The notes beneath the pieces were generated by a model. That model did not search any database and was not told the origin of the DNA. It saw only the letters and a list, made by a program, of their open reading frames with translations. From contig NC_134471.1 of NCBI RefSeq assembly GCF_964194025.1, positions 45,694,001-45,758,000 on the forward strand: 64,000 nucleotides of DNA, read 5' to 3'. This document shows, one piece after another, positions 1 through 64,000 of the stretch (the first letter of the stretch is position 1; each line of letters starts with the position of its first letter). The translations under genes were made by a program, and so were the position numbers. Origin of the DNA: Convolutriloba macropyga. Lineage: Eukaryota.

Positions 1-26
1 AATACTTAAATAGCATTGCAGCAGCG

Positions 27-1400
27 ATGATGTTTATTAGTGGCAAAGAACCCGTAAATAAACCAGGACATCACCAATGGAAAGTAAAAAGAGCAGCTTT
101 AATTTTACATACTTTACTAGGACCAGCTCAAAAGTGGTACTCCACTCTACCAAGTGAAACAAAACTGGATTGGGAAATATTCTGCAAAGAATTCTCAGAC
201 ATATTCGATTCAGAGAAATCAAAAAAACAAGCGAAAATAAAGTTACAACAACTACAGAAACATACGAATGAATCCCTACGATCATTAGCATTACGAATTG
301 GAACATTAGTAAAAACAGCATATTCACTCTATACAGAGGACTATAGAAATAGTGTAATGAACCAAACATTTATCAGATGCTTGGACAACGAAATAAAAAC
401 ATCAGCTTTGAAGAAACATGCAAACCATAAACAAACGCCCAGAGAACCAGAAATGCCATTCAAAACATTAGTCGATAAAATTGACCAGATGGACTTAACA
501 AGAACAATAACTAATAATCATAAAAGATTATATGAATTCAACCAAACTACGTCAAATAACAACGAAAATCTCAAACAAATGAACGCAGCTTGTAACAATA
601 TTAACGATCTAAACCAGAATGACCTGGAACAGTTTGAAGGAGCAATCTGTAACTTTCTTAACGGAATTAACAACACATATGATAGAAAAAACTTGGAAGA
701 CCGAAGTTTGCACTATTTTGCAGCTATTGCAGCTCTTATGGACACAAAAAAGGCAGATGCTTTAAAAGACCACGACGAGAAAGCATTACACGACCAAAAG
801 AAAAGTCATTCTATGGACACATGAGAAATAACCAGAAGCTACCAAATAGAAAAATTGATTCAAACAATGTTAATGAACAAGCACGAAGCAGAACAACATA
901 TAGATCACAATCACGAAATGGATACTGCAATAATCCCATTAGTAAATATAACAGAAATCAACAAGATTTCAGAAATTTTTACAGAAATAACAATGATAGA
1001 AGTGGCAGCTATAATAGAATCAATTATAATAGAAGTAGAACTAATAGCTACAATACAAACAGTAATTATAACAGATACGACAATAGTAGATCAAACTCGA
1101 GATATTCGAACCGTAGTTTTTCAAGACAAAATTCACCATACAACAGAAGTAATAACAATAACTACAACAACAATAAATATAACAGACAAAGAAACTTTCG
1201 CAGAGACTGAAACAGAAGTGATAGATATAGACAACGATCAAATAGTAACAATAGACATTATTCTTACAATAACAGAGACAATAGAACAAGTTCATCAAAT
1301 AGAGAACAAAACAATAGATACCAACCAAGAGATCGCAGTAAAGACGGAAACAGTTACAATAGCTACAATAAAAACAGAATAAACAACATAGAAGGACAAA
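27..1400 (+). pseudogene. gag: gag: capsid-like region, CCHC zinc knuckle and R/S/N/Y-rich nucleocapsid tail
   Basis: ORF 27-824 has gag-like segments (AQKWYSTLP..DWEIFCKEFSDIF, QTFIRCL). After a frameshift near 690, frame 2 reads CSYCSSYGHKKGRC (CX2CX4HX4C, 719-760) and runs into the RSNSRY-rich ORF 821-1210. The TGA at 1208 is a point stop; the frame continues beyond it. Confidence 0.9.
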
Positions 1401-1589
1401 CACAAAATGATGATCCACCTGGAATAGATGAGAACGAGTACTCATCAGAATCATCTAATGAAGACCAAGAAATATTAGATAAATTTTACAACGCAAACGA
1501 AGACACATGCAATACCGTAATAAATACACTAGAAAGCAACCATACCTGGATATTACCGATGTACCAATATAACAAACTAGAACAAGATT

Positions 1590-2921
1590 GTACTAAGCAG
1601 AAACCAATACTCGAAATCGATTTCCTATTATATTCTGGAGCAACATAGAACCTCTTGAACGAAGATACATGGAACGAGATAAAATACAACAACCCAGAAA
1701 TACAACTCGAAAAAGCTAACAAAACACTTACAGCAGCAAATAATATCACCATAGAAACATTCGGGACAGTAACACTTAATTTAACACCAGAACGAACGTC
1801 GAACAGCAGAAATAAACTTCAACAAAACTTTAATATCTATTTTTATATAACACAATGCAATCATAACATTCTGGGAACCCCGTTCTTCGAAGAATATATA
1901 GAAACCATTAATGTGAACACAAATAAACTAACAGTAAATAACTTTATAGATAACAATATTACTTTCTTTATGAACAGAACAAAAGGATATCCCTACTATT
2001 CTAGATTATACCCAATCTTCAATAGAGAACCAATGTACTTTGAGGAAAACCAGCACGAATGCATTACCTTTCCAATACCAATTGTCAATGAAATGGAACC
2101 ATCAAGTGGAAAAACATTTAATAAATCATTCTACTTTTTTGAACCGATAAACAGATACCAAAACTTATCATTCACAGATATAAAAGATCTCTCACTAGAA
2201 AAAGAACACTTTATCGACATATTTCTAATCAACAAAAATCAACATAAAATAACAATCAACACTGGATTACTCGGCTTTATATAACATTCTGGGAACCCCG
2301 TTCTTCGAAGAATATATAGAAACCATGAATGTGAACACAAATAAACTAACAGTAAATACCTTTATAGATAACCATATTACTTTCTTTATGAACAGAACAA
2401 AAGGATATCCCTACTATTCTAGATTATACCCAATCTTCAATAGAGAACCAATGTACTTTGAGGAAAACCAGCACGAATGCATTACCTTTCCAATACCAAT
2501 TGTCAATGAAATGGAACCATCAAGTGGAAAAACATTTAATAAATCATTCTACTTTTTTGAACCGATAAACAAATACCAAAACTTATCATTCACAGATATA
2601 AAAGATCTCTCACTAGAAAAAGAACACTTTATCGACATATTTCTAATCAACAAAAATCAACATAAAATAACAATCAACACTGGATTACTCGGCTTTATAT
2701 ATCAAAACATCACTTTTAGAAAGCACAACGAAGAAATGTACCAAACAAACTCAATAGACTTATTTGCAGTATTATACCATTTAATATACGAAAACGAAAA
2801 CGATATCAATGAAATTTTAAATATACAAGACAATGAAACAATTGAACAAGTCGCAACATTTGAAGGAAAACCTAATTTCAAATGCAAACTCAATATTAAC
2901 AAATGCACGGAAACAGAGTAA
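1590..2921 (+). pseudogene. Aspartic protease (inactivated) and PR-RT spacer
   Basis: IDFLLYSGAT*NLL at 1616-1657: catalytic DSG mutated to YSG, stop at 1646. The C-terminal ILGTPF motif is near 1868. Same frame as gag. Confidence 0.85.
1863..2698 (+). repeat. 418-bp tandem duplication inside pol
   Basis: ataacattctgggaacccc begins at both 1863 and 2281. The two copies differ by only about 4 substitutions. Confidence 0.95.
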
Positions 2922-2933
2922 GAATTCATCCAA

Positions 2934-4400
2934 ATGTTTGATTTTCAGCACCCATATTTAACACAAGAAGAATTGGAAAAAGTAGTATCAATCATATTAG
3001 AATACAAACAAGTTTACGCAACAACAAAGTTTTACGTCGGAAAAACTAAAGTAAAACTGAACCTACCAATGAAAAAAGATGCAATCTTTAAAAAACAAAG
3101 AATCACTAAAGTACCGATACAAATTCGAGAACAAATTCAAAAACTACTCGATGTATTAAAAAAATACGCCATAATTGCACCTGTCAATAAAGAAAAACTA
3201 TCAACGGGAAATATCTTCACAAACCCCGTAATAATACTACGAAAAAGAGAATCCTTAAAGATCGTATTGGACGCTCGATACTTGAATAGCATGATAGATG
3301 AATCCAAATGCAATTGGCCCATTGAACCTGTTGACGTGGCACTAACACGAATAAACGGAACAATATTTACAACAGCTGATCTCAATAGTGCGTACAACCA
3401 GATACCACTAGATGAACAATCAATGAGATACACTCATTTCACAATCGGCAATGAACAATATTGCTTGAAACGATTTTTTTATGCAATATCAATAGGACCT
3501 GCAGCCTTTGCATCAGTACTAACACACTCTCTTTACCCCTTAATCAGAAAAGGAACAGTAATCACCTATGTCGATGACATTTTTATCCAAACAAACTCGT
3601 ACGAACAGATGTATGAAACACTGATAGAATATCAAAAAAATACTATTGAAGAAAACCTTAAAGCAGCACCTGATAAAACGTATTTCATGCTAAAAAAAGT
3701 CAAATTTCTAGGACACATTATAGAAGACAAGAAAGTAAAACCACTAACTTCAAGAATTGATGGTTTCCAAAAACTGGAACCACCAACAAGTATGAAAGCA
3801 CTCCAAAGATACCTCGGAACAATAAACTTTCTTGCAAAATATATCTACGGCATGCAACCATTACTACAACCATTATATAACCTTCTACACAAAGAAAGTG
3901 ATTTCAAATGGACAAAAGAACATCAAACAATTTTCGAACAAATGAAAAGAACAAAAACACACAATTTAGAGTTAACAATGCCAGATACTACGAAACCCTT
4001 CTACATAGTAACAGATGCTTCGAATACAGGCATAGGCGCAGCATTACTACAACAACAACCAACTGAGAAGAAAATGAGATTATTCTCAGCGAATTCAAGA
4101 CTATTCACACCTATAGAAATGCGACTATCCACACTAATTCGAGAATGTTCAGCAATAATAGTCTCTCTAACAGAATATGAATTCTTGCTAACAGGCTAAA
4201 ACCATCCAATTGTATTATTTACTGATCACAAACCGATCATTTACCTCTTCACTCAGAAAAAAAAACCTAGCAATAGAGTCTACAGATTTCAACTCATTCT
4301 AATGAAATTTCCAAATTTACACATTGTTTGGACAGAGGGAAAAAACCTAGCACTCCCCGATCTTCTGAGTAGAACAATTGATGAAGAACATATTACTAAA
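2934..4400 (+). pseudogene. pol: Reverse transcriptase and RNase H
   Basis: VLDARYLN, DLNSAYNQI, ITYVDDIFI, VKFLGH, IVTDAS. After the stop at 4197 the frame continues with FTDHKP and LPDLLSR. Confidence 0.97.
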
Positions 4401-5109
4401 ACTCGTGATATAACAGTGGAAATACCAGAAAACATAGTTTTTCTTCGCGAAAACACCTTTTGCAAATAACCTAGAATGCAAATACAGCTTATGTAACAAC
4501 ACAAATGACACAAAAAGTCACAAAAAACACACCACCCAGTATTAGCAAACATACATAACATTTATTTCGAGATAAACATCGATAAAAACGAATATTGTCC
4601 AATTTCAATCGAAAAATACAATACCGAAACTAAAACCAATTTAGTACCAAAATATAAACCAAAAATAAAAAACTGGCAATCTCCAATAGTAGAAAAAAAC
4701 GATCTCATTATTGGGAAAAACCAAAAAGGACCCTATACAACACATCACGATAATGACTACCTAAGACTGATCAATAACATAAACTTAAAAACAAAACAAC
4801 AACAAAATTACGAAAACACGAAAATATCAGATATCTTCTGTGACGAAAAAACAAAAGTAACTGAAGAATTAATAAGAGAAACAAAAATATTAGATCTTGT
4901 ACTTCATAAAGTAAAAATGTGGAAAAAACATAACAATAAACCGCACTCAGTAACAATGGAAATACGTGGAAACAAAGGACTATTCCCATACTTTAGAAAG
5001 TTTAAATCAATAATAGTTGATGAACGATCTGGAATAATCAAAATAATCATAATCATACACAAAAAAATCGACACAAAGAATCTGTTTACCATTGACATTG
5101 GTACTCTGT

Positions 5110-6407
5110 AAATTCTATGAGAACCATTGCATTGACCTAGTAGGTCACACAGGCCTTGAAAAAACAAAACGTAAAATAATGGACAAAATACTGTTTTCCA
5201 AACCTCAATACTTGGCTAAAAATAATAATAGCTGATTGTATACAATGGCAAACAAACAAAGTGTTTGCCAATACGAGAACAAAAAGCAAACAAGAACAAT
5301 TAGCCACAACAAAAACATATTTCAACGAAATGATAATGGTCGACACAAAAGGACCAATCCACCCAACTTCTGAAGAAAAAAACTATATCTTCGTGATAGT
5401 TGATGCAATTTCACATTACGTAACGATAAGGTGTGCACCAAAAAATAACGCACATTACGCATTCACAGCATTATTCAAACATTGGTTCATGAAATTCGGA
5501 CTACTCGTAGAAATTAGATCGGATAACGGATCAGAATACATTAACACAGAAGTAACACACCTTTGTAACTATTTTGAAATCAAATTCAAACCCTGTACAA
5601 CCTATGAACCCTGGACCAACGGTCTAGTAGAAGGAACAATTAGAATAATTGGACAAATTGTTCGAACTTTATTACAGGATAAATACAATAATTGGTCACA
5701 GAAAGCAAAATTTTTCCCCTACGCATATAATACACAATACCAAACAAGATTAGGTATGTCACCATATAAAGTTGTTTTTAACCAAAAACAACGAAAGTCA
5801 ACAAAGATAAAACTTGGAACAACAACAGATGAGATGGGAAACTGCAACCCAACTGAAACAATTACATGTAACACACAACCAACACACACCCATTTAGAAA
5901 AACATTTTAGTCACCCAAAAATTGCAAACCTTCAGAAAGGAACATTTGCCAAATGGTTCCTAAACAAAGAAAAACACTACAATGAAACATATAAAACGAT
6001 AACCTAAATTCTACAAAACAGAAAAAAATTAACGGATAAAATAAATCTTAGATTCAGAACAGCAAAACCACTCGAGAAAAATACTTTTGCATTAGTAACA
6101 AATCAACAACAAGTTGATGGAGTTTATAAAAAAAACTTTTACCTCTAAAAACAGGACCTTATCTTATCATCGATAAGCCCACGGAAACAACATACATACT
6201 AAAAGATAACAATAAAGAACAAATAACAATACACGGAAATCACATTGTACCATACTACCCTAAAGAAAAACATATAAAGTTGGAACTACAAAACTATCTT
6301 CCTACAAAAAAAATACCAATATTGAAACAACCACACGAAAAAGTTAAACGAGAACGAGCAATACAACAATCAGATGAACCGAAAAATCATCAATATAATC
6401 TTCGCAA
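5110..6407 (+). pseudogene. Integrase (decayed HHCC region, DDE core, C-terminal region)
   Basis: H..GHTG near 5125-5155; CIQW (C2 mutated) near 5236; MVDTKGP, IRSDNGSEY, NGLVE, AYNT..LGMSPY. Ends in YNLR just before the gap. Confidence 0.95.
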
Positions 6408-6661
6408 NNNNNNNNNNNNNNNNNNNNNNNNNNNNNNNNNNNNNNNNNNNNNNNNNNNNNNNNNNNNNNNNNNNNNNNNNNNNNNNNNNNNNNNNNNNNN
6501 NNNNNNNNNNNNNNNNNNNNNNNNNNNNNNNNNNNNNNNNNNNNNNNNNNNNNNNNNNNNNNNNNNNNNNNNNNNNNNNNNNNNNNNNNNNNNNNNNNNN
6601 NNNNNNNNNNNNNNNNNNNNNNNNNNNNNNNNNNNNNNNNNNNNNNNNNNNNNNNNNNNNN
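6408..6661. other. Assembly gap
   Basis: Run of N. Confidence 1.
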
Positions 6662-9600
6662 AATAATGAGAAGAATAATAACTATAACAATAATCAGACT
6701 GACCTTAAATTGCTACATAATATAACACTATATAAATGCTTCATATTCTGATAATGTTCACCCAATATTATACTATAATACACCTATCCACAACTCGACT
6801 ACTATATTCAATACGGAACTAATTTCGAATACATCATCCTACTTTTAATCAATACTTTATCCTTTTGAAGCATCCAGTACTCTACTACTTTGTTAACATC
6901 CAGTATTCTATTACATACAGTACTTTATTACACTTGCACACTTCACTAACCCGAAAATTGTGTGCATACCTCCAGAATATTAGAAAAATAAAGTAAAAAG
7001 ACACATTATTGAATGAAAACATTAATATACAAATTGGAATACAAATGAAAACAAAAGCACATCAAAACTAAAAGGTGTTAACAACCACCTAACCTCTAAC
7101 CTCTATAATCTATGTCGACTAGCAACTATGTGAATAAGTACCAAGTTTATAAAACAAAATGTTACTAAACCATGTTACTAAACAATGTTCAATGAATAAC
7201 AGTTTAAAACAAACAAAATTTAATAGATTAACGATATGCATTAACACCTTCTAGTGAAACAAGATATAAAAACGATATTAATATAAACGAATACTACTCT
7301 TTCAACAATCAAATGACAAACTGAACTAACACCGTCTTCACCAACATTGTCCACCATCATCTTCCTCTTCCACTCTCTTCTTTCACCACCTTCACCAACA
7401 TTGTTCACCATCATCTTACTTATTCACCATCACCATCCATATTGCATAACAAATAAACAAATGACAACAAATTCAAATAACAAACCGAATCTCCAGACAG
7501 GATATACTAATACTAATAGGTTTTGATAGTAGCCCTTGGAATCACCACTAATGAATGGAAAAAAGGGTCTCATGTAAACAATGAAATCAAAACACAAAAT
7601 AATCAAAAAACAAATGGTATCATGTTGTTCACAAGCTTGGAACTGGAAGAGACATCATGAAATTGTCAACATTACAAACAATAAACAATCCATCAAACAA
7701 TTAAAACAATCTAACAACAAATAAAACCCAATAACCGTATGCCCTCACGTTCGAGGATTCACGGAATGGAATAGATACTTTGAAGAAGTTAAAGTTGCAA
7801 AAGAACAGTAAACAACGTACACACAAAAGTAAAATTGCAAACTAACAAGAGTAAATTCAATAACCGAGTAAACCCTGTTACAACAACAATTAGTAAAGAA
7901 CAAGGAAATAAATAATAAAACGGAAGTTAACACATAAAATATAAGACGAATAACCGTTTACGTGTAAATTCCTGTAGATAACTTCCTGTAGATAACAATT
8001 CAAGTAACAACGAAGTTCTGTAACCGTGAACAGTTATAACATACAAAGTGCTATATAAAACACACGCTATAATATAACTGTCGATTAGTTAGATCGTAAA
8101 GCAACCGTATAACGACGCCCATGTAAACGTAACAAGTCACGTATACATCCGCTAATATACATCTTTTCCACACATCTCTGCCAACTCACATCTCTAATTG
8201 ACACATAAATCCACTATCTAAAACACATACGATTTAACATGTTTTTATGACAGTTCACACCGTCTATGTCAGTTAACAAACCTATAATGACATTCTTCCA
8301 TGCATTCACCCATACAGACATTCTTACATGTATTCTAATACATAATAGTGGAAATGCATACCACCAGAAAACATTAATAACCATTCCAATAACAATATTG
8401 ATAACATCATTCTTAAATTACACAGTTCGTCTCATCGGTCGGACAACTTTCGACTACATAGATGGATTCGGCTATATGAACACTTGTACAAGAACTACAA
8501 GTGTACGTCATAAAATTTTGAATACGTCACAACCTCTATAAGTTATAAAACAAACGGACGTTAAATCCAAAGACTGACGTCATTATAAACCAACGGACGT
8601 CATCTCGAACCAATGCCATCACACTCATTAGTACCTCATTAGTACCTTCATTAGCAAAAGAAAACCGATGATCGAAAGTAACAAGGACCCATTAACAAAG
8701 CAAAAGAAATTGACACAAACAAGAAAAAGACAACCTGACAATCTTTTTATACCTTCATAGTTGAAGAGATTTAAGAACAAATTATAGGGACTTAGCATTT
8801 CCCTGCAAACGCAATTAGTAACAAAAAGATAATGTCATACCCATTAACAATTGCAACACCATGAACGAGATGGTGAGTACCATGATAGATCTGACGAAGA
8901 TCAATTAGCAGTTGAGGTTATCACTTCGATTGTACAAAAATCAATTTGAAGTTGACAAAACTATCGAATAACCAATTAACTTTTGCACCACACTACTTAG
9001 TAACAAATTACCTTCTCCATCAAGTTATTAGTAACAATCAAAGTTGACGCCACAAGACACCTATTGATTAACGGAAAACTTGAAAATAAATGTTAACGAG
9101 TAAATAGACAACATAATTAGACTAACTACCATAATCATACCATGACGAAAGCACGTCATTATACCATCAAACATACCAATTACAGGAGAAAAACAATCAC
9201 ATAACAAAGTTAAGGAAACTTCAAACGAATCGTGTAATTCTAAAACTTCGACACTCCAGAAACTAATTAGATCCCAAAAATTGTGAAATTATCAACTTCA
9301 AGAAACAAACAAGAAAAACGGAAGACATCTAAATGTCAGGAGAATTGTAAAAAGCAACAGAAAGTAAAACAGAAATTATTACAACGATTTTTGTCTCGTA
9401 CAGATCACTACCTCAGTAAAACTTGAATATTTTGAAAATCTCAGCTAAGCTGAAAACACAAAACAAAACTTGTTATACTCAGACAGAAAAATTTCATAAC
9501 TTCATTTCTAAAATAACATTCTTTCTGACTTGCCTCAGATTTTAATAACTTTCTAAAATTTTGATCCTCAATTCCATGGCCAACCTGTATTGTCACACTA

Positions 9601-9882
9601 CATTCAAACGAATTCAATTCATTTTGAAATTTTCTTTTCAGTAAAAACTCAAATCATTTCTATAAACCGATAAACCGATAAACTCCAATTTTTCAGACAG
9701 TTATAACAAATTTGTTTCTTTTGTCATCAACCATTCTCCACAAAACATTTCAACAACAAAAGATAAACCGAATTATTTCAATTTTATTTCTGAGAAACTA
9801 ATTCACCATTATAGCCTTCACTCTAATGAAGTACCACACATGCTTAGTGTATCACAGTTTATGCAATCACAGTTATTTGTTT

Positions 9883-10143
9883 CACAATTATTTGTTTATA
9901 TTGGAAGGTAAAACTGAAACTGGACAAGAAATAAAACTTTTTTGGTGAGAACAACATTTTGAATTACTCAAGAACACAGCACCTTGCACCGAAACAATTA
10001 CGGAATTTGAAACGCTGAAACAATTAATTAACACAGATAGGTGTGTTGATATAAACAAACTACATACAGTTTTTCTAGTAGTTTGCAAAAAAGAAGCTAT
10101 AGAATTGTTAGACGATAAACTAAAAGAAGAGAACCATACATGA
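9883..10143 (+). pseudogene. Remnant of an unknown accessory ORF
   Basis: Protein-like frame HNYLFILEGKTETGQEIKLFW*EQHFELLKN...DDKLKEENHT with one internal stop. No recognisable motif. Confidence 0.35.
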
Positions 10144-10690
10144 TACCTATTATAGTCATAGTTGTGTATCTATAGAAGCACAAGAACTTGCTAGTGCGGC
10201 ACCTTTACGTGTCAGTTACATTAGTAGATAACTGTCACTTTGCAGTGGAGCATTGTATACAAAACAAATTTTGCAAAACAATTTCACATTTAAATAAAGT
10301 TACGATATAACATACTATCACACACACGCACTTCCTACAAAACAATTAATACAAACAAAAACACAGTAATTTCAGTTTCAAAAATTTATTTCCCAGACGC
10401 ATTAATAGCAAGATACATACAATTATCTAAAATAATATTCTTCCTAACTATCTTTCTAGTACCCTGCATAGTTGTTATTTCTACGTACTTAGCAATAGTA
10501 ACAATAAACGAAGTTATCAGAAACCGTAGAGTTATCTATGCAAGTCCACCAGTACAATAATACAGTAACAACTAATGAACGAAATTCACACCGATATATA
10601 CCATATATGTAAAACCAATACAGATAATATAGAACTAGAAATTTTTAAATTCATTAAAGTTGCACTCCTAATTTATTTCTTCCTTCGCAT

Positions 10691-12126
10691 GTGTTTAGGT
10701 TTAATAGAATATTTCATGAACCTATAATAATTGATCCTATCTCAGATATAGAAGAATCAATATATTACAGGCTACACTACCAAAAATTCTATTTACAAAT
10801 AAGATTCCCTGAAAATTCACCATTACACGGCAGCGTTATTATTTATCAATTAAATCTTCGCCTAGAAAATAACGAAATTTGCATATATAATCTAGGAGCA
10901 CAAACACAGCCACCACAACAAGAACTTATACCACTAATAATACTAGCACCATCATACATTCAACTTCCCTCACACGGACCTAGTTCAGGAGCACGAATAT
11001 AATCCGCAAAAATTGCGTCATCAAACAATAACCATAGTAACAACAATAACAATCAAGAAAGACCACATCATAACGAAGTCACAGATTTAGCAAATATACC
11101 AACATCCCCGGAAGTAGATGATAATTTAAACCCAGGAAACGAAAATCCATACACTGTACGGCGAGACTGCCCCGAAAGAAGAGACCTCTTAAGAGCACGA
11201 CGTAGATCTTCTTTATCATTTCCAACACAAGATTCAACATTAGTTTCAGATGGTTCAACAGATATTGATTCCACCATAATTAGACCTATAGAAGCAGGAC
11301 AGTCAGAACCTCCAAGTAGAACTGGAACACCAACATTGCGCAAATTTAGTATAGGTTCACCAAGTGATAATTCGGCTTATAATACAATCAGAACACCAAC
11401 ACCATCCGAAATAAGAGCAAACCCCTTCTTACCACCTACATTCCAACAAAGACAAAACTTTAACTTTGTTCAAGAACAGTTCCGAGTACAACCACTACAG
11501 TCACCAAGTAGCTCACTCTTGTCAGCAACATCACCACAATCCGCAAGTACTAGCTCAACACCACGAAGAGCAAATCAAACTTCATCATCAAACACATCAG
11601 TAAGTATAGCAAGAGTCGATCTGACAGACTCCTTACAACCACCGAGGAATACAGCTTTATCCCCAGCGTCATTTATACCAGAAATAAGACTTCAATTAAG
11701 CCATCCTGGTAGAACACGATCAAGACCAATACTAAACCCAAACCCAACCACTCGAAGTAGGACTAATGAACACACATATCTTTTTGCATTAGATCACAAA
11801 AGTTGGAATCCACCACTACCACTATACGGACCCACTAATTTAGGAGACACACTTACAAACTGGTCACGAAATAGATTAATTAACACCCTTGAAGTCTTAG
11901 CAAATCCAAGTCTATAACTCAAATTTAACACTACAATAAAATACGACACTATCTTTAAACATCCATTTCATGCAACTACACCATCGATAATAACAACTAC
12001 GACCCAGCACCTTTTATTTGCACTGATTTTATATATAAAGTTGACAGATAGAAAAAACAAACATTAGGATTTGCAACATTCTATAATCCACACACCGGTT
12101 TATCAGATACATGTCGCTTCAGTTAA
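10691..12126 (+). pseudogene. Accessory ORF upstream of env: S/T/P-rich middle and conserved C-terminal domain
   Basis: ORFs 10691-11002 and 11336-11917 are in one frame. The C-terminus (GDTLTNWSRNRL..HATTPS..FICT..PHTGLS..C) is conserved in the inverted copy at 30951-31216. Confidence 0.7.
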
Positions 12127-13230
12127 AAGCCATAATACTAATATTGTTATTAATAATAACATACATTTACATGAATATAGAAACAAAAACACAATTAGAA
12201 CACAGACTAAATAACCGTGTTAAACAACGTATCAAGGATCGTATAAAAGAAAGAATGGCAGTACAGATAAAAAAATTTCTAAACAAAAACAAAGCAATAA
12301 ATACAAATACATTATACACATTCAACTAGGAGAAATTCAATAACCTTGAAAAACATATATTGAACAATAACACCAAATTTAAAACTAATCCACAATATTT
12401 CACCTATGACACCATAATAAAAGAACTAGAAGAGTTTAAAAACAGTTCAGACTACGAAGCAATGTGGGAAATAGCCATTCATAAATGGACACGAAATTGG
12501 AATTTCTATAGAGAACAATTAACAAACAGTATAATAGAGAAATTCAAGATGAACAATAAAAGACAAAAAAGACAAGCAAAAGTAGACTTTGTAGAACTAA
12601 CAGGACAAAACATTAATGGCTCTGCAACTGGACCACAAGACGTCTTCATAGAACATTACGATTGCGATGCAGAAGAAATTACTAATGTTAAGTATTATGA
12701 ACTAAACAAAATTAGTACATGTAAATTCAAACCACTCGATTTAGATTTGACAAAAACCGAAGTACAACTATTATCAAAAGCACAAGCAGTAGAAATAAAA
12801 GCGTACGCAGTTATTGGAACAATCAAAGAACGCGTGGAATGGTGTTCACAACACACTGATTATCTTAGAGCTAACATACCTAGTTATTACGTCTCAGATG
12901 CACGAAGAACAAAACTATTAGATGCAGATGAAGTTTGAAACGAACTCGCTAGAATTAACCTCCTAAAAACACAAAATATAAACCAACACGATATAATATT
13001 TCATTTAAATACATAGCAAACCCACCACTTCAGAAAAAGATCGAAGACATGCAAGGCAGAATACAATTTGAATTTGATACTCCTATTGTACCCGATGTGG
13101 ATACCAAATGAAATTTAAAATGCTTTGTCAAACTGCAAGAAAGGACCAAGAAAACAAAACAGAATAGATATACTAGATTAGACATTAGAAATAAAAGAAG
13201 TATCATTAATACTAAACTTGGACACTGAAG
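12111..13230 (+). pseudogene. env: Envelope glycoprotein, N-terminal part, class III fusogen-like (chuvirus/Monjiviricetes G-like)
   Basis: Hydrophobic N-terminus (AIILILLLIITYIY), furin-type RQKR, then HYDC..NVKYYELNKISTC..EVQLLS..IKERVEWCSQH. The spacing matches the remembered YDC..C..IQLLQ..R..YC..H pattern of chuvirus-type glycoproteins. Stops and a deletion are present. Confidence 0.7.
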
Positions 13231-13269
13231 AAACATCAAATATGGGAACAAGCACATTCGATCACCTAG

Positions 13270-13910
13270 TAGCAAAAGCATCTCAGGATCTCTCAGCATA
13301 TAGCGTATTTGAACACGAAATTTTCCAACTTAGTTTCAACTTTCTCCATTCCACTCCAAAAGATGTACATAACAATAACTTTCGTGTACATGAAAACAAA
13401 CTGATCCACAATATGATCTAGCACACCTTCTTCTTCAGAGATAAAGAGCCTTATACAGATAAAAGCTACATCTATATCAATGATCATTTAACATCCCCCT
13501 ACTTTCTGATTTATGGATATAAACTGAAATGGGAACACATCATTGGAACACTCCGAAATTTTGACCCCATAAATAATTATTACATCTTCCTACCTAAGGA
13601 TTCACCTGAAAAACCCTTGATGGTACCTCTCGAGGCACTTGAACGTTGCGAAGAGTACCATACATATCATTTAGAAGGAAGCGTAACAAACAGAGCTTTC
13701 AGTAACAGTACTCAATATAACAATGAACGAAAAGCAACAGATCTTGAAAAAGAGCTAAGGAAGACTGTAAAAGCTTCGATTACGGAAACAAAAATCAACG
13801 AAGTCACTGACCTGTTGGCGTACTTTCTCTCACATGATGAACATTTTGTAAAGGAGTATAAACATTACAGAAATCGGAATAGCCATCCTCAGCAAACAGA
13901 GAAATTGTAA
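13270..13910 (+). pseudogene. Accessory ORF remnant downstream of env
   Basis: Open frame from about 13488 to 13910 (LTSPYFLIYGYKLKWEHIIGTLRNFDP..PLMVPLEAL..), preceded by a frameshifted segment. Confidence 0.5.
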
Positions 13911-14959
13911 CACATGGAAAATTGGAACAAGTAACACATCTCGAACTTTAATAACAATGCCATTTCAATCATAACAGCTTCAATTAACAATGGATTTGAT
14001 TCTCTACATATACGTTTATCGTTTTCCTATATTGTACCAATTTGTAACAATACCATCTATAGCCATAAACGTTCCAAAATATACTACCCAAATCTCTTTG
14101 AACATGCTATTTCAATTACAGTTGAAATATCTTAACTGTTCCATTCCTGATCTGATTTGCTATATTAGTCTTAACTACAACACTGTCTTTAAGTATCACT
14201 GACACTTGATATAATACCTTGATATAACACTTAAACAATAATTGACTTCTTCAGAACAACAGTTTTTATTGTTTTTATTATTAATGTTCCTTTTTCTCCT
14301 AACCATTTTTTGCCTTCAGATATTAAATTGTACATGTACATATGCAAAGATTATCCATAGTTATATATATGCAATTTTGTAAATAAGAAATAAAGAAAAT
14401 ACAAAAAAGTACCTGATAATAATGTGTAAAATGGAACCGGATTTAAACAATAGCTTTATGCACTACAGTGTAGAATAACACACTATATGTAATGTTTAAC
14501 AGACATGTACAACGAACAGTATACATAACGTATACATAACACTACATAACACATTGGGTCATGACATGACAATTCTAACAGCTTCTGAGTAAGTGTTTAT
14601 AGTAACAAACTGTTGATATTTTGTTAATCAAACTAAAAATACGTCAAATAATTATATTGACACGTAGTCTACTAACAGTACAAAACAAAATATTCGAAGT
14701 CTATAACAACAGAAAAAACAAAAAGATTACTAATTCGAAAATTTCATATTACTATGATAGTCTACTAATTTATAACAACGACTTTTCATAGGTAAACCAA
14801 TTATAGACAAATGATTCATAGGTAAACATTCCACTGGATAAACAACCATGCAATTATAACAACATGAAGTTAACAACTATGAACCATCACATGCAATAGT
14901 CTAGCAATAGCATCATTCTTCTAACAGTAACAACGACCAAGTTCTTTCTTCCCGAGAGA

Positions 14960-16300
14960 ATTATTTGGAATGTTGAAATACATTATGTCGTATCCGGCGA
15001 ACAATTATAAAATAAGCGCGCAGACAGATACTTTTACTAAATTTAGAAGTATGAAATAACCACTAATAGGAATCAGGCGATGGGACATTTTTGTCCACAC
15101 ACATTAATCCTATAACCGTGTTCCAAAACCTTTACTAAATTTAAACAATACAGAAACCATTATCAAACTTACAACATTTACAGATTCGATAAACGCTTCG
15201 TATAACATAACCGTAACAACTAACAAAACCACAAAACTGTAGAAGTATGATGAAGCAGTCTGTACGGACTAAATTCATCAGAATAAATCATGAGTCCGGG
15301 AGACATTAATTGAAATAATACATGTTCTTATCCAATAACATAATCCAAAATGGCAGAAAAATCACAAGTCACTATACCGTTTGTTATGAAAAAAGGAAAT
15401 AACTTTTCGTTGTTGTCAACAACCTTCATGTTGTTACTCACCCAACTACACTCGATTTTTCCATCGAATTTCATATAACATTTAGAACAAAGGTTTTATT
15501 TTTTTTTACAACCGGAAGTGAAACTACGTAATAACAGAACATTAATACCGCCTAACATGATAGGCTAAATCGAAAAAATTCTGAACATCTAACAGCTAAC
15601 ATAAGCAAACAAAAAGAATTCAGGTAAGTCAGGTAAGTCACTGGACATCAGGATCGCCTTCGACATCAACATCGGGCCTACCCAAAAGGATCTTCATCCA
15701 CTGGAAGTGGTACTGGAATAGATACTTTTGTGGTTGTCGATGTTCACTCCTTGCTACGTGGGCAACCTATGTCTAGGAATTGACCGACTGACAAACCGGC
15801 GAAAGCGCAGCACACTCAACAAAAAGAAAAGAAATTCCTCCAAAGAGATTAAAGAGAAATTGAAAGTAGTACTCACAAAAACTTCTAAAAAACTTAAACC
15901 CCGGAAAAATGGAGTCAATGTTGACTTCCGACAAAGAAGATTTGAAGACTTTAATATTTAAATAAATAAAGACTGAAAATACTCTGGTTAAAATAGAAGA
16001 AATACCTTTCCTCCGATGCTTAACTAGTTTCCCTTACACACAACTGTTTAGTTGGTACCGATCAGAGTCATACACAAACCTGATATAATAATAAAGTATA
16101 TTTCTCTCTCTCTCTACTCCGCTCTTGTTTTGTATTGAGATATAAGTTAGACTTTAGCAATGGGGCCCGTGCACTGTCTACTGAAGCTCAGATAGAAGAG
16201 TAGCAGACTAGAGATATAGAACTTCAGTTAGTCAGGTAAGATACTATAAGACCTCAGTAGAGTAACCTCTCAGGGTAACCCTACTCGGGACACGTCTTAA
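14960..16300 (+). repeat. Putative 3' LTR-like terminal region
   Basis: Short purine run near 14954, AATAAA at 15961 and near 16090, a (CT)n tract and a terminal hairpin at 16256-16287. The last ~230 bp resemble the inverted remnant at 51567-55513. No 5' LTR is available for comparison. Confidence 0.35.
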
Positions 16301-17368
16301 TTGCTCTTGAACTAGTTATTCTCTATTAAATCGTTTTGTCATAACTGTATTATGGCCTGAATGCGCAGTGGTGAGTGCATTAGGTAATGTATCAGGAGGT
16401 CAATGGTTCGAATCTCAGCTGGGATCCCGTTTTTTCGACGTTTTTGTCTTAAATAAAATTAACGACAACTAACACGTATGGGCTTTGATTATTTTTGTCT
16501 CAGGATATCGATTAAAAAACGATGATTTCTTACAAGTGAAAAAAAAATTCCTTAACACTGGCTTGTATTGAGGTACAGCGACAAAAAACGACAATCGTTC
16601 CGTAGGAAATCGTCGTTTTTATCGTTTTGTTGCGGTTTCCGTCGTTTTAAGTGTTAGAAATGATCGTTTCTTCGTCGTTTTTTCGTCGTTTTTTTTTTTA
16701 TTTTTTTTGTCGTTTTTTTTATCAAATGAAATTGTTGTTTTTTGATCGTTTTCTTGTCGCTGTTTGTCGTCTCTTATGTCGTTTTTTTTTTCAAAACAAA
16801 TTGTCGTTTTTTGGTCTTTTTTTCGTAGTTTCATTGCACTTGAACTAAGTTTTCTCTATTAAATCATTTTAGCATATCTGTATTATGGCCTGATAACGCA
16901 GTGGTGAGTGCAGCAGGTAATGTATAGTGAGTTTAATTTTTTGAATATCAGCGGGGATCCCGTTTTTTGTCGTTTTTCTCTTACAAAAAACGATGAGAAA
17001 TGATCATTTCCTACATAAAAATAACGACGAAATAATGAACAAAACGACAACTACCACTTAAGGGCTTTGATCGTTTTCGTCTAACGACAACGATTGAAAA
17101 ACAACAATTTCTTTCAAGTAAAAAACGAAATTTTTCAACATAGGCCCGTGTTGAGGACAACGACGAAAAAACGACAACCTTTTTGTAAGCAATCGTCGTT
17201 TTTTTTTATTTGTCGTCGTTTACGTCGTTTTGGCGTGGTTTTCTTCGTTGTCATTAGTTTCTGTGTTTTAAGTCGTCTTTTAAGTTTTAGAAATGATTGT
17301 TCCTTCGTCGTTTTGTTTGTAATTGGTTACATCGTTTTTTCTTTTTTTTTCAAATGGAGTCGTCGTTA
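16300..17368 (+). repeat. Two monomers of the ~560-bp tRNA-like-cassette satellite
   Basis: Heads at 16354 and 16887 match those in the 31.2-45.5 kb array. Confidence 0.92.
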
Positions 17369-17369
17369 G

Positions 17370-19235
17370 GGAAAACCGTTGAAGGGGTAAAAGAAAAGAC
17401 TGGGTAACCAAATTTTGTGTTTCAGAAAGTAATTATTTTCATTCAGGTTTATAATGACAGAAGAGTTGTATGATGTATTTGACAAACTATCACAGAACAA
17501 GGCATCGGGTCCTGGATTCCTCCCAGCATGGTCATTCAAAAGTTGTAAATTGTCTATTGAAACACAGTTTTATTGTGCATTTAACAAATAGATTTCGACC
17601 AATTTTTTTTCCAGATGTCCTCAACAAAACATATGTAACTCCACTTCACAAAAAGGTGATCCACTTGATTCAATGAACTACAGGCCGTTTTCAGTGACAC
17701 CAAATCATGCTAAGAAATTTGAATGGTTTCTACTGCAACAAATATTGGAATGTTCATGTTGATGAACATAAGATAATAAAAAGAAAACAATTCGGATTTC
17801 TTAAAAATATAAAGTCAAATGACATTGTCATTTCATTAACGGAATCTATAAACCAACGTGTAGAACAAAACGAAACTGTTGTTGGACTTTTTTAGATTTA
17901 GCGAAAACGGTCAACTCAATTTCTCACAAAATCTTTCTTGAAAAAATTGCAAATTATGGATTCAGAATAGGATCTAAAACTATGCTGAAATCATTTCTAT
18001 CTAACAGAAAACAATGCGTTAACAACGGAATCATTTAGTCAATCTGGACAAAAAGTAAACACGGAGTTCCTCAAAGAAAAGTCATCGGGCCCCTGATTTC
18101 TTGTACTGTATATTAACGATTTCTCGGAAAAAATAAAACCAAGAAGTGTTAAAATTTGCAGATGATACATGTATAATATCTTACTCAAAAAAAATTAATG
18201 GCTTCAAACAAAAACCTCGAGCAATTTCAAAGAATTGATAATTATATGAAACAGAAGAAAAAACCGAGATAAATCCGAAATACTTGTTTTATCTTAAAAA
18301 GATCGACTGCCTTCTGAGGCATTTCATTATAATGGAAGTATCATAAAGTCGGTTGTAGTTGTCTGGGCGTAAAGACTGACAATAATTTGAAATTTGTCTT
18401 AGAACTAAACAAAACGATGATGAAAACGGAGACTGCTATTAGATCAATTTACTTGGTGAGACATCTTATACTGCTAAAACAAAAATTGTACTTTTCAAAT
18501 CACTTGTCTTGTCACATTTCAATTTTTCTCTAATCTCTGCAAGCCTCATCACTTCTGAGAAGAGAAAGACAAATAAATTGGTGTATAAAGGTTTGCCTTG
18601 TGCGTAAAAAGTTTGATAGCGCAAGGGATCCTCTAATAAGAGATAAAGTTTTTTTCTTTTAAAAATTTTTTAAATTTAACTAAGCGCTAAAAGGAAAGCA
18701 GTCAAATATCCAAGAAAAAGTTCATACAAGACTTTTGGAAAATATGAGATGAGATGAGAGAAAATTTCTGAACTGTATAGTTGTTTTCCCAAAAAAAATG
18801 TGCCAATCTTTATTAGTGACCAATTAATAGTCAGAAATTTCTCAAGAATGTGGAACAACTTGCCAAGAAAAATCCGGATAGAAAAAACCAAAAAACAAGT
18901 TTAAGAAGAAAACAACAAGAGAAATAATCAAATTACATGAACGTGTTCCAATAGATAGACAAGTACAAGTTTTTAGAAATTATTTTTACTAATATTTTAA
19001 GGACCAAAATTTCCATATGTTTTAAAGTTAGAATGATACTATTCTCACAAATCAACATTTCCCATGCTACCAAACCAATAACCTACAACGTTTCATTTTG
19101 TGCAGTGGCTCTACGTCGGCATCTTAATGAGAAGTCACATTTTAAATCCCTGTCAATAGCCAAACTTTTGGTGAAAGAAAAAAATGAGAAAACAAGCAAA
19201 ACACATTCGATAACTAAAATTTATAAATCAAATTA
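17370..19235 (+). mobile_element. 5'-truncated, decayed non-LTR retrotransposon (CR1/L2-like RT)
   Basis: Frameshifted motifs VTPLHKKGD..NYRP (~17636), QFGF, FLDL.K..NSISH (~17889), FLSNRKQCV, GVPQ..IGPL (~18063), YIND, FADDT (18155). Confidence 0.9.
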
Positions 19236-19693
19236 AAACTGAAATTACCTGTCTCACTTGCCGCAATCCACCAAGAAAAAGTTAACTTAGTAGTAGTTCT
19301 AGACGCAAGCATTGGGGTTTCTTCCTTGCAACGTCCCATGTCACAGTCTAGCTAGTAAGTCTGTGTAAAATTAACCACGTAAAGACAAGTTATATAAACA
19401 CTTGAAAAAACTAGAAAAAGCCCAAAACAGATTTCTTTACATATACATTAAAAAGAATAGCATTGAAAAACTTCAGAAACCCCCAAGAAATACAGAACAA
19501 ATTCAAGAACCTACAAAAAATATTTAAACATTATTTATAAACAATCTTCTTTGAAAACAAATATAGGACGAACACAACCATAAACAAAAACATATAATTA
19601 TTTAAGGAAAGTATTTAAGATTAAGTGTAAACATAAACATAAATATAGGTTTTTACCTAAAAATCATAATGCAGCCGAGGAAAATACAGAAAA

Positions 19694-21560
19694 TGACTTC
19701 TCTACCAATCACAGAGAGGGAAGACTCTATTCTTTTATCTAAGATGCGTGAAACTTTATTCACTGCAGTCTGCTACCATTTTCCACACCTTATGTGAATA
19801 TCTGACTGCGGCAAACACTAAATTATTTATGGTAAAAACTGAAATTCTCTTTCAGTGTTTTACTGAGTCGGTTAAACATATAGACTTAGCTAAGTGTGCT
19901 TCTCGCGCAGAAATAGGTAGCTCTGACTATATCAAACTTAAGGCTCTAAAAAGAGTCCATCTCGGGTCTTCCTTAACTTGCGCCACCAATGAGTTAACAT
20001 CATCTAACCACAAAAAAAATTGCACTAAAACAAAAACTATACAGTTAAGCTATCGCATTTTTGCTATTTATTTTCTCTATTTAGATAAAAGGCTCAGATT
20101 CAGGAGAATCAATCCTAGAGAATTTTTTCTAAGCAAACACAGGAAAAAAAGCTTTTGCTGCGCAACTTCCATCATAGAAACAAAATTTGAAACTCTTATC
20201 TCTGCAAATACTGCTGACAATGCAGAATATAAGTTTTCTCGACAACAAGAGAACGAACGATCACTAGAAGACATAAAACCAATCTGCATAACGAAAATTC
20301 TAAATGTTGAAAAATTACGCTTTTCAGTGGGTACAACCTCACCACTGAAAACACACTTTTTCAATATTTATCAACAATTTTCCCTGTCAATAATTGCTAA
20401 AACTTCCCAGATAGCTAGAATAGCTTTTACATCTTATTTGTTTCAAAACTTGAAAACTCGTGCACAGAATTTATTAAACGAGATGCGTTGTTCATACGTG
20501 ATCCCATCACTAACCGCCTTGCCTCGCTAATATATGATTCACTGTTTTGCCCACACTCAGGTGGATTATTAGATTTTCTACAGAAATTTCAATGCGCAAG
20601 CCAGACAGATCAACCAGAAGATCATTTTAAAAACCTTTTTTGAATTTTTAAAAAAATTGACATCTTCTATAAACATGAGCAAAACACTGAAAATGAAGTT
20701 TTTATCCATTTCATAGTCCTTAACACAGTAACGGAAAATGGAATTATCCGAATCATACACAATAAATGTTTGAACACTTCTTACTTGGTTTTTACACAGA
20801 ATTTGGCTTCGTCTCATACGCCATATTTAGGAATTAACAAGACAGATCGCACAAGCCTTCGCACTATTATTACACAAACTTCCTGACAAATTACACCATA
20901 TCTACGATACAGGCTGGTTTCCACAGGATTTTATGTGTATAAAAGAAGTTTGTTCAAATATCATACAAAAACACCACTTACAAATACACAAAAGATTATT
21001 CACGAAAAAAATGCTGAAATTCAACCATTCATGGTAGATCCTAAAAATGGACCAAATATATCCTAAGAAATATCCCCTATGAAAACAATTTCCAGAAGAA
21101 TTCGCATATTCAAAACAAATGAATACAAATCAAACGACACCTCAGCCACTGATTCGAATTCTGCTCTTTTAGAAGACGGCAAAATGTTTTCTTTGCACAC
21201 AATAAATCTCATGTCACTCGCGAAAACTTGAAATAACAAATACGAAAACACTTTCAAAACCACAATTTCAACAGAGTTACCACAATGTAGAAATCAAGGC
21301 CACATCACTTTTACAATAAACGGCAAACGCAAACATGCCCCTACGGAGATTTCAAAGAGAGGGTTCGATAAAATTCAGCTCTCCCTAGAACCAACAGAAA
21401 CAGAAAAACAATCAGACAACGCAAATGACAGCACAACAAGTGATAAATTTGGTTATGCAAAAAAATCCACAAACTAATCAGATAATGATAATTGCTCTAA
21501 CGCCATTGTTTTTACAAGCAGCCCCTATAAAAAAACCTTCTCCAACATTGAGTAAAAAGA
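19694..21560 (+). pseudogene. Decayed long ORF of unknown identity, probably retroelement accessory
   Basis: 260-codon open frame at 19748-20530 flanked by frameshifted protein-like segments; A-rich plus strand. No motif recognised. Confidence 0.35.
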
Positions 21561-21606
21561 TCAGGTGATGTATCCCTACTTAGGAAGTTCTGTCTCTGAG
21601 CAACAA

Positions 21607-23160
21607 GATCATTTGTAATGTGACTTTATGGCTTATTATGTTAATATTACATTTGATGAAGAAATTTTTTTCTAGGATGTTTGACGAAGCAAGAGGTTTG
21701 ATGAAGCAATTTTTCTCTTTGAATTATTCAACAGCTAAATAGCCTTTCTTTTGTCACTATAATTATTATGTACGATGTTCTGTTGTGCAGAGACTCAGTG
21801 GTTAGAAATAATCTTCGGAGCGGGTTCAACAGTTTATTGAGAAAGAACTCAATCGAAGCCTCTCTTTTGGCGAATGATTTGTAGCTTGAAAATCTCCGTT
21901 CTACCTTTCAGCTTAGTACTTTTGAAGAACTGGGGCCGCATCCACATTTAAGTAATCAGAAAACAAATACATCAAGATTAACTCAAGATAAATAAAAATT
22001 CTCACGCGTGCTGTCACGTGACGGCAAAAATATCATGCATTATATACCATAAAAATAATCCATTCATTTTAAGTAAATCAAACATAATATATAACATAAA
22101 ACACAAAATATAACCAAATGGTTTTTATAGCAAATATACTTGAAAAACTTTACAGTATAGTGACAAAGTAGATATAACTTTTCTCATCTTAATAAGGAAA
22201 TAAAATCGAATCTTCATATGGCCCTGAAAGTATAGCGCTAAAAAGAAGATTAAAAAAAGACGGAAATATTTTCATCGTAATAAGGATTGTACGTAGTACG
22301 TTAACCTTCCCACATTAGCAAGAAATTTAGTGCCACGAACAAAGATTTAGGGAGCCCCCCCTTATTTTTCTTGTGCATTTTCCTCGCAGTATCTATAATT
22401 GTTAGGTTGTCCAAGAAATTCGGGATTTTTGTTGTCAAATCGCATGGAAATTGCTGAATTAAGTTGCCTAGTTTGGCGAGGGAGTTGTGATTTAATTGCT
22501 GATAAATCATCTATTGATTAATTTTGTGTTGATCTTGGTTTAAGGTTGAAAAGTTCAGTTTCATGTGCTTGAACTTTTTTAATATCTATGTTAGGGCAGG
22601 TTCTACTGTATCATCGATGTTCGTTTCTGCAATGATTGTCGACAGGTACTTCATCTTGTAGTCATGAGATCGTTTGTAGTCATAGACAGTAACGGTTTGA
22701 GCGGAGTTTTAGCGTCTGAGAGTTTCATAAATTTGAGGGCTACTCGTTGAAGAAAATATTTAGGGTAAGGGAGAGCTTGATTAAAACATCTAACTGGTCA
22801 ACAGGTGAGGGCTTCAAAAGTTGCATTTTGTGAACCAATGGGGCTGTGTTTTTTGTCCAATTCGGCTTGTTTGATAGTATTAGTTGTGCTGATCCTCTAT
22901 TTTCCTAACTCTGGGAAAAATTAAATACTAACATTTGTTTTCGAAATGAAAAGTTATCTTCTCCATTTGAGGAATTGATGAAAATAAAATGTTTCAGAGG
23001 ATTAGCTAGATTGACATCAATTCGATTGGCGGGACTGTTGAACAACTCAAAAGGTCTGGTCGGATCTTAGTGTTTTTGCTGATCAGTTGCTATCGGTTAC
23101 ATTGCTTAAATTCTTTAAAAATTTTAAATCTAAATTTTTTGAAATTTTTTAAATTTACCA
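21607..23160 (-). mobile_element. 3' part of a retroelement: C-terminal F-like env and downstream non-coding region (copy 1)
   Basis: Minus strand reads SKNTKIRPDLLSC (23042-23080), continuing the env fragment in the adjacent repeats. The block is duplicated at 26462-28037. Confidence 0.6.
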
Positions 23161-26100
23161 AATTACTTCCACGTAAAGGGCTTTTGCGCTCATTATGAGC
23201 CACATCCCATAGCCAAGGTTCTTAGTGGTTTCACGCAAAACTTCTTTTGATTTGTGATACTAAAAGTGCAACGACTTGAGTATGGAAGTAGAGTGCAGCT
23301 AGGGGAGCCGATTGTGCCATATACGGTATATAAAAGCTGTTTCGTGACATATACGGTAAATAAAAGAACCTAGACAATTATCAAGCTCTTGCCGTGTTAG
23401 AGTAGTCTTTTGCATAGAAACCTCCTTATATCCTGCCAAAAAAGGACCTTGGCTGATCAATTGAGGTCTTCTTTTGGATCTTGTTGGGGCGCTGTAATGA
23501 CTAGTGTACTGTAGAAATGAAATGAAGTTTGACGGAATGCAAGATGAACTGCTAGAGTTAAGAATAATCCCTAATCAATGGTGGCATTTCATAATCAATT
23601 TTGCCGTCACAAAATGACATGTTGCCGTTGGTTGGTTTTGCCAAAGACAAAAGGTTTGTTGAAGGTTTCTGAATATCATGAATTGAAACTAAGTCTGCTG
23701 ATAATGATTCTCAGGGTACTAAAAATTTGGGCAATCTTTTGTCTAACATGATTGGTATCGAGTTTAACATGATTATGCTGTAGGCACATAAAACTGGACG
23801 GTAACTCTTGACGTCAGCGTATAAATGTGATAACAATGGAGGTTATGTTTTTAAATTTAAGTTTCACTGCTGATTTGAAAAAAAGCATATATGTACAATC
23901 TTGAAACATGCCAATATTTTTCGAAAGTATCGAATTGATCTGGAACTACCCCAGCTTTTTTTCCCTCTTCTTCATCACTTGTTAGCAGAGAGACATCGTT
24001 TAAATTCCATAAATTCTATGAACTTGTTCGAACTAAGTTTCTAAACTTTTTAAATGCACCAAATTACTTCCACGTGAAGGGCTTTGCGCTCATTATGAGC
24101 CACATCCCATAGCCAAGGTTCTTAGCGGGTTAACGCAAAACGTTTTTTGATTTGTGATACTAATAGTGCAACAACTTGAGTATGGAAGTAGAATGCCGAC
24201 AAGGAAGTTGATTGTGCCAAATCAGTCTGCTGTTTCGTGACATATACGGTAAGTAAAAAAAACCTAGACAATTTTTAAGCTTTTGTTGTGTTAGAGTTGT
24301 CTTTTGCATAGAATCCTTCAAAATTGCCAATTAAGGACCTTTGCTGATCAATTGAGGTCTTCTTTTGGATCTTGTTGGTGCGCTGTAATGACAAGCGTAC
24401 TGTAAAAGTGAAATGAAGTTTGATGGAATGCAAGATGAATTGCTAGAGTTAAGAATAATCCCTAATCGATGGTGGCAATTTCATAATCACTTTTGGCGTC
24501 AAAATATGAAAGGTTGCCGTTCATTGGTATTGCCAACGACAAAATGTTTTTATGGGTATCTGGACATCATGAATTGAAACTAAGTCTGCTAATAATGATT
24601 CTCAGGGTACTAAAAATATGGGCAATCTTTTGTCTAACATGATTGGTATCAAGTTTAACTAGATTATACTGTTGGCAAACAAAAAAATTGGGCGGTGCTT
24701 CTTGACGTCAGCCTATAAATCTGATAAAAAAGATGGCACTATAATGATTTGCAAGATGAATTGGTACTGCAAGATGAATTGCTAGAGTTAACAATTGTCC
24801 CTAATCGATGGTGGCAATTTCACAATCAATTTTGGCGTCACAATATGACATGTTGCCGTTCGTTGGTATTGCCAATGACAAGAGGTTTGTTGTCTGCTAT
24901 TAATTCGTTGGTATTGCCAATGACAAGAGGTTTGTTGTCTGCTGTTAATTATTCTCAGGGTACTAAAAATATGGGCAATCTTTTGTCTAACATGATTGGT
25001 ATAAAGTTTAACAAGATTATACTGTAGGCACTTAAAACTGGACGGTAACTCTTGACGTCAACGTATAATTGTGATAACAAGGATGGTACTGTGTTTGAAT
25101 TTAAGTTTCATTGCTGATTTGCAAGAAAGCATGTTTGTACAATCTTGTAACATGCCAATATTTTTCGAAAGTATCAAATTGATCTGGAACTACCCCAGCA
25201 TTTTTTTCCCTCCTTTTCTTCACTTGTTAGCAGAGAGACATCGTTTACATTTCATAAATTCTTCGAAATTGTTCAAACTAATTTTCTAAATTTTTTAATT
25301 GCACCAAATTACTTCCACGTGAAGGGTTTTGCGCTCATTATGAGGCACATCCCATATCCAAGGTTCTTAGCGGTTTCAAGCAAAACTTTTTTGATTTGTG
25401 ATACTAATAGTACAACGACTTGAGTATGGAAGTAGGGTGCCGCTAAGGGAGTTGATTGTGCCAAATCAGTCTCCTGTTTCGTGACATATACGACAAGTAA
25501 GAGATCCTAGACAATTATAAAGCTTTTGTTGTGTTAGAGTAGTCTTTTGCGTAGAATCCGCCTTATAGCCTGCCAAATATGGACCTTCGCTGACCAATTG
25601 GGGTCCTCCTTTGGATCTTGTTGGGGCGCTGTAATGACTAGTGTACTGTAGAAATGAAATGAAGTTTGACGGAAAGCAAGATGAATTGATAGAGTTTAGA
25701 AAAATCCCTTATCGGTGGTGGCAATTTCACAATCACTTTTGGCGTCACGATATGAGAGGTTGCCGTTGGTTGGTATTGCCAATGACAAAAGGTTTGTTGA
25801 GGGTTTCTGGATATCATGAATTCAAACTAAGTCTGCTAGTAAGGATTCGCAGGGTACTAAAAATATGGACAATCTTTTGGTATCGAGTTTACGAAGATTG
25901 TACTGTTGGCATATAAAACTGGGCGGTAACTTTTGACGTCAGCGTATATATCTCATAACAATGATGCTACTGTGTTAAAATTTAGGTTTCATTGTTGGTT
26001 GGCAAAACAACATATTTGTACAATCTTTTAACCTGCCAATATTTTTTCGAAAGTATCGAATTGATCTGGAACTAGTCCAGCTTTTGTTTTCCCTCCCTTT

Positions 26101-26460
26101 CTTCATTTGTTAGCAGAGAGACATCGTTTACATTCCATAAATTCTATAAATTAGAACAAAGTTTGTAATTTTTTTAAATTCACCAATTTACTTCCTCGTG
26201 AAGGGCTTTGCGCTCATTATGAGCCACATCCCATAGCCAAGATTCTTCGCTTTTCACGCAAAGCTTTTTCTAGTTTGTGATACTAAAAGTGCAACGACTG
26301 GAGTATGGAACAATAGTGCCGCAAGGAAGTTGATTGAGCCAAATCAGTCTCCTGTTTCAATTCATTTACAATATAAAAACCTAGACAATTTTTAAGCTTT
26401 TTTTGTGTTAGAGTAGTCTTTTGCATAGAATCCTTGAAAAATGCCAATTAGGGACCTTGC
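23161..26460 (-). repeat. ~890-bp tandem repeat derived from a baculovirus-F-like (class I) env ectodomain
   Basis: Units start at 23161, 24062, 25307 and 26186. The minus strand reads SMQKTTLTRQELDNCLGSFIYRICHET (23339-23418) and NLGYGMWLIMSA (23186-23222). Confidence 0.75.
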
Positions 26461-26461
26461 T

Positions 26462-28037
26462 GATCATTTGTAATGCGACTTTAAAGCTTATTGTTTTGTT
26501 ACTGCATTTGATGAAGAAAATTTTCTCTATGATGTTTGATGAAGCAAGAGGTTTGATGAAGCAATTTTTCTCTTTGAATTTTTTAACAACTAAATAGCGT
26601 TTCTTTTTTCACCCTAATGATTATGTACGATGTTTTGTTTTGCAGAGACTCAGTGGTTAGAAATAATCTTCGGAGCGGGTTCAACAGTTTATTGAGAAAG
26701 AACTCAATCGAAGCCTCTCTTTTGGCGAATGATTTGTAGCTTGAAAATCTCCGTTCTACCTTTCAGCTTAGTACTTTTGAAGAACCGGGGCCGCATTCAC
26801 TTTTAAGAAGTCAGAAAACAAATACATCAAGATTAACTCAAGATAAATAAAATTTCTCACGCGTGCTGTCACGCACCTGCAAAAATATCATGCATGATAT
26901 ATCATAAAAATAATTCATGCATTTTGAGTAAATCAAACACACTAAATATAACCAAACGGTTTTTAAAGCAAAAATACTTGAAAAACTTTAGAGTTTAGTG
27001 ACAACGTAAATATAACTTTTCTCATCTTAATAAAGAAATAAAGTCAAATCTTCATATGGCCTTGAAAGTATAGCACTAAAAAGAAGATTAAAGAAAGACG
27101 GAAATATTTTCATCGTAATAAGGATCTTACATAGTACATTAACCTTCCCACATTAGCAAGAAATTTAGTGCCACGAACAAAAAATTAGGGAGCACACCTT
27201 ATTTTTCTTGCGCATTTTCCTCAGTTTCTATAATTGTCAAAGAAATTCGAGATTTTTGCTTTCAAATCGCATTGAAATTGCTAAATTAAGTTGCCTAATT
27301 TGGTGAGCAAGTCTGTGATTTATTTAATGGTAAATCATCTATTGGTGAATTTTGTGTCGATCTTGATTTAAGGTTAAAACGTTCAAACTTTTTGTCTGTC
27401 TATGTTATGGCAGCTTCTACTTTATCATCGATGTTCGTTTCTGCAATGATTGTCGACAGGTACTTCATCTTGTAGTCATGAGACTGTTTTTTCGCAAGTT
27501 TGGTATTTGAAACCAACAGTAGTGGTTTGAGCGGAGTTTTAGCGCCTGACAGTTCTTATAAATTTGAGGGTTACTCGTTGAAAAAAATTTATAGGGTAAG
27601 GGAGAGCTCCAGCGTCAACAGGTGAGGGCTTCAGAAGTTGCATTTTGTGAACCAATGGGCTGTGTTTTTTGTCTAATTCGGCTTGTTTGATAGTATTAGT
27701 TGTGCTGATCCTCTATTTTCCTAACTCTGGGAAAAATTCAACACTAACATCTGTTTTCGAAATGAAAAGTTAACTTCTCCATTTGAAACATTGATGAAAT
27801 CAAAAATTTTCAGAGGATTAGCTAATTTGACATCAATTCGATTGGCAGGACTGTTGAACAACTCAAAATGTCTGGTCGGATCTTAATGTTTTTGCTGATC
27901 AGTTTAATTCCGGATTGGAGAGTGAAACGCAATGACGACATCCTTCCTTTTCACTTATTAGCCGAGAGACATCGTTTACATTGCCTAAATTGTTTAAATA
28001 TTTTATATCTAAATTTTAAAAATTTTCAAATTTATCA
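26462..28037 (-). repeat. Diverged duplicate of 21607-23160
   Basis: gatcatttgtaatg at 21607 and 26462 (offset 4855), then long colinear similarity. Confidence 0.92.
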
Positions 28038-29958
28038 AATTACTTCCACGTAAAGGGCTTTGCGCTGATTATGAGCCACCTCCCATAGCCAAGGTTCTTA
28101 GCAGTTTCACGCAAAAATTTTTGATTTGTGATACTAAAAGTGCAACGACTTGAGTATGGAAGTAGAGTGCCACTAAGGAATTCGATTGTGCCAAATCAAT
28201 CTCCTGTTACGTGACATTTATGATAAATAAAAGAAAAGTAAATCAATCTTTTGTTGTGTTAGAGTAGTCTTTTGCATAGAATCCACTTTATATCCTGCCA
28301 GATAACAACCTTCGATGATAAACTGAGATCTTTTTTTGGATCTTGTTGGGGCGCAGTAATAACTAGTGTACTGTAGAAATGAAATGAAGTTTGACGGAAT
28401 GCATGATGAATTGCTAGAGTTAAGAATTGTCCCTAGTCGATGGTGGCAATTTCATATTCAATTTTGCCCTCACAAAATAACACGTTGTCGTTTGTTGGTA
28501 TTGTCAATGACAAAAGTTTTGTTGAAGGATTCTGGATATCATGAAATGAAACTAAGTCTGTCATTACTTATTCTCAGGGTACTAAAAATATGTGCAATCG
28601 TTTGTCTAACATGATTGGTATAGAGTTTAACAAGATTATACTGTTGGCACAAAAAACTGGGCGGAAACTCTTGACGTCAGCGTATAAATCTGATAACAAT
28701 AATGCTACTGTGTTGAAATTTAATTTTCATTGCTGATATGCAAAAAAGCATATCTGTACAATCTGGTAACATCCCAATGTTTTTTCGAAAGTATCGAATT
28801 GATCTTGGACTACCCCAGCATTTGTTTTCCCTCCTTTTCTTCACTTGTTCGCAGAGAGACATCGTTTGCATTCCATAATTTCTTTAAATTTGTAAGAAAT
28901 CAGTTTCTAAACTATTTAAATTCTTCTTCGTGAAGGGCTTTGGGCTCATTATGAGCCACATCTCATAGCCAAGGTTCTTAGCTGTTTCATGCAAAAATTT
29001 TTTTTGATTTGTGATACTAAGAGTGCAACGACTTGAGTATGGAAGTAGAGTGCCGCTAAGGGAGTCGATTGTGGCAAATCAGTCTCCTGTTTCGTGACCT
29101 ATGGGATAAATAAAAGAACACAGACAATTATAAAGCTTTTGTTGTGTTAGAGTAGTCTTTTGCATAGAATCCGGCTTATATCCTGCCAAATAAGGACCTT
29201 CGCTGATCAATTGAGGTCTTCTTTTGGATCTTGTTGGGGCGCTGTAATGACTAGTGTACTGCAGAAAAGAAAAAAAAATTGTCGGAAAGCAAGATGAATT
29301 GATAGAGTTAAGAATAATCCCTAATCAATGGTGGCATTTCATAATCAATTTTGCCGTCACAAAATGACATGTTGCCGTTGGTTGGTATTGCCAATGGCAA
29401 AAGGTTTATTGAGGGTTTCTGGATATCATGAACTGAAACTAAGTCTGCCATTAATTATTCTCAGGGTACTAAAAATATGGGCAATCGTTTTTCTAACATG
29501 ATTGGTATAGAGTTTAACAAGATTATACTGTTGGCACATAAAGCTGGGCGGCAATTCTTGACGTCAGCGTATAAATCTGATAACAATGATGCTACTGTGT
29601 TGGAATTTAGGTTTCCTTGTTGATTTGCAAAAAAGCATATTTGTACAATCTTGTAACATTCCAATATTTTTTCGAAACTATCGAATTGATCTGGAATTAC
29701 CCCAGCTTTTGTTTTCCCTCCATTTCTTCACTTGCTAGCAGAGAGATGTCGTTTACATTCCATCATTCCTTTAAATTTGTTGGAAATAGGTTTCTAAACT
29801 TTTTAAATTTTTTTCGTGAAGGGCTTTGCGCTCATTATGAGCCACATCCCATAGCCAAGATTCTTCGCGTTTCACGCAAAACCTTTTCTGGTTTGTGATA
29901 GTAAATGTGCAACGACTGGAGTATGGAAGTAGACTGCCGCTAAGGAAGTTGATTGAGC
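28038..29958 (-). repeat. Further ~890-bp F-like env repeat units
   Basis: Units start near 28038, 28922 and 29810. ORF 29461-29664 reads FANQQ..LLSDLYADVK..LLNSIPIMLEKRLPIFLVP. Confidence 0.8.
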
Positions 29959-29959
29959 T

Positions 29960-31216
29960 TCATAAGTCCAGTCAAGTATATCTACTCGATTTTGTTTTTA
30001 CGTTCTTTTAGACATTGTGATTGTGGATTGGTAGCTGCTGTAGGTATCCACGTGGGCTTAGTACAGTCATATACTATTCTCCCATATGCTGGTACCATAT
30101 GTGTATTAATGTTGAATTGAATTCTTCGTTGACCTTCTTCTAATCTTTTTGATAATTGAGGGTTATCTAAGTAATTAAATGAGATGTTATAGTTTGTTGG
30201 TTTGTATTTTGTATCTTGTATTAGGTTAATTATAGCAAGTTCGCTTCTTTGTTCATATGCGTCCAAGATTTTTATTCTTCGAGCGTCTCAAAGTAACTTG
30301 TTTTATAAGCTCTAACGTAGTCGGTGTGTTGTGAACACCATTCTACTCTTTCTTTTTTTGTTCATGTTACAGCAAAGGCTTTTATTTTAACTGCTCGTGC
30401 TTTAGATAATAATTGTACTTCAGTTTTTGTCATTTCTAGGTCTAATGGTTTAATTATACATGTACTGATTTTGTTTAGCTCGTAAAATTTGACGTTGCTG
30501 ATCTAATATGAATGTCTTGTGGTCCTGTTACAGAACCGTTTGCGTTTTGGCTTGTTAATTCTATTAAGTCTATAATTGTTTGTTGACGTTGTTATTTTCG
30601 GTTCAAGTAAAGTTTTGATAAAATACTATCGGTTAGTTTTTCTCGATAGACATTCCAATTATGTGTCCAATTGTCTATTGCTATATCCCACATTGCTTCA
30701 TAATCTGTATCATTTTTAATTACTTCAAGTTCTTTGACCTTGGTTTCGTGTTGAATTACTGGTTGTTTATAATTGGCTGTCATGTTTTTGCGCCGACTGT
30801 GGTCTTTTATGCGTTCTGTCATACAATAGTTTATACGGTCTTTTACACGTTCTTGAACATGTTTGTTTAATATGTTTTCTAATCTTACTTTTGTTTCTAC
30901 CTTGAAGTATATGTATAATATTGTTAGCGTTAAGATCAATATTATGGCTTTTAGTTGAAAAAACATTTGAACGATAATCCTGTGTGCGGAATAAAAAAGG
31001 ATGAAAATCCTAGTGCTTGCTTTGTGTATCTATCAAATTTATAGATGAATTTGGTACAAATAAATGGTGCTGGTGTGGTTGTTGTTATTACAGATGGTGT
31101 GGTGGCGTGGGATGGTGTCGCTAAAACGTTGAGTGCTGCGTTTCGCTGTCTTGTTGTCAGATTAAAAGTGTTAACTAATCTATTCCTTGACCAATTCGTT
31201 AATGTATCCCCTAAGT
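29960..31216 (-). pseudogene. env: Second, diverged copy of the accessory-ORF C-terminus plus class III-like env N-terminus
   Basis: MFFQLKAIILIL.., DYEAMWDIAI..W..NWN.YRE, TGPQD, NVKFYELNKISTC.IKPLDLEMTKTEVQLLSKA, ERVEWCSQHTDY all align with 12111-13200. Confidence 0.9.
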
Positions 31217-33103
31217 TTTTATTTTACTTTATTAAATTTTTTCAGCATACCTGCATTACGGCCTGATAGCGCAGCGGTGAGTGAATCAGGTTATGTTTCG
31301 GGAGTTCAATGGTTCGAATTCCACCGGGAGCACGTTTTTTCTTACCTAAAAATAACGATGAAAAACGACGATTTCATACAAGTGAAAAACAGAATTCCCC
31401 AACATGGGCCCGTGTTAAGGACAATGACGAAAAAAAACGACAATCTTTTTGTAAGAAATCGTCGTTTTCGTCGTTTTGTCGTCGTTTCCATCTTTTGCAT
31501 TTGTTTCCGTCGCTTAAGTTGTCTCTTAAAAAAAGAAAGGATCGCTTCTTCGTCTTTTTTATAGTTTCTTACGTCGTTTTTTTTTCAAATGAAATCCTCT
31601 ATTTTGTAGTTTTTTACGTCGTTTTTTTTTTCAAATGAAATCGTCGTTTTTGATCGTTTTTACGTTGTTTGTTTTGTCGTTTCTTACGTCGTTTTTTTTT
31701 TCAAAAGAAATTGTCGTTTTTTGATCGTATTCCCGTATAGTTTCATTGCTCTTGAACTAGTTTTCCTCTATTAAATTTCAAATGAAATCATCGTCTTCTG
31801 ATCGTTTTTACGTCGTTTTTTTTGGAAGTTTCTTACGTCGTTTTTTTTTCAAATGAGATCGTCGTTTTTTATTGTCTACGAAAAACGATTAAAAAACGAC
31901 GATTTCTTAGAAGTGAAAAACGAATTTCCTCAATATGGAACCGTGCTGAGGACAACGACGAAGAAACGACAATCATTTTGAAAGAACTCGTCGTTTTTGT
32001 CGTTTTGTTGTCGGTTTCGTCGTTTTGTCGTCGTTTTCTTCTTTTTCATTAGTTTCCGTCGTTCAAGTTGTCTCTTAGGTGTAAGAAGTGATCGTTTTTT
32101 GTCGTTTCTTATGTTGTTTTTTCTCAAAAGAAATCGTCGTTTTTTGATCGTTTCTCCGTAGTTTCATTACTCTTGAACTAGTTTTCCTCTATTAAATCGT
32201 TTTAGCACATCTGTATTTGGGCCTGATAGCGCAGTGGTCAGGAAATCAGTAAGTTATGGGGAGTTCAATGGTTGGAATTCCAGCTGGCTCACATTTTCGT
32301 AGTTTTTTTTTACCAAGCAAACGAAGAAAAAACGATCATTTCCTACATAAAAATAACGACGAATTAACGAACAAAACGACATCTACCATGTAAAGTCTTT
32401 GATCGTTTTTGTCTATTCCTACGTTGTTTTCTCTCAAATAAAAAAGTGGTTTTGATCGTGTTTCCGTAGTTTCATTGCTTTTGAACTAGTTTTGCTCTAT
32501 TAAATAGTTTCAGCATCGCTGCCTTACGGCCTGATAGCGCAGTGGTGAGTGCATCAGGTAACGTATCGGATGTGCATTGGTTCGAATTCCACCGGGGAAC
32601 ACGTTTTTTTCTTACATAAAAATAACGATGAAAAACGATCATGTCCTACATTAAAATAACGACGAAATAACAAAGAAAACGACAACAACCAGTTAAGGGC
32701 TTTGGTAGTTTATTTCTAAGGAAAACGATTAAAAAACGACGATTTCATACAAGTGAAAAACAGAATTCCTCAACATGGGCCCGTGTTGAGGACAACGACG
32801 AAAAATGACAATCTTTTTGTAAGAATTCGTCGTTTTCGTCGTTTTGTTGTCGTTTTCTTCGTTTTGTTGTCGTTTTCTTCGTTTTCATTAGTTTCCGTCG
32901 TTTAAGTCGTTTTTTAGGTTAATAAATGATTGTTTCTTCGTCGTTTTTATTTCAAATGAAATCGTCGTTTTTTCATCGTTTTTTTTCGTCGTTTTTTGTC
33001 GTTTCTTACGTCAATTTTTTGTAAAAGAAATTGTCGTTTTTTGATCGTTTTTTCGTAGTTTCATTGCTCGTGAACTAGTTTTTCCCTATTAAATCGTTTT
33101 AGC

Positions 33104-33108
33104 ATATA

Positions 33109-33152
<44 letters not shown>

Positions 33153-33158
33153 TATATA
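33104..33158. repeat. (TA)n microsatellite
   Basis: Visible dinucleotide run immediately upstream of a satellite head. Confidence 0.97.
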
Positions 33159-36100
33159 TTATGGCCTGATAAAGCAGTGGTGAGTGCATCAGGTAATGTA
33201 TCGGGAGTTCAATGGTTCGAACCCCCGCGGGGATCACGTTTTTTCGTACCTAAAGATAACGATGAAAAAACGATCACTTCCTACAGAAAAATGTAAGGTC
33301 TTTGATCGTTTCTGTCTAAGGAAAGCGAATAAAAACGACGATTTCATACAAGTGAAAAACAGAATTCCTCAACATGGGCCCGTGTTGAGGACAATGACGA
33401 AAAAACGACAATCATTTTGAAAGAACTCGTCGTTTTCGTCGTTTTGTTGTCGGTTTCGTAGTTTTGTCGTCGTTTTCTTCGTTTTGATCACTTTCCGTCC
33501 ATTAAGTCATCTTTTATGTGTAAGAATTGATCGTTTTTTTGTCGTTTCTTATGTTGTTTTTTCTCAAAAGAAATCGTTGTTTTTTGATCGTTTCTCCGTA
33601 GTTTCATTACTCTTGAACTAATTTTCCTCTATTAAATCGTTTTAGCACATCTGTATTTGGGCCTGATAGCGCAGTGGTCAGGAAATCAGTAATTTATGGG
33701 GAGTTCAATGGTTGGAATTCCAGCTGGCTCACATTTTCGTAGTTTTTTTTACCAAGCAAACGAAGAAAAAACGATCATTTCCTACATAAAAATAACGAAG
33801 AATTAACGAACAAAACGACATCTACCATGTAAAGTCTTTGATCGTTTTTGTCTAAGGAAAACAAATAAAACACAACCATTTCATACAAGTGAAAAACAGA
33901 ATTCATCAAGATGGGCCCGTTTTGAGGACAATGACGTAAAAACGACAATAATTTTGAAAGAACTCGTCGTTTTGTTGTCGGTTTCGTCGTTTTGCCGTCG
34001 TTTTCTTCGTTTTCATTAGTTTCCGTCGTTCAATTTGTCTCTTAGGTGTAAGAAATGATTGTTTTTTCGTCGTTTTTTTTGTATTTTCCTACGTTGTTTT
34101 TTCTCAAATAAAAAAGTGGTCTTTGATCGTGTTTCCGTAGTTTCATTGCTCTTGAGCTAATTTTACTCTATCAATTCCTTTCAGCATAGCTGCATTACGG
34201 CCTGATAGCGCAGTGGTGAGTGCATCAGGTAACGTTTCGGGAGTTAAATGGTTTTAACCCCCGCGGGGTTCTCGTTTTTTCGTACTTAAAAAAACGATGA
34301 AAAAACGATCACTTCCTACAGAAAAATGTAAGGTCTTTGATTGTTTTTGTCTAAGGAAAACAAATAAAAAACGACGATTTCATAAAAGTGAAAAACAGAA
34401 CTCCTCATCATTGGCCCGTGTTGAGGACAATGACGTAAAAACGACAATAATTTTGAAAGAACTTGTCGTTTTGTAGTCGGTTTCGTCGTTTTGCCGCCGT
34501 TTTCTTCGTTTTCATTAGTTTCCGTCGTTTAACTCGTTTTTTAAGTTAATAAATGATTGTTTCTTCGTCGATTTTATTTCAAATGAAAACGTCGTTTTTT
34601 CATCGTTTTTTTTCGTCGTTTTTTGTCGTTTCCTACGTCAATTTTTTTAAAAAGAAACCGTCGTTTTGTTGATCGTTTTTTCGTAGTTTCATTGCTCTTG
34701 AACTATTTTTTTCCCTATTAAATCGTTTTAGCATATATGTATTATGGCCTGATAGCGCAGTGGTGAGTGCATCAGGTAAGGTATCGAGAGTTCAATGGTT
34801 CGAATTCCAACCGGGAGCACGTTTTTTTCATACATAAAAATAACGTCGAAATAACAAAGAAAACGACAACAACCACTTAAGGGCTTTGGTAGTTTTTGCC
34901 TAAGGAAAACGATTAAAAAACGACGATTTCTTAAAAGTGAAAAACGAAATTCTTCAATAAGGACCCGTGTTGAGGACAACGACGAAAAATGACAATCTTT
35001 TTGTGAGCATTCGTCCTTTTCGTCGTTTTGTTGTCCTTTTCTTCGTTTTCATTGGTTTCCGTCGTTTAAGTCGTTTTCTAAGTAAATGAATGATCGTTTC
35101 TTCGTCGTTTTTTTTTCAAAAGAAATCGTTGTTTTTTGTTCGTATTTCCGTTGTTTCATTGCTCTGAACTAGTTTTTCTCTATTAAATCGTTTTAGCATA
35201 TCTGTAATTTGGCCTGATAGCGCAGTGGTGAGTGCATCAGGTAACGTATCGGAAATTCAATGGTTCGAATTCCAACGTGGAACACGTTTCTTTCTTACAT
35301 AAAATTAACGATGAAAAACGATCATTTACTACATAAAAATAACGACGAAATAACAAAGAAAATGACAATAACCAGTTAAGGGCTTTGGTAGTTTTTGCCT
35401 AAGAAAAACGATTAAAAAACGACGATTTCCTAAAATTGAAAAACGAATTTCCTCAATACGGACCCGTGCTGAGGACAATGACAAACATTGACAATCTTTT
35501 TGTAAGAATTCGTCGTTTTTTTGTCGTTTTCGTCGTTTTGTTGTCGTTTTCTTCGTTTTCATTAGTTTCCGTCGTTTAAGTCGTTTTTTAAGTTAATAAA
35601 TGATTGTTTCTTCGTCGATTTCATTTCAAATGAAAGCGTCGTTTTTTCATCGTTTTTTTCGTCGTTTTTTGTCGTTTCTTACGCCAATTTTTTTAAAAAG
35701 AAATTGTAGTTTTTTTATTGTTTTTTCGTAGTTTCATTGCTCTTGAACTAGTTTTTTCCCTATTAAATCGTTTTAGCATATTTGTATTATGGCCTGATAG
35801 CGCAGCGGTGAGTGCATCAGGTAAGGTATCGAGAGTTCAATGGTTCGAATTCCAACGGGGAGCACGTTTTTTTTCTTACATAAAAATAACGACGAAATAA
35901 CAAAGAAAACGACAACAACCACTTAAGGGCTTTGGTAGTTTTTGCCTAAGGAAAACGATTAAAAAACGACGATTTCTTAAAAGTGAAAAACGAAATTCTT
36001 CAATACGGACCCGTGTTGAGGACAACGACGAAAAATGACAACCTTATTGTGAGCATTCGTCGTTTTCGTCGTTTTGTTGTCGTTTTCTTCGTTTTCATTG

Positions 36101-39100
36101 GTTTCCGTCATTTAAGTCGTTTTTTTAAGTAAATAAATGATCGTTTCTTCGTTGTTTTTTTTTCAAATGGAATCGTCGTTTTTTGATCCTTTTTTTCGTT
36201 TTTTGTTGTTTCCTACGTCTTACTTTTTCAAAATAAATCGTCGTTTTTTGTTCGTTTTTCCGTTGTTTCATTGCTCTGAACTAGTTTTTCTCTATTAAAT
36301 CGTTTTAGCATATCTGTAATTAAATCGTTTTAGCATATCGTTTTAGCAAGATAGCGTAGTGGTGAGTGCATCAGGTAACGTATCGGGAGTTCAATAGTTC
36401 GAATCCCTGCGCGAATCCCGTTTTTTTGTCGTTTTTTTCTTACATAAAAAAAGCGTTGAAAAAACAATCAATTCCTACATAAAAACCACGACGAAATAAC
36501 GAACAAAACAACAGCTACCACGTGAAGTCTTTGGTTGTTTTTGTCTCAAGAAAACGATCAAAAAACGAAGATTTCTTACAAGTGAAAAACAAAATTCCTC
36601 AACATGAGCCCATGTTGAGTACAACGACGAAAAGAAACGACAGTCTATTTGTAAGAAATTGTCGTTTTCGTCGTTTTGTCGTCGTTTTCGTCGTTTTGTC
36701 GTCGTTTTCTTCGTTTTCATTAGTTTCTATCGTTTAAGTCGTTTGTTAAGTTAATGAATGATTGTTCCTTCGTCTTTGTTTTTCAAATGAAATCATCGTT
36801 TTTGATCGTTTTTTTCGTCGTTTTTTGTCATTTCCTACGTCGTTTTCTTATCAAAAGTTCGAATTCCTGCGCGAATCCCGTTTTTTTGTCGTTTTTTCTT
36901 ACATAAAAATAGCGATGAAAAAACGATCATTTCCTACATAAAAAGAACGACGAAATAACGAACAAAACAACAACTACCACGTGAGGTCTTTGATGGTTTT
37001 TGTCTCAGGCAAACGATCAAAAAACGACGATTTCTTACAAGTAAAGAACAAAATTCCTCAACAAATCGTCGTTTTTTGGTCGCTTTTCCGTAGTTTCATT
37101 GCTCTTGAATTAGTTTATCTTTATTGAATCGCTTTAGCTTATCTATATTATGGCCTGATAGCGCAGTGGTGAGTAAATCGGGTAATGTATCGGGAGTTCA
37201 ATGGTTGGCATCCCAGCGGGGATCTCAATTTTTCGTCGTTTTTTTCTTACATAAAAATAACGATGAAGAAAAATAACGATCTTTTGCTACATAAAAATAA
37301 CGAAGAAATAAAGAACAACATGAAAACTTCCACGTAAGGTGTTTGATCGTTTTTGTCTAAAAAACAGGATAAAAAAACGACGATTTCTTACAAGTGAGCA
37401 ACAAGATTCCTCAACATGGGCCCATGTTGAGGACAACGACAAAAAAAAGAAAGGATCGCTTCTTCGTCTTTTTTATAGTTTCTTACGTCGTTTTTTTTTT
37501 CATATGAAATCCTCTATTTTGTAGTTTTTACGTCGTTTTTTTTTCAAATGAAATCGTCGTTTTTTGATCGTTTTTACGTTGTTTGTTTTGTCGTTTCTTA
37601 CGTCATTTTTTTCAAAAAAATTGTCGTTTTTTGATCGTATTCCCGTATAGTTTCATTGCTCTTGAACTAGTTTTCCTCTATTAAATTTCAAATGAAATCA
37701 TCGTCTTCTGATCGTTTTTACGTCGTTTGGTAGTTTCCTACGTCGTTTTTTTTTCAAATGAGATCGTCGTTTTTTATTGTTTTTTTGTCTTTTTTTTTCA
37801 TTCTTACGCCGTTTTTTTTTTCAAAACAAATCGTCGTTTATTGATCGTATTCCCGTAGCTTCATTGCTCTTGAACTCGTTTTCCTCTATTAAATTTCAAA
37901 TGAAAACGTCGTTTTTTATTCTTTTTGTGTCGTTTTGTCTTTCTTACACCGTTTTTTTTTTTCAAAACAAATCGTCGTTTTTTGATCGTTTTTCCGTAGT
38001 TTCATTGCTCTTGAACTAGTTTTTCTTTATTGAATCGTTTGAGCTTATCTGTATTATGGCCTGATAGCGCAGTGGTGAGTGAATCAGGTAATGTATCGGG
38101 AGTTCAATGGTTGGCATCCCAGCGGGGATCCCCGTTTTTTGTCGTTTTTTTCTTACATAAAAATAACGATGAAAAAACGATCTTTTCCTACATAAAAATA
38201 ACGACGAAATAAAGAACAACATGAAAACTTCCACGTAAGGTGTTTGATCGTTTTGTCTAAAAAACACGATTAAAAAACGACGATTTCTTACAAGTGAACA
38301 ACAAAATTCCTCATCATGGACCCGTGTTGAGGACAACGTCGAAAAAAACGACAATTTTTTTGTAACAAATCGTCGTTTTCGTCGTTTTGCCGTCGTTTTC
38401 TTCATTTGCATTAGTTTCCGTCGCTTAAGTCGTCTCTTAAAAAAAGAAAGGATCGCTTCTTCTTTTTTTTATAGTTTCTTACGTCGTTTTTTTTTTCAAA
38501 TGAAATCCTCTTTTTTGTAGTTTCTTTCGTCGTTTTTTTTTCAAATGAAATCGTCGTTTTTTGATCGTATTCCCGTAGTTTCATTGCTCTTGAATGGTAG
38601 CGCAGTGCTGAGTGCATCACGTAATGTATCGGGAGTTCAATGGCTCGAATCCCAGCGTGGATACCGCTTTTTGTCGTTTTATGCTTACACGAAAATAACT
38701 ATGAAAATCTATCATTGCCTACATAGAAATAACGGGGAAATAGCGAACAAAACCTTAACTACCACGTAAGGGCTCTGATCGTTATTTTCCAAGGAAAACG
38801 AACAAAAAAAGACAATGTCCTACAACTGAAAAACAAAATTCCTCAACACCACCCCAGTTTGAGTACAACGACGAAAAAACGACAATCTTTTTGTAAGAAC
38901 TCGTCGTTTTCGTCATTTTGTCGCCAGTTTCGTCGTTTTCATCGTTTTCATTAGTTTCCGTCGTTTAAGTCGTCTTTTAAGTGAAAGCAATGATCATATC
39001 TTTGTGGTTTTTCTGTAGTTTTTCAAGTCGTTTTTTTTTCAGATGAAATCGCTGTTTTTTCATCGTTTTTCTGTAGTTTCATCGGTCTTGAACTAGTTTT

Positions 39101-42100
39101 TCTCTAATAAAACGTTCTATCAAATCTGTATTAGGGACTGGTAGCGCAGTGTTGAGTGCATCAGGTAATGTATCGGGAGTTCAATGGCTCGATTACCAGC
39201 GGGGATACAGCTTTTTGTCGTTATATACTTACACGAAAATAACGATGAAAAACGATCATTGCCTCTATAGAAATAACGACGAAATATCGAACGGAACCAC
39301 AACTACCACATAAAGGCTCTGATAGTTTTTCTCTATGGAAAACGAACAAAAAACGACAATTTCTAACAACAACTGAAAAACAAAATTCCTCAACACCACC
39401 CCATGTTGAGTAAAACGACAAAAAAAAGACATTTTTTTTTTAAAAACTCGTCGTTTTCTTCATTTTGTCGTCGGTTGCGTCATTTTGTCGTCGTTTTCTT
39501 CGTTTTCATTAGTCTCCGTGGTTTAAGTCGTCTTTAAATGAAAGAAAAGATCAAAACTTAGTCGTTTTTCTGTAGTTTCTCACGTCGTTTTTTTTTCAAA
39601 TGAAATCGCTCTTTTTCCATCGTTTGTCCGTAGTTTCATTGGTCTTGAACTAGTTTTTCTCTATTAAATCGTTCTACCAAATCTGTATTAAGGACTGGTA
39701 GCGCAGCGGTCAGTGCATCAGGTAATATATCGGGAGTTCAATGGCTCGAATCCCAGAGGGGATACCGCTTTTTTGTCGTTTCATATTTACACGAAAAAAC
39801 CGATGAAAAACGATCATTGCCTACCTAGAAATAACGACGAAAAAGCAAACAAATCCACAACTACCACGTAAGGGCTCTGATTGTTTTTGTCTAAGGAAAA
39901 CGAACAAAAAATGACAATTTGTTACAAGTGAAAAACAAAATTTCTCAACACCCCCCCCCCCATGTTGAGTACAACGACCGAAAACAACAATCTTTTTGTA
40001 AGAACTCGTCGTTTTCTTCATTTTGTCGTCGGTTTTGTCGTTTTGTCGTCGTATTCTTCGCTTTCATTAGTTTCCGTCGTTTAAGTCGTCTTTTAAGTGA
40101 AAGCAATGATCATATCTTTGTGGTTTTTCTGTAGTTTTTCAAGTCGTTTTTTTTTCAGATGAAATCGCTGTTTTTTCATCGTTTTTCCGTAGTTTCATTG
40201 GTCTTGAACTAATTTTTCGCTATTAAATTTTTCTACCAAATCTGTATTAAGGACTGGTAGCGCAGTGTTGAGTGCATCAGGTAATGTATCGGGAGTTCAA
40301 TGGCTCGATTACCAGCGGGGATACAGCTTTTTGTCGTTATATACTTACACGAAAATAACGATGAAAAACGATCATTGCCTCTATAGAAATAACGACGAAA
40401 TATCGAACGGAACCACAACTACCACATAAAGGCTCTGATAGTTTTTCTCTATGGAAAACGAACAAAAAACGACAATTTCTAACAACAACTGAAAAACAAA
40501 ATTCCTCAACACCACCCCATGTTGAGTAAAACGACAAAAAAAAGACATTTTTTTTTTTAAAACTCGTCGTTTTCTTCATTTTGTCGTCGGTTGCGTCATT
40601 TTGTCGTCGTTTTCTTCGTTTTCATTAGTCTCCGTGGTTTAAGTCGTCTTTAAATGAAAGAAAAGATCAAAACTTAGTCGTTTTTCTGTAGTTTCTCACG
40701 TCGTTTTTTTTTCAAATGAAATCGCTCTTTTTCCATCGTTTGTCCGTAGTTTCATTGGTCTTGAACTAGTTTTTCTCTATTAAATCGTTCTACCAAATCT
40801 GTATTAAGGACTGGTAGCGCAGCGGTCAGTTTATCAGGTAATATATCGGGAGTTCAATGGCTCGAATCCCAGAGGGGATACCGCTTTTTTGTCGTTTTAT
40901 ATTTACACGAAAAAACCGATGAAAAACGATCATTGCCTACCTAGAAATAACGACGAAAAAGCAAACAAATCCACAACTACCACGTAAGGGCTCTGATTGT
41001 TTTTGTCTAAGGAAAACGAACAAAAAATGACAATTTGTTACAAGTGAAAAACAAAATTTCTCAACACCCCCCCCCCATGTTGAGTACAACGACCGAAAAC
41101 GACAATCTTTTTGTAAGAACTCGTCGTTTTCTTCATTTTGTCGTCGGTTTTGTCGTTTTGTCGTCGTATTCTTCGCTTTCATTAGTTTCCGTGGTTTAAG
41201 TCGTCTTTTAAGTGAAAGAGATGATCAAATCTTTGTCGTTTTTCTGTAGTTTCTCACGTCGTATTTTTTTTTCAAATGAAGTCGCTGCTTTTCCATCGTT
41301 TTTTGCGTAGTTTCATTGGTCATGAACTAGTTTTTCTCTATTAAATCGTTCTACCAAATCTGTATTGAGGACTGGTAACGCAGTGGTGAGTGTACCAAGT
41401 AATGTATTGGGAATTCAATGGCTCGAATCCCAGCGGAGATACGGCTTTTTTGTCGTTTTATACTTACACGAAAATAACAATGAAAACCTATCATTGCCTC
41501 TATAGAAATAACGACGAAATATCGAACGGAACCACAACTACCACATAAAGGCTCTGATAGTTTTTCTCTATGGAAAACGAACAAAAAACGACAATTTCTA
41601 ACAACAACTGAAAAACAAAATTCCTCAACACCACCCCATGTTGAGTAAAACGACAAAAAAAAGACAATTTTTTTTAAAACTCGTCGTTTTCTTCATTTTG
41701 TCGTCGGTTGCGTCGTTTTGTCGTCGTTTTCTTCGTTTTCATTAGTCTCCGTGGTTTAAGTCGTCTTTAAATGAAAGAAAAGATCAAAGCTTAGTCGTTT
41801 TTCTGTAGTTTCTCACGTCGTTTTTTTTTTCAAATGAAATCGCTCTTTTTCCATCGTTTGTCCGTAGTTTCATTGGTCTTGAACTAGTTTTTCTCTATTA
41901 AATCGTTCTACCAAATCTGTATTAAGGACTGGTAGCGCAGCGGTCAGTGCATCAGGTAATGTATCGGGAGTTCAATGGCTCGAATCCCAGAGGGGATACC
42001 GCTTTTTTGTCGTTTTATATTTACACGAAAAAACCGATGAAAAACGATCATTGCCTACCTAGAAATAACGACGAAAAAGCAAACAAATCCACAACTACCA

Positions 42101-45100
42101 CGTAAGGGCTCTGATTGTTTTTGTCTAAGGAAAACGAACAAAAAATGACAATTTGTTACAAGTGAAAAACAAAATTTCTCAACACCCCCCATGTTGAGTA
42201 CAACGACCGAAAACGACAATCTTTTTGTAAGAACTCGTCGTTTTCTTCATTTTGTCGTCGGTTTTGTCGTTTTGTCGTCGTATTCTTCGTTTTTATTAGT
42301 TTCCGTGGTTTAAGTTGTCTTTTAAGTGAAAGAGATGATCAAATCTTTGTCGTTTTTCTGTAGTTTCTCACGTCGTATTTTTTTTCAAATGAAGTCGCTG
42401 CTTTTCCATCGCTTTTTGCGTAGTTTCATTGGTCATGAACTAGTTTTTCTCTATTATATCGTTCTACCAAATCTGTATTGAGGACTGGTAACGCAGTGGT
42501 GAGTGTACCAAGTAATGTATCGGGAATTCAATGGCTCGAATCCCAGCGGAGATACGGCTTTTTTGTCGTTTTATACTTACACGAAAATAACAATGAAAAC
42601 CTATCATTGCCTACATACAAATAACGATGAAAAAGCGAACAAAACCACAACTACCACGTAAGGGCTCTGATTGTTTTTCTCTAAGGAAAACGAACAAAAA
42701 ACGACAATTTCTTACAACTGAAAAACAAAATTCCTCAACACCACCCCATGTTGAGTGCAACGACGAAAAAACGACAATCGTTTTGTAAGAACTCGTCGTT
42801 TTCGTCATTTTGCCTTCGGTTTTGTCGTATTTTTTGTCGTTTTCTTCGTTTTCATTAGTTTCCGTCGTATAAGTCGTATTTTAAGTGAAAAAAATGATCA
42901 TATCTTTGTCGCTTTTCTGTAGTTTTTCACGTCGTTTTTTTTTCAAATGAAATCGCTGTTTTTTCATCGTTTTTCCGTAGTTTCATTGGTCTTGAACTAA
43001 TTTTTCGCTATTAAATTGTTCTACCAAATCTGTATTGAGGACTGGTAACGCAGTGGTGAGTGTACCAAGTAATGTATCGGGAGTTCAATGGCTCGAATCC
43101 CAGCGGAGATACGGCTTTTTTGTCGTTTTATACTTACACGAAAATAACAATGAAAATCTATCATTGCCTACATACAAATAACGATGAAAAAGCGAACAAA
43201 ACCACAACTACCACGTAAGGGCTCTGATTGTTTTTCTCTAAGGAAAACGAACAAAAAATGACAATTTGTTACAAGTGAAAAACAAAATTTCTCAGCACCC
43301 CCCCATGTTGAGTACAACGACCGAAAACGACAATCTTTTTGTAAGAACTCGTCGTTTTCTTCATTTTGTCGTCGGTTTTGTCGTTTTGTCGTCGTATTCT
43401 TCGTTTTCATTAGTTTCCGTGGTTTAAGTCGTCTTTTAAGTGAAAGAGATGATCAAATCTTTGTCGTTTTTCTCTAGTTTCTCACGTCGTATTTTTTTTC
43501 AAATGAAGTCGCTGCTTTTCCATCGTTTTTTGCGTAGTTTCATTGGTCATGAACTAGTTTTTCTCTATTAAATCGTTCTACCAAATCTGTATTGAGGACT
43601 GGTAACGCAGTGGTGAGTGTACCAAGTAATGTATCGGGAATTCAATGGCTCGAATCCCAGCGGAGATACGGCTTTTTTGTCGTTTTATACTTACACGAAA
43701 ATAACAATGAAAACCTATCATTGCCTACATACAAATAACGATGAAAAAGCGAACAAAACCACAACTACCACGTAAGGGCTCTGATTGTTTTTCTCTAAGG
43801 AAAACGAACAAAAAACGACAATTTCTTACAACTGAAAAACAAAATTCCTCAACACCACCCCATGTTGAGTGCAACGACGAAAAAACGACAATCGTTTTGT
43901 AAGAACTCGTCGTTTTCGTCATTTTGCCGTCGGTTTTGTCGTATTTTTTGTCGTTTTCTTCGTTTTCATTAGTTTCCGTCGTATAAGTCGTCTTTTAAGT
44001 GAAAAAAATGATCATATCTTTGTCGCTTTTCTGTAGTTTTTCACGTCGTTTTTTTTTTTCAAATGAAATCGCTGTTTTTTCATCGTTTTTCCGTAGTTTC
44101 ATTGGTCTTGAACTAATTTTTCGCTATTATATTGTTCTACCAAATCTGTATTGAGGACTGGTAACGCAGTGGTGAGTGTACCAAGTAATGTATCGGGAAT
44201 TCAATGGCTCGAATCCCAGCGGAGATACGGCTTTTTTGTCGTTTTATACTTACACGAAAATAACAATGAAAACCTATCATTGCCTACATACAAATAACGA
44301 TGAAAAAGCGAACAAACCCACAACTACCACGTAAGGGCTCTGATTGTTTTTCTCTAAGGAAAACGAACAAAAAACGACAATTTCTTACAACTGAAAAACA
44401 AAATTCCTCAACACCACCCCATGTTGAGTGCAACGACGAAAAAACGACAATCGTTTTGTAAGAACTCGTCGTTTTCGTCATTTTGCCGTCGGTTTTGTCG
44501 TTTTTTTGTCGTTTTCTTCGTTTTCATTAGTTTCCGTCGTATAAGTCGTCTTTTAAGTGAAAGAAATGATCATATCTTCGTCGCTTTTCTGTAGTTTTTC
44601 ACGTCGTTTTTTTTTCAAATGAAATCGCTGTTTTTTCATCGTTTTTCCGTAGTTTCATTGGTCTTGAACTAATTTTTCGCTATTAAATTGTTCTACCAAA
44701 TCTGTATTAAGGACTGGTAGCGCAGTGGTGAGTGCATCAGGTAATGTATCGAGAGTTCAATGGCTCGAATACCAGCGGGGAAACCGCTTTTTGTCGTTAT
44801 ATAATTACACAAAAATAACGACGAAACACGATCATTGCCTACATAGAAATAACGACGAAATATCGAACAAAACCACAACTACCACGTAAGGGCTCTGATT
44901 GTTTTTGTCTAAGGAAAACGAACAAAAAATGACAATTTGTTACAAGTGAAAAACAAAATTTCTCAACACCCCCCCCCCCCATGTTGAGTACAACGACCGA
45001 AAACGACAATCTTTTTGTAAGAACTCGTCGTTTTCTTCATTTTGTCGTCGGTTTTGTCGTTTTGTCGTCGTATTCTTCGCTTTCATTAGTTTCCGTGGTT

Positions 45101-45374
45101 TAAGTCGTCTTTTATGTGTAAGAAAAGATCTTTTCTTTGTCGTTTTCTTGCAGTTCCTTACGTCGTTATTCTTTCATATGAAATCGTTGTTTTTGATCGT
45201 ATTTCCGTAGTTTCATTGCTCTTGAATAAGTTTTTTGTCTATTAAATCGGTTTAGCATATCTGTATTAAGAGCTGAGAGCGCAGTGGTGAGTGCATCAGG
45301 TAATGTATCGGGAGTTGAATGGTTCGAATCCCGACGGGGATCCCGTTTTATACAAGAAAATAACGATGAAAAAA

Positions 45375-45509
45375 CGGGTTTTTCCCATTATAGCCCCCCC
45401 CACCTTAGTGGTCAGATAATCTATAGCCCCCCCCCAATCATGGTAATTATAGCATAATGGGGAAGGGGCTTAATTTTTATGGGGGGGGGGCTATAATGGG
45501 GAAGAACCG
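45375..45509. mobile_element. 135-bp palindromic MITE-like insert in the last satellite unit
   Basis: cccattatagcccccccc ... ggggggggctataatggg inverted repeat. Confidence 0.7.
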
Positions 45510-46241
45510 AAATAACAAACAAAACGACAACTACCACGTAAGGGCTGTTTTCATTCACAGGGTAAATCTTTGCTGAAATTTCGTAAGAAATTGGCTGAGA
45601 CTTTCTGAAATTTCGTGAGTCCGCTAAAAATAAGCTGCTATTGCAAAAGAATTGCATTCAAAATGCGTGGAAATATTCAGCGCATTCCTAAAATTGTGCA
45701 TCAGCGCATTCACAAAATTGCAGCGCATTTGTAGCATAATTTTAGCACATTCCACGCATTTCGTAGTCAAATAGCGCACTGAAACTGGGCTGAAATCTTG
45801 GTCTGGTCTGAATGATTCTTTTTAAATTCAATTATTTACTGTAAATTACTTTGTTTATTGCTGACATGGTTCTAATTCAAATCAACAGTCTACTAATTGA
45901 GTTTACCGTCCTCCTACTGCTTTTTAATTTCATCAATTTCATTCAGTCTTTTTCGTTTACTCAGGCAATTTGTTCAACTCCCCTCTCATTGGGTGAGCGA
46001 GAAGAATCAATTAAGAAACTAAGTCCCGTCCCCTCCCATTGGTTGACATAGTAGTTCAGCCTCAAAATCGAAGCAATCATTCTGCGATATTATCAATCGA
46101 TCAATTCAGCTTCGATATATCTCCCATCTCCCGACGTTTTTGGCGAGCTATTATTAATTTTGGGCACTACACCCCCGTAGTTCTGAACTCTAGTAAACAA
46201 CGAAGACAGAAATGGTATAAATTTCCACGGCCTAAATACTT

Positions 46242-46864
46242 CCCGCGTCGAGGATTGGTCGAAAAATAATGTAAGAATTGCGGTGAATAGCGGTGAAAGA
46301 AAAATAATGTTCACCGCAAAGCGCCCGCAGCTTTTTGCGATGAATGCGCTGAAAGCGGTGAATTTTTTGTAAGATCTGCGATTTTTAGCGGTGAGTTTTT
46401 TTTCACCGCATTCATCGGATTTCTTACTAAAAAACTGCCGTACACGGATTCGAACCTCTTATCTACTGCATGTCATCACCTTCATATTTCTCTGCGCCAT
46501 CTGTCACGTAATTGCGTGTTACTTCTTGTAAATTTAAATCAGAATCATTAAACGTTATGAAAAGAAAAATGCGTTGAAATTTTGTAAGATTTGCGGTTTT
46601 TAGCGATGAATTTTTTATTTTCACCGCTTAGGCGTTGAAAAAAATAATTCACCGCTACCAATCGCAAATCTTACAAACATTCACCGCAAAAAATATACAG
46701 TGATTTTTAGCGGAAGATTTGCAATTCTTAGCGTTGAATTATTTTTTTTTCACCGCATTCATTGCATTCAACGCTAAAAATCGCAATTCTTATATCTTTT
46801 CACCGCCTTCACCGCAAATCTTACATTTTTTTAGCGATTATTAGCGTTGATACCTCGACCCGGG
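46242..46864 (-). mobile_element. Non-autonomous CMC/EnSpm-like DNA transposon
   Basis: Ends cccgcgtcgagg / cctcgacccggg, TT on both flanks, GCGGTGAA/TTCACCGC subterminal repeats. Confidence 0.85.
46429..46505 (-). promoter_or_regulatory. tRNA-like Pol III cassette inside the MITE
   Basis: Minus strand: TGGCGCAGAG (A box), GGTTCGAATCC (B box, 46446-46456), T6 at 46429-46434. Confidence 0.7.
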
Positions 46865-47041
46865 TTTCTTTGAACTGTTGATTTGAGTTAGCTGTCTTTA
46901 GTGGTGAATTTTAGCGTTAATAGGACTAACCGGTTATATAAAAATACAAAAACCTCAACACGAATCGCACCAAAATCACTGTCGTGTTCGGTTTTTGTGA
47001 GGGTATGGCATATAGCTTTTATTCGGAGAAAAAGAAACAAA

Positions 47042-47345
47042 TTACCACGAAGAGAAAGTGCGTCTGAGTGCAGCCGGGTGTTCCAGAGCAACTGGGTTTG
47101 TGAGGGAGTAGCTGCTCACGGTCTCCCGCCCCCTGGACCCCCCTCTGCGTCCCCCCGCATGACAACCCCCATTGGCATAGGTGGGCCCTGTGTGGTGTGA
47201 GTTGGCATAATCGGGTGGTGGTGCTCTTCTGTTGTGAGCTGTGTTGTTTTGAGCATTTTTTTCTGTTCCAACATACCCACCATAACTAGCATACTTCGTG
47301 GGCTGCTGTCTGCACTGATCAATAACACCGTATTTTCTCTCATAT
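47042..47345 (-). CDS. Probable terminal coding exon of a host gene (low-complexity tail with PPPDY)
   Basis: Locally GC-richer, non-repetitive. Polypyrimidine tract plus TAG acceptor at 47346-47375 on the minus strand. Open frame YERKYG..YASYGGY..RAPPPDYAN..RRTFSSW*. Confidence 0.5.
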
Positions 47346-47596
47346 CTATAAACAAGAAACAAATGAAAAGTAAGTGAACAAGCGCCTGTGACAATTGTGT
47401 ATCAGTCTAGTCGATGGTCGGTATCATCGTTTTTTTTCCAGTCAAAAACGGCAAAACTTCATACAATTATATCGTTGACATCATAGTTTCTGTTCGGTAT
47501 TTCGGTATTTAACATAAGAAAAATTAGGTATCCAAACGCAAGAGACATTCGGTATCGTAATTTTTACACGTTAGAGGCTCGGTACCGTTTTGAATA

Positions 47597-48950
47597 CCCT
47601 AGTGATCGACGAATTCAAAATCTTGCAAGAATCTTGCAAGCAACCTTGGAAGGGATTGCATACTACTTGCAAGCAGCTTGCAAGATTCTTGCAAGATTTG
47701 AATCATCTTCCAAGAATCTTGCAAGATTTTGAATTCAACTTGCAAGTATCTTGCAAGATTATGAATTCATATTGCAAGTTTGTTGCAAGATTTTGAATTC
47801 TTCGATATTTTTTTACCTGGTTCGCTGGCTGCACTCGGCGGTTGATGGAGTTGAAATAGTTAAGCTACTGTCGGAAAATCTAATTAAGTCTAGTTAAAAA
47901 ACTGACTTTTTTGATTTTTTTTCCAGTATGATTTTTGTGGTTCATCCCTCCTCCTTTTTCATTCCGGGCTGGGGACCGGCAGTGGCGGAGTTACTGAAAT
48001 AAGCTATAGGAGTACTGATTCCGTACGGCAAAAAAACCGCACTTACACAGTTCTCCGAAACAAACAAAACGACTAAACCAGACAAAAGAAATCAATATGA
48101 ACACAATATAGCAAATAAGTTATCAGAAAAAGATCTCAAGCCAATATAAAAACCGACTTTTTCGCAATTTTCCGGTATAATTAATGTTTTTCGCTACTCT
48201 ATTCTTATTCCGGGCTTAGGACTGGCAGTGGCGGAGTTACTTAAATCGACTAAAGGAGTACTGAAGGCATCATATACGTTTATTAAAAACTCAATAGGAA
48301 GATATTTAGACCGCACCATAAATAATCGGAATTTTTTTACGACAACAAAAACATGCTAATTTACCGATAGAATCAGTAACAAAATAATTTCAAAAAGTAT
48401 TTGTTTCTCTAAAAATAATTATTTTAAAAAAAATGAGAAAAAGATTGAAAGTGTTTTCGTCTTAAATTAGGTAAAATGAACTTTAAAAAGACGGATTTGA
48501 TTGCCTCGAGTTGTTTCTAGTTATTTGTGGGAAATTTAATTTTGAATTCAGAATCTTGCAAGAAACTTGCAAGATTCTTGCAAGATTTCACATTCAAAAG
48601 GCGTGTTCAAAAAAGTCAATTAAGTTTAGTTTTGCTGATCAAGAAAACTGATATCAGTCATTTCGTTTGGTTTTTTAGTTAGTTTCAGCCACCAATTATA
48701 CACAAATAAATTTTCAAGAATTCAAAAACTTGCAAGATTCTTGCAAGATTCTTGCAAGATTCTTGCAAGTTTTTGAATCCGAGTTAATCTTTTTTTCATT
48801 GAATTCGGTTTTGTAATTTGTTTAATAAACAAAAGTTTGCTTCAAAAATGGTTCCTAAAACATTTGTACCCCGATTTCTTGCAAGAATCTTGAAAGTTTT
48901 GAAACATCCTGCAAGATTCTTGCAAGATTTGAATCCGCTCATCACTAGGG
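47597..48950. mobile_element. Non-autonomous CCC-ended DNA transposon with CTTGCAAG repeats
   Basis: TIR ccctagtgat / atcactaggg extending ~40 bp, TA on both flanks, many palindromic cttgcaag units. It sits within a ttcggtat-repeat element. Confidence 0.9.
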
Positions 48951-50149
48951 TAAGATGAAAAAAGATGAAAAAGATTCGGTTTCATTGTTTTTCAAACACG
49001 AAAACAATTTGGTATCGTCATTTTCGGTATTGTTTCTTCCGGTAATTGTTTACGTAAAATTTCAATTGAATTAGATGTTATTGCTATTCTAGCTATTTGA
49101 GAGGTTTTATTTGCTATGGAGGGAAAAGTTTGATGGTCAACATTAAGATACTGTGTTTATAATTGAAAGGCTGTAACTACTAAGGTTATAATTCGTCAGC
49201 TTTTAGAACATTAATTTTAAAATGGTTATATGTCTTCTAGTGGCTGTTGATTCACCTGTTGTAAAGAAAATGTCTAAGTACACATGATAGCGTTTTAGGT
49301 TTGAGGGGTTTTTTTCATTGTTTGCTGCGGATTATCCAGGATTGTGTGTGCTGTATGTAAGTCTGTATTTTAATTAGAGAAAATAAGTGAGTAAAATATT
49401 GTAGCCAAGCTTTGTGGATGTTGCGTTTTTGCGCGAGTGCTTGTAATGGTTAAATTTTGTTACTTTAATGGTCGCACCAGTTAAGGCTGAACCGATATGC
49501 GCTCTTTTTAATACCTTAGTATTAGTTTAGTTAGAGCTACTTATTTCTGCGTGCCAATTATAGTTACCTAGGTCAATAGGACTAACGGAATCAGTAATAC
49601 ACTGAAGAAGAAGTTCAATTATTATGACAAATGATATAATGTTTGCCAGTGTCAAATGTACACTCAAAGTGTGGAAAACTGTTTTAGACTGAAGTTAATA
49701 TAATTGCAAGCGCTTTATCTTCGTGAATAGAATCTTCTCAATCTGTGATTGGTGGAGGAATCACGTTCTGGATTTTTATCTTCTGCAATTTTTATAAATG
49801 TTGTACTACTTACTGCTTGAAACGTTAATGTTTCGTGTCTGAATTCTTGGTTTTTATTCGATTCAGATATTTTATCGAGCCTTGTTTATAACACAATTAC
49901 ATTTTTTTGCTGTCTTCTGTTTTTCTTTGTGATTGTTGTTGTCAATTCTGTCGATTAGTTTTGCGATTCGAAATAACAAAGGTGCACAATGGTTGTAGAT
50001 GTCTATTTGAGTTTCATTTTAATTTTTCAAATATGCTCGTTTTCAAAATTGGTAATATGTATTCTAATGTGCCGTAAATTTCTGCTAGTCACTTCTAAAA
50101 TTGCAAACTGTGTGTACCCATGTTGAAGTCCCAGACAGAAGTAAATATG

Positions 50150-50800
50150 TCCAAAACGAATATGAACGCACAAGAGGGGCGTCGTGCGTTCAAATTTACA
50201 TAGCCTGGAAACATCGAAATGGAAACGCGCGAAATTCTGGACATGATTGAACGAAAGTCTGAACATGATTCCACGAAGGTCTAAACATGGCCGAACTCCT
50301 GGACATAAACACCCCCTGGGCACACGAAAACATTCCATTTTTTAAAAACGTTGTAAGCATTGTGCTCGCACAAGAACGTTATACGCAGAAATAGTTGCAT
50401 TCCACTTTTTGCCTTGTTTTGGACAATTTTTCTTTTATGTTTATGTTACCAAGTCAGTATACATCCAAATCATAACCCTCAAGTCTCTATAGATGAAATG
50501 AATAAATTATATTTTTTATGAGCAACCAATATGGAGAAGTATGGGATAAGTCTGAATATGAACGCACAAAATTCTGGACATGAACGCACGAATATCCGTT
50601 AAGTTCACGAAATTTTGGTGCACGCACGATCGTCTGGACATGAACGCACAAAAGTCTGAACATGAGCGCACTGAAGTCTGATCAACGCACGGAAGTCTGA
50701 TGAGCGCAAGAAAATCTATTGAACCTTGTGAGCGCACTAAAGTCTGGATATAGACACTTTCCGTCTGTGAAGGTCTGGACACACTTGCTTCTGTCTGGTA
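50150..50800. repeat. Decayed MITE-type short repeats (gaacgcac / gtctg)
   Basis: Repeated catgaacgcac..gtctg(g/a)a units related to those at 54519-55498. Ends not resolved. Confidence 0.5.
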
Positions 50801-50932
50801 TCTCAACCATCATTCATTGGTTTTTGTTGTAGCCAAATGTGTTTCTTGTTTCTCTAGTTTTTAATCCATTTGGTTTTATATCAGTCTGTTTTTGATGGAG
50901 TCAATTGATCAGACATTCCACTGCTTCCTCCA

Positions 50933-51562
50933 CCCGGGTTGAAGTTTCTTTGATTTCATACAAGGATCATATATGATTTCATACTGTCCATACTTGATTT
51001 CTTAGTACGATCCTTGTATGAAACCAAAGAAATCATATATGATACTTGTATGATTACCAAGAAATCATATATGACCCTGGAACGAATACCAAGAACCATA
51101 CATCTATTTTTTTAAAAATCTTTAACCATTTATGTTTTTTTGTTTTTATTCGGTAGGTTATCACATATATGATACCCCGGCATCACATTGTGATCCGCCA
51201 AAAGACCCTAACGTACAATATCAATTGCAAGTTGGGCACAAAATAAAAGAGTAAGTCCAAACAAATAACAGAATTTTTGACATACTCTGAAGCCAGTTTA
51301 TACATATAAATGCTCATTTATAAAAAAAATTATTCAAGAAAAACAATTCATATCACGTCAAATTCGTTTTCTGAATACGTTTAAACCACAAAGTTATTCT
51401 TTGAGCGCGCACAAAGAATCAAATGTGGATTGCAAATGCGATATGATAAATAATAAGTCCTCTGACTACATTATACGAGAATTTGTGGCACCAGTCAATG
51501 TATTATGTGTCATATATGACCTAGTACGAAATCAAAGAAAGTTGTATGATCGTTGACCCGGG
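50933..51562. mobile_element. Non-autonomous CCC-ended element
   Basis: cccgggttgaag / cgttgacccggg ends, CA on both flanks, tcatatatga subterminal palindromes. Confidence 0.75.
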
Positions 51563-51719
51563 CAGGTAAGACGTGACCTGATGAGCCCAATGGTCCTATG
51601 GCAAGTCTCATTTTTGTCAAGGTTACTTACGTAGATAACCGAATTGTAATTACCGGATGTAATCTCTTAGTCGTGGCTCTATGTTTCCCGGGCCGAGGTG
51701 TCAACGCTAAAAAACGCAA

Positions 51720-52960
51720 AATTATGTAAGATTGGCGTTGAATGCGTTGAATTTATGTAAGATCTACGCTTGAGCGTAGATCTTACATAAATTCAACGCA
51801 TTCAACGCCAATCCTACATAATTTTGCGTTGAATTTGGGCGTAGATATACATATTTAGCGTTGAATTTTAGCGTAGATCTTACATATTTAGCGTTGAATT
51901 TAGCGTAGAACTTACATAAATTCAACGCATTCAACGCCAATCTTACATATTTTGCGTTGAACTTTGGCGTAGATCTTACATAATTAGCGTTGAATTTTAG
52001 CGTAGATCTTACATATTTAGCGTTGAATTTAGCGTAGAACTTACATAAATTCAACGCATTCAACGCCAATCTTACATATTTTGCGTTGAATTTAGCGTAG
52101 ATCTTACATAAATTCAACGCATTCAACGCCAATCTTACATAATTTTCCGTTGAATTTTGGCGTAGATCTTACATATTTAGCGTTGAATTTTAGCGTTGAT
52201 CTTACGTATTTAGCGTTGAACTTAGCGTAGATCTTACATGAATTCAACGCATTCAACGCCAATCTTACATAATTTTGCGTTGAATTTTGGCGTAGATCTT
52301 ACATATTTAGCGTTGAATTTTAGCGTAGATCTTACATATTTAGCGTTGTATTTAGCGTAGATCTTACAGAAATTCAACGCATTCAACGCCAATATTACAT
52401 TTTTTGCGTTGAAATTTGGCGTAGATCTTACATATTTAGCGTTGTATTGTAGCGTAGATCTTACATATTTTGCGTTGAATTTAGCGTAGATCTTACATAA
52501 ATTCAACGCTTTCAACGCCAACCTTACATATTTTGCGTTCAAATTCGGCGTAGATCTTACATATTTAGCGTTGAACTTTAGCGTAGATCTTAAATATTTA
52601 GCATAGAATTTAGCGTAGATCTTACATAAATTCAATGCATTCAACGCCAATCTTACATAATTTTGCGTTGAATTTTGGCGTAGATCTTACATATTTAGCG
52701 TTGAATTTTAGCGTAGATCTTACATATTTAGCGTTGAATTTAGCGTAGATCTTACAAAAATTCAACGCATTCAACGCCAATCTTACATATTTTGCGTTGA
52801 AATTTGGCGTAGATCTTACATATTTAGCGTTGAATTGTAGCGTAGATCTTATATATTTAGCGTTGAATTTAGCGTAGATCTTACATAAATTCAACGCTTT
52901 CAACACCAATCTTACATATTTTGCGTAGATTTTTGGCTTAGATCTTACAAATTTAAGGTT
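51720..52960. repeat. 30-31-bp minisatellite with ~92-122-bp higher-order units
   Basis: tagcgtagatcttacatatttagcgttgaatt repeated, interspersed with ttcaacgcattcaacgcc variants. Confidence 0.95.
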
Positions 52961-52974
52961 GAATTTTTTGAATT

Positions 52975-53720
52975 CCATTTCAGACCTTTTTATGATTTCA
53001 AAAATTTTTCAAGTTTTTTTCAAAAAGTCAATTTTTTTCTGTTTCGACCCCTATGCTTCACAGGTGAGAAAAGCGAAGTCAGCGAAAAACCACTTTTTAG
53101 TGCTCTTTTATAGTGCAAAATCCATTTGAGACCATTTTACAATTTCAAAACTTTTCAAGTTTTTTTTTCCGAAAAATCAATTTCACTGTTTCGACCCCTA
53201 TGCTGCAAAAGTGAGAAATGTGAATTGAGAGAAAAATCATTTTTTAGTGCTCTTTTATAGTGCAAAATCCAATTGACACCATTTTATGGTTTCAAATTTT
53301 TCAAGTTTTCTTTCAAAAAGTTAATTTTTAACTGTTTCAACCCTATACTGCACAGGTGAGAAAAATCACTTAGTGCTCTTTTGTAATGCAAAATCCGTTT
53401 CAGACCATTTTACGATTTCAAAACTTTTTCAAGTTTTTTTTTCGAAAATTTAATTTTTTCACTATTTCGAACCCTATACTCCAAAGGTGAGTAACCAGAA
53501 GTCAGAAAAATTCTTTTTTAGTGCTCTTTTATAGTGCAAAATCCAATTCAGACCATTTGAAGATTTCAAATTTTTCAAGTTTTTTTCGAAAAATTAATTT
53601 TTTTACTGTTTCGACCCCTATACTGCACAATTGAGAAAAATGAAGTCAGCAAAAAATAACCATTTGCTCTCTTACGGTGCAAAAACCATTTTAGGAATTT
53701 TAGGAATTCAAATTTTTTTC
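52975..53720. repeat. ~147-bp tandem repeat, about 5 copies
   Basis: cca(t/a)tt.agaccatttt starts near 52975, 53122, 53269, 53394, 53543 and 53686. Confidence 0.9.
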
Positions 53721-53998
53721 AAAACTTAAAAAAAATTTTAAATTTTTCTCGGTACTTCTCACATGATAAATGCGTTGAATACGTTGAAATTATGCAAGAT
53801 CTCAGCTAAATTCAACAAAAAATATGTAAAATCTAGGCTAAATTCAACGAAATATATGCAAGTTCTACGCTAAATTCAATGCAAAATATGTAAGGTCTAC
53901 GCCAAAATCAACGCAAAATATGTAAGATCTACGCAAAATTCAACGCAATATATGTAAGATCTACGCTTTATAAGGATTTCGGCTCTTAAGGAAACCAA

Positions 53999-54089
53999 GG
54001 TACATTGGCTTAATGGTAGAAGAGGCGACAAGTAAACAGGAGGTCAGTGGCTCGAGTCCCATACCCAGAGTTCTGGGCGTTGATTTTTT
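53999..54089 (+). promoter_or_regulatory. tRNA-like Pol III cassette inside the element
   Basis: A box TGGCTTAATGG (54006), B box GGCTCGAGTCC (54049), hairpin cccagagttctggg, T6 at 54084. Confidence 0.65.
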
Positions 54090-54465
54090 GTAAGATCAAC
54101 GCTAAATTCAACGCAAAAATATGTAAGATCTATGCTAAATTAAACGCTAAATGTTTATGATCTACGCTAAATTCAACGCTAAATATGTAAGATCAGCGGC
54201 AACTAGCGTTGAAAAGTTGGAAAGTTCACCGCCATTTCTTACATAATTTTGCGCTGAATGCGTTGAATTTTTGTCTTTAAATTCAACGCATTCAACGCAA
54301 AATTATGTAAGAAAATGCGGTGAATTTTCCGACTTGTCAACGCTAGTTGCCGCTGATCTTACATAATTTTGGCCAAATTCCTCGGCCCGGGTCATTTATC
54401 AGTTGAGTAGCAGCGCACGGACCCTAATGCCAAGACCTTACCATCTTTGCAGCTTCTCTATTTGT

Positions 54466-54467
<2 letters not shown>

Positions 54468-54496
<29 letters not shown>
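54468..54496. repeat. (GA)n microsatellite
   Basis: Visible dinucleotide run. Confidence 0.97.

Positions 54497-54500
<4 letters not shown>

Positions 54501-64000: not shown

Follow-up and report, generated by a model that had tools for sequence, protein, structure and literature searches.

The locus raises the question of whether the roughly 10 kb that follow the integrase of a Gypsy element in Convolutriloba macropyga form the virus-like 3′ half of one giant element, or a succession of unrelated insertions. The window analysed here is a stretch of 64,000 nucleotides of contig NC_134471.1, and all positions are given in window coordinates.

A decayed copy of a recently amplified 21-kb family

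Positions 1-16,299 of the window are a single Ty3/gypsy LTR element, with the following features in gag-pol and at its 3′ end.

1..6407, + strand: gag-pol remnant (Pfam, motifs), which continues ~1.6 kb upstream of the window
1863..2704, + strand: tandem duplication of ~420 bp (1,863-2,286 / 2,281-2,704, 98.8% identical), specific to this copy
15910..16299, + strand: 3′ LTR of 390 bp with TG...TA ends and a CAG/GTAAG donor-like motif in its 3′ part
16300..16303, + strand: ATTG as target-site duplication, also present in the flank of the outer 5′ end (window -2,832)

The gag-pol region encodes Retrotrans_gag, a Zn knuckle, a degenerate protease site, RT (YVDD), RNase H and an integrase with GPY. 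It is broken by stops and frameshifts in the window, and forms one frame of ~2,560 aa in many other copies, with open frames of at least 2,500 aa at 26 of the 150 integrase matches listed. The top PDB match of pol, by a wide margin, is Ty3 Gag-Pol (E 7e-49), against 4e-22 for foamy RT and 1e-7 for lentiviral RT. The family shares with Metaviridae the internal region between two LTRs and the order of gag then PR-RT-RH-IN, and with Errantivirus (ICTV) an env located 3′ of integrase.

The 5′ LTR, which the original prediction expected upstream, lies 2.1 kb before the window (-2,130..-1,721, 410 bp) and is 84.6% identical to the 3′ LTR. The copy was inserted inside a 557-bp satellite that resumes after 16,299. 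The predicted size of over 16 kb is reached by the window copy, and is exceeded by young copies of ~21 kb. Moreover, the reported strand bias is seen as a positive AT skew and a negative GC skew in every kilobase of 1-16,000, both of which flip at 16-17 kb.

The window copy is an old, internally deleted member of a ~21-kb Ty3/gypsy family of hundreds of copies, the relatives of which amplified recently. A Wnt-family match above cut-off identifies the host as an animal. Five younger copies are 20,359-21,355 bp long, with LTR pairs of 434 bp that are 99.1-99.8% identical. Target duplications of 4 bp, read by eye, flank six of six copies, five exactly and one with a mismatch. The order in young copies is gag-pol, ~3.1 kb without long ORFs, B, micro, X, C, D1, D2, env, E and a 1.8-kb 3′ UTR. 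A conserved TGG-starting PBS-like motif sits 2 nt past the 5′ LTR; one guessed pattern matched no cognate tRNA. The polypurine tract of Metaviridae is about ten A/G before the 3′ LTR (ICTV, PMC7879559); the conserved purine run at this position in the family is only ~7 (GGAAAGA-type), and follows a C run.

The 3′ half is inherited with pol and kept under selection

Behind pol, the window contains the following features.

6662..9759, + strand: pol-to-B region without long ORFs, ~3.1 kb in a young copy
9768..10143, + strand: ORF B remnant, ~160 aa in other copies, frameshifted in the window; dN/dS 0.16 counted from AUG
10140..10175, + strand: micro-ORF of 11 codons, hydrophobic, MIPxIVIVxY; pN 0.16 versus pS 0.84
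10192..10254, + strand: hairpin just 3′ of the micro-ORF, conserved in sequence
10384..10560, + strand: ORF X, 58 aa with a single long hydrophobic segment, AUG-less, ATT/ATA start; dN/dS 0.16
10575..10727, + strand: ORF C, 50 aa with a hydrophobic C-terminus; in most copies its AUG has C at +4; dN/dS 0.04
10730..11002, + strand: ORF D1, ~88 aa, AUG-less in the reference copy, ATT start 2 bases past the C stop; dN/dS 0.15
11012..12126, + strand: ORF D2, ~382 aa, no AUG, ATT start, overlapping the env start, broken in the window; dN/dS 0.13
12111..13250, + strand: 5′ third of env (PF24664, E 2.8e-6 for the window piece)
13248..13910, + strand: 3′ part of ORF E, 542 aa with its own AUG in other copies; pN 0.19 versus pS 0.86
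13911..15909, + strand: 3′ UTR of ~1.8-2 kb, containing conserved blocks and, ahead of the LTR, a short purine run

The four ORF remnants originally noticed all map to conserved genes of the family by tblastn. The remnant at 9.9 kb is ORF B (9,771-10,116), that at 12.1-13.2 kb covers env residues 20-391 of 1,138, and that at 13.3-13.9 kb covers ORF E residues 322-542. The stretch at 10.7-12.1 kb is coding as predicted, but consists of two ORFs, D1 and D2, rather than one. ORFs X and C, the 11-codon micro-ORF and the fusion of the env front to the back of ORF E by a ~3.47-kb deletion at 13,251/13,257 of the window copy had been overlooked.

An N stretch at 6,408-6,661 makes the linkage of these genes to pol unreadable within the window itself. 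The two sides are colinear in all six copies retrieved over their full length, and B to env stand in order in 17 of 20 pol-anchored copies, the other three lacking most or all of the cassette; therefore, the 3′ half is not nested debris. The complete order B-X-C-D1-D2-env-E recurs in 15 of 15 B-anchored loci, and B-X-C-D1-D2-env in eight of nine more diverged loci that cover the region. Integrase, B-D2 and env trees agree in their main groups, with a distance rho of 0.82-0.90. The in-frame dN/dS of the ORFs is 0.04-0.16, compared to 0.6-2.3 or higher, with many stops, in shifted sense frames; two spacer controls, of which one is the upstream extension of B and the other has 44 stops, gave 0.26-0.34 in one frame. 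As the copies compared are kin, the counts and p-values throughout do not represent independent events.

The original prediction named nested elements behind the gap, or copies of this pol without the ORFs, as what would speak against it. Such a pile of nested or captured fragments, with extra ORFs as non-functional passengers, would be in line with the broken state of the window copy, the lack of family matches for the extra ORFs, the three pol-anchored copies without cassette and the absence of clear selection on a putative ORF A (dN/dS 0.75). Against it, order and spacing are fixed across subfamilies down to 48-57% identity in B, the trees agree, purifying selection is frame-specific, and LTR pairs with target duplications enclose the whole element. 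This explanation is largely refuted, and we regard it as highly improbable. The 3′ half was inherited with pol as one multi-gene unit, composed of a fusion-glycoprotein gene and several extra conserved ORFs.

The envelope gene

The gene that starts 5,598 nt after the pol stop encodes a mononegavirus-type glycoprotein. A full-length copy scores 52.7 bits against Pfam Monjiviricetes_fusion (PF24664; cut-off 27), and the same domain was found in 13 of 13 distant full-length matches scanned. In other copies the protein is 1,138-1,146 aa long and has a hydrophobic segment at its N-terminus, an RxKR furin-type site, a TM segment and a long tail, as well as 12 Cys and 11 NxS/T sites. There are 1,771 env candidates, with open frames of at least 1,070 aa in 30 of the 150 matches listed, and a profile search gave 501 matches. 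No sequence match was found in PDB, and no relatives were confirmed in viral or metagenome contigs. The intact frame together with purifying selection (dN/dS 0.11) suggests that the element may once have been infectious, as originally supposed.

Accessory ORFs and conserved RNA elements

No relatives of the accessory proteins beyond the family were found in Pfam, PHROGs or PDB (one match of E 0.57 was disregarded), and ESM Atlas returned nothing outside the family for ORFs E and B. The matches examined were all close relatives, but they comprise the best 120 of 256 for E and the best 120 of 226 for B, so distant relatives could be hidden. The micro-ORF is conserved in 15 of 15 aligned copies, and its AUG overlaps the B stop in the window copy. 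D2 is Ser/Thr/Pro-rich with a conserved C-terminal part.

Putative ORF A (49 aa) was not supported: besides the dN/dS given above, it lacks its AUG in several copies. Two modes of translation were rejected. For stop-codon readthrough from D1 to D2, the stop varies (TAA/TGA/TAG) and the spacer differs in length and has extra stops. For a -1 frameshift from C to D1, no conserved slippery heptamer was found.

Conserved non-coding blocks follow pol at ~7,061-7,104, 7,470-7,567, 7,745-7,816, 8,766-8,935 and 9,122-9,423, of which 8,766-8,935 is a hairpin cluster (z -3.5, -1.6 and -2.5 in three copies). The hairpin next to the micro-ORF has z values of -4.4 and -4.7 in two copies and -2.0 in a third, and only -0.6 in the window; its inner 10-bp helix pairs in 96% of cells and shows no two-sided change. 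Its resemblance to mir-509/507 in Rfam (27-28 bits versus gathering scores of 64-79) is not significant.

Start codons, AUG depletion and splice-like signals

Near-cognate codons stand where the conservation of the AUG-less ORFs begins. In 25 of 25 copies, ORF X starts at ATT/ATA and has A at -3; D1 and D2 start at ATT-G in 23 of 26 each. Conservation of ORF B begins ~24 codons before its first AUG, at a CAGGTAAA-CTG motif, where the start is NTG in 24 of 25 copies (CTG in 21). As a background, 11 of the 154 gag-pol Leu codons are CTG, and A-NN-ATW-G occurs at 0.9% per codon.

Upstream of env, ORFs X, D1 and D2 are depleted of AUG about tenfold, with 0.09-0.19 per 100 nt versus 1.3-2.0 in gag-pol, env and E. 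Met is absent from all 381-528 codons of the depleted ORFs (p 0.0004-0.009; five copy sets), and NAT before G is avoided (p 0.0001-0.07; five copy sets), as it also is in one control set (p 0.002). A shuffle test on three copies gave 4-5 AUGs observed versus 13-15 expected. The low complexity and TpG poverty of D2 lower its AUG count on their own, and a ribosome scanning from X to env would meet several AUGs in ORF C. The family thus has the sequence signature of RTBV-type leaky scanning, namely near-cognate starts combined with AUG-depleted upstream ORFs.

Splice-like signals are conserved as well. The CAG/GTAAG donor-like motif of the LTR is present in five of five copies, tandem motifs of the same kind lie in the 3′ UTR near 15,621-15,640, and a branch-point/TTTTAG acceptor-like motif precedes E in eight of eight copies. 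B is immediately preceded by a phase-1 AG in 25 of 25 copies (followed by GT in 24), X in 20 of 25 and D2 in 20 of 24; the motif at B is the second-best conserved donor-like site in the scan. No RNA run was listed as containing the element, and contigs of four runs (one study, kind unrecorded) cover the cassette and contain no informative splice joint; both outcomes are neutral on expression.

A model for expression and its alternatives

The lack of AUG in X, D1 and D2, their AUU/AUA codons in strong context and the AUG depletion suggest leaky scanning on spliced subgenomic RNAs. Judged from sequence, this is probably a ~21-kb Ty3/gypsy family that would express a mononegavirus-type env and six to seven accessory ORFs from such RNAs by scanning past non-AUG or weak AUG starts. 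We propose that the full-length RNA is translated into one Gag-Pol polyprotein and reverse transcribed from a tRNA at the PBS, whereas the donor-like sites of the 5′ LTR would be spliced to acceptors before B, X, D2 and E. Some ribosomes would initiate at the CUG of B or the AUU/AUA of X, D1 and D2, and others would move on to the AUG of C or of env, so that the accessory proteins would stay scarce and Env abundant. By analogy, Env might permit cell-to-cell spread, for example from soma to germline; the small membrane proteins X, C and micro might aid assembly or release; and B, D1, D2 and E might act in RNA export or host-defence evasion.

The phase-1 AG before B, X and D2 is also compatible with these ORFs being joined in frame to some unseen coding exon. 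The AUG-less ORFs could be internal or terminal exons, their start being supplied by a shared AUG exon that is spliced in phase 1 to B, X or D2, or else by a trans-spliced leader, similar to CERV of Cer1, which is encoded by a spliced mRNA (PMC10309623). The strong donor-like motifs of the LTR, of the 3′ UTR and upstream of B agree with such joining. However, the one copy read has no AUG between its TATA-like motif and the LTR donors, the early part of gag yielded no strongly conserved phase-1 donor, D1 lacks a conserved AG, and a phase-1 YAG has a base rate of 5% per codon. Splicing alone also predicts no avoidance of out-of-frame AUGs through D2. We consider this exon structure unlikely.

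Less likely still is transcription of the cassette from a postulated internal promoter in the 3.1-kb region after pol, with the ORFs read by stop-start reinitiation or shunting instead of from LTR-spliced RNAs. The conserved non-coding blocks and hairpins after pol are compatible with it, as are the ORFs abutting within 2-20 nt and the short uORF, hairpin and AUU/AUA start that resemble a pararetroviral shunt layout (PMC5902531); the env of some Oikopleura Tor elements is described as expressed from an internal promoter (PMC4402516). Here, however, the hairpin is short, with no AUG inside to bypass and no covariation, and the LTR donors and E acceptor point to splicing. Splicing from the LTR with leaky scanning is the reading we retain.

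Comparison with known elements

Metaviridae carry one to three genes according to ICTV (PMC7879559), and env-carrying Gypsy elements are described as widespread (PMC13524379); the novelty therefore lies in the accessory cassette and the apparent translation strategy, not in env. Among the closest layouts is that of the "ancient errantiviruses" with HSV/gB-type env of Chary & Hayashi (PMC13524379), in which Gypsy gag-pol is likewise followed by a chuvirus/mononegavirus-like glycoprotein with a signal/TM segment, a furin-type site and a TM, in multicopy, recently amplified elements. In contrast, env of the present 21-kb element lies 5.6 kb past pol, behind five to six extra ORFs and before one more. 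The filters stated in PMC13524379, the largest survey of env-bearing Gypsy elements, allow a pol-env gap up to 1 kb and a region up to 10 kb, with env sought 3-5 kb downstream in some groups; the compact three-ORF layout within 10 kb is absent here, and these filters would mostly exclude the 21-kb family. Two short motifs of the element are absent from the supplements of PMC13524379, which is a weak test.

Burro, the planarian giant Gypsy (PMC6431247), is similar in giant size, high copy number (thousands), mononegavirus-related env and accessory coding capacity, but its env and apoptosis/ubiquitin domains are described as in-frame parts of a ~4,900-aa polyprotein that lies between gag and pol. 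In the present family, by contrast, env and the accessory proteins have ORFs of their own 3′ of pol, and no apoptosis/ubiquitin domains were detected. Complex retroviruses and foamy-like fish ERVs share several accessory ORFs around env and an LTR splice donor (donor-like here). In HIV, vpu likewise places a small membrane protein before env. Unlike in Retroviridae, the RT of the 21-kb element is nearest to Ty3 among PDB matches, env is not retroviral, and gag and pol are in one frame. Foamy-like fish ERVs reach up to 17 kb with accessory ORFs (PMC6431247).

RTBV and badnaviruses share an AUU start, a weak AUG, a long AUG-free stretch before the major gene and a short uORF with a hairpin (PMC5902531); RTBV has an AUU start and 900 nt free of AUG. 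RTBV is described there as a plant pararetrovirus without LTRs or env, which scans its pregenomic RNA to a polyprotein; this was shown experimentally, whereas here we infer it. Compared by description, C. elegans Cer1 is an invertebrate LTR element with one spliced regulator (PMC10309623), and bdelloid LTR elements have one extra non-env ORF3 (PMC5408684), versus an ordered cassette of six to seven here. Full-text searches of the literature, with subscription papers, Repbase and Dfam outside their scope, returned no description of this cassette.

Altogether, we put forward tentatively, and with less confidence than the expression model, that this is a "complex" animal endogenous retrovirus of the Gypsy lineage: recently active, env-bearing, and equipped with six to seven selected accessory genes that form an ordered cassette and have no detected outside relatives. 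It would use splicing and leaky scanning at CUG/AUU codons, would have converged on complex retroviruses as well as on plant pararetroviruses, and would have escaped surveys that filter by size. If so, the step from a simple to a complex retrovirus-like genome would also have occurred in the Gypsy lineage, and such elements would be overlooked systematically, being too long and having ORFs without AUG. The family offers uncharacterised proteins and RNA elements that are kept under selection in recently amplifying copies, which makes accessory-gene origin and non-AUG translation testable with RNA data of the host.

Organization and integrity of the element

Five young copies, picked for their long env frames, span 20,359-21,355 bp with LTR pairs that are 99.1-99.8% identical, in agreement with the original prediction of an element longer than 16 kb. 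A sixth, older copy measures 22.5 kb, with LTRs 89.6% identical. Each of the six follows the same order as the window both before and after the N stretch that separates the pol part from the 3′ half. The possibility raised earlier, that copies of this pol lack the 3′ ORFs, was tested on 20 of the 150 listed integrase matches, spread by hand down the ranking rather than at random, for which 10 kb downstream was read. The accessory ORFs B, X, C, D1 and D2, followed by env, are present in order in 17 of these 20 pol-anchored copies; of the other three, one retains B with a portion of X, whereas two lack all of these ORFs. The start of E is visible in nine of the 20, as E mostly lies beyond the 10-kb stretch read. 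The order is also kept in 15/15 B-anchored loci and in 8/9 diverged loci chosen via a diverged env query, with B down to 48-57% identity, the ninth being without X and C. Trees of integrase, B-D2 and env from 12 copies gave the same three main groups, with one copy changing place. The feature is real, and its anatomy, copy number and selection are well supported.

The window is G000:C4:45,694,001-45,758,000 of the 1.18-Gb host genome, in which the Wnt family scores above its cut-off, marking it as an animal genome. The copy at the start of the window has the following parts, among them the 5′ LTR, which lies upstream of the window:

Window −2,130 to −1,721: 5′ LTR, 84.6% identical to the 3′ LTR
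Window 1-6,407: gag, RT, RNase H and integrase remnants
Window 15,910-16,299: 3′ LTR

The strand bias (A-rich, C>G) is unbroken from base 1 to 16 kb, as noted earlier for the part after the integrase, and flips at the onset of the 557-bp satellite. An ATTG 4-mer, within the satellite unit, stands at both outer ends of the element. The top solved-structure match for the polyprotein of a relative is Ty3 Gag-Pol (E 7e-49), followed by weaker matches to foamy virus (4e-22) and HIV RT (about 1e-7). In the window copy, pol contains a duplication of ~420 bp, and a deletion of ~3.47 kb has fused env, up to residue ~391, with E from residue ~322 onwards.

In all copies the LTR termini are TG...TA, not TG...CA, and the target duplications are 4 bp. 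Ahead of the 5′ LTR, a piece in which ~20 bp of LTR start adjoin about 680 bp of 3′ UTR (L021:6168-6869, on the stretch upstream of the window; window −2,832 to −2,131) falls inside the target duplication, and is probably a collapsed tandem insertion with a shared LTR. At L021 about 3,180-7,170, satellite and LTR pieces make up a block of ~2 kb that is present in duplicate. The satellite, into which the element inserted, occupies window 16,297-17,340 and about 31,200-45,470 and also lies upstream (L021 and a further stretch, L022). Its unit is 530-600 bp, mostly 557 bp, and ARAGORN found no tRNA in it despite a tRNA-like-looking segment.

A second family fragment at window 29,941-31,217 (−) comprises the D2 C-terminus and env residues 1-377; it is more diverged, being about 72% identical to the first copy at the DNA level. 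Before the 3′ LTR, a highly conserved block (window 15,690-15,960) follows tandem donor-like motifs and has the potential to specify a short, basic peptide with Cys residues (PCxxGNxC...KKK), the putative frame of which varies between subfamilies. GGAATAGATA is conserved twice, at window 7,766 in the post-pol region and at 15,715 in the 3′ UTR. Elsewhere, window 17,400-18,960 is decayed and resembles a non-LTR reverse transcriptase by eye, and window 51,700-53,900 is a 129-bp tandem repeat with inverted copies.

Gene content and selection

Gag and pol are encoded together in a single frame of about 2,560 aa, and frames of at least 2,500 aa occur in 26 of the 150 listed integrase matches. About 580 aa of Gag ahead of the capsid-like domain (L026:3499-5238, another genomic stretch) have no Pfam or PHROG match. 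A region of 3.1 kb without long ORFs separates pol from B.

Order of features downstream of pol
B: about 160 aa, first ORF after the 3.1-kb region
micro-ORF: 11 codons, after B, followed by a hairpin
X: 58 aa, hydrophobic, after the hairpin
C: 50 aa, hydrophobic, after X
D1: 88 aa, after C
D2: 382 aa, after D1
env: 1,138-1,146 aa, after D2
E: 542 aa, after env
UTR: 1.8 kb, after E

Against nine diverged copies, in comparisons that share ancestry, dN/dS is 0.16 for B, 0.16 for X, 0.04 for C, 0.15 for D1, 0.13 for D2 and 0.11 for env; pN versus pS is 0.19 versus 0.86 for E and 0.16 versus 0.84 for the micro-ORF. When the longer ORFs were read in the shifted sense frames, the ratio was 0.6-3.5 and stops were numerous. 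Two spacer controls reached 0.26-0.34 in one of their frames, and a ratio near 0.3 is therefore no evidence of selection. ORF A was dropped as an accessory gene at a dN/dS of 0.75. The accessory proteins have no match in Pfam, PHROGs, PDB or ESM Atlas.

The envelope protein

Against Pfam Monjiviricetes_fusion, for which the cut-off is 27, a full-length natural env copy scores 52.7 bits. The protein begins with a hydrophobic segment in its N-terminal part, carries RNKR at 150 and a TM segment near 834-852, and contains 12 cysteines and 11 sequons. When 1.84 billion proteins were searched with a profile, 501 matched; all 13 distant full-length matches scanned contain Monjiviricetes_fusion, with 20-26% identity where aligned, and none of the 10 distant matches looked up is named. 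The cytoplasmic tail of the copy at L034:6306-9719 (−), on a separate genomic stretch, bears PPAY and PSAP motifs, which resemble viral late domains; both are absent from gag-pol. Many matches to env in the host genome are concentrated, on each large contig, within a single region of a few megabases, which suggests accumulation in pericentromere-like regions. Section 14 of PMC13524379 describes chuvirus-like glycoproteins adjoining gypsy pol as gB-like, and on that description the env family is a putative gB-like class III type.

Candidate start codons and likely expression

In the reference copy, no AUG occurs in frame in X, D1 or D2, and conservation of B begins about 24 codons 5′ of its first AUG. 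The conservation onset is ATT/ATA with A at −3 for X (25/25 copies), ATT-G for D1 and D2 (23/26 each, the remainder being one mutated and two unresolved each) and NTG after AGGTAA for B (24/25). Across five copy sets, the frequency of AUG, counted over all frames, is about one-tenth as high in X/D1/D2 as in gag-pol/env/E, a depletion that extends to synonymous positions. Over the final 1.46 kb upstream of env, the reference copy has only two AUGs, each opening an 8-codon frame. These near-cognate codons and the AUG-poor stretch match the signature that PMC5902531 describes for RTBV, namely initiation at AUU, a weak AUG and a run of 900 nt devoid of internal AUG.

The LTR contains a conserved CAG|GTAAG, the stretch between a TATA-like motif and this site is AUG-free, and a branch-point/acceptor-like motif lies before E. 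On these motifs we favour LTR-spliced subgenomic RNAs, which would probably be read by leaky scanning. Phase-1 AGs immediately 5′ of B, X and D2 would suit an in-frame joining of these ORFs to a coding exon, a reading we consider unlikely. Third in rank, and more doubtful still, is transcription from an internal promoter combined with either reinitiation or shunting. D1-to-D2 readthrough and a C-to-D1 frameshift were both rejected.

Comparison with known elements

Gypsy elements carrying a gB-type env are widespread in animals (PMC13524379), and thus env alone is not new. That survey admitted only candidates of up to 10 kb in which the gap from pol to env was short, whereas env here begins 5,598 nt after pol. 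Planarian Burro is larger and holds env and extras within one polyprotein (PMC6431247), unlike the separate ORFs here. Compared to this multi-ORF cassette, rotifer elements have a single added ORF3 (PMC5408684) and Cer1 has one spliced regulator (PMC10309623). Full-text searches of the open literature showed no Gypsy element with a comparable accessory cassette. According to ICTV, Metaviridae have one to three genes (PMC7879559); by its anatomy, the element fits Metaviridae.

Follow-up and report, generated by a model that had tools for sequence, protein, structure and literature searches.

A decayed envelope gene with a predicted class III fold, derived from a family of ~21-kb Ty3/Gypsy LTR elements

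Results

An envelope remnant within a decayed LTR element

The window, a 64-kb stretch of DNA, carries on its forward strand the first third of an envelope gene (env, 12111-13251), surrounded by the remains of a long LTR retroelement (Table 1). The sequence features that the initial annotation had listed, namely a signal or anchor segment, RQKR and a YDC/VQLL/ER..WC..H pattern, were all located between 12111 and 12854: the ATG at 12111 is followed by hydrophobic codons 7-20, RQKR occupies 12561-12572 (codons 151-154), HYDC 12654-12665 and WC..H 12840-12854, where the VQLL and ER..WC..H motifs end. This is not a chance resemblance, because a 202-aa open piece (12330-12935) matches the Pfam family PF24664 (Monjiviricetes_fusion) with an E value of 2.8e-6 and 26 bits, at a cut-off of 27 bits.

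The env of the window copy is broken by in-frame stops at 12327 and 12936 and by frameshifts after ~13010. A deletion at 13251/13252 removed ~3.6 kb, including about two thirds of env, and joined the env remnant to the end of the downstream ORF F. The copy is 70-80% identical to the young subfamily. Its gag-pol includes a tandem duplication of 421 nt and starts ahead of the window, with the 5' LTR and a decayed primer site lying ~1.7 kb before base 1. ORF E, which has no Met in unbroken copies, is interrupted at 11915 in the window copy and overlaps the env start with its 3' end.

Table 1. Features of the element and of a related fragment in the window
Feature	Position	Strand	Basis
Decayed gag-pol (gag, protease, RT, RNase H, integrase)	1..6405	+	Pfam RVT_1, RT_RNaseH, rve; tblastn 67-88% to unbroken copy
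Accessory ORF A, matched part (136 aa, ATG start in unbroken copies)	9886..10128	+	65% identity; dN/dS 0.20; no Pfam match
Hydrophobic AUG mini-ORF, 11 codons, ending ~15 nt before the hairpin	10140..10175	+	read in sequence
Conserved ~66-nt hairpin	10191..10256	+	20 predicted pairs over 23 copies
Met-free hydrophobic accessory ORF B of 58 aa with putative ATT/ATA start	10384..10560	+	dN/dS 0.07
Accessory ORF C, 50 aa, hydrophobic C-terminal half, weak-context ATG	10575..10727	+	73% identity; dN/dS 0.07
Met-free accessory ORF D of ~88 aa with putative ATT start	10730..11002	+	dN/dS 0.25
Accessory ORF E, ~379 aa, Ser/Pro/Thr-rich, putative ATT start	11012..12123	+	dN/dS 0.08; tblastn
env start and hydrophobic signal or signal-anchor (codons 1-21)	12111..12173	+	hydropathy up to 2.55 in unbroken copy
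env pre-domain ending in RQKR furin-type motif; stop at 12327 in this copy	12174..12572	+	motif conservation; two predicted helices
Predicted class III ectodomain, first part (to residue ~373 of 1129), with stops and frameshifts, ended by deletion	12573..13251	+	PF24664; fold matches of unbroken copy
Accessory ORF F, C-terminal remnant (553 aa in unbroken copies, downstream of env)	13252..13910	+	73% identity to residues 336-553
3' LTR (TG...TA)	15910..16299	+	75% identity to LTR of unbroken copy
Second, more decayed family fragment (ORF E end, env residues 1-359)	29941..31217	-	inverted repeats I1-I3; tblastn

The segment 15232-16294 is repeated upstream (L021:7187-8274) over 1.09 kb at 91% identity, compared with an LTR of ~0.4 kb, and may be the remnant of a tandem copy or reflect a longer LTR in the subfamily of the window copy. 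A ~557-bp satellite with a tRNA-like segment occupies 16297-17330 and 31200-45400, and the 3' LTR adjoins one of its units. Other arrays in the window consist of ~890-bp and ~129-bp units (23337-29386 and 51719-52967), and a 277-codon open frame at 19697-20530 gave no credible Pfam match.

A family of 21-kb Ty3/Gypsy elements

In the genome, at least 150 env matches were scored out of 1763 candidates, 47 of them in open frames of at least 1000 aa. Recovery of full-length copies, as had been proposed, yielded six unbroken elements. All six young copies fetched whole measure 21.0-21.2 kb, have ~425-bp LTRs (TG...TA) that are 98.6-99.8% identical and are flanked by 4-bp target duplications. Over 14 nt, including the CCA, the primer site can pair with a host tRNA-Met. 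A gag-pol frame of ~2550 aa is followed by ~3 kb without long frames, ORFs A-E, an env of ~1130 aa, ORF F of 553 aa and the LTR. The order was identical in three additional copies, two of which are from other subfamilies and one of which is truncated. Among the 47 long env frames, at least 35 are preceded by an RT match on the same strand at a distance of 8.6-9.0 kb, in a count that used 73 of 150 RT rows; of the remaining 12, the three that were fetched all have pol sequence upstream.

The gag-pol shows the Gypsy order of Pfam domains (Retrotrans_gag, RVT_1, RT_RNaseH, Integrase_H2C2, rve). A protease DSG motif was seen in the sequence ahead of RT, where Pfam did not detect a protease. DUF5641, a Bel/Pao-type domain, was absent from the family gag-pol by Pfam, while a flanking Bel/Pao element, used as a control, does match it. 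The closest PDB sequence match of pol is the Ty3 Gag-Pol (E 3.8e-49). Domain order, paired LTRs, short target duplication and tRNA primer site are thus those of Ty3/Gypsy (Metaviridae) elements. The initial annotation was right in linking the env to a Gypsy rather than a Bel/Pao pol, the two lying within one LTR pair in 6/6 young copies; it had pictured them as attached, but they are not adjacent, since ~5.5-5.7 kb and five small ORFs lie between them. Gag-pol would make the particles, with reverse transcription primed by tRNA-Met.

Several observations concern the surroundings and distribution of the family. One copy sits inside a Bel/Pao element. A tandem array of tRNA-Met-like genes lies at C1:77668326-77749220, and the 3' end of these genes matches the element primer site. 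A sequencing run labelled as a second organism (run X5, organism B) holds 66% of the sampled words (L052:1-10000) and covers 30/30 bins, so a near-identical element occurs in organism B. Contigs of run X1, like X5, also cover 30/30 bins of the sampled element; contigs cannot show splicing.

The unbroken envelope has a predicted class III fold

The unbroken env matches PF24664 with 45.2 bits (cut-off 27). A search of 1.84 billion representatives returned 476 matches, among them full-length homologues at 25-31% identity; in later comparisons the env was 21-29% identical to each homologue outside the family. Neither the env sequence nor the env profile found a significant match in the PDB. From a 53-row alignment, AF2 produced an env model with a pLDDT of 70 and a pTM of 0.47. 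Among the 38 Foldseek matches listed from the PDB, all are herpes gB (best E 1.7e-9). In BFVD, the best entry is unnamed (E 2e-22) and the named top rows are glycoproteins of chu-like, qin-related and xinmoviruses. VIA gave a borderline Z of 8.8, with gB domain IV aligned at an rmsd of 3.6 over 159 residues. TM-scores of the model are low (0.2-0.37); despite this, three structure libraries agree, and we predict a class III fold of the herpes gB/chuvirus G type. Profile search and structure prediction, the checks suggested for the proposed chuvirus-G-like envelope, hence both returned class III matches with the unbroken protein. The ectodomain contains 12 Cys and lacks two domain I Cys that are common in homologues.

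The dN/dS of the ectodomain, estimated from one pair of copies of two subfamilies, is 0.05. Together with the predicted fold, this value points to a protein with probable fusion activity. Germ-line infection would be the purpose of such an env, which as a trimer would enable particles to fuse with cells nearby, for instance those of the germ line.

A pre-domain ending in a furin-type motif

Between the hydrophobic segment and the ectodomain lies a pre-domain of 115-135 aa that ends in a conserved R-X-K/R-R, read here as a furin motif according to the furin consensus. Of the 60 family proteins that span the region (76 were examined; 13 without the HYDC motif and 3 starting too late were left out), 56 have the motif ~30 residues ahead of HYDC, as do 19/20 loci; it was found at the matching place in 0/23 outside homologues. 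In 22 of these 23 homologues, a YDC-type motif follows a signal-like leader at residue 28-84; in the remaining one, the leader is long and its end forms a membrane segment. The arrangement is therefore as unusual as the initial annotation had suggested; its figure of ~150 aa for the extra domain, however, includes the 21-aa leader. A second Met, at env codon 21 (12171-12173), directly follows the hydrophobic segment and is shared by all subfamilies seen. Gene callers choose this Met as the start, so that the signal is lost from their gene models.

The pre-domain varies in length and sequence, with 47% identity between subfamilies compared with 88% for the ectodomain (pre-domain pN 0.31, pS 0.76). 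In the one pair of copies compared, dS is saturated in the pre-domain and in the C-terminal part of ORF F. Two helices are predicted, the second of which is Trp-rich and conserved across subfamilies. A complex prediction of pre-domain and ectodomain scored 0.00, and matches of an Atlas search with the pre-domain were all under 0.9.

These features are consistent with a precursor that would enter the secretory pathway through its N-terminal hydrophobic segment and from which furin would release the pre-domain, leaving a fusogen that starts ~28 residues before HYDC. The N-terminus of the cut protein would thereby resemble that of homologues after signal cleavage, and priming by furin, with the pre-domain cut off from the precursor, is a likely role of this region as judged from its sequence. 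Conversely, the N-terminal segment could be an uncleaved anchor that keeps the pre-domain in the membrane as a second subunit, comparable to the leader peptide of foamy viruses, which is a membrane-retained subunit. With I-C-M or I-Y-M at its end, the segment offers signal peptidase a poor site, and the conserved Trp-rich helix would suit a retained subunit; two transmembrane segments flanking gB-type ectodomains are also noted in PMC13524379. On the other hand, the hydrophobic core spans ~14 residues only, and the variability of the pre-domain in length and sequence fits poorly with an anchored subunit. We consider retention in the membrane a serious alternative, with a chance of perhaps one in three, to the furin-released pro-peptide that we favour.

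Accessory ORFs are under purifying selection

The six accessory ORFs are under purifying selection. For ORFs A-E and the N-terminal part of ORF F, dN/dS is 0.07-0.25 at a dS of 0.9-3.2, as obtained by simple counting from one pair of copies of two subfamilies. Unbroken ORF F has no Pfam or Atlas match; its homologues among the matches listed (at least 120) are 75-98% identical and all unnamed, and a single-sequence model reached a pLDDT of 34.

ORFs B, D and E contain no Met in 525 codons. Their putative starts were compared in the first 30 of 351 loci matching a hairpin pattern, which represent few subfamilies and are not independent. The first codon of ORF D is ATT in 29/29 aligned loci, that of ORF B is ATT in 14 and ATA in 15 of 29, and that of ORF E is ATT in 24 of the 26 loci in which the motif could be located, the other two being a false match and an ACG. 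At almost all of these codons, A stands at -3 and G at +4, a Kozak-like context. The mini-ORF was scored in 26/30 loci, 25 of them MIP-type like the window copy, and in most loci its end is separated from the hairpin by 15-19 nt. The hairpin pattern gave 351 matches compared with 0 for the reversed control, and no Rfam family at gathering score was found for the hairpin. Over 23 copies, one of the 20 predicted pairs is changed on both sides. As the inner stem was chosen by the search pattern, its invariance is circular.

Possible translation of ORFs B-E and env

The 1.4 kb preceding env is depleted of ATG: nine copies have 2-4, compared with shuffle means of 9.5-11.5 (0-2 of 500 shuffles as low), and the depletion holds in all three frames and is not seen inside env. 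The window copy is weakly depleted (5 ATG compared with 10.6; 14/500 shuffles as low). Met-free ORFs with ATT/ATA starts and an AUG-depleted stretch of this length suggest leaky scanning of a polycistronic RNA, in which env and ORFs B-E would be translated from one subgenomic RNA by ribosomes passing AUU/AUA and weak AUG starts. From the sequence pattern, we regard scanning from B or D to env as having a little better than an even chance. Counting against simple scanning, the env AUG has a weak context (C at -3), a strong-context out-of-frame AUG occurs ~1 kb upstream in 6/10 copies, and an AG lies 8 nt upstream of ORF B in 20/20 loci, which fits a splice acceptor. Internal Ile codons that are nearly as fixed (D50, ATT in 27/29; E83, ATA in 26/27) count against ATT as a start.

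The env of Drosophila gypsy is made from a spliced mRNA that brings an AUG from an upstream exon. By analogy, ORFs B, D, E and env might each be expressed from separate spliced mRNAs, and the ATT codons would then be ordinary isoleucines. Besides the AG before ORF B, an AG lies 5 nt before ORF E in 16/26 loci and in the same phase, as this explanation would have it. However, no in-frame AG is present between the upstream stop and the ATT of ORF D, the AG before ORF E is missing in some subfamilies in which the ATT is kept, and splicing leaves the three-frame AUG depletion over 1.4 kb unexplained. Separate spliced mRNAs therefore seem to us an unlikely explanation, perhaps one chance in four. 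A mixed model, with one splice before ORF B followed by scanning, fits all data.

Origin of the envelope

Other gB-type env families are present in the same genome. Five of six sister loci fetched are 18-20-kb LTR elements with a related pol (RT 43-44% identical) and an env directly behind pol that has no pre-domain. In a quick tree without a Bel/Pao outgroup, the RTs of these sister families and of the 21-kb family form one long-stemmed clade with 100% SH-aLRT support. The sister-family envs align with the family env over ~750 aa at 24% identity (E 1e-44 to 1e-46 in a 27-protein set), and the viral PF24664 profile matches it in two stretches (E 4e-12). In an env tree without a viral outgroup, from which 2 of 27 rows were left out for a missing N-terminal motif, the family env is about equally distant from all homologues and sits, apart from the sister-family envs, on a branch of 2.0 changes per site.

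The sister families (C5, C12, C4, C8, C3; L053-L055, L059-L070) have ~0.9-1.1-kb LTRs and small ORFs ahead of gag; their env is followed by several Cys-rich ORFs, of which two gave weak RING-finger Pfam matches under the cut-off. In another family (C10, L056-L058), a 769-aa gB-type env is accompanied by small downstream ORFs, and no pol or LTR pair was found within the 30 kb fetched. A further RT family (P0253-P0276) is 66% identical to the RT of the 21-kb family. A search of viral contigs with a distant env homologue found no match. One env (P0133) and one pol (P0287) lie on contigs of equal size (10,639), a hint of linkage only.

The initial annotation had proposed that a Gypsy lineage independently captured a class III fusogen. 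Capture by the 21-kb family, from a chu-like virus or another element and with the pre-domain included, would account for the very long env branch and its position apart from the related Gypsy envs, and env is indeed separated from pol by ~5.5 kb, with a cassette in between that was not seen in the sister families. Yet the sister envs match over ~750 aa and far more strongly than the viral profile, the related pol families have homologous envs in the same order, and an ancient association of pol and env is argued in PMC13524379. Because sister Gypsy families carry homologous envs, a capture specific to the 21-kb family is not supported and appears improbable. Inheritance of env within the giant Gypsy clade is most likely as the simplest reading of the RT clade; since env lies on a long branch away from the sister-family envs, an exchange of env within the 21-kb family is possible.

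Chuvirus-like G occurs in Bel/Pao elements of mosquitoes (cited in PMC13524379), and one family copy lies inside such an element, so that an env derived from Bel/Pao, or a free endogenous chuvirus gene near a Gypsy pol by chance, also had to be considered. This origin was rejected, and its chances are negligible: in 6/6 young copies, a single LTR pair with target duplications encloses both pol and env, and at least 35 of the 47 env frames are linked to RT at a fixed distance.

Taken together, our results suggest that the window env is a decayed, 3'-deleted copy from a ~21-kb Ty3/Gypsy LTR family whose predicted class III env is likely made as a furin-cut precursor behind a family-specific pre-domain, with env most likely inherited within the giant Gypsy clade and ORFs B-E and env likely translated by leaky scanning. 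We assign this reading as a whole a probability of roughly 0.8.

Relation to known systems

Ty3/gypsy elements with an HSV/gB-type, Chuviridae-like env have been described across animals (Chary and Hayashi, eLife 2026, PMC13524379), so that the pairing is known from the literature and, taken alone, adds just one further example. The assumption of F-type env as the sole type in Gypsy elements is not supported in view of that paper, and an independent capture of a class III env by a Gypsy lineage loses its novelty, as the sister families also carry homologous envs. Like the 'ancient errantiviruses' described there, the family has a Ty3/gypsy pol, gag-pol-env between LTRs, near-identical multiple copies and a gB-like env resembling Chuviridae G. 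Judged by the operational definition of HSV/gB-type errantiviruses in that paper, family members have uninterrupted gag, pol and env between LTRs in multiple copies, the window copy being broken, and a gB-like ectodomain that is preceded by an N-terminal hydrophobic segment and followed by a transmembrane segment (by hydropathy, model and fold searches).

What is distinctive in the 21-kb family is its size, the pre-domain with furin motif and the cassette of accessory ORFs. Unlike the elements described in PMC13524379, it spans 21 kb with a single gag-pol frame of ~2550 aa. Pol and env are separated by ~5.5 kb containing five ORFs, an ORF of 553 aa follows env, the furin motif is preceded by a pre-domain, and there is a tail of ~260 aa. 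The furin site in HSV/gB-type ENV is described there as not always conserved. The prefilters given in that paper, whose set comprises 1512 elements, allow a POL-ENV gap of at most 1 kb and a region of at most 10 kb, or a manual extension by 3-5 kb, and would likely have missed a 21-kb element with a ~5.5-kb gap. Gypsy elements with an env can thus be as long as 18-21 kb and have many accessory genes under selection, a layout likely to be overlooked by screens with a size cap. A literature search, mostly of open-access papers, found no giant or furin-bearing gB Gypsy element of matching layout and no retroelement with AUU leaky scanning.

More generally, there may exist a lineage of giant, complex invertebrate endogenous retroviruses whose class III fusogen has acquired a furin-released pro-domain and whose env has become the last cistron of a polycistronic RNA behind AUU/AUA-initiated accessory genes, in a pararetrovirus-like manner; this view is tentative and its odds fall somewhat short of even. 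A gB-type fusogen with a probable furin-controlled pro-domain would be a natural case bearing on class III priming. Non-AUG polycistronic translation in an animal retroelement becomes directly testable through three Met-free ORFs that are under selection and have conserved ATT/ATA starts.

With chuvirus and other Monjiviricetes glycoproteins (PF24664) and herpesvirus gB, the family env has in common a Pfam match above the cut-off and a predicted class III fold comprising long beta-hairpins and a central helix, as well as the match to domain IV. It differs in being encoded by a retroelement and in an identity of 8-15% in structural alignments to chuvirus G and gB, and the pre-domain-plus-furin arrangement was seen in the family env and in none of the sequence homologues examined. 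Burro, a giant Gypsy element of planarians, is likewise giant, bears an env and has accessory functions; according to PMC6431247, its env is in frame between gag and pol within a polyprotein of ~4900 aa, while that of the 21-kb family is a separate downstream ORF.

The layout before env is most reminiscent of rice tungro bacilliform virus, a plant pararetrovirus in which, according to PMC5902531, a short AUG ORF before a hairpin is followed by an AUU start and an ORF with a weak AUG, and the last large ORF is preceded by ORFs free of AUG. The AUU ORF and the AUG-free ORFs permit scanning over 900 nt, and the layout, with one AUU ORF, lies in the 5' leader of the pregenomic RNA. In the Gypsy family, by contrast, it is internal, with up to three ATT/ATA ORFs and a small hairpin. 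A pararetrovirus-type shunt with leaky scanning, as shown by translation assays, involves a short ORF that ends 5-10 nt before a stable stem, a non-AUG start at the landing site and AUG-free ORFs further downstream. The DNA of the family shows such a layout, with a longer gap in most loci and a stem without covariation.

Follow-up and report, generated by a model that had tools for sequence, protein, structure and literature searches.

A gene preceding env in an animal Ty3/gypsy element avoids AUG and is predicted to start at AUU

ORF6, the open reading frame that directly precedes env in a Ty3/gypsy element of Convolutriloba macropyga, has no AUG start and avoids AUG, the main feature of the gene and one that the initial annotation of the window (the whole stretch of 64,000 nucleotides analysed) had missed. 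The conservation among copies makes initiation of ORF6 at an AUU codon very probable, and we consider it reasonably likely that the AUU-started ORF6 shares an mRNA with env and that ribosomes reach the env AUG by leaky scanning. ORF6 is under purifying selection. The gene had been placed at 11840..12126; a gene is indeed present there, but its extent was wrong, the true start lying ~830 nt further upstream at 11012. In open copies, the peptide first noted is the tail of an ORF6 of 378-389 codons, directly before env, in which a ~250-residue part rich in S, P, T, N, and R is followed by a C-terminal domain of ~125 residues.

The window contains a degraded LTR retrotransposon in which gag, RT, RNase H, and integrase follow the Ty3/gypsy order (Table 1). 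A search of the 1.18-Gb genome with the peptide gave at least 299 matches among the 150 scored of 1121 candidates, and by its sequence matches the host element has hundreds of copies. In the four young copies checked, the LTR pairs were 99.8-100% identical, with TG..TA ends and a 4-bp target-site duplication in all four, and a PBS-like sequence was common to them; membership in Troyka was set aside because of the TG..TA ends with 4-bp duplications. A second family was reached in the same genome via one distant type of ORF6 homologue and is 41% identical to family 1 in the ORF6 C-domain, 31% in env, and 46% in pol. From the locus coordinates of young copies, the element spans ~21 kb in family 1 and ~16.5 kb in family 2, with a pol-env distance of ~5.5 kb and 2.8 kb, respectively. 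The primer-binding-site sequence is identical in both families despite the low identity of pol (L107:2246-2260; L111, minus strand, after the 5' LTR). In both families, env scores above the cut-off of 27 bits for PF24664, a Pfam viral fusion glycoprotein family (54.7 and 50.8 bits), a comparison of env with PDB sequences gave no match, and a search for env homologues returned close relatives only, at 84-99% identity.

Table 1. Positions in the window of the host element, its accessory cassette, and the second copy
Feature	Position	Strand	Remarks
gag-pol of the host Ty3/gypsy element, broken	3..6405	+	Pfam Retrotrans_gag, RVT_1, RT_RNaseH, rve; tblastn; gag start is upstream of the window
Conserved block upstream of the cassette	9314..9400 (end approximate)	+	also at L034:4360-4450
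ORF1 remnant, broken here	9768..10143	+	dN/dS 0.20
ORF2, 11-codon hydrophobic short ORF, AUG, conserved	10140..10175	+	
Conserved non-coding imperfect hairpin, pre-miRNA-like geometry, degenerate here	10189..10257	+	between ORF2 and ORF3
ORF3, 58 codons, hydrophobic, no Met, predicted AUU/AUA/AUC start	10384..10560	+	dN/dS 0.14
ORF4, 50 codons, AUG start, hydrophobic C-terminal half	10575..10727	+	dN/dS 0.07
ORF5, 88-90 codons, no Met here	10730..11002	+	dN/dS 0.16
ORF6, gene of the finding, broken here	11012..12126	+	predicted AUU start at 11012
env, 5' part, class III-type fusion glycoprotein	12111..13250	+	PF24664; tblastn
3' remnant of the ~540-codon ORF following env	13248..13910	+	no Pfam match
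3' LTR	15910..16299	+	75% identity to the LTR of a young copy
Second copy, env 5' part, broken	29941..30966	-	tblastn
Second copy, last ~87 codons of ORF6, 5'-truncated	30951..31217	-	tblastn

Both copies of ORF6 in the window are damaged. In the plus-strand copy, the peptide is split between two frames, with stops at 11915-11917 and 12049-12051 and deletions of 33 nt near 11886 and of 1 nt near 12000, and env is broken and fused to the downstream ORF through an internal deletion. The minus-strand copy has an in-frame deletion and keeps ~87 codons, with a different repeat upstream. That the peptide is retained between these two copies, as had been proposed, was borne out by a dN/dS of 0.066 (20 synonymous vs 9 non-synonymous differences in 43 codons, from three of the four intended blocks, the first block being unmatched). 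Among nine copies, with low-dS pairs dropped, dN/dS was 0.11 for the whole of ORF6, 0.05 for the C-terminal domain, and 0.12 for the first 30 aligned codons counted from the Ile. ORF6 also precedes env in family 2, whose other upstream accessory ORFs are unrelated, and this position in a second family, together with the purifying selection, upholds the earlier view of a real, selected gene coupled to env. In family 2, a stretch of ~120 codons at the start of ORF6 is overprinted by an AUG-started ORF of ~220 codons read in a different frame (L071, minus strand, oriented 5434-6120 / 5730-7055).

Methionine is missing from ORF6 (0 of 2254 residues in six family-1 copies and 0 of 1280 in three family-2 copies, compared with 73 of 3179 in env), and its conservation begins at an Ile codon. 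The start motif was matched with at most two mismatches in 57 of 62 anchored copies; among these 57, the codon was ATT in 56, A stood at -3 in 57, and G stood at +4 in 56, where the filter itself favours ATT, and of the five rows without a match some show evident mutations or deletions. ATT is fixed at this position in 29/29 open copies, which were also chosen with an Ile-containing motif; the remaining 10 Ile columns have ATA or a mixture of codons. The family 2 start reads A-x-A-ATT-G in all seven copies with a located N-terminus, of 20 examined, and A-x-A-ATT-G, with a purine at -3 and G at +4, is thus conserved at the 5' end of ORF6 in both families. Sections of PMC3542737 list AUU, AUA, AUC, CUG, and GUG as known near-cognate starts. 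An in-frame stop lies 4-8 codons 5' of the Ile in 49/57 copies. The spacer from the ORF5 stop to ORF6 occurs in all three phases (31, 8, and 13 of 52), and therefore entry into ORF6 from ORF5, whether by stop readthrough or by a fixed frameshift, was ruled out. CAG is found just 5' of the AUU in most family-1 copies, and only 7 of 52 spacers are without any AG. A stabilizing hairpin downstream of the ORF6 AUU was looked for and none was found.

The 28 open copies (31,781 nt) held two AUGs in frame, 61 in +1, and one in the env frame, counts that overstate the evidence when pooled because the copies are related. Per ~1.1-1.3 kb, 1-3 AUGs were observed in ORF6 versus 7-11 in codon-order shuffles (P 0-0.026 in 8/8 copies), with env and pol at expectation. 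For family 1, the share of synonymous T before G was 0.28 vs 0.64, and no such bias was observed in env, pol, or control codons; with each column counted once, the bias had p=0.02. In family 2, the synonymous AUG bias did not reach significance (p=0.44). One to three out-of-frame AUGs persist, leaving ORF6 strongly depleted of AUG, short of AUG-free, and in one subfamily a residual AUG has A at -3 and opens just a 4-codon ORF. Since avoidance of out-of-frame AUGs matters mainly when ribosomes scan through, the target of the scanning would be env.

The 16-nt overlap with env described in the initial annotation is present in both window copies (ATG 12111 and TAA 12124-12126 on the plus strand; ATG 30966 and TAA 30951-30953 on the minus strand). 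As an exact length, it holds for family 1 (68/72 rows) but not for family 2, where the overlap is 19 nt in 9/10 rows, the row counts including a few copies twice. The env AUG keeps its position over the Thr and Cys codons in the last, conserved strand of ORF6, and the length of the overlap tracks that of the ORF6 tail; dual coding explains the overlap best.

The ORF6 AUU is predicted to be the last of several non-AUG starts in the cassette, and its non-AUG signature recurs in three upstream ORFs, with predicted starts of CUG/GUG for ORF1, AUU/AUA/AUC for ORF3, and AUU for ORF5. In other copies, conservation of ORF1 starts at CTG in 24 and at GTG in two of the 32 anchored rows; this exchange of one near-cognate start for another alters the residue. 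The ORF3 start is ATT, ATA, or ATC in 32/33 rows, and the predicted AUU of ORF5 lies two bases past the ORF4 stop and is ATT in 47/49 rows. ORFs 1, 3, 4, and 5 matched no Pfam family. Homology between these family 1 ORFs and ORFs A and B of family 2 was rejected (hhalign probability <1%), and because ORFs A and B are unalignable with the family 1 ORFs, ORF6 alone is shared before env. In other copies, 305-466 nt free of AUG separate the conserved block upstream of the cassette from the ORF1 start; judging from the place and conservation of the block, it is possibly an internal promoter or a short coding exon. Between pol and the cassette, ~2.7 kb (window 6660-9300; L034:1710-4350) are without long ORFs and appear by eye to have short blocks in common between subfamilies.

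The hairpin between ORF2 and ORF3, found in other copies at L034:5301-5383 and L039:5333-5415, has conserved arms and a variable loop. Its folding z was -4.6, -4.4, -2.7, and -3.0 in four of the five folded copies and -0.5 in the window copy. Covariation was slight, with a two-sided change in only 2 of 22 pairs, and no Rfam family was reached at its gathering score, the best being mir-507 (28 bits, gathering score 79). The hairpin could be a candidate pre-miRNA or instead a shunt or scanning element after ORF2.

We propose that ORF6 and env would be carried on one mRNA, that a minority of ribosomes would start at the ORF6 AUU and most would scan past it, and that these would cross the AUG-poor ORF6 and start at the env AUG. 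On the sequence pattern, leaky scanning through ORF6 to env is likely. The context of the env AUG counts against it, being weak in both families (C at -3, U/C at +4), unlike that of the usual final scanned ORF. A weak context, together with an overlap that is short and fixed within each family, would suit an AUU-started ORF6 with env translated by coupled termination-reinitiation at the overlap, as for calicivirus VP2 and influenza B BM2. We hold such reinitiation to be very unlikely, as it leaves unexplained the avoidance of out-of-frame AUGs over 1.1 kb. The overlap is also unequal in length between the families (16 vs 19 nt), and synonymous sites near it are as variable as elsewhere (0.45-0.47). 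Sections of PMC3542737 give UGGGA as the motif of TURBS termination-reinitiation; none of the 10 copies checked had it at 100 nt or less from the env AUG, and a TURBS element at the ORF6-env junction was rejected on this count.

Alternative splicing from a donor-like site before ORF1 would give each ORF, env included, an mRNA of its own, in which case ORF6 may keep its AUU start or, in some subfamilies, take an AUG from an upstream exon. The site, MAG|GTAA, stands directly 5' of the ORF1 CUG/GUG in 26/32 anchored rows (L034:4762-4772 and equivalents), and an AG found 10-11 nt 5' of the ORF3 start in 29/33 rows, read by eye, suggests some splicing, which may divide the cassette among several mRNAs. 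A pyrimidine tract that ends in CAG is present in family 2, and in family 1 a CAG ~100 nt before the env AUG, kept in 28/28 copies with a pyrimidine share of 0.43, could be a splice acceptor. As the general explanation, splicing is nevertheless unlikely: in-frame stops stand 4-8 codons before the ORF6 Ile, spacers without AG occur in open subfamilies and in family 2, the last ~100 nt before env have no conserved AG, and avoidance of AUG across ORF6 would be needless. GT..AG ends were found at 0 of the 15 joints listed of 20 (four runs, kind unrecorded), a count that speaks neither for nor against splicing. Leaky scanning from an AUU-started ORF6 remains our preferred reading.

A profile search with ORF6 returned at least 53 representative proteins at E<=0.001. 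All 10 of the 53 that were looked up are unnamed, and 32 have <50% identity to family 1 as well as to family 2. Of the 53, three extend into sequence resembling env and one is linked to sequence resembling pol; wherever the context of a homologue is visible, env or pol is adjacent, and most of the distant ones are without context. For the P0074, P0092, and P0110 types, no close copy was found among the scored candidates in the genome (best 39-42% identity or lower). No longer homologues were found in the range of 521-2000 residues, the only one searched, and no relatives were found in IMG/VR or the JGI metagenomes. ORF6 had no match in Pfam, nor did its domain among PDB sequences or in the ESM Atlas. 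The C-domain was modelled with a pLDDT of 80 as two helices and five strands from a 47-sequence alignment, used in place of 14 close copies that gave a pLDDT of 41. Foldseek searches of this model against BFVD and PDB folds gave nothing at E<=0.001, and its best VIA result had a Z of 4.6 and an rmsd of 4.6 over 39 aligned residues. None of these blanks argues for novelty or for a lack of relatives.

By composition only, the N-terminal 250 residues of ORF6 are 17% S, 13% P, and 12% T. PPLY occurs there in 26/27 family 1 and 3/3 family 2 copies, at positions that differ between the families, NPF occurs in 25/27 and 3/3 copies and also upstream of the domain in the distant P0073, and PSAP (3/3) and YPTL (2/3) are found in family 2 only. 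Each of these short motifs has a 7-22% chance of occurring in shuffled sequence, and PPLY is absent from most distant fragments. We take NPF to be an EH-domain motif and PPLY, PSAP, and YPTL to be late-domain motifs. On this reading of the motifs, our best guess, and a tentative one, is that ORF6 may be a cytoplasmic scaffold or adaptor for budding or membrane trafficking that is made with Env. NPF and PPxY in the disordered part would recruit host membrane-trafficking and budding factors, and ORF6 would act like a matrix or late-domain protein, without demonstrated homology to one.

The initial annotation had instead suggested a matrix- or phosphoprotein-like gene co-captured from a donor virus, that is, a mononegaviral or chuviral M or P gene taken up with the glycoprotein. 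The arrangement has some resemblance to such a capture: ORF6 stands directly before a PF24664-type glycoprotein, joins a disordered N-terminal part and late-domain-like motifs to a small C-terminal domain, and is kept with env while other accessory ORFs turn over. Likeness to a matrix protein or phosphoprotein is unsupported by any Pfam, PDB-sequence, Atlas, Foldseek, or VIA match to viral M or P, although blank searches refute nothing, and the element ORFs scanned had no match to the mononegaviral N or L families. Co-capture likewise gained no positive support, in that IMG/VR gave no relative and homologues whose context is visible stand next to env or pol. Sections of PMC13524379 also argue that the env of these elements is ancient rather than recently captured. 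We consider the capture of a viral M or P gene highly improbable.

Ty3/gypsy elements that carry env are known, as sections of PMC13524379 describe, and are usually described as gag-pol-env; here, a recently active lineage has a multi-gene accessory cassette. The elements studied here resemble the surveyed ones in gag-pol-env order, RT-RH-IN arrangement, and class III-type env, and in having young multi-copy insertions with near-identical LTRs. They differ in having several selected ORFs in the 5.5- or 2.8-kb gap between pol and env, an extra ORF after env, and a total of 16-21 kb. According to the portions of PMC13524379 that state its limits, that survey allowed a pol-env gap of <=1000 nt and a total of <=10 kb, and would therefore miss these elements. 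AUG-based annotation and gap-limited surveys in general would miss this accessory cassette.

The closest likeness in layout is to the pregenomic RNA of rice tungro bacilliform virus (RTBV, Caulimoviridae), where ~10% of ribosomes initiate at AUU while the others scan ~900 AUG-free nt (sections of PMC5902531); the AUU start with leaky scanning is also given in a part of PMC3542737. Shared features are an AUU-started ORF, ~1 kb of AUG-poor coding region, a downstream AUG reached by scanning (here predicted), and an upstream short ORF with a hairpin. RTBV, however, is a pararetrovirus of plants that has a single AUU start and lacks internal AUGs, whereas here an animal LTR element has up to four predicted non-AUG starts and 1-3 residual AUGs, and the downstream gene is env. 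With this element, RTBV-style translation could be put to the test in an animal; the strength of the start codon would determine how much accessory protein is made relative to Env.

In rhabdoviruses and filoviruses, the matrix gene directly precedes the glycoprotein gene and encodes a disordered arm with PPxY or PSAP and a compact domain. ORF6 is alike in its position before env and in joining a disordered arm with motifs to a compact domain. It differs in that no sequence or fold match was found in the searches above, its disordered part has 250-300 residues, and the element has a Gag of its own. Drosophila sORF-bearing LTR elements reportedly have extra ORFs, some of them small and hydrophobic. 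Bdelloid LTR retrotransposons with ORF3 types have an extra gene 3' of pol, according to sections of PMC5408684. Like the present elements, both kinds carry additional genes downstream of pol, of which some are small and hydrophobic; as far as these sources go, they have single extra ORFs or no env, whereas here a multi-gene cassette accompanies env. We found no description of such a cassette in the literature searched, which left most subscription journals and Repbase outside its scope.

A broader and rather doubtful reading is that these elements could be complex retrovirus-like animal Ty3/gypsy viruses, with six or seven accessory proteins in addition to Env, a polycistronic cassette with four non-AUG starts, a microRNA of their own, and in ORF6 a separately evolved, matrix-like budding factor of unmatched fold for a class III envelope. 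Apart from this broader reading, ORF6 suggests one way in which such elements might link a class III fusogen to their particles. The C-terminal domain defines a new family of protein domains, with at least 53 clusters.

Several further observations concern the rest of the element and the window. The family 1 gag-pol is a single frame of ~2740 codons, which is unusually long (L109:2285-8200; P0126), and a repeat rich in N, R, S, and Y separates gag from the protease region. Env has a long P/T/N-rich tail past the membrane region, with PPAY and LPPQL-like proline motifs (P0005, residues about 850-1109). The ORF of ~540 codons after env is present in both families (L110:990-2618; L112:3-1667, minus strand), with 32% identity over 250 residues and no Pfam match, and it must need its own mRNA. 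The second copy in the window is interrupted, at about 31220-32500, by a degenerate repeat rich in AAACGACG-like words. This AAACGACG-like repeat recurs over ~12 kb, with ORF-like pieces to about 43400, mostly on the minus strand, and repeats resembling it also match upstream of the window (L115).

Follow-up and report, generated by a model that had tools for sequence, protein, structure and literature searches.

How a dispersed transposon turns into a tandem array is an open question, for which two main models have been put forward. Under double insertion, adjacent units should be separated by a target duplication, and the case for a circle or rolling-circle origin has come mainly from Bari1, where the junctions are damaged. 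The window analyzed here, a stretch of 64,000 nucleotides from Convolutriloba macropyga, contains an array in which a first-pass annotation saw DNA-transposon units fused end to end with no target duplication, and which it attributed to excised elements that circularized, were amplified by rolling circle and reinserted. We examined what the repeating unit is, how its copies are joined, and which route could have produced the first joint.

Identity of the repeat unit

The main array occupies positions 31222..45546 on the + strand, as located by a junction table and by blastn searches of the window with a monomer and with a solitary copy as queries, and comprises about 25 monomers of 499-624 bp, all in the same orientation. 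The monomer, of ~536-558 bp, represents an entire MITE, a type of non-autonomous cut-and-paste DNA transposon. On other chromosomes, at least 21 solitary copies span exactly CCCGTGTTGAGG to CCTCAACACGGG, and solitary copies on at least 12 chromosomes align with the monomer from junction to junction, bearing out the earlier view of the monomer as a whole transposon unit. The consensus of 21 solitary copies gives an element of ~536 bp with CCC...GGG termini, a perfect 13-bp terminal inverted repeat (TIR) and, inside it, a subterminal inverted repeat of 19-20 bp. The latter, already noted in the annotation as a further repeat flanking the junctions, is real and part of the element; sequence reading places its left arm TTGTAAGAAATCGTCGTTTT at 31449..31468 and its right arm AAAACGACGATTTCTTACAA at 37374..37393, with further occurrences at 37021 and 38274 (+ strand).

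The annotation had proposed searching for solitary monomers with CCC...GGG ends and a 2-bp target site duplication (TSD), and such copies exist: the same 2 bp lie on both sides of 17 of the 21 (P about 7e-16). No fixed target sequence is apparent, the dinucleotides seen being CA, GT, TT, CT, TA, AT, TG, AG, TC and GA, with GG or CC at 0/17 readable TSDs. A 31-mer from the left end has 210 genome-wide matches at ≤3 mismatches (control, 0), and the MITE has at least 200 dispersed copies. The element is non-coding, its longest stop-free stretch being 67 codons in low-complexity consensus. It thus combines TIRs, a fixed-length TSD, small size and many copies of uniform length, as expected of a MITE. 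CpG observed/expected is 2.4 in the element and 1.17 in the window. CpG decay was considered as the cause of a CACGGG to CATGGG change and rejected, since these ratios show no strong loss; the change is a plain transition.

Every monomer also carries a tRNA-like cassette (38058..38140, + strand), recognized by eye from an A-box-like TAGCGCAGTGG and a B-box-like GGTT(C/G)G followed by a T-run. ARAGORN finds 0 tRNA genes in the cassette, Rfam searches of the array and solitary copies (gathering threshold and E up to 10) give no tRNA match, and the cassette is no more conserved than the remainder of the element. A tRNA origin, or descent from a tRNA-derived SINE, was therefore rejected.

Several superfamilies were compared with the element. 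piggyBac elements pair CCC...GGG termini with a TTAA target duplication; the present termini agree with this, but the flanking bases differ from TTAA, and piggyBac was rejected. NuwaI was rejected on TSD or termini. PHIS/ISL2EU elements duplicate AT within A/AT/T and have TIRs beginning GG (PMC4482050), which excludes them given the varied TSDs (CA, GT, TT and others) and a TIR beginning CCC. The CMC group (CACTA/EnSpm-Mirage-Chapaev) has TSDs of 2-4 bp (PMC4482050, PMC12730594), animal CACTA elements making 2-bp TSDs (PMC6004678), and resembles the present family in its 2-bp TSD and subterminal repeats. CMC termini are, however, typically CAC...GTG or CA...TG (PMC4079192, PMC12730594), whereas here they are CCC...GGG. 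The genome contains 73 Transposase_21 (PF02992) matches, many with open frames of 950-1070 aa, a further point of resemblance, though no autonomous partner was linked to the MITE. Longer copies of the element, considered as autonomous partners, were rejected: the one at C5:13266900-13268639 owes its length to a 1.2-kb insert nested in a MITE and carries no transposase, and C12:30317568 and C12:30318877 are two left-end fragments with no transposase.

Organization of the array and its junctions

The C4 locus holds ~46 units in ~26 kb and is the single locus genome-wide of this MITE-derived array. Besides the main array, blastn coordinates place a further piece in the window at 16297..17362 (+ strand; junction at 17131-17157), and outside the window the array continues upstream at C4:45681476-45691112 and in an inverted piece at C4:45771902-45772685. 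The piece at 16297 restarts at element position ~235, and the upstream out-of-window block ends at ~236; because element positions continue across the gap, the ~19-kb Gypsy element ending at 16296 must have inserted into a monomer.

The main array is irregular and old from 31222 to 38320 and regular from 38321 to 45349. Blastn, the junction table and tree analysis identify its youngest block at 38853..44977 (+ strand; also delimited as 38839-44990), in which 11 monomers form higher-order repeats and alternate monomers are 99% identical within 39400-42190. The upstream block has a 3-monomer higher-order repeat, and an LTR-like insert is present in three copies, each with an identical array flank. 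Higher-order repeats of 2 and 3 monomers, together with blocks duplicated along with one foreign insert, show that the array grew by unequal exchange. Within the last, partial monomer lies a foreign insert of 158 bp, its ends formed by a C-run and a G-run (45350..45507, blastn coordinates). Both array edges fall within a monomer, the left at position ~520 beside LTR-like sequence and the right at ~456; the dimer model favored below predicts TIRs and one 2-bp TSD at the outer bounds of the whole array. The original edges are probably masked by later LTR-type insertions or rearrangements. Head-to-tail organization with higher-order repeats fits a classical satellite, but such satellites have high copy numbers and usually occupy many loci. 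With its ~46 units all at one locus, the array here is a TE-derived tandem array, or proto-satellite, rather than a classical satellite.

Across the locus (window and flanks), 40/40 junctions lie in one register with no spacer, and the duplication expected in the junction after double insertion is present in 0/40. Spacer bases at the junctions, which would have spoken against the fusion proposed in the annotation, are thus missing from all 40. Thirty-six junctions have the same length (9 conserved nt + 10 nt + 8 conserved nt), and four are C-run variants. A junction search finds CCTCAACATGGG abutting CCCGTGTTGAGG without scar at 32768..32791, the same sequence at 33367-33390 and a variant at 31397-31420, which places the GGG/CCC boundaries at 32779/32780, 33378/33379 and 31408/31409, where the annotation had them. 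Sequence and genome searches likewise confirm a perfect 26-bp palindromic junction at 37408..37433, in which one 13-bp TIR faces another; a 167-bp short-read contig from run X1 covers 37305-37471, palindrome included, with zero differences. Exact GGGCCC is retained at only 5/40 junctions: those of the upstream block read GGG/CTT, and those of the youngest block (38839-44990) read CAC/CCC or have a C-run of 7-13. According to a published idea, loss of functional cleavage sites is what allows an array to persist, and persisting arrays tend to have damaged ends (PMC5932611). The single mutated terminal triplet in each recently expanded block (GGG/CTT or CAC/CCC) fits such persistence.

In a genome-wide search of 1.18 Gb, the junction of this family is confined to the C4 locus, which implies a single origin. 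The many spacerless junctions of the window are one founding event copied, not many independent events, since all descend from one founding joint multiplied by unequal exchange.

Related elements and scarless joints in other families

The window contains further elements of the same kind (all + strand). End and flank readings identify a solitary MITE at 46242..46864 with ends CCCGCGTCGAGG...CCTCGACCCGGG, a solitary 2.7-kb element at 51687..54391 with ends CCCGGGCCGAGG...CCTCGGCCCGGG, and a solitary element at 54519..55498 with ends CCCAGGTCGAGG...CCTCAACCTGGG. Sequence reading adds an element with left end CCCAGGTTGAGG at 58973..59857, the remainder of which enters an N stretch. Three dispersed relatives in the window had been credited with 2-bp TSDs; this holds for 46242-46864 (TT/TT), but the flanks of 51687-54391 and 54519-55498 match at only one base of two. 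Several families whose bodies are unrelated are delimited by the end class CCC NN G YY GAGG, and every one of them has CCC...GGG termini.

Scarless fusion is not confined to the C4 family. A second family of this end class has three exact head-to-tail scarless junctions on C15, identical to a 42-nt sequence made in silico by joining the left and right ends of the copy at 51687-54391 in the window. At least five other scarless end-to-end abutments lie on C1, C3 (two), C5 and C8, plus two unplaced contigs. Patterns built from window copies of two families (one head-to-tail, two tail-to-tail, one head-to-head) gave no match to the abutments on C1, C3, C5 and C8, which places these in other families. 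Few spacers of 1-10 bp occur in the end class (reversed-pattern control, 0 hits), and no junction with a 2-bp spacer was found for it genome-wide. Spacer 0 accounts for 4/9 events (binomial P about 0.006) and is several times commoner than any spacer of 1-10 bp. The scarless joint of the second family, on another chromosome, suggests direct joining of cut ends rather than two landings at one site.

Origin and growth of the array

With somewhat better than even confidence, we regard direct ligation of transposase-cut ends into a MITE dimer, followed by growth through unequal exchange, as the best explanation of the C4 locus. A right end and a left end, cut flush by transposase, would have been ligated directly, once, in a joint resembling a V(D)J signal joint or a perfect hAT episome joint. 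This could have happened when a monomer circle recombined with a resident copy, or when the ends of copies on sister chromatids were joined; both routes would yield a head-to-tail dimer with intact TIRs and a joint free of target duplication. The dimer would then have grown to about 46 units (about 26 kb) through unequal exchange, and the array would later have been disrupted by LTR-retrotransposon insertions and an inversion. We infer cut ends because the exact element ends are set by the transposase alone, and neither TIR has lost any sequence where the two meet. The end-to-end circularization proposed in the annotation survives in part: exact joining of cut ends is the best reading, and a circle and a sister-chromatid joint both fit. 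A circle could not explain the abutments on C1, C3, C5 and C8 if many of them were inverted.

The remainder of the earlier proposal, in which the circle gave rise to a rolling-circle concatemer that inserted as a ready-made array, appears improbable. A spacerless TIR-to-TIR joint is compatible with it, and both array edges lie at arbitrary intra-monomer positions, as in a randomly broken concatemer; such edges are also reported for Bari1 (PMC5932611, citing Marsano 2003). These edges, however, coincide with later LTR-type insertions or rearrangements and are probably not original. The visible amplification is in multi-monomer blocks, which do not result when a 536-bp circle is copied by rolling replication. 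The element has no associated replication function, and one dimer plus unequal exchange accounts for the same data in fewer steps. Neither rolling-circle amplification nor wholesale reinsertion has specific support: higher-order repeats and duplicated blocks are instead the signature of unequal exchange, and every junction at C4 goes back to the same founding joint. We assign a similarly small chance to a second insertion into the GG (or CC) dinucleotide at the end of a copy already in place, followed by expansion of the dimer. A 2-bp staggered cut there also yields a scarless-looking joint, the element accepts 2-bp targets of any sequence, clustered insertions with 1-10-bp spacers demonstrate local or nested insertion, and nothing beyond normal transposition is needed. 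Yet one particular dinucleotide is required, whereas spacer 0 is several times commoner than any spacer from 1 to 10 bp and neither GG nor CC occurs among the readable TSDs. Inverted and direct fusions should also be equally frequent, but every junction in both oriented families (C4 and C15) is head-to-tail, although these represent two independent events only.

Double insertion at the same target, as modeled by McGurk and Barbash, with exact loss of the 2-bp spacer before expansion, seems very unlikely. Double insertion itself is well attested in arrays of P, hobo and R1, and small dimer-junction deletions are common (PMC5932611), but here the deletion must remove exactly 2 bp, spare both TIRs and recur identically in the C15 family and at other loci, and no 2-bp-spacer junction exists genome-wide for this end class. 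Direct joining is favored over this route because scarless fusion recurs, on C15 and at the at least five further loci, unaccompanied by such junctions. Just as little weight falls on the reverse direction, in which the array came first and the dispersed copies derive from monomers excised from it at a palindrome that was already there. Release of monomers from abutted TIRs is conceivable, and midpoint rooting of the unrooted tree puts the solitary clade among the array blocks; the solitary copies nevertheless form their own star-like clade (SH-aLRT 97), nested in no array block. Since several families with unrelated bodies share the CCC...GGG ends, these ends belong to a transposon lineage and not to this satellite, which also counts against an array-first origin.

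The closest precedents each differ in the joint or the unit. For Bari1 arrays in Drosophila melanogaster heterochromatin, a circle or rolling-circle origin was proposed (Caizzi 1993; Marsano 2003; as relayed in PMC5932611). In that account, Bari1 arrays resemble C4 as head-to-tail whole cut-and-paste transposons with TSD-free junctions and partial edge units, but Bari1 junctions lost TIR sequence and the element is autonomous, Tc1-like and TA-targeting, whereas the C4 TIRs are complete and abut exactly and the unit is a 536-bp MITE accepting any 2-bp target. Of the features of a Bari1-type array, the absence of a TSD agrees with C4 and the loss of TIR sequence disagrees, while the partial edge units of C4 coincide with later insertions. 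Tandems of hobo, P-element and R1 (McGurk and Barbash 2018, PMC5932611) share a single founding dimer, unequal exchange and a copied joint, but their junctions keep the duplication (8 bp in hobo and P, 33 nt in R1), whereas the corresponding 2-bp spacer is absent from all C4 junctions and from the second family. Xstir and miDNA4 of Xenopus and DTC84 of Donax (PMC12628747, PMC3879986) also pair a MITE family with a tandem array of shared sequence, but there the repeating unit is an internal MITE segment, whereas at C4 it is the whole element with both TIRs. Perfect end-to-end joints occur among hobo/Hermes episomes (O'Brochta 2009, PMC2803484). In these and in V(D)J signal joints, as at C4, ends are ligated exactly with no bases lost or gained, but they are extrachromosomal assay products, whereas the C4 joint is chromosomal, inherited and amplified. 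Bacterial IS minicircles and (IS)2 tandem dimers (IS3, IS30, IS256) also have abutted ends and are recurrent transposase products; their junctions carry a spacer of about TSD length from flanking DNA, in contrast to the zero spacer of the C4 joint.

The C4 junction is undamaged, with two complete ends and zero spacer in a family with a well-documented 2-bp duplication. Together, the C4 and C15 joints constitute unusually direct sequence evidence that cut ends can join exactly and persist in the germline, and young loci (C15 and others) can be named where the competing models predict differently. More tentatively, and with less than even confidence, the transposase of elements with CCC...GGG ends and 2-bp TSDs may regularly make exact end-to-end joints that re-enter the chromosome, so that dimers are recurrent and seed arrays in several families. 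If so, these joints, in the form of signal-joint-like circles or inter-chromatid joints, would feed the birth of satellites and provide a natural parallel in eukaryotes to V(D)J excision circles or IS dimers.

The array unit is a complete MITE

The first-pass annotation had read the satellite monomers as DNA-transposon units, for which lone dispersed monomers with 2-bp target-site duplications (TSDs) should exist. Such copies are present. A genome search with one monomer, cut from junction to junction, yields about 20 solitary matches on other chromosomes that span positions 1 to 552 of the monomer. Oriented and viewed with their flanks, the solitary copies have the left end CCCGTGTTGAGGAC and the right end TTCCTCAACACGGG, and 17 of 21 carry identical 2-bp flanks on both sides. 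The flanking dinucleotides include CA, GT, TT, CT, TA, AT, TG, AG, TC, and GA; since the chance of a dinucleotide match here is 0.078, 17 of 21 corresponds to a P of about 7e-16. A left-end 31-mer gives 210 matches at up to three mismatches, and its reversed control gives none. The consensus is about 536 bp long and contains no meaningful ORF. It has a 13-bp terminal inverted repeat (TIR) and a 19–20-bp subterminal inverted repeat, the latter being the further inverted repeat that had been noticed beside the junction. Short-read contigs of other sequencing runs diverge from the array exactly at element ends, as at 38313 and 38859. What repeats in the array is a MITE that makes 2-bp TSDs.

Every monomer carries a tRNA-like cassette at the same place (38058-38140 in one copy; consensus positions ~297-385), in which TAGCGCAGTGG (A-box-like) is followed about 45 nt on by GGTTCGAATCC (B-box-like) and then by a T-run. 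Neither ARAGORN nor Rfam calls it as a tRNA, and it is conserved no better than the rest of the unit. An (AT)28 microsatellite at 33104-33159 is expanded within one monomer, just upstream of the cassette. The element, in the array (31222-45546) as in solitary copies L001-L029, is very CpG-rich, with an observed/expected ratio of 2.4–2.7 that stems from TCGTCGTTTT-type motifs; the window-wide value of 1.17 gives no sign of CpG depletion.

A 2-bp TSD occurs in CMC and some PHIS groups. CMC elements agree with the present MITE in TSD but not in their CAC...GTG termini, while piggyBac elements share its CCC...GGG termini but require a TTAA target. ISL2EU, which requires an AT target and GG termini, is ruled out. 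The genome holds at least 70 Transposase_21 matches, many of them with open frames.

Layout and junctions of the array

The window, C4:45694001-45758000 of a 1.18-Gb animal assembly, is AT-rich. A monomer from the regular part of the array, searched against it, reveals an unbroken + strand series of units at 31222-45546 and a further piece at 16297-17362. We also surveyed 40 kb on each side, 144 kb in all. Upstream, the same repeat fills C4:45681476-45691112 on the window's own chromosome, and downstream a short inverted piece lies at window-equivalent 77902-78685, so that the single locus totals about 46 units and about 26 kb. A Gypsy-type element of ~19 kb occupies 1-16296 and extends upstream to C4:45691113. 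The upstream block ends at element position ~236 and the 16297 piece restarts at ~235, which indicates that the Gypsy element inserted into a monomer; the continuity of array sequence across it makes it younger than the array. A second interruption lies at 17363-31221. The left array edge starts about 14 bp ahead of a junction and adjoins LTR-like sequence, and the right edge falls at element position ~456, beyond a 158-bp foreign insert. Both edges thus lie within monomers and are probably secondary. The 158-bp insert (45350-45507, in the last partial monomer) carries a C-run at one end and a G-run at the other and is possibly a further small foldback or MITE-like element. Rightward of the array, the 11-bp palindromic motif CTTGCAAGAAT recurs in dense arrays across 47619-48929; TCTTGCAAGA palindrome cassettes are noted elsewhere in the genome.

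As junctions we counted every site, across the 144 kb, at which a conserved right-end word faces a conserved left-end word. There are 40: 14 upstream, one at 17131, 12 in 31395-38333, 12 in 38839-44990, and one in the inverted piece. The conserved words stand exactly 10 nt apart in 36 of them, a distance taken up by N-GGG-CCC-N plus one base per side, which leaves no room for a spacer; the remaining four are C-run length variants. End-to-end fusion without target duplication, as the first-pass annotation proposed, is therefore borne out, and the spacer bases that would have argued against it do not appear. The central six bases are GGGCCC in only five junctions (31406, 32777, 33376, 33913, and 37418). 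The array's form of the joint is CATGGG/CCCGTG; ends of the solitary-copy type would instead join as CACGGG/CCCGTG. Joints of the upstream block read GGG/CTT, and those of the youngest block read CAC/CCC or contain a C-run; these variants go back to one ancestral joint that acquired substitutions. In two pattern searches of the whole genome, one of which allowed 2–24 nt between TIR cores, this family's junction turns up at the array locus only, so all 40 junctions are copies of a single founding joint and not independent events. A 167-bp contig of run X1 spans the perfect palindrome (37305-37471) without differences. A 151-bp contig of run X5, whose label names a different organism, shows no differences across 38271-38421, including the junction at 38307-38333; at a depth of 2, this hints faintly that the array is older than, or common to, the taxon of that run.

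Growth of the array

We built a maximum-likelihood tree from 29 full-length monomers and 21 solitary copies. The latter form one star-like group (SH-aLRT 97), and three parts are resolved in the array: an upstream block, a middle grade that is old, and a young block. Pairwise distance averages 0.15 among the solitary copies; within the array it averages 0.19 in the middle part, 0.12 in the upstream block, and 0.09 in the young one. Alternate monomers are 99% identical within 39400-42190, while the upstream monomers are of three types in A-B-C order. A 335-bp LTR-like insert occurs three times outside the window (C4:45688535-45688869, 45690532-45690866, and 45681154-45681475), each time beside a junction and flanked by an identical 13 bp of array sequence; identity is 99% between two of the copies and 91% for the third. 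The shared flank implies that the insert was copied along with array blocks. Together, the alternating monomers, the A-B-C order, and the triplicated insert point to unequal exchange of multi-monomer blocks. No trace is seen of the rolling-circle amplification invoked in the first-pass annotation, and nothing in the array calls for it.

Scarless joints elsewhere and the founding joint

The terminal motif CCC NN G YY GAGG is common to window elements with unrelated bodies (46242-46864, 51687-54391, 54519-55498, and 58973 onward). A genome-wide pattern of this class (right end, 0–10 nt, left end) matches 15 places per strand, and the reversed control matches none. Outside the array locus, spacer 0 occurs on chromosomes C5, C8, and C15 (twice) and on two unplaced contigs; spacers 1, 6, 7, and 9 occur at one place each and spacer 10 at two, while spacer 2 is found nowhere in this search. 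With one mismatch tolerated, further scarless joints appear on C1 and C3 (two), and C15 gains a third. The joints on placed chromosomes lie at C15:37427956-37432208, C5:17360060, C8:45074003, C1:16381311, C3:13652321, and C3:13846572. Four of nine independent events fall at spacer 0, the value named beforehand (P about 0.006). For the 2.7-kb element at 51687-54391, which belongs to a different family, the right end was fused in silico to the left end; the resulting 42-nt pattern fits all three C15 junctions, two without mismatch and one with a single mismatch. The three share a strand and are spaced 2.5 and 1.7 kb apart. A head-to-tail array with a scarless joint is thus found independently in a second family. 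Family-specific orientation patterns gave no match at the scarless joints off C15. Two tail-to-head abutments of the same end class on C9 (59157288 and 59165372), 8.1 kb apart with a near-identical 10-bp spacer, are a pair produced by duplication or else form a composite unit.

Whole-element DNA-transposon arrays are already known (PMC5932611). Exact end-to-end joining has been recorded among hobo/Hermes episomes and is standard in V(D)J signal joints (PMC2803484). In hobo and P arrays the junction retains the TSD, and Bari1 has no TSD but truncated TIRs (PMC5932611); here, by contrast, both TIRs are complete and no spacer is present. In MITE-derived satellites an internal segment forms the repeat unit; here it is the whole element.

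Because the transposase alone marks exact element ends, a whole-ended, spacerless joint is most simply explained by ligation of flush-cut ends. Insertion of a second copy into a terminal GG or CC would leave a joint of scarless appearance too, and predicts an extra GG or CC at one of the outer ends and inverted fusions as frequent as direct ones; we regard this origin as unlikely. Double insertion with an exact 2-bp loss would need that loss to recur identically and is very improbable, and an array that preceded its dispersed copies is similarly hard to credit, as the ends are common to unrelated families. The circle origin put forward in the first-pass annotation gains support from the recurrence of scarless joints, but its rolling-circle step does not: that version shares its first step with the direct joining of cut ends, adds others without trace, and seems doubtful. 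We lean towards exact joining, in which two flush-cut transposon ends would be ligated directly; a dimer would arise either when a monomer circle recombined with a resident copy or when the right end on one sister chromatid was joined to the left end on the other, and would then be enlarged by unequal exchange.

Follow-up and report, generated by a model that had tools for sequence, protein, structure and literature searches.

The retention of Pol III promoter boxes in DNA transposons is unexpected because such elements move without an RNA copy. A stretch of 64,000 nucleotides of Convolutriloba macropyga DNA (contig NC_134471.1, 45,694,001-45,758,000, forward strand), which we refer to as the window and to which the positions below are relative, raises the question of why three transposon families, here termed families 1, 2 and 3, contain tRNA-like units with an A and a B box.

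The carriers are non-autonomous DNA transposons

Families 1, 2 and 3 are real non-autonomous cut-and-paste DNA transposons of the MITE type. They are bounded by terminal inverted repeats (TIRs) of 12-13 bp with CCC...GGG ends and flanked by a target site duplication (TSD) of 2 bp, which is perfect in 11 of 12 dispersed copies of family 1 and in 8 of 8 sampled copies of family 3 and which reads tt/tt in the family 2 copy of the window, thus confirming their description as non-autonomous DNA transposons in a first-pass annotation of this DNA. The duplicated sequence is varied, with ta, aa, ca, tg, ag, ct, tt, cc and tc found in families 1 and 3. Copy numbers amount to at least ~270, ~670 and ~1000 for families 1, 2 and 3, respectively, with genome pattern counts of 268 left ends at up to two mismatches for family 1, of 669 candidates by left end and 1053 by cassette for family 2, and of 1490 by left end and 1042 by cassette for family 3, where 40 left ends are 100% identical across 104 bp. 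Elements of families 1 and 2 span 0.46-0.7 kb and those of family 3 1.1-2.9 kb, the latter being larger as a consequence of internal repeats. Real ORFs are absent from the three elements. Their subterminal repeat motifs are specific to each family, and arrays of such motifs are also carried by CACTA elements.

Ends of the CCC...GGG type are a property of piggyBac elements, which duplicate a TTAA target; in the families described here, such ends are present but are not flanked by TTAA. In ISL2EU elements of the PHIS superfamily, the TSD is 5'-AT-3' (PMC4482050). Both assignments are excluded since the observed TSDs are varied. CMC (Chapaev-Mirage-CACTA) elements have TSDs of 2-4 bp (PMC4482050), a range that includes the 2 bp found here, and the C-rich letters with which the ends open are CMC-like, but the end motif CCCG.G..GAGG differs from that of classic CACTA elements and no transposase was linked to the three families. 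In the 10-kb pieces read at loci searched for an autonomous partner, only Gypsy-like RT/integrase was detected, and four loci sampled via the left end of family 2 run on into different, longer interiors.

The cassettes belong to the families that carry them

A box, B box and T-run of all three cassettes were located where they had previously been annotated, in the satellite, at 46429-46505 and at 53999-54089. Family 1 forms this satellite on the plus strand (31260-45545), with about 24 head-to-tail monomers of ~558 bp each, whose ends abut as GGG|CCC without a target duplication between them and which contain one tRNA-like unit per monomer, directed to the ..AATTCCTC..GGG end. Dispersed solo copies align to monomer positions 1-552 and measure 458-628 bp, besides one copy of 1161 bp with a nested element inside. 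In an example cassette (39692-39775, plus strand), which opens with a 7-nt acceptor-like start, the A box TAGCGCAGCGG is found at 39699 and the B box GGCTCGAATCC, with one mismatch, at 39743-39753, followed by a T6 about 15 nt further at ~39769. Another family 1 cassette lies beyond the region 31260-54089 (16354-16435, plus strand), with the junction to the next copy at 17144|17145.

The family 2 copy (46242-46864, minus strand, 623 bp) is bounded by the TIRs CCCGCGTCGAGG (46242-46253) and CCTCGACCCGGG (46853-46864), contains subterminal repeats of TTCACCGC and CTTACA motifs and is matched over its full length by other genomic copies. Its cassette (46429-46505, minus strand) comprises the A box TGGCGCAGAGA at 46489-46499, with two mismatches to the consensus TGGCGCAGTGG, the B box GGTTCGAATCC at 46446-46456 and a T-run at 46429-46434. 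The family 3 copy (51687-54391, plus strand, 2705 bp) carries the TIR CCCGGGCCGAGG at both ends with flanks tt/tc. Its left arm, which contains TTCAACGC/GTAAGATC motifs, is expanded to 129-bp repeats (51877-52967), and a 147-bp minisatellite (52974-53717) constitutes an integral but variable part of the family. The cassette (53999-54089, plus strand) sits in the right arm, with the A box TGGCTTAATGG (consensus TGGCGCAATGG) at 54006-54016, the B box GGCTCGAGTCC (consensus GGTTCGAGTCC) at 54049-54059 and a T6 at 54084-54089, which falls within one of the element's own motif units.

The consensus of every family retains a canonical type-2 Pol III promoter, with the A box TRGCGCARTGG and the B box GGTTCGANNCC placed 43-44 nt apart from start to start and a run of 6-7 T located 11-24 nt past the B box. 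The T-run is uninformative since T-runs are common in these elements. In the window, each cassette has 1-2 bases that differ from the canonical boxes. All 20 pairs of A and B boxes at tRNA spacing detected on both strands of the 64-kb window reside within these elements, and their presence is far beyond chance. Both boxes are canonical in 17 of 18 young copies of family 3, in 3 of 20 copies of family 2, in 4 of 16 dispersed copies of family 1 and in none of its 25 window units; in the satellite, only 2 of ~25 units have a canonical B box, which is mutated in the most amplified variant. The cassette was found in 8/8 evaluable copies of family 3 and in 6/10 copies of family 2 sampled via the left end. 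For family 1, its core (at most one mismatch) is near only 3/11 exact left ends (C1-C3), in a sampling that is not bias-free.

Within the elements, the unit occupies a constant position among sampled family members between the left and right arms, with one unit per element that is oriented toward the right end. It is preceded by 33-70 nt of unique, non-tRNA DNA upstream of the tRNA-like +1 and followed directly by a T-run and motifs of the MITE. Without exception, the sampled copies of each cassette were situated within MITEs and not within free-standing retroelements. The cassette is integral to each family and not a nested SINE. The case that the first-pass annotation had named against itself, namely that independent SINEs happened to insert into three MITEs, would account for the resemblance of the units, which are tRNA-derived and possess both boxes, to SINE heads, but it is contradicted by the constant place of the unit and its unique upstream DNA, and by the lack of a SINE body, a LINE-like or A-rich tail and a SINE-type TSD around the unit, and we regard it as very improbable.

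The tRNA fold is lost

The cassettes have retained 14 (family 1), 8 (family 2) and 7 (family 3) of 21 cloverleaf pairs, compared to 21/21 in the genome's real tRNA-Thr(AGT) (C7:2972251-2972337). In none of the three families are the acceptor and T stems intact, and pairing in families 2 and 3 is at the random level. ARAGORN detected no tRNA in the window, nor did it call one at the cassettes of ~75 loci, and for four loci whose copies resemble the consensus Rfam gave no tRNA match at E <= 10, in agreement with the earlier statement that none of the units folds as a tRNA. Although a transport of working tRNA genes as cargo would be consistent with the preserved tRNA length and box geometry and with the D stem (4/4) and anticodon stem (4/5) kept in family 1, it is contradicted by the lost pairs and the absent tRNA calls and almost certainly does not apply.

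The families are related and the cassette is dispensable for transposition

Comparison of the ends of families 2 and 3 yields z = 12.1 for left with left and 6.3 for right with right, with cross comparisons at 1.8-3.3, and for families 1 and 3 the respective values are 4.6 and 1.7, with cross comparisons at or below 0. By these sequence comparisons, the three families are relatives that are homologous from end to end. Since left ends match left and right ends match right, the common polarity of the cassettes is most simply inherited. Their shared orientation, as initially described, is real, but with three families it would arise by luck in one out of four cases, and it is explained by common descent. 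Equally, the view that each family carries a different cassette in a convergent arrangement is not supported as it stands, one inherited module being the simpler reading in view of the end-to-end homology.

The architecture is not shared by all CCC-ended MITEs, as the window contains four further families of this type, all without strand assignment, that lack a cassette. These comprise a CCC...GGG MITE family at 47590-48948 with CCCTAGTGAT ends, a TSD ta and CTTGCAAGA motifs, a CCC-ended family at 50115-50812 with CCCATGTTGAAG ends and GTCTGAACATGA motifs, a CCC...GGG family at 54519-55498 with CCCAGGTCGAGG ends and GTCTGATCAGAGG motifs, and a family at 55514-56090, whose left end CCTGGGTCGAGGTGTCACCGC is close to families 2 and 3 and where neither a cassette nor a right end was found in the ~570 bp present. 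Since four related families lack the cassette, it is not needed for transposition.

Origin of the module and conservation of its boxes

Along the segment running from the anticodon loop to the B box, inclusive, family 3 matches tRNA-Thr(AGT) at 26/30 positions, and CAGGAGAT is shared by family 2 at the corresponding place. The source of the family 3 cassette is clearly of the tRNA-Thr(AGT) type, and the cassettes of all three families resemble diverged copies of one module, probably of this origin, which is clear for family 3 only.

The three consensuses agree at 15 of 17 constrained box positions, the other two being allowed R/R changes, compared to 14 of 55 non-box positions (Fisher p = 5e-6). 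The identity of family cassettes outside of the boxes is 0.44-0.45, as expected from the initial observation that they differ there; this non-box similarity (44%) is not above that expected of two different tRNAs. The DNA immediately upstream of the cassettes is unalignable across families. Between families, the boxes are much more conserved than the remainder of the cassette; within families, they are kept no better than the positions next to them. The between-family identity of the boxes suggests that the promoter may be under selection.

Alternatively, the cassette could be a passive passenger, originating from a tRNA gene, a tRNA pseudogene or the tRNA-like part at the head of a Pol III-dependent retroelement, which one or several ancestral MITEs picked up during gap repair or when two ends formed a composite, where it would play no role for the MITE and the likeness of the boxes would stem from the source lineage or from later conversion. 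Box conservation could be inherited as all tRNAs share these boxes, which are freely lost by single copies and the satellite, and sister families without a cassette transpose well. Other abundant repeats of the genome carry closely similar tRNA-like 3' halves (~1000 and ~540 unclassified pattern matches), and capture or conversion from there would mimic selection, while a 6-bp repeat, CTACGC, on both sides of the unique-plus-tRNA block of family 3 would fit microhomology capture. However, the cassettes are far from a working tRNA, yet their substitutions have spared nearly all of the constrained box positions, with family 3 and tRNA-Thr sharing 94% of box but 56% of non-box positions, and the sampled cassettes are confined to MITEs. 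We consider a passenger without function less likely than not.

Relationship to known elements

We have found no published description of such elements, whose nearest known kinds are SINEs and the TRIMp3 elements Cassandra and Helenus. In Pack-MITEs, or by transduplication, host gene fragments are taken up between the ends of non-autonomous DNA transposons, which resembles the uptake of host DNA with its flanks proposed here, but in the present case the captured piece is a Pol III gene whose promoter boxes, in contrast to its other parts, persisted as the families diverged. Units with A and B boxes that are able to bind TFIIIC and to act on chromatin are found in Xenopus satellite 1, in SINE B2 and MIR insulators and in TFIIIC 'ETC' sites. 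Pol III satellites and tDNA or B-box boundaries share the tandem or dispersed arrangement of such units; in contrast to these, most satellite units of the window have a mutated B box.

Papers on MITEs distinguish them from SINEs as having neither a Pol III promoter nor homology to tRNAs (PMC3879986, PMC3845634). In the three families, TIRs, a TSD of fixed length and a small, non-coding, high-copy nature are all present, but the consensuses contain canonical A and B boxes. With tRNA-derived SINEs they share the high copy number and a tRNA-derived part in which both boxes are kept and the cloverleaf has decayed, whereas the unit is internal instead of 5'-terminal, is devoid of a body, a tail and a retroposition-type TSD, and movement is by TIRs. 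TRIMp3 elements comprise Cassandra (5S), Helenus (tRNA-like) and Ajax (5S), which are non-autonomous LTR retrotransposons described without mention of DNA transposons or MITEs (PMC10886601). These are similarly short and non-autonomous, contain a piece of a small-RNA gene with Pol III motifs kept and the parent fold lost, and can form tandem arrays, but they carry LTRs, PBS and PPT, and their promoter makes the template for reverse transcription (PMC10886601). In families 1-3, the ends are inverted and not direct, with a TSD of 2 bp instead of 4-5 bp and a single cassette in each element. Since the unit stops at a T-run after ~80-95 nt, a role as template is not available, and with the T-run directly after the unit, a transcript could not carry a tail.

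A proposed role of the promoter

Our main reading, to which we assign a probability of about 50%, is that a tRNA-derived module was taken up and its boxes subsequently selected for the binding of Pol III factors in related MITE families. The module would probably have been acquired as DNA that included its 5' flank, the simplest scenario being a single uptake by a common ancestor, and its boxes would be held by selection in lineages that are still multiplying, while old single insertions would lose them. We infer from the sequence that the cassette may use Pol III. Given that the conservation does not extend to RNA structure and that DNA transposons do without an RNA template, binding of TFIIIC, TFIIIB or Pol III to the element DNA would be the likeliest selected property, which might lead to open or boundary chromatin, where copies would stay accessible to the transposase or escape silencing. 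A transcript of 80-95 nt would be a by-product or secondary player.

Instead of acting on chromatin, Pol III-bound DNA could attract the transposase as a landing beacon, as for Ty1, Ty3 and Dictyostelium TRE, and in this way build clusters and arrays. Within 10 kb adjoining the 24-unit array there are six CCC...GGG MITEs, at one locus (L015) a family-2-like element resides inside a family 1 copy, 1-3 nt before the A box, and a real tRNA-Ala is found 1.1 kb from one family 3 locus. However, these cases are single anecdotes without a baseline in a region that is TE-rich anyway, and the flanks of sampled insertions are unrelated and tRNA-free, making such targeting improbable.

Returning to box selection for factor binding, we tentatively propose that this MITE radiation may keep a tRNA-derived Pol III promoter since recruitment of TFIIIC or Pol III helps the element, either by counteracting silencing and opening chromatin or as an insertion beacon, a possibility to which we give less than even odds. 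If true, SINEs and TRIMp3 elements would have a counterpart among class II elements, whose promoter would act in another way than by providing a template for transposition.

Results

Three transposon families carry an integral tRNA-like cassette

The window comes from a eukaryotic assembly of 1.18 Gb (C4:45694001-45758000, with Cn referring to chromosome n and G000 to the assembly). Its satellite array at 31260-45545, comprises about 24 family-1 monomers of ~558 bp each, and the next 10 kb contain several short elements with CCC...GGG ends. The tRNA-like unit of the satellite has scattered relatives on many chromosomes, and all 20 that were fetched reside within solo elements matching monomer positions 1-552, whose ends consist of CCCGTGTTGAGGA and its complement and which are bordered by a perfect 2-bp target site duplication (TSD) of varied sequence in 11 of 12 cases. 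The family-2 element (46242-46864, minus strand, 623 bp, TSD tt) has full-length matches among other copies. Family 3, represented in the window at 51687-54391 on the plus strand, has at least 1000 relatives in the genome; its TSDs are perfect in 8/8 copies, and the 100% identity of 40 left ends across 104 bp identifies it as very young.

The junctions between satellite monomers (32768-44440, e.g. between 32779 and 32780) show GGG directly followed by CCC without the 2-bp duplication found in solo copies, which fits an array seeded by joined transposon ends, such as a circular excision product. Within family 3, a 147-bp minisatellite (window 52974-53717) differs in copy number among copies and is missing in the shortest one, L058. 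Another copy, at the locus L056 (G000:C7:52565130-52570230), is broken from ~339 by an element beginning with AGTAGTAAG, whose protein-primed DNA polymerase B (PF03175) and Endonuclease VII-like ORF identify it as Polinton-like. The large ORFs of this locus, considered as a candidate transposase, were rejected as part of this nested element, and no transposase was linked to the families. The varied 2-bp TSD rules out both ISL2EU, which would require AT, and piggyBac, which would require TTAA, and is within the range of CMC transposons (PMC4482050).

The three cassettes described in the first-pass annotation are present in the satellite monomer, at 46429-46505 (minus strand) in family 2 and at 53999-54089 in family 3, each containing motifs that resemble an A box and a B box at a distance of 43-44 nt, together with a T-run. 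In a scan of both strands of the entire 64 kb for B boxes (up to one mismatch) accompanied at tRNA spacing by A boxes (up to two mismatches), all 20 pairs were located inside these elements, a confinement that is not due to chance. When copies were sampled by their left ends, and thus blind to the cassette, it was found in 8 of 10 members of family 3, each time 386 bp from the right end, with the remaining two cut by the nested Polinton-like insertion or an assembly gap. In family 2 it was present in 6/10, and in the other four the left end leads into a different and longer interior; Gypsy-like genes were found in the distal 10-kb pieces, the part of these interiors that was read. The family-1 cassette pattern also matches other abundant repeat families and its counts thus do not provide an unbiased census. 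Independent SINE insertions, an alternative raised in the first-pass annotation, are excluded by the lack of a SINE body, tail or SINE-type duplication around them and by the 33-70 nt of unique DNA upstream of the tRNA-like start. Among the contigs of four public runs, the family-3 cassette was detected in identical pieces in organisms A and B and about 90% alike in D, whereas it was absent from those of organism C, which contained motif arrays only. A search of the run records revealed none registered as RNA. A joint that 'skips 137', considered as a cassette-less allele, was rejected as an appearance of contigs that stem from arrays of the element's 32-bp unit. Common variants in this cassette affect an N position of the A box, one site between the boxes and the initial G of the B box, and are too few for a test of constraint.

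The cassettes derive from tRNA but no longer fold as such

The boxes are more canonical in the family consensus sequences, each based on 8-11 copies, than in the window copies. The A and B boxes read TAGCGCAGTGG and GGTTCGAATCC in family 1, TGGCGCAGTGG and GGTTCGAACCC in family 2, and TGGCGCAATGG and GGTTCGAGTCC in family 3, with a spacing from start to start of 44 nt in the first and 43 nt in the other two. They are followed by T6, T7 and T6 at distances of 14, 11 and 24 nt past the B box, respectively, although the T-run carries no weight as evidence, since such runs are common in these elements and the one of family 3 falls within a motif unit.

As reference, we used the genome's own tRNA-Thr(AGT) at C7:2972251-2972337, which was read by three 35-nt pattern walks. 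Whereas this tRNA forms 21/21 cloverleaf pairs, the cassettes of families 1, 2 and 3 retain 14, 8 and 7, with about 8 expected at random. ARAGORN detected no tRNA in the window and called none of the cassettes a tRNA in ~75 loci, while recognizing a real tRNA-Ala in the locus L054, and Rfam returned no tRNA match in the window at gathering thresholds or in four loci with consensus-like copies at E <= 10, which together bear out the initial view that none folds as a proper tRNA. The Rfam matches were generic hairpins only, assigned to miRNA models and originating from subterminal palindromes. In family 3, the copies L058 and L033 contain near-perfect long hairpins of ~110 nt close to both ends, whose scores against miRNA-precursor models (MIR1888 and MIR7504 among several) are sub-threshold and reflect generic MITE hairpin behaviour.

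Of the 30 positions that extend from the anticodon loop to the end of the B box, 26 match tRNA-Thr(AGT) in family 3, and family 2 has CAGGAGAT in common with this tRNA at the same position, while a putative link of family 1 to it is weak. In the window copy of family 3, the A box (54006-54016) reads TGGCTTAATGG instead of the consensus of its family, with GCTT being the state of the real tRNA-Thr; this copy shows eight changes clustered in the cassette and a left 104 bp equal to the consensus. The genome also contains tRNA-Thr-like genes and pseudogenes in large tandem clusters at G000:C13:31.07-31.20 Mb and C12:3.395-3.421 Mb, with well over 100 units carrying the anticodons AGT, CGT or TGT and point changes in many.

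The shared polarity is most simply inherited

The relationship between families was assessed from the 57 nt following the terminal inverted repeat proper at each end. Families 2 and 3 yielded z = 12.1 for left against left, 6.3 for right against right and 1.8-3.3 for left against right, and the corresponding values for families 1 and 3 were 4.6, 1.7 and at most 0. Judged from these end sequences, the families are homologous in one fixed orientation. The common polarity of the cassettes reported in the first-pass annotation is thus genuine but does not indicate convergent design: inheritance would be its simplest explanation, and with three families luck alone would produce it one time in four. 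Outside the boxes, the cassettes are no more similar to each other than expected of two different tRNAs, and their upstream DNA did not align between families. The architecture does not extend to CCC-ended MITEs in general, since the box scan detected no cassette in four further CCC...GGG families of the window (47590-48948, 50115-50812, 54519-55498 and 55514-56090). It is a mark of one branch of the group rather than of the whole.

Promoter boxes are preferentially kept

Of the 17 constrained box positions, 15 are shared by all three consensuses, the two exceptions being purine-for-purine replacements allowed by the box consensus, compared to 14/55 of the other aligned positions (Fisher p = 5e-6). 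Outside the boxes, identity between pairs of families is 0.44-0.45. Similarly, family 3 is 94% identical to the real tRNA-Thr in the boxes and 56% elsewhere. The expectation that boxes are more conserved than their flanks thus holds between families, but within family 1 no signal was found in a sample that was picked by cassette and is hence biased. Canonical A and B boxes are present in 17/18 young family-3 copies, in 3/20 copies of family 2, in 4/16 dispersed copies of family 1 and in none of its 25 units in the window. Such retention in founders followed by loss in copies, a pattern also found in SINEs and TRIMp3, is our principal reason to regard the boxes as important to the element. The substitution pattern suggests constraint on the boxes themselves, with loss of the tRNA fold.

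Alternatively, the cassette could be a passive passenger, a possibility that we consider less likely. A and B boxes are common to all tRNAs and other abundant repeats contain nearly the same 3' half as the family-1 cassette, so that capture or conversion from a lineage in need of a promoter could resemble selection in a MITE. At least two very abundant repeat families share this 3' half (CGGGAGGTCAATGGTTCGAAT; ...TCAGTGGTTCGAATCCCGGTGGGGTCAA preceding the T-run; e.g. G000:C1:48437034-48441775 and C3:42048653-42052990), with GCACCCATAAA or CCACCCGCCTG following the T-run and some copies located 1.4-1.6 kb apart.

Discussion

The feature described in this study is real and abundant. It is near certain that we are dealing with a transposon with terminal inverted repeats that contains an integral module of tRNA origin, in which the structure has decayed while the Pol III boxes were preferentially kept. 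We further propose that the boxes would bind TFIIIC/Pol III and that this binding may benefit the element, to which we give roughly even odds. The benefit would be expected at the level of DNA or chromatin, because RNA structure is not kept, no RNA template is required and the unit would terminate after 80-95 nt. For the structural and functional reading as a whole, we estimate a probability of about 0.5. A role of the cassette as landing beacon, directing insertion via Pol III, appears highly improbable, with only two hints in its favour, the local cluster of MITEs in the window and a nested insertion. In this single case, at the locus L015 (G000:C15:3891047-3894129, ~1584-2156), a family-2-like MITE resides in opposite orientation within a family-1 copy at the 5' end of its tRNA-like unit, with 1-3 nt left up to the A box, a position that recalls Pol III-start targeting.

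[quoted passage not shown] Among described elements, the nearest to the present families are tRNA-derived SINEs and the TRIMp3 group (Cassandra, Helenus, Ajax; PMC10886601), in whose description DNA transposons are not mentioned (PMC10886601). For MITEs, the absence of a Pol III promoter has served as a defining criterion (PMC3879986, PMC3845634), from which the present families depart, being numerous and in part very young DNA transposons that retain such a promoter. A full-text search of the literature, with Repbase notes and subscription journals outside its range, revealed no description of a MITE with a tRNA-derived Pol III promoter.

If the boxes are constrained, binding of TFIIIC/Pol III would directly benefit a DNA transposon, thus providing a testable link among the Pol III machinery, chromatin state and transposon control. 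The families add thousands of potential TFIIIC sites to this genome, where they will confuse SINE and MITE classifiers and counts of tRNA pseudogenes, and they could act on host genes.
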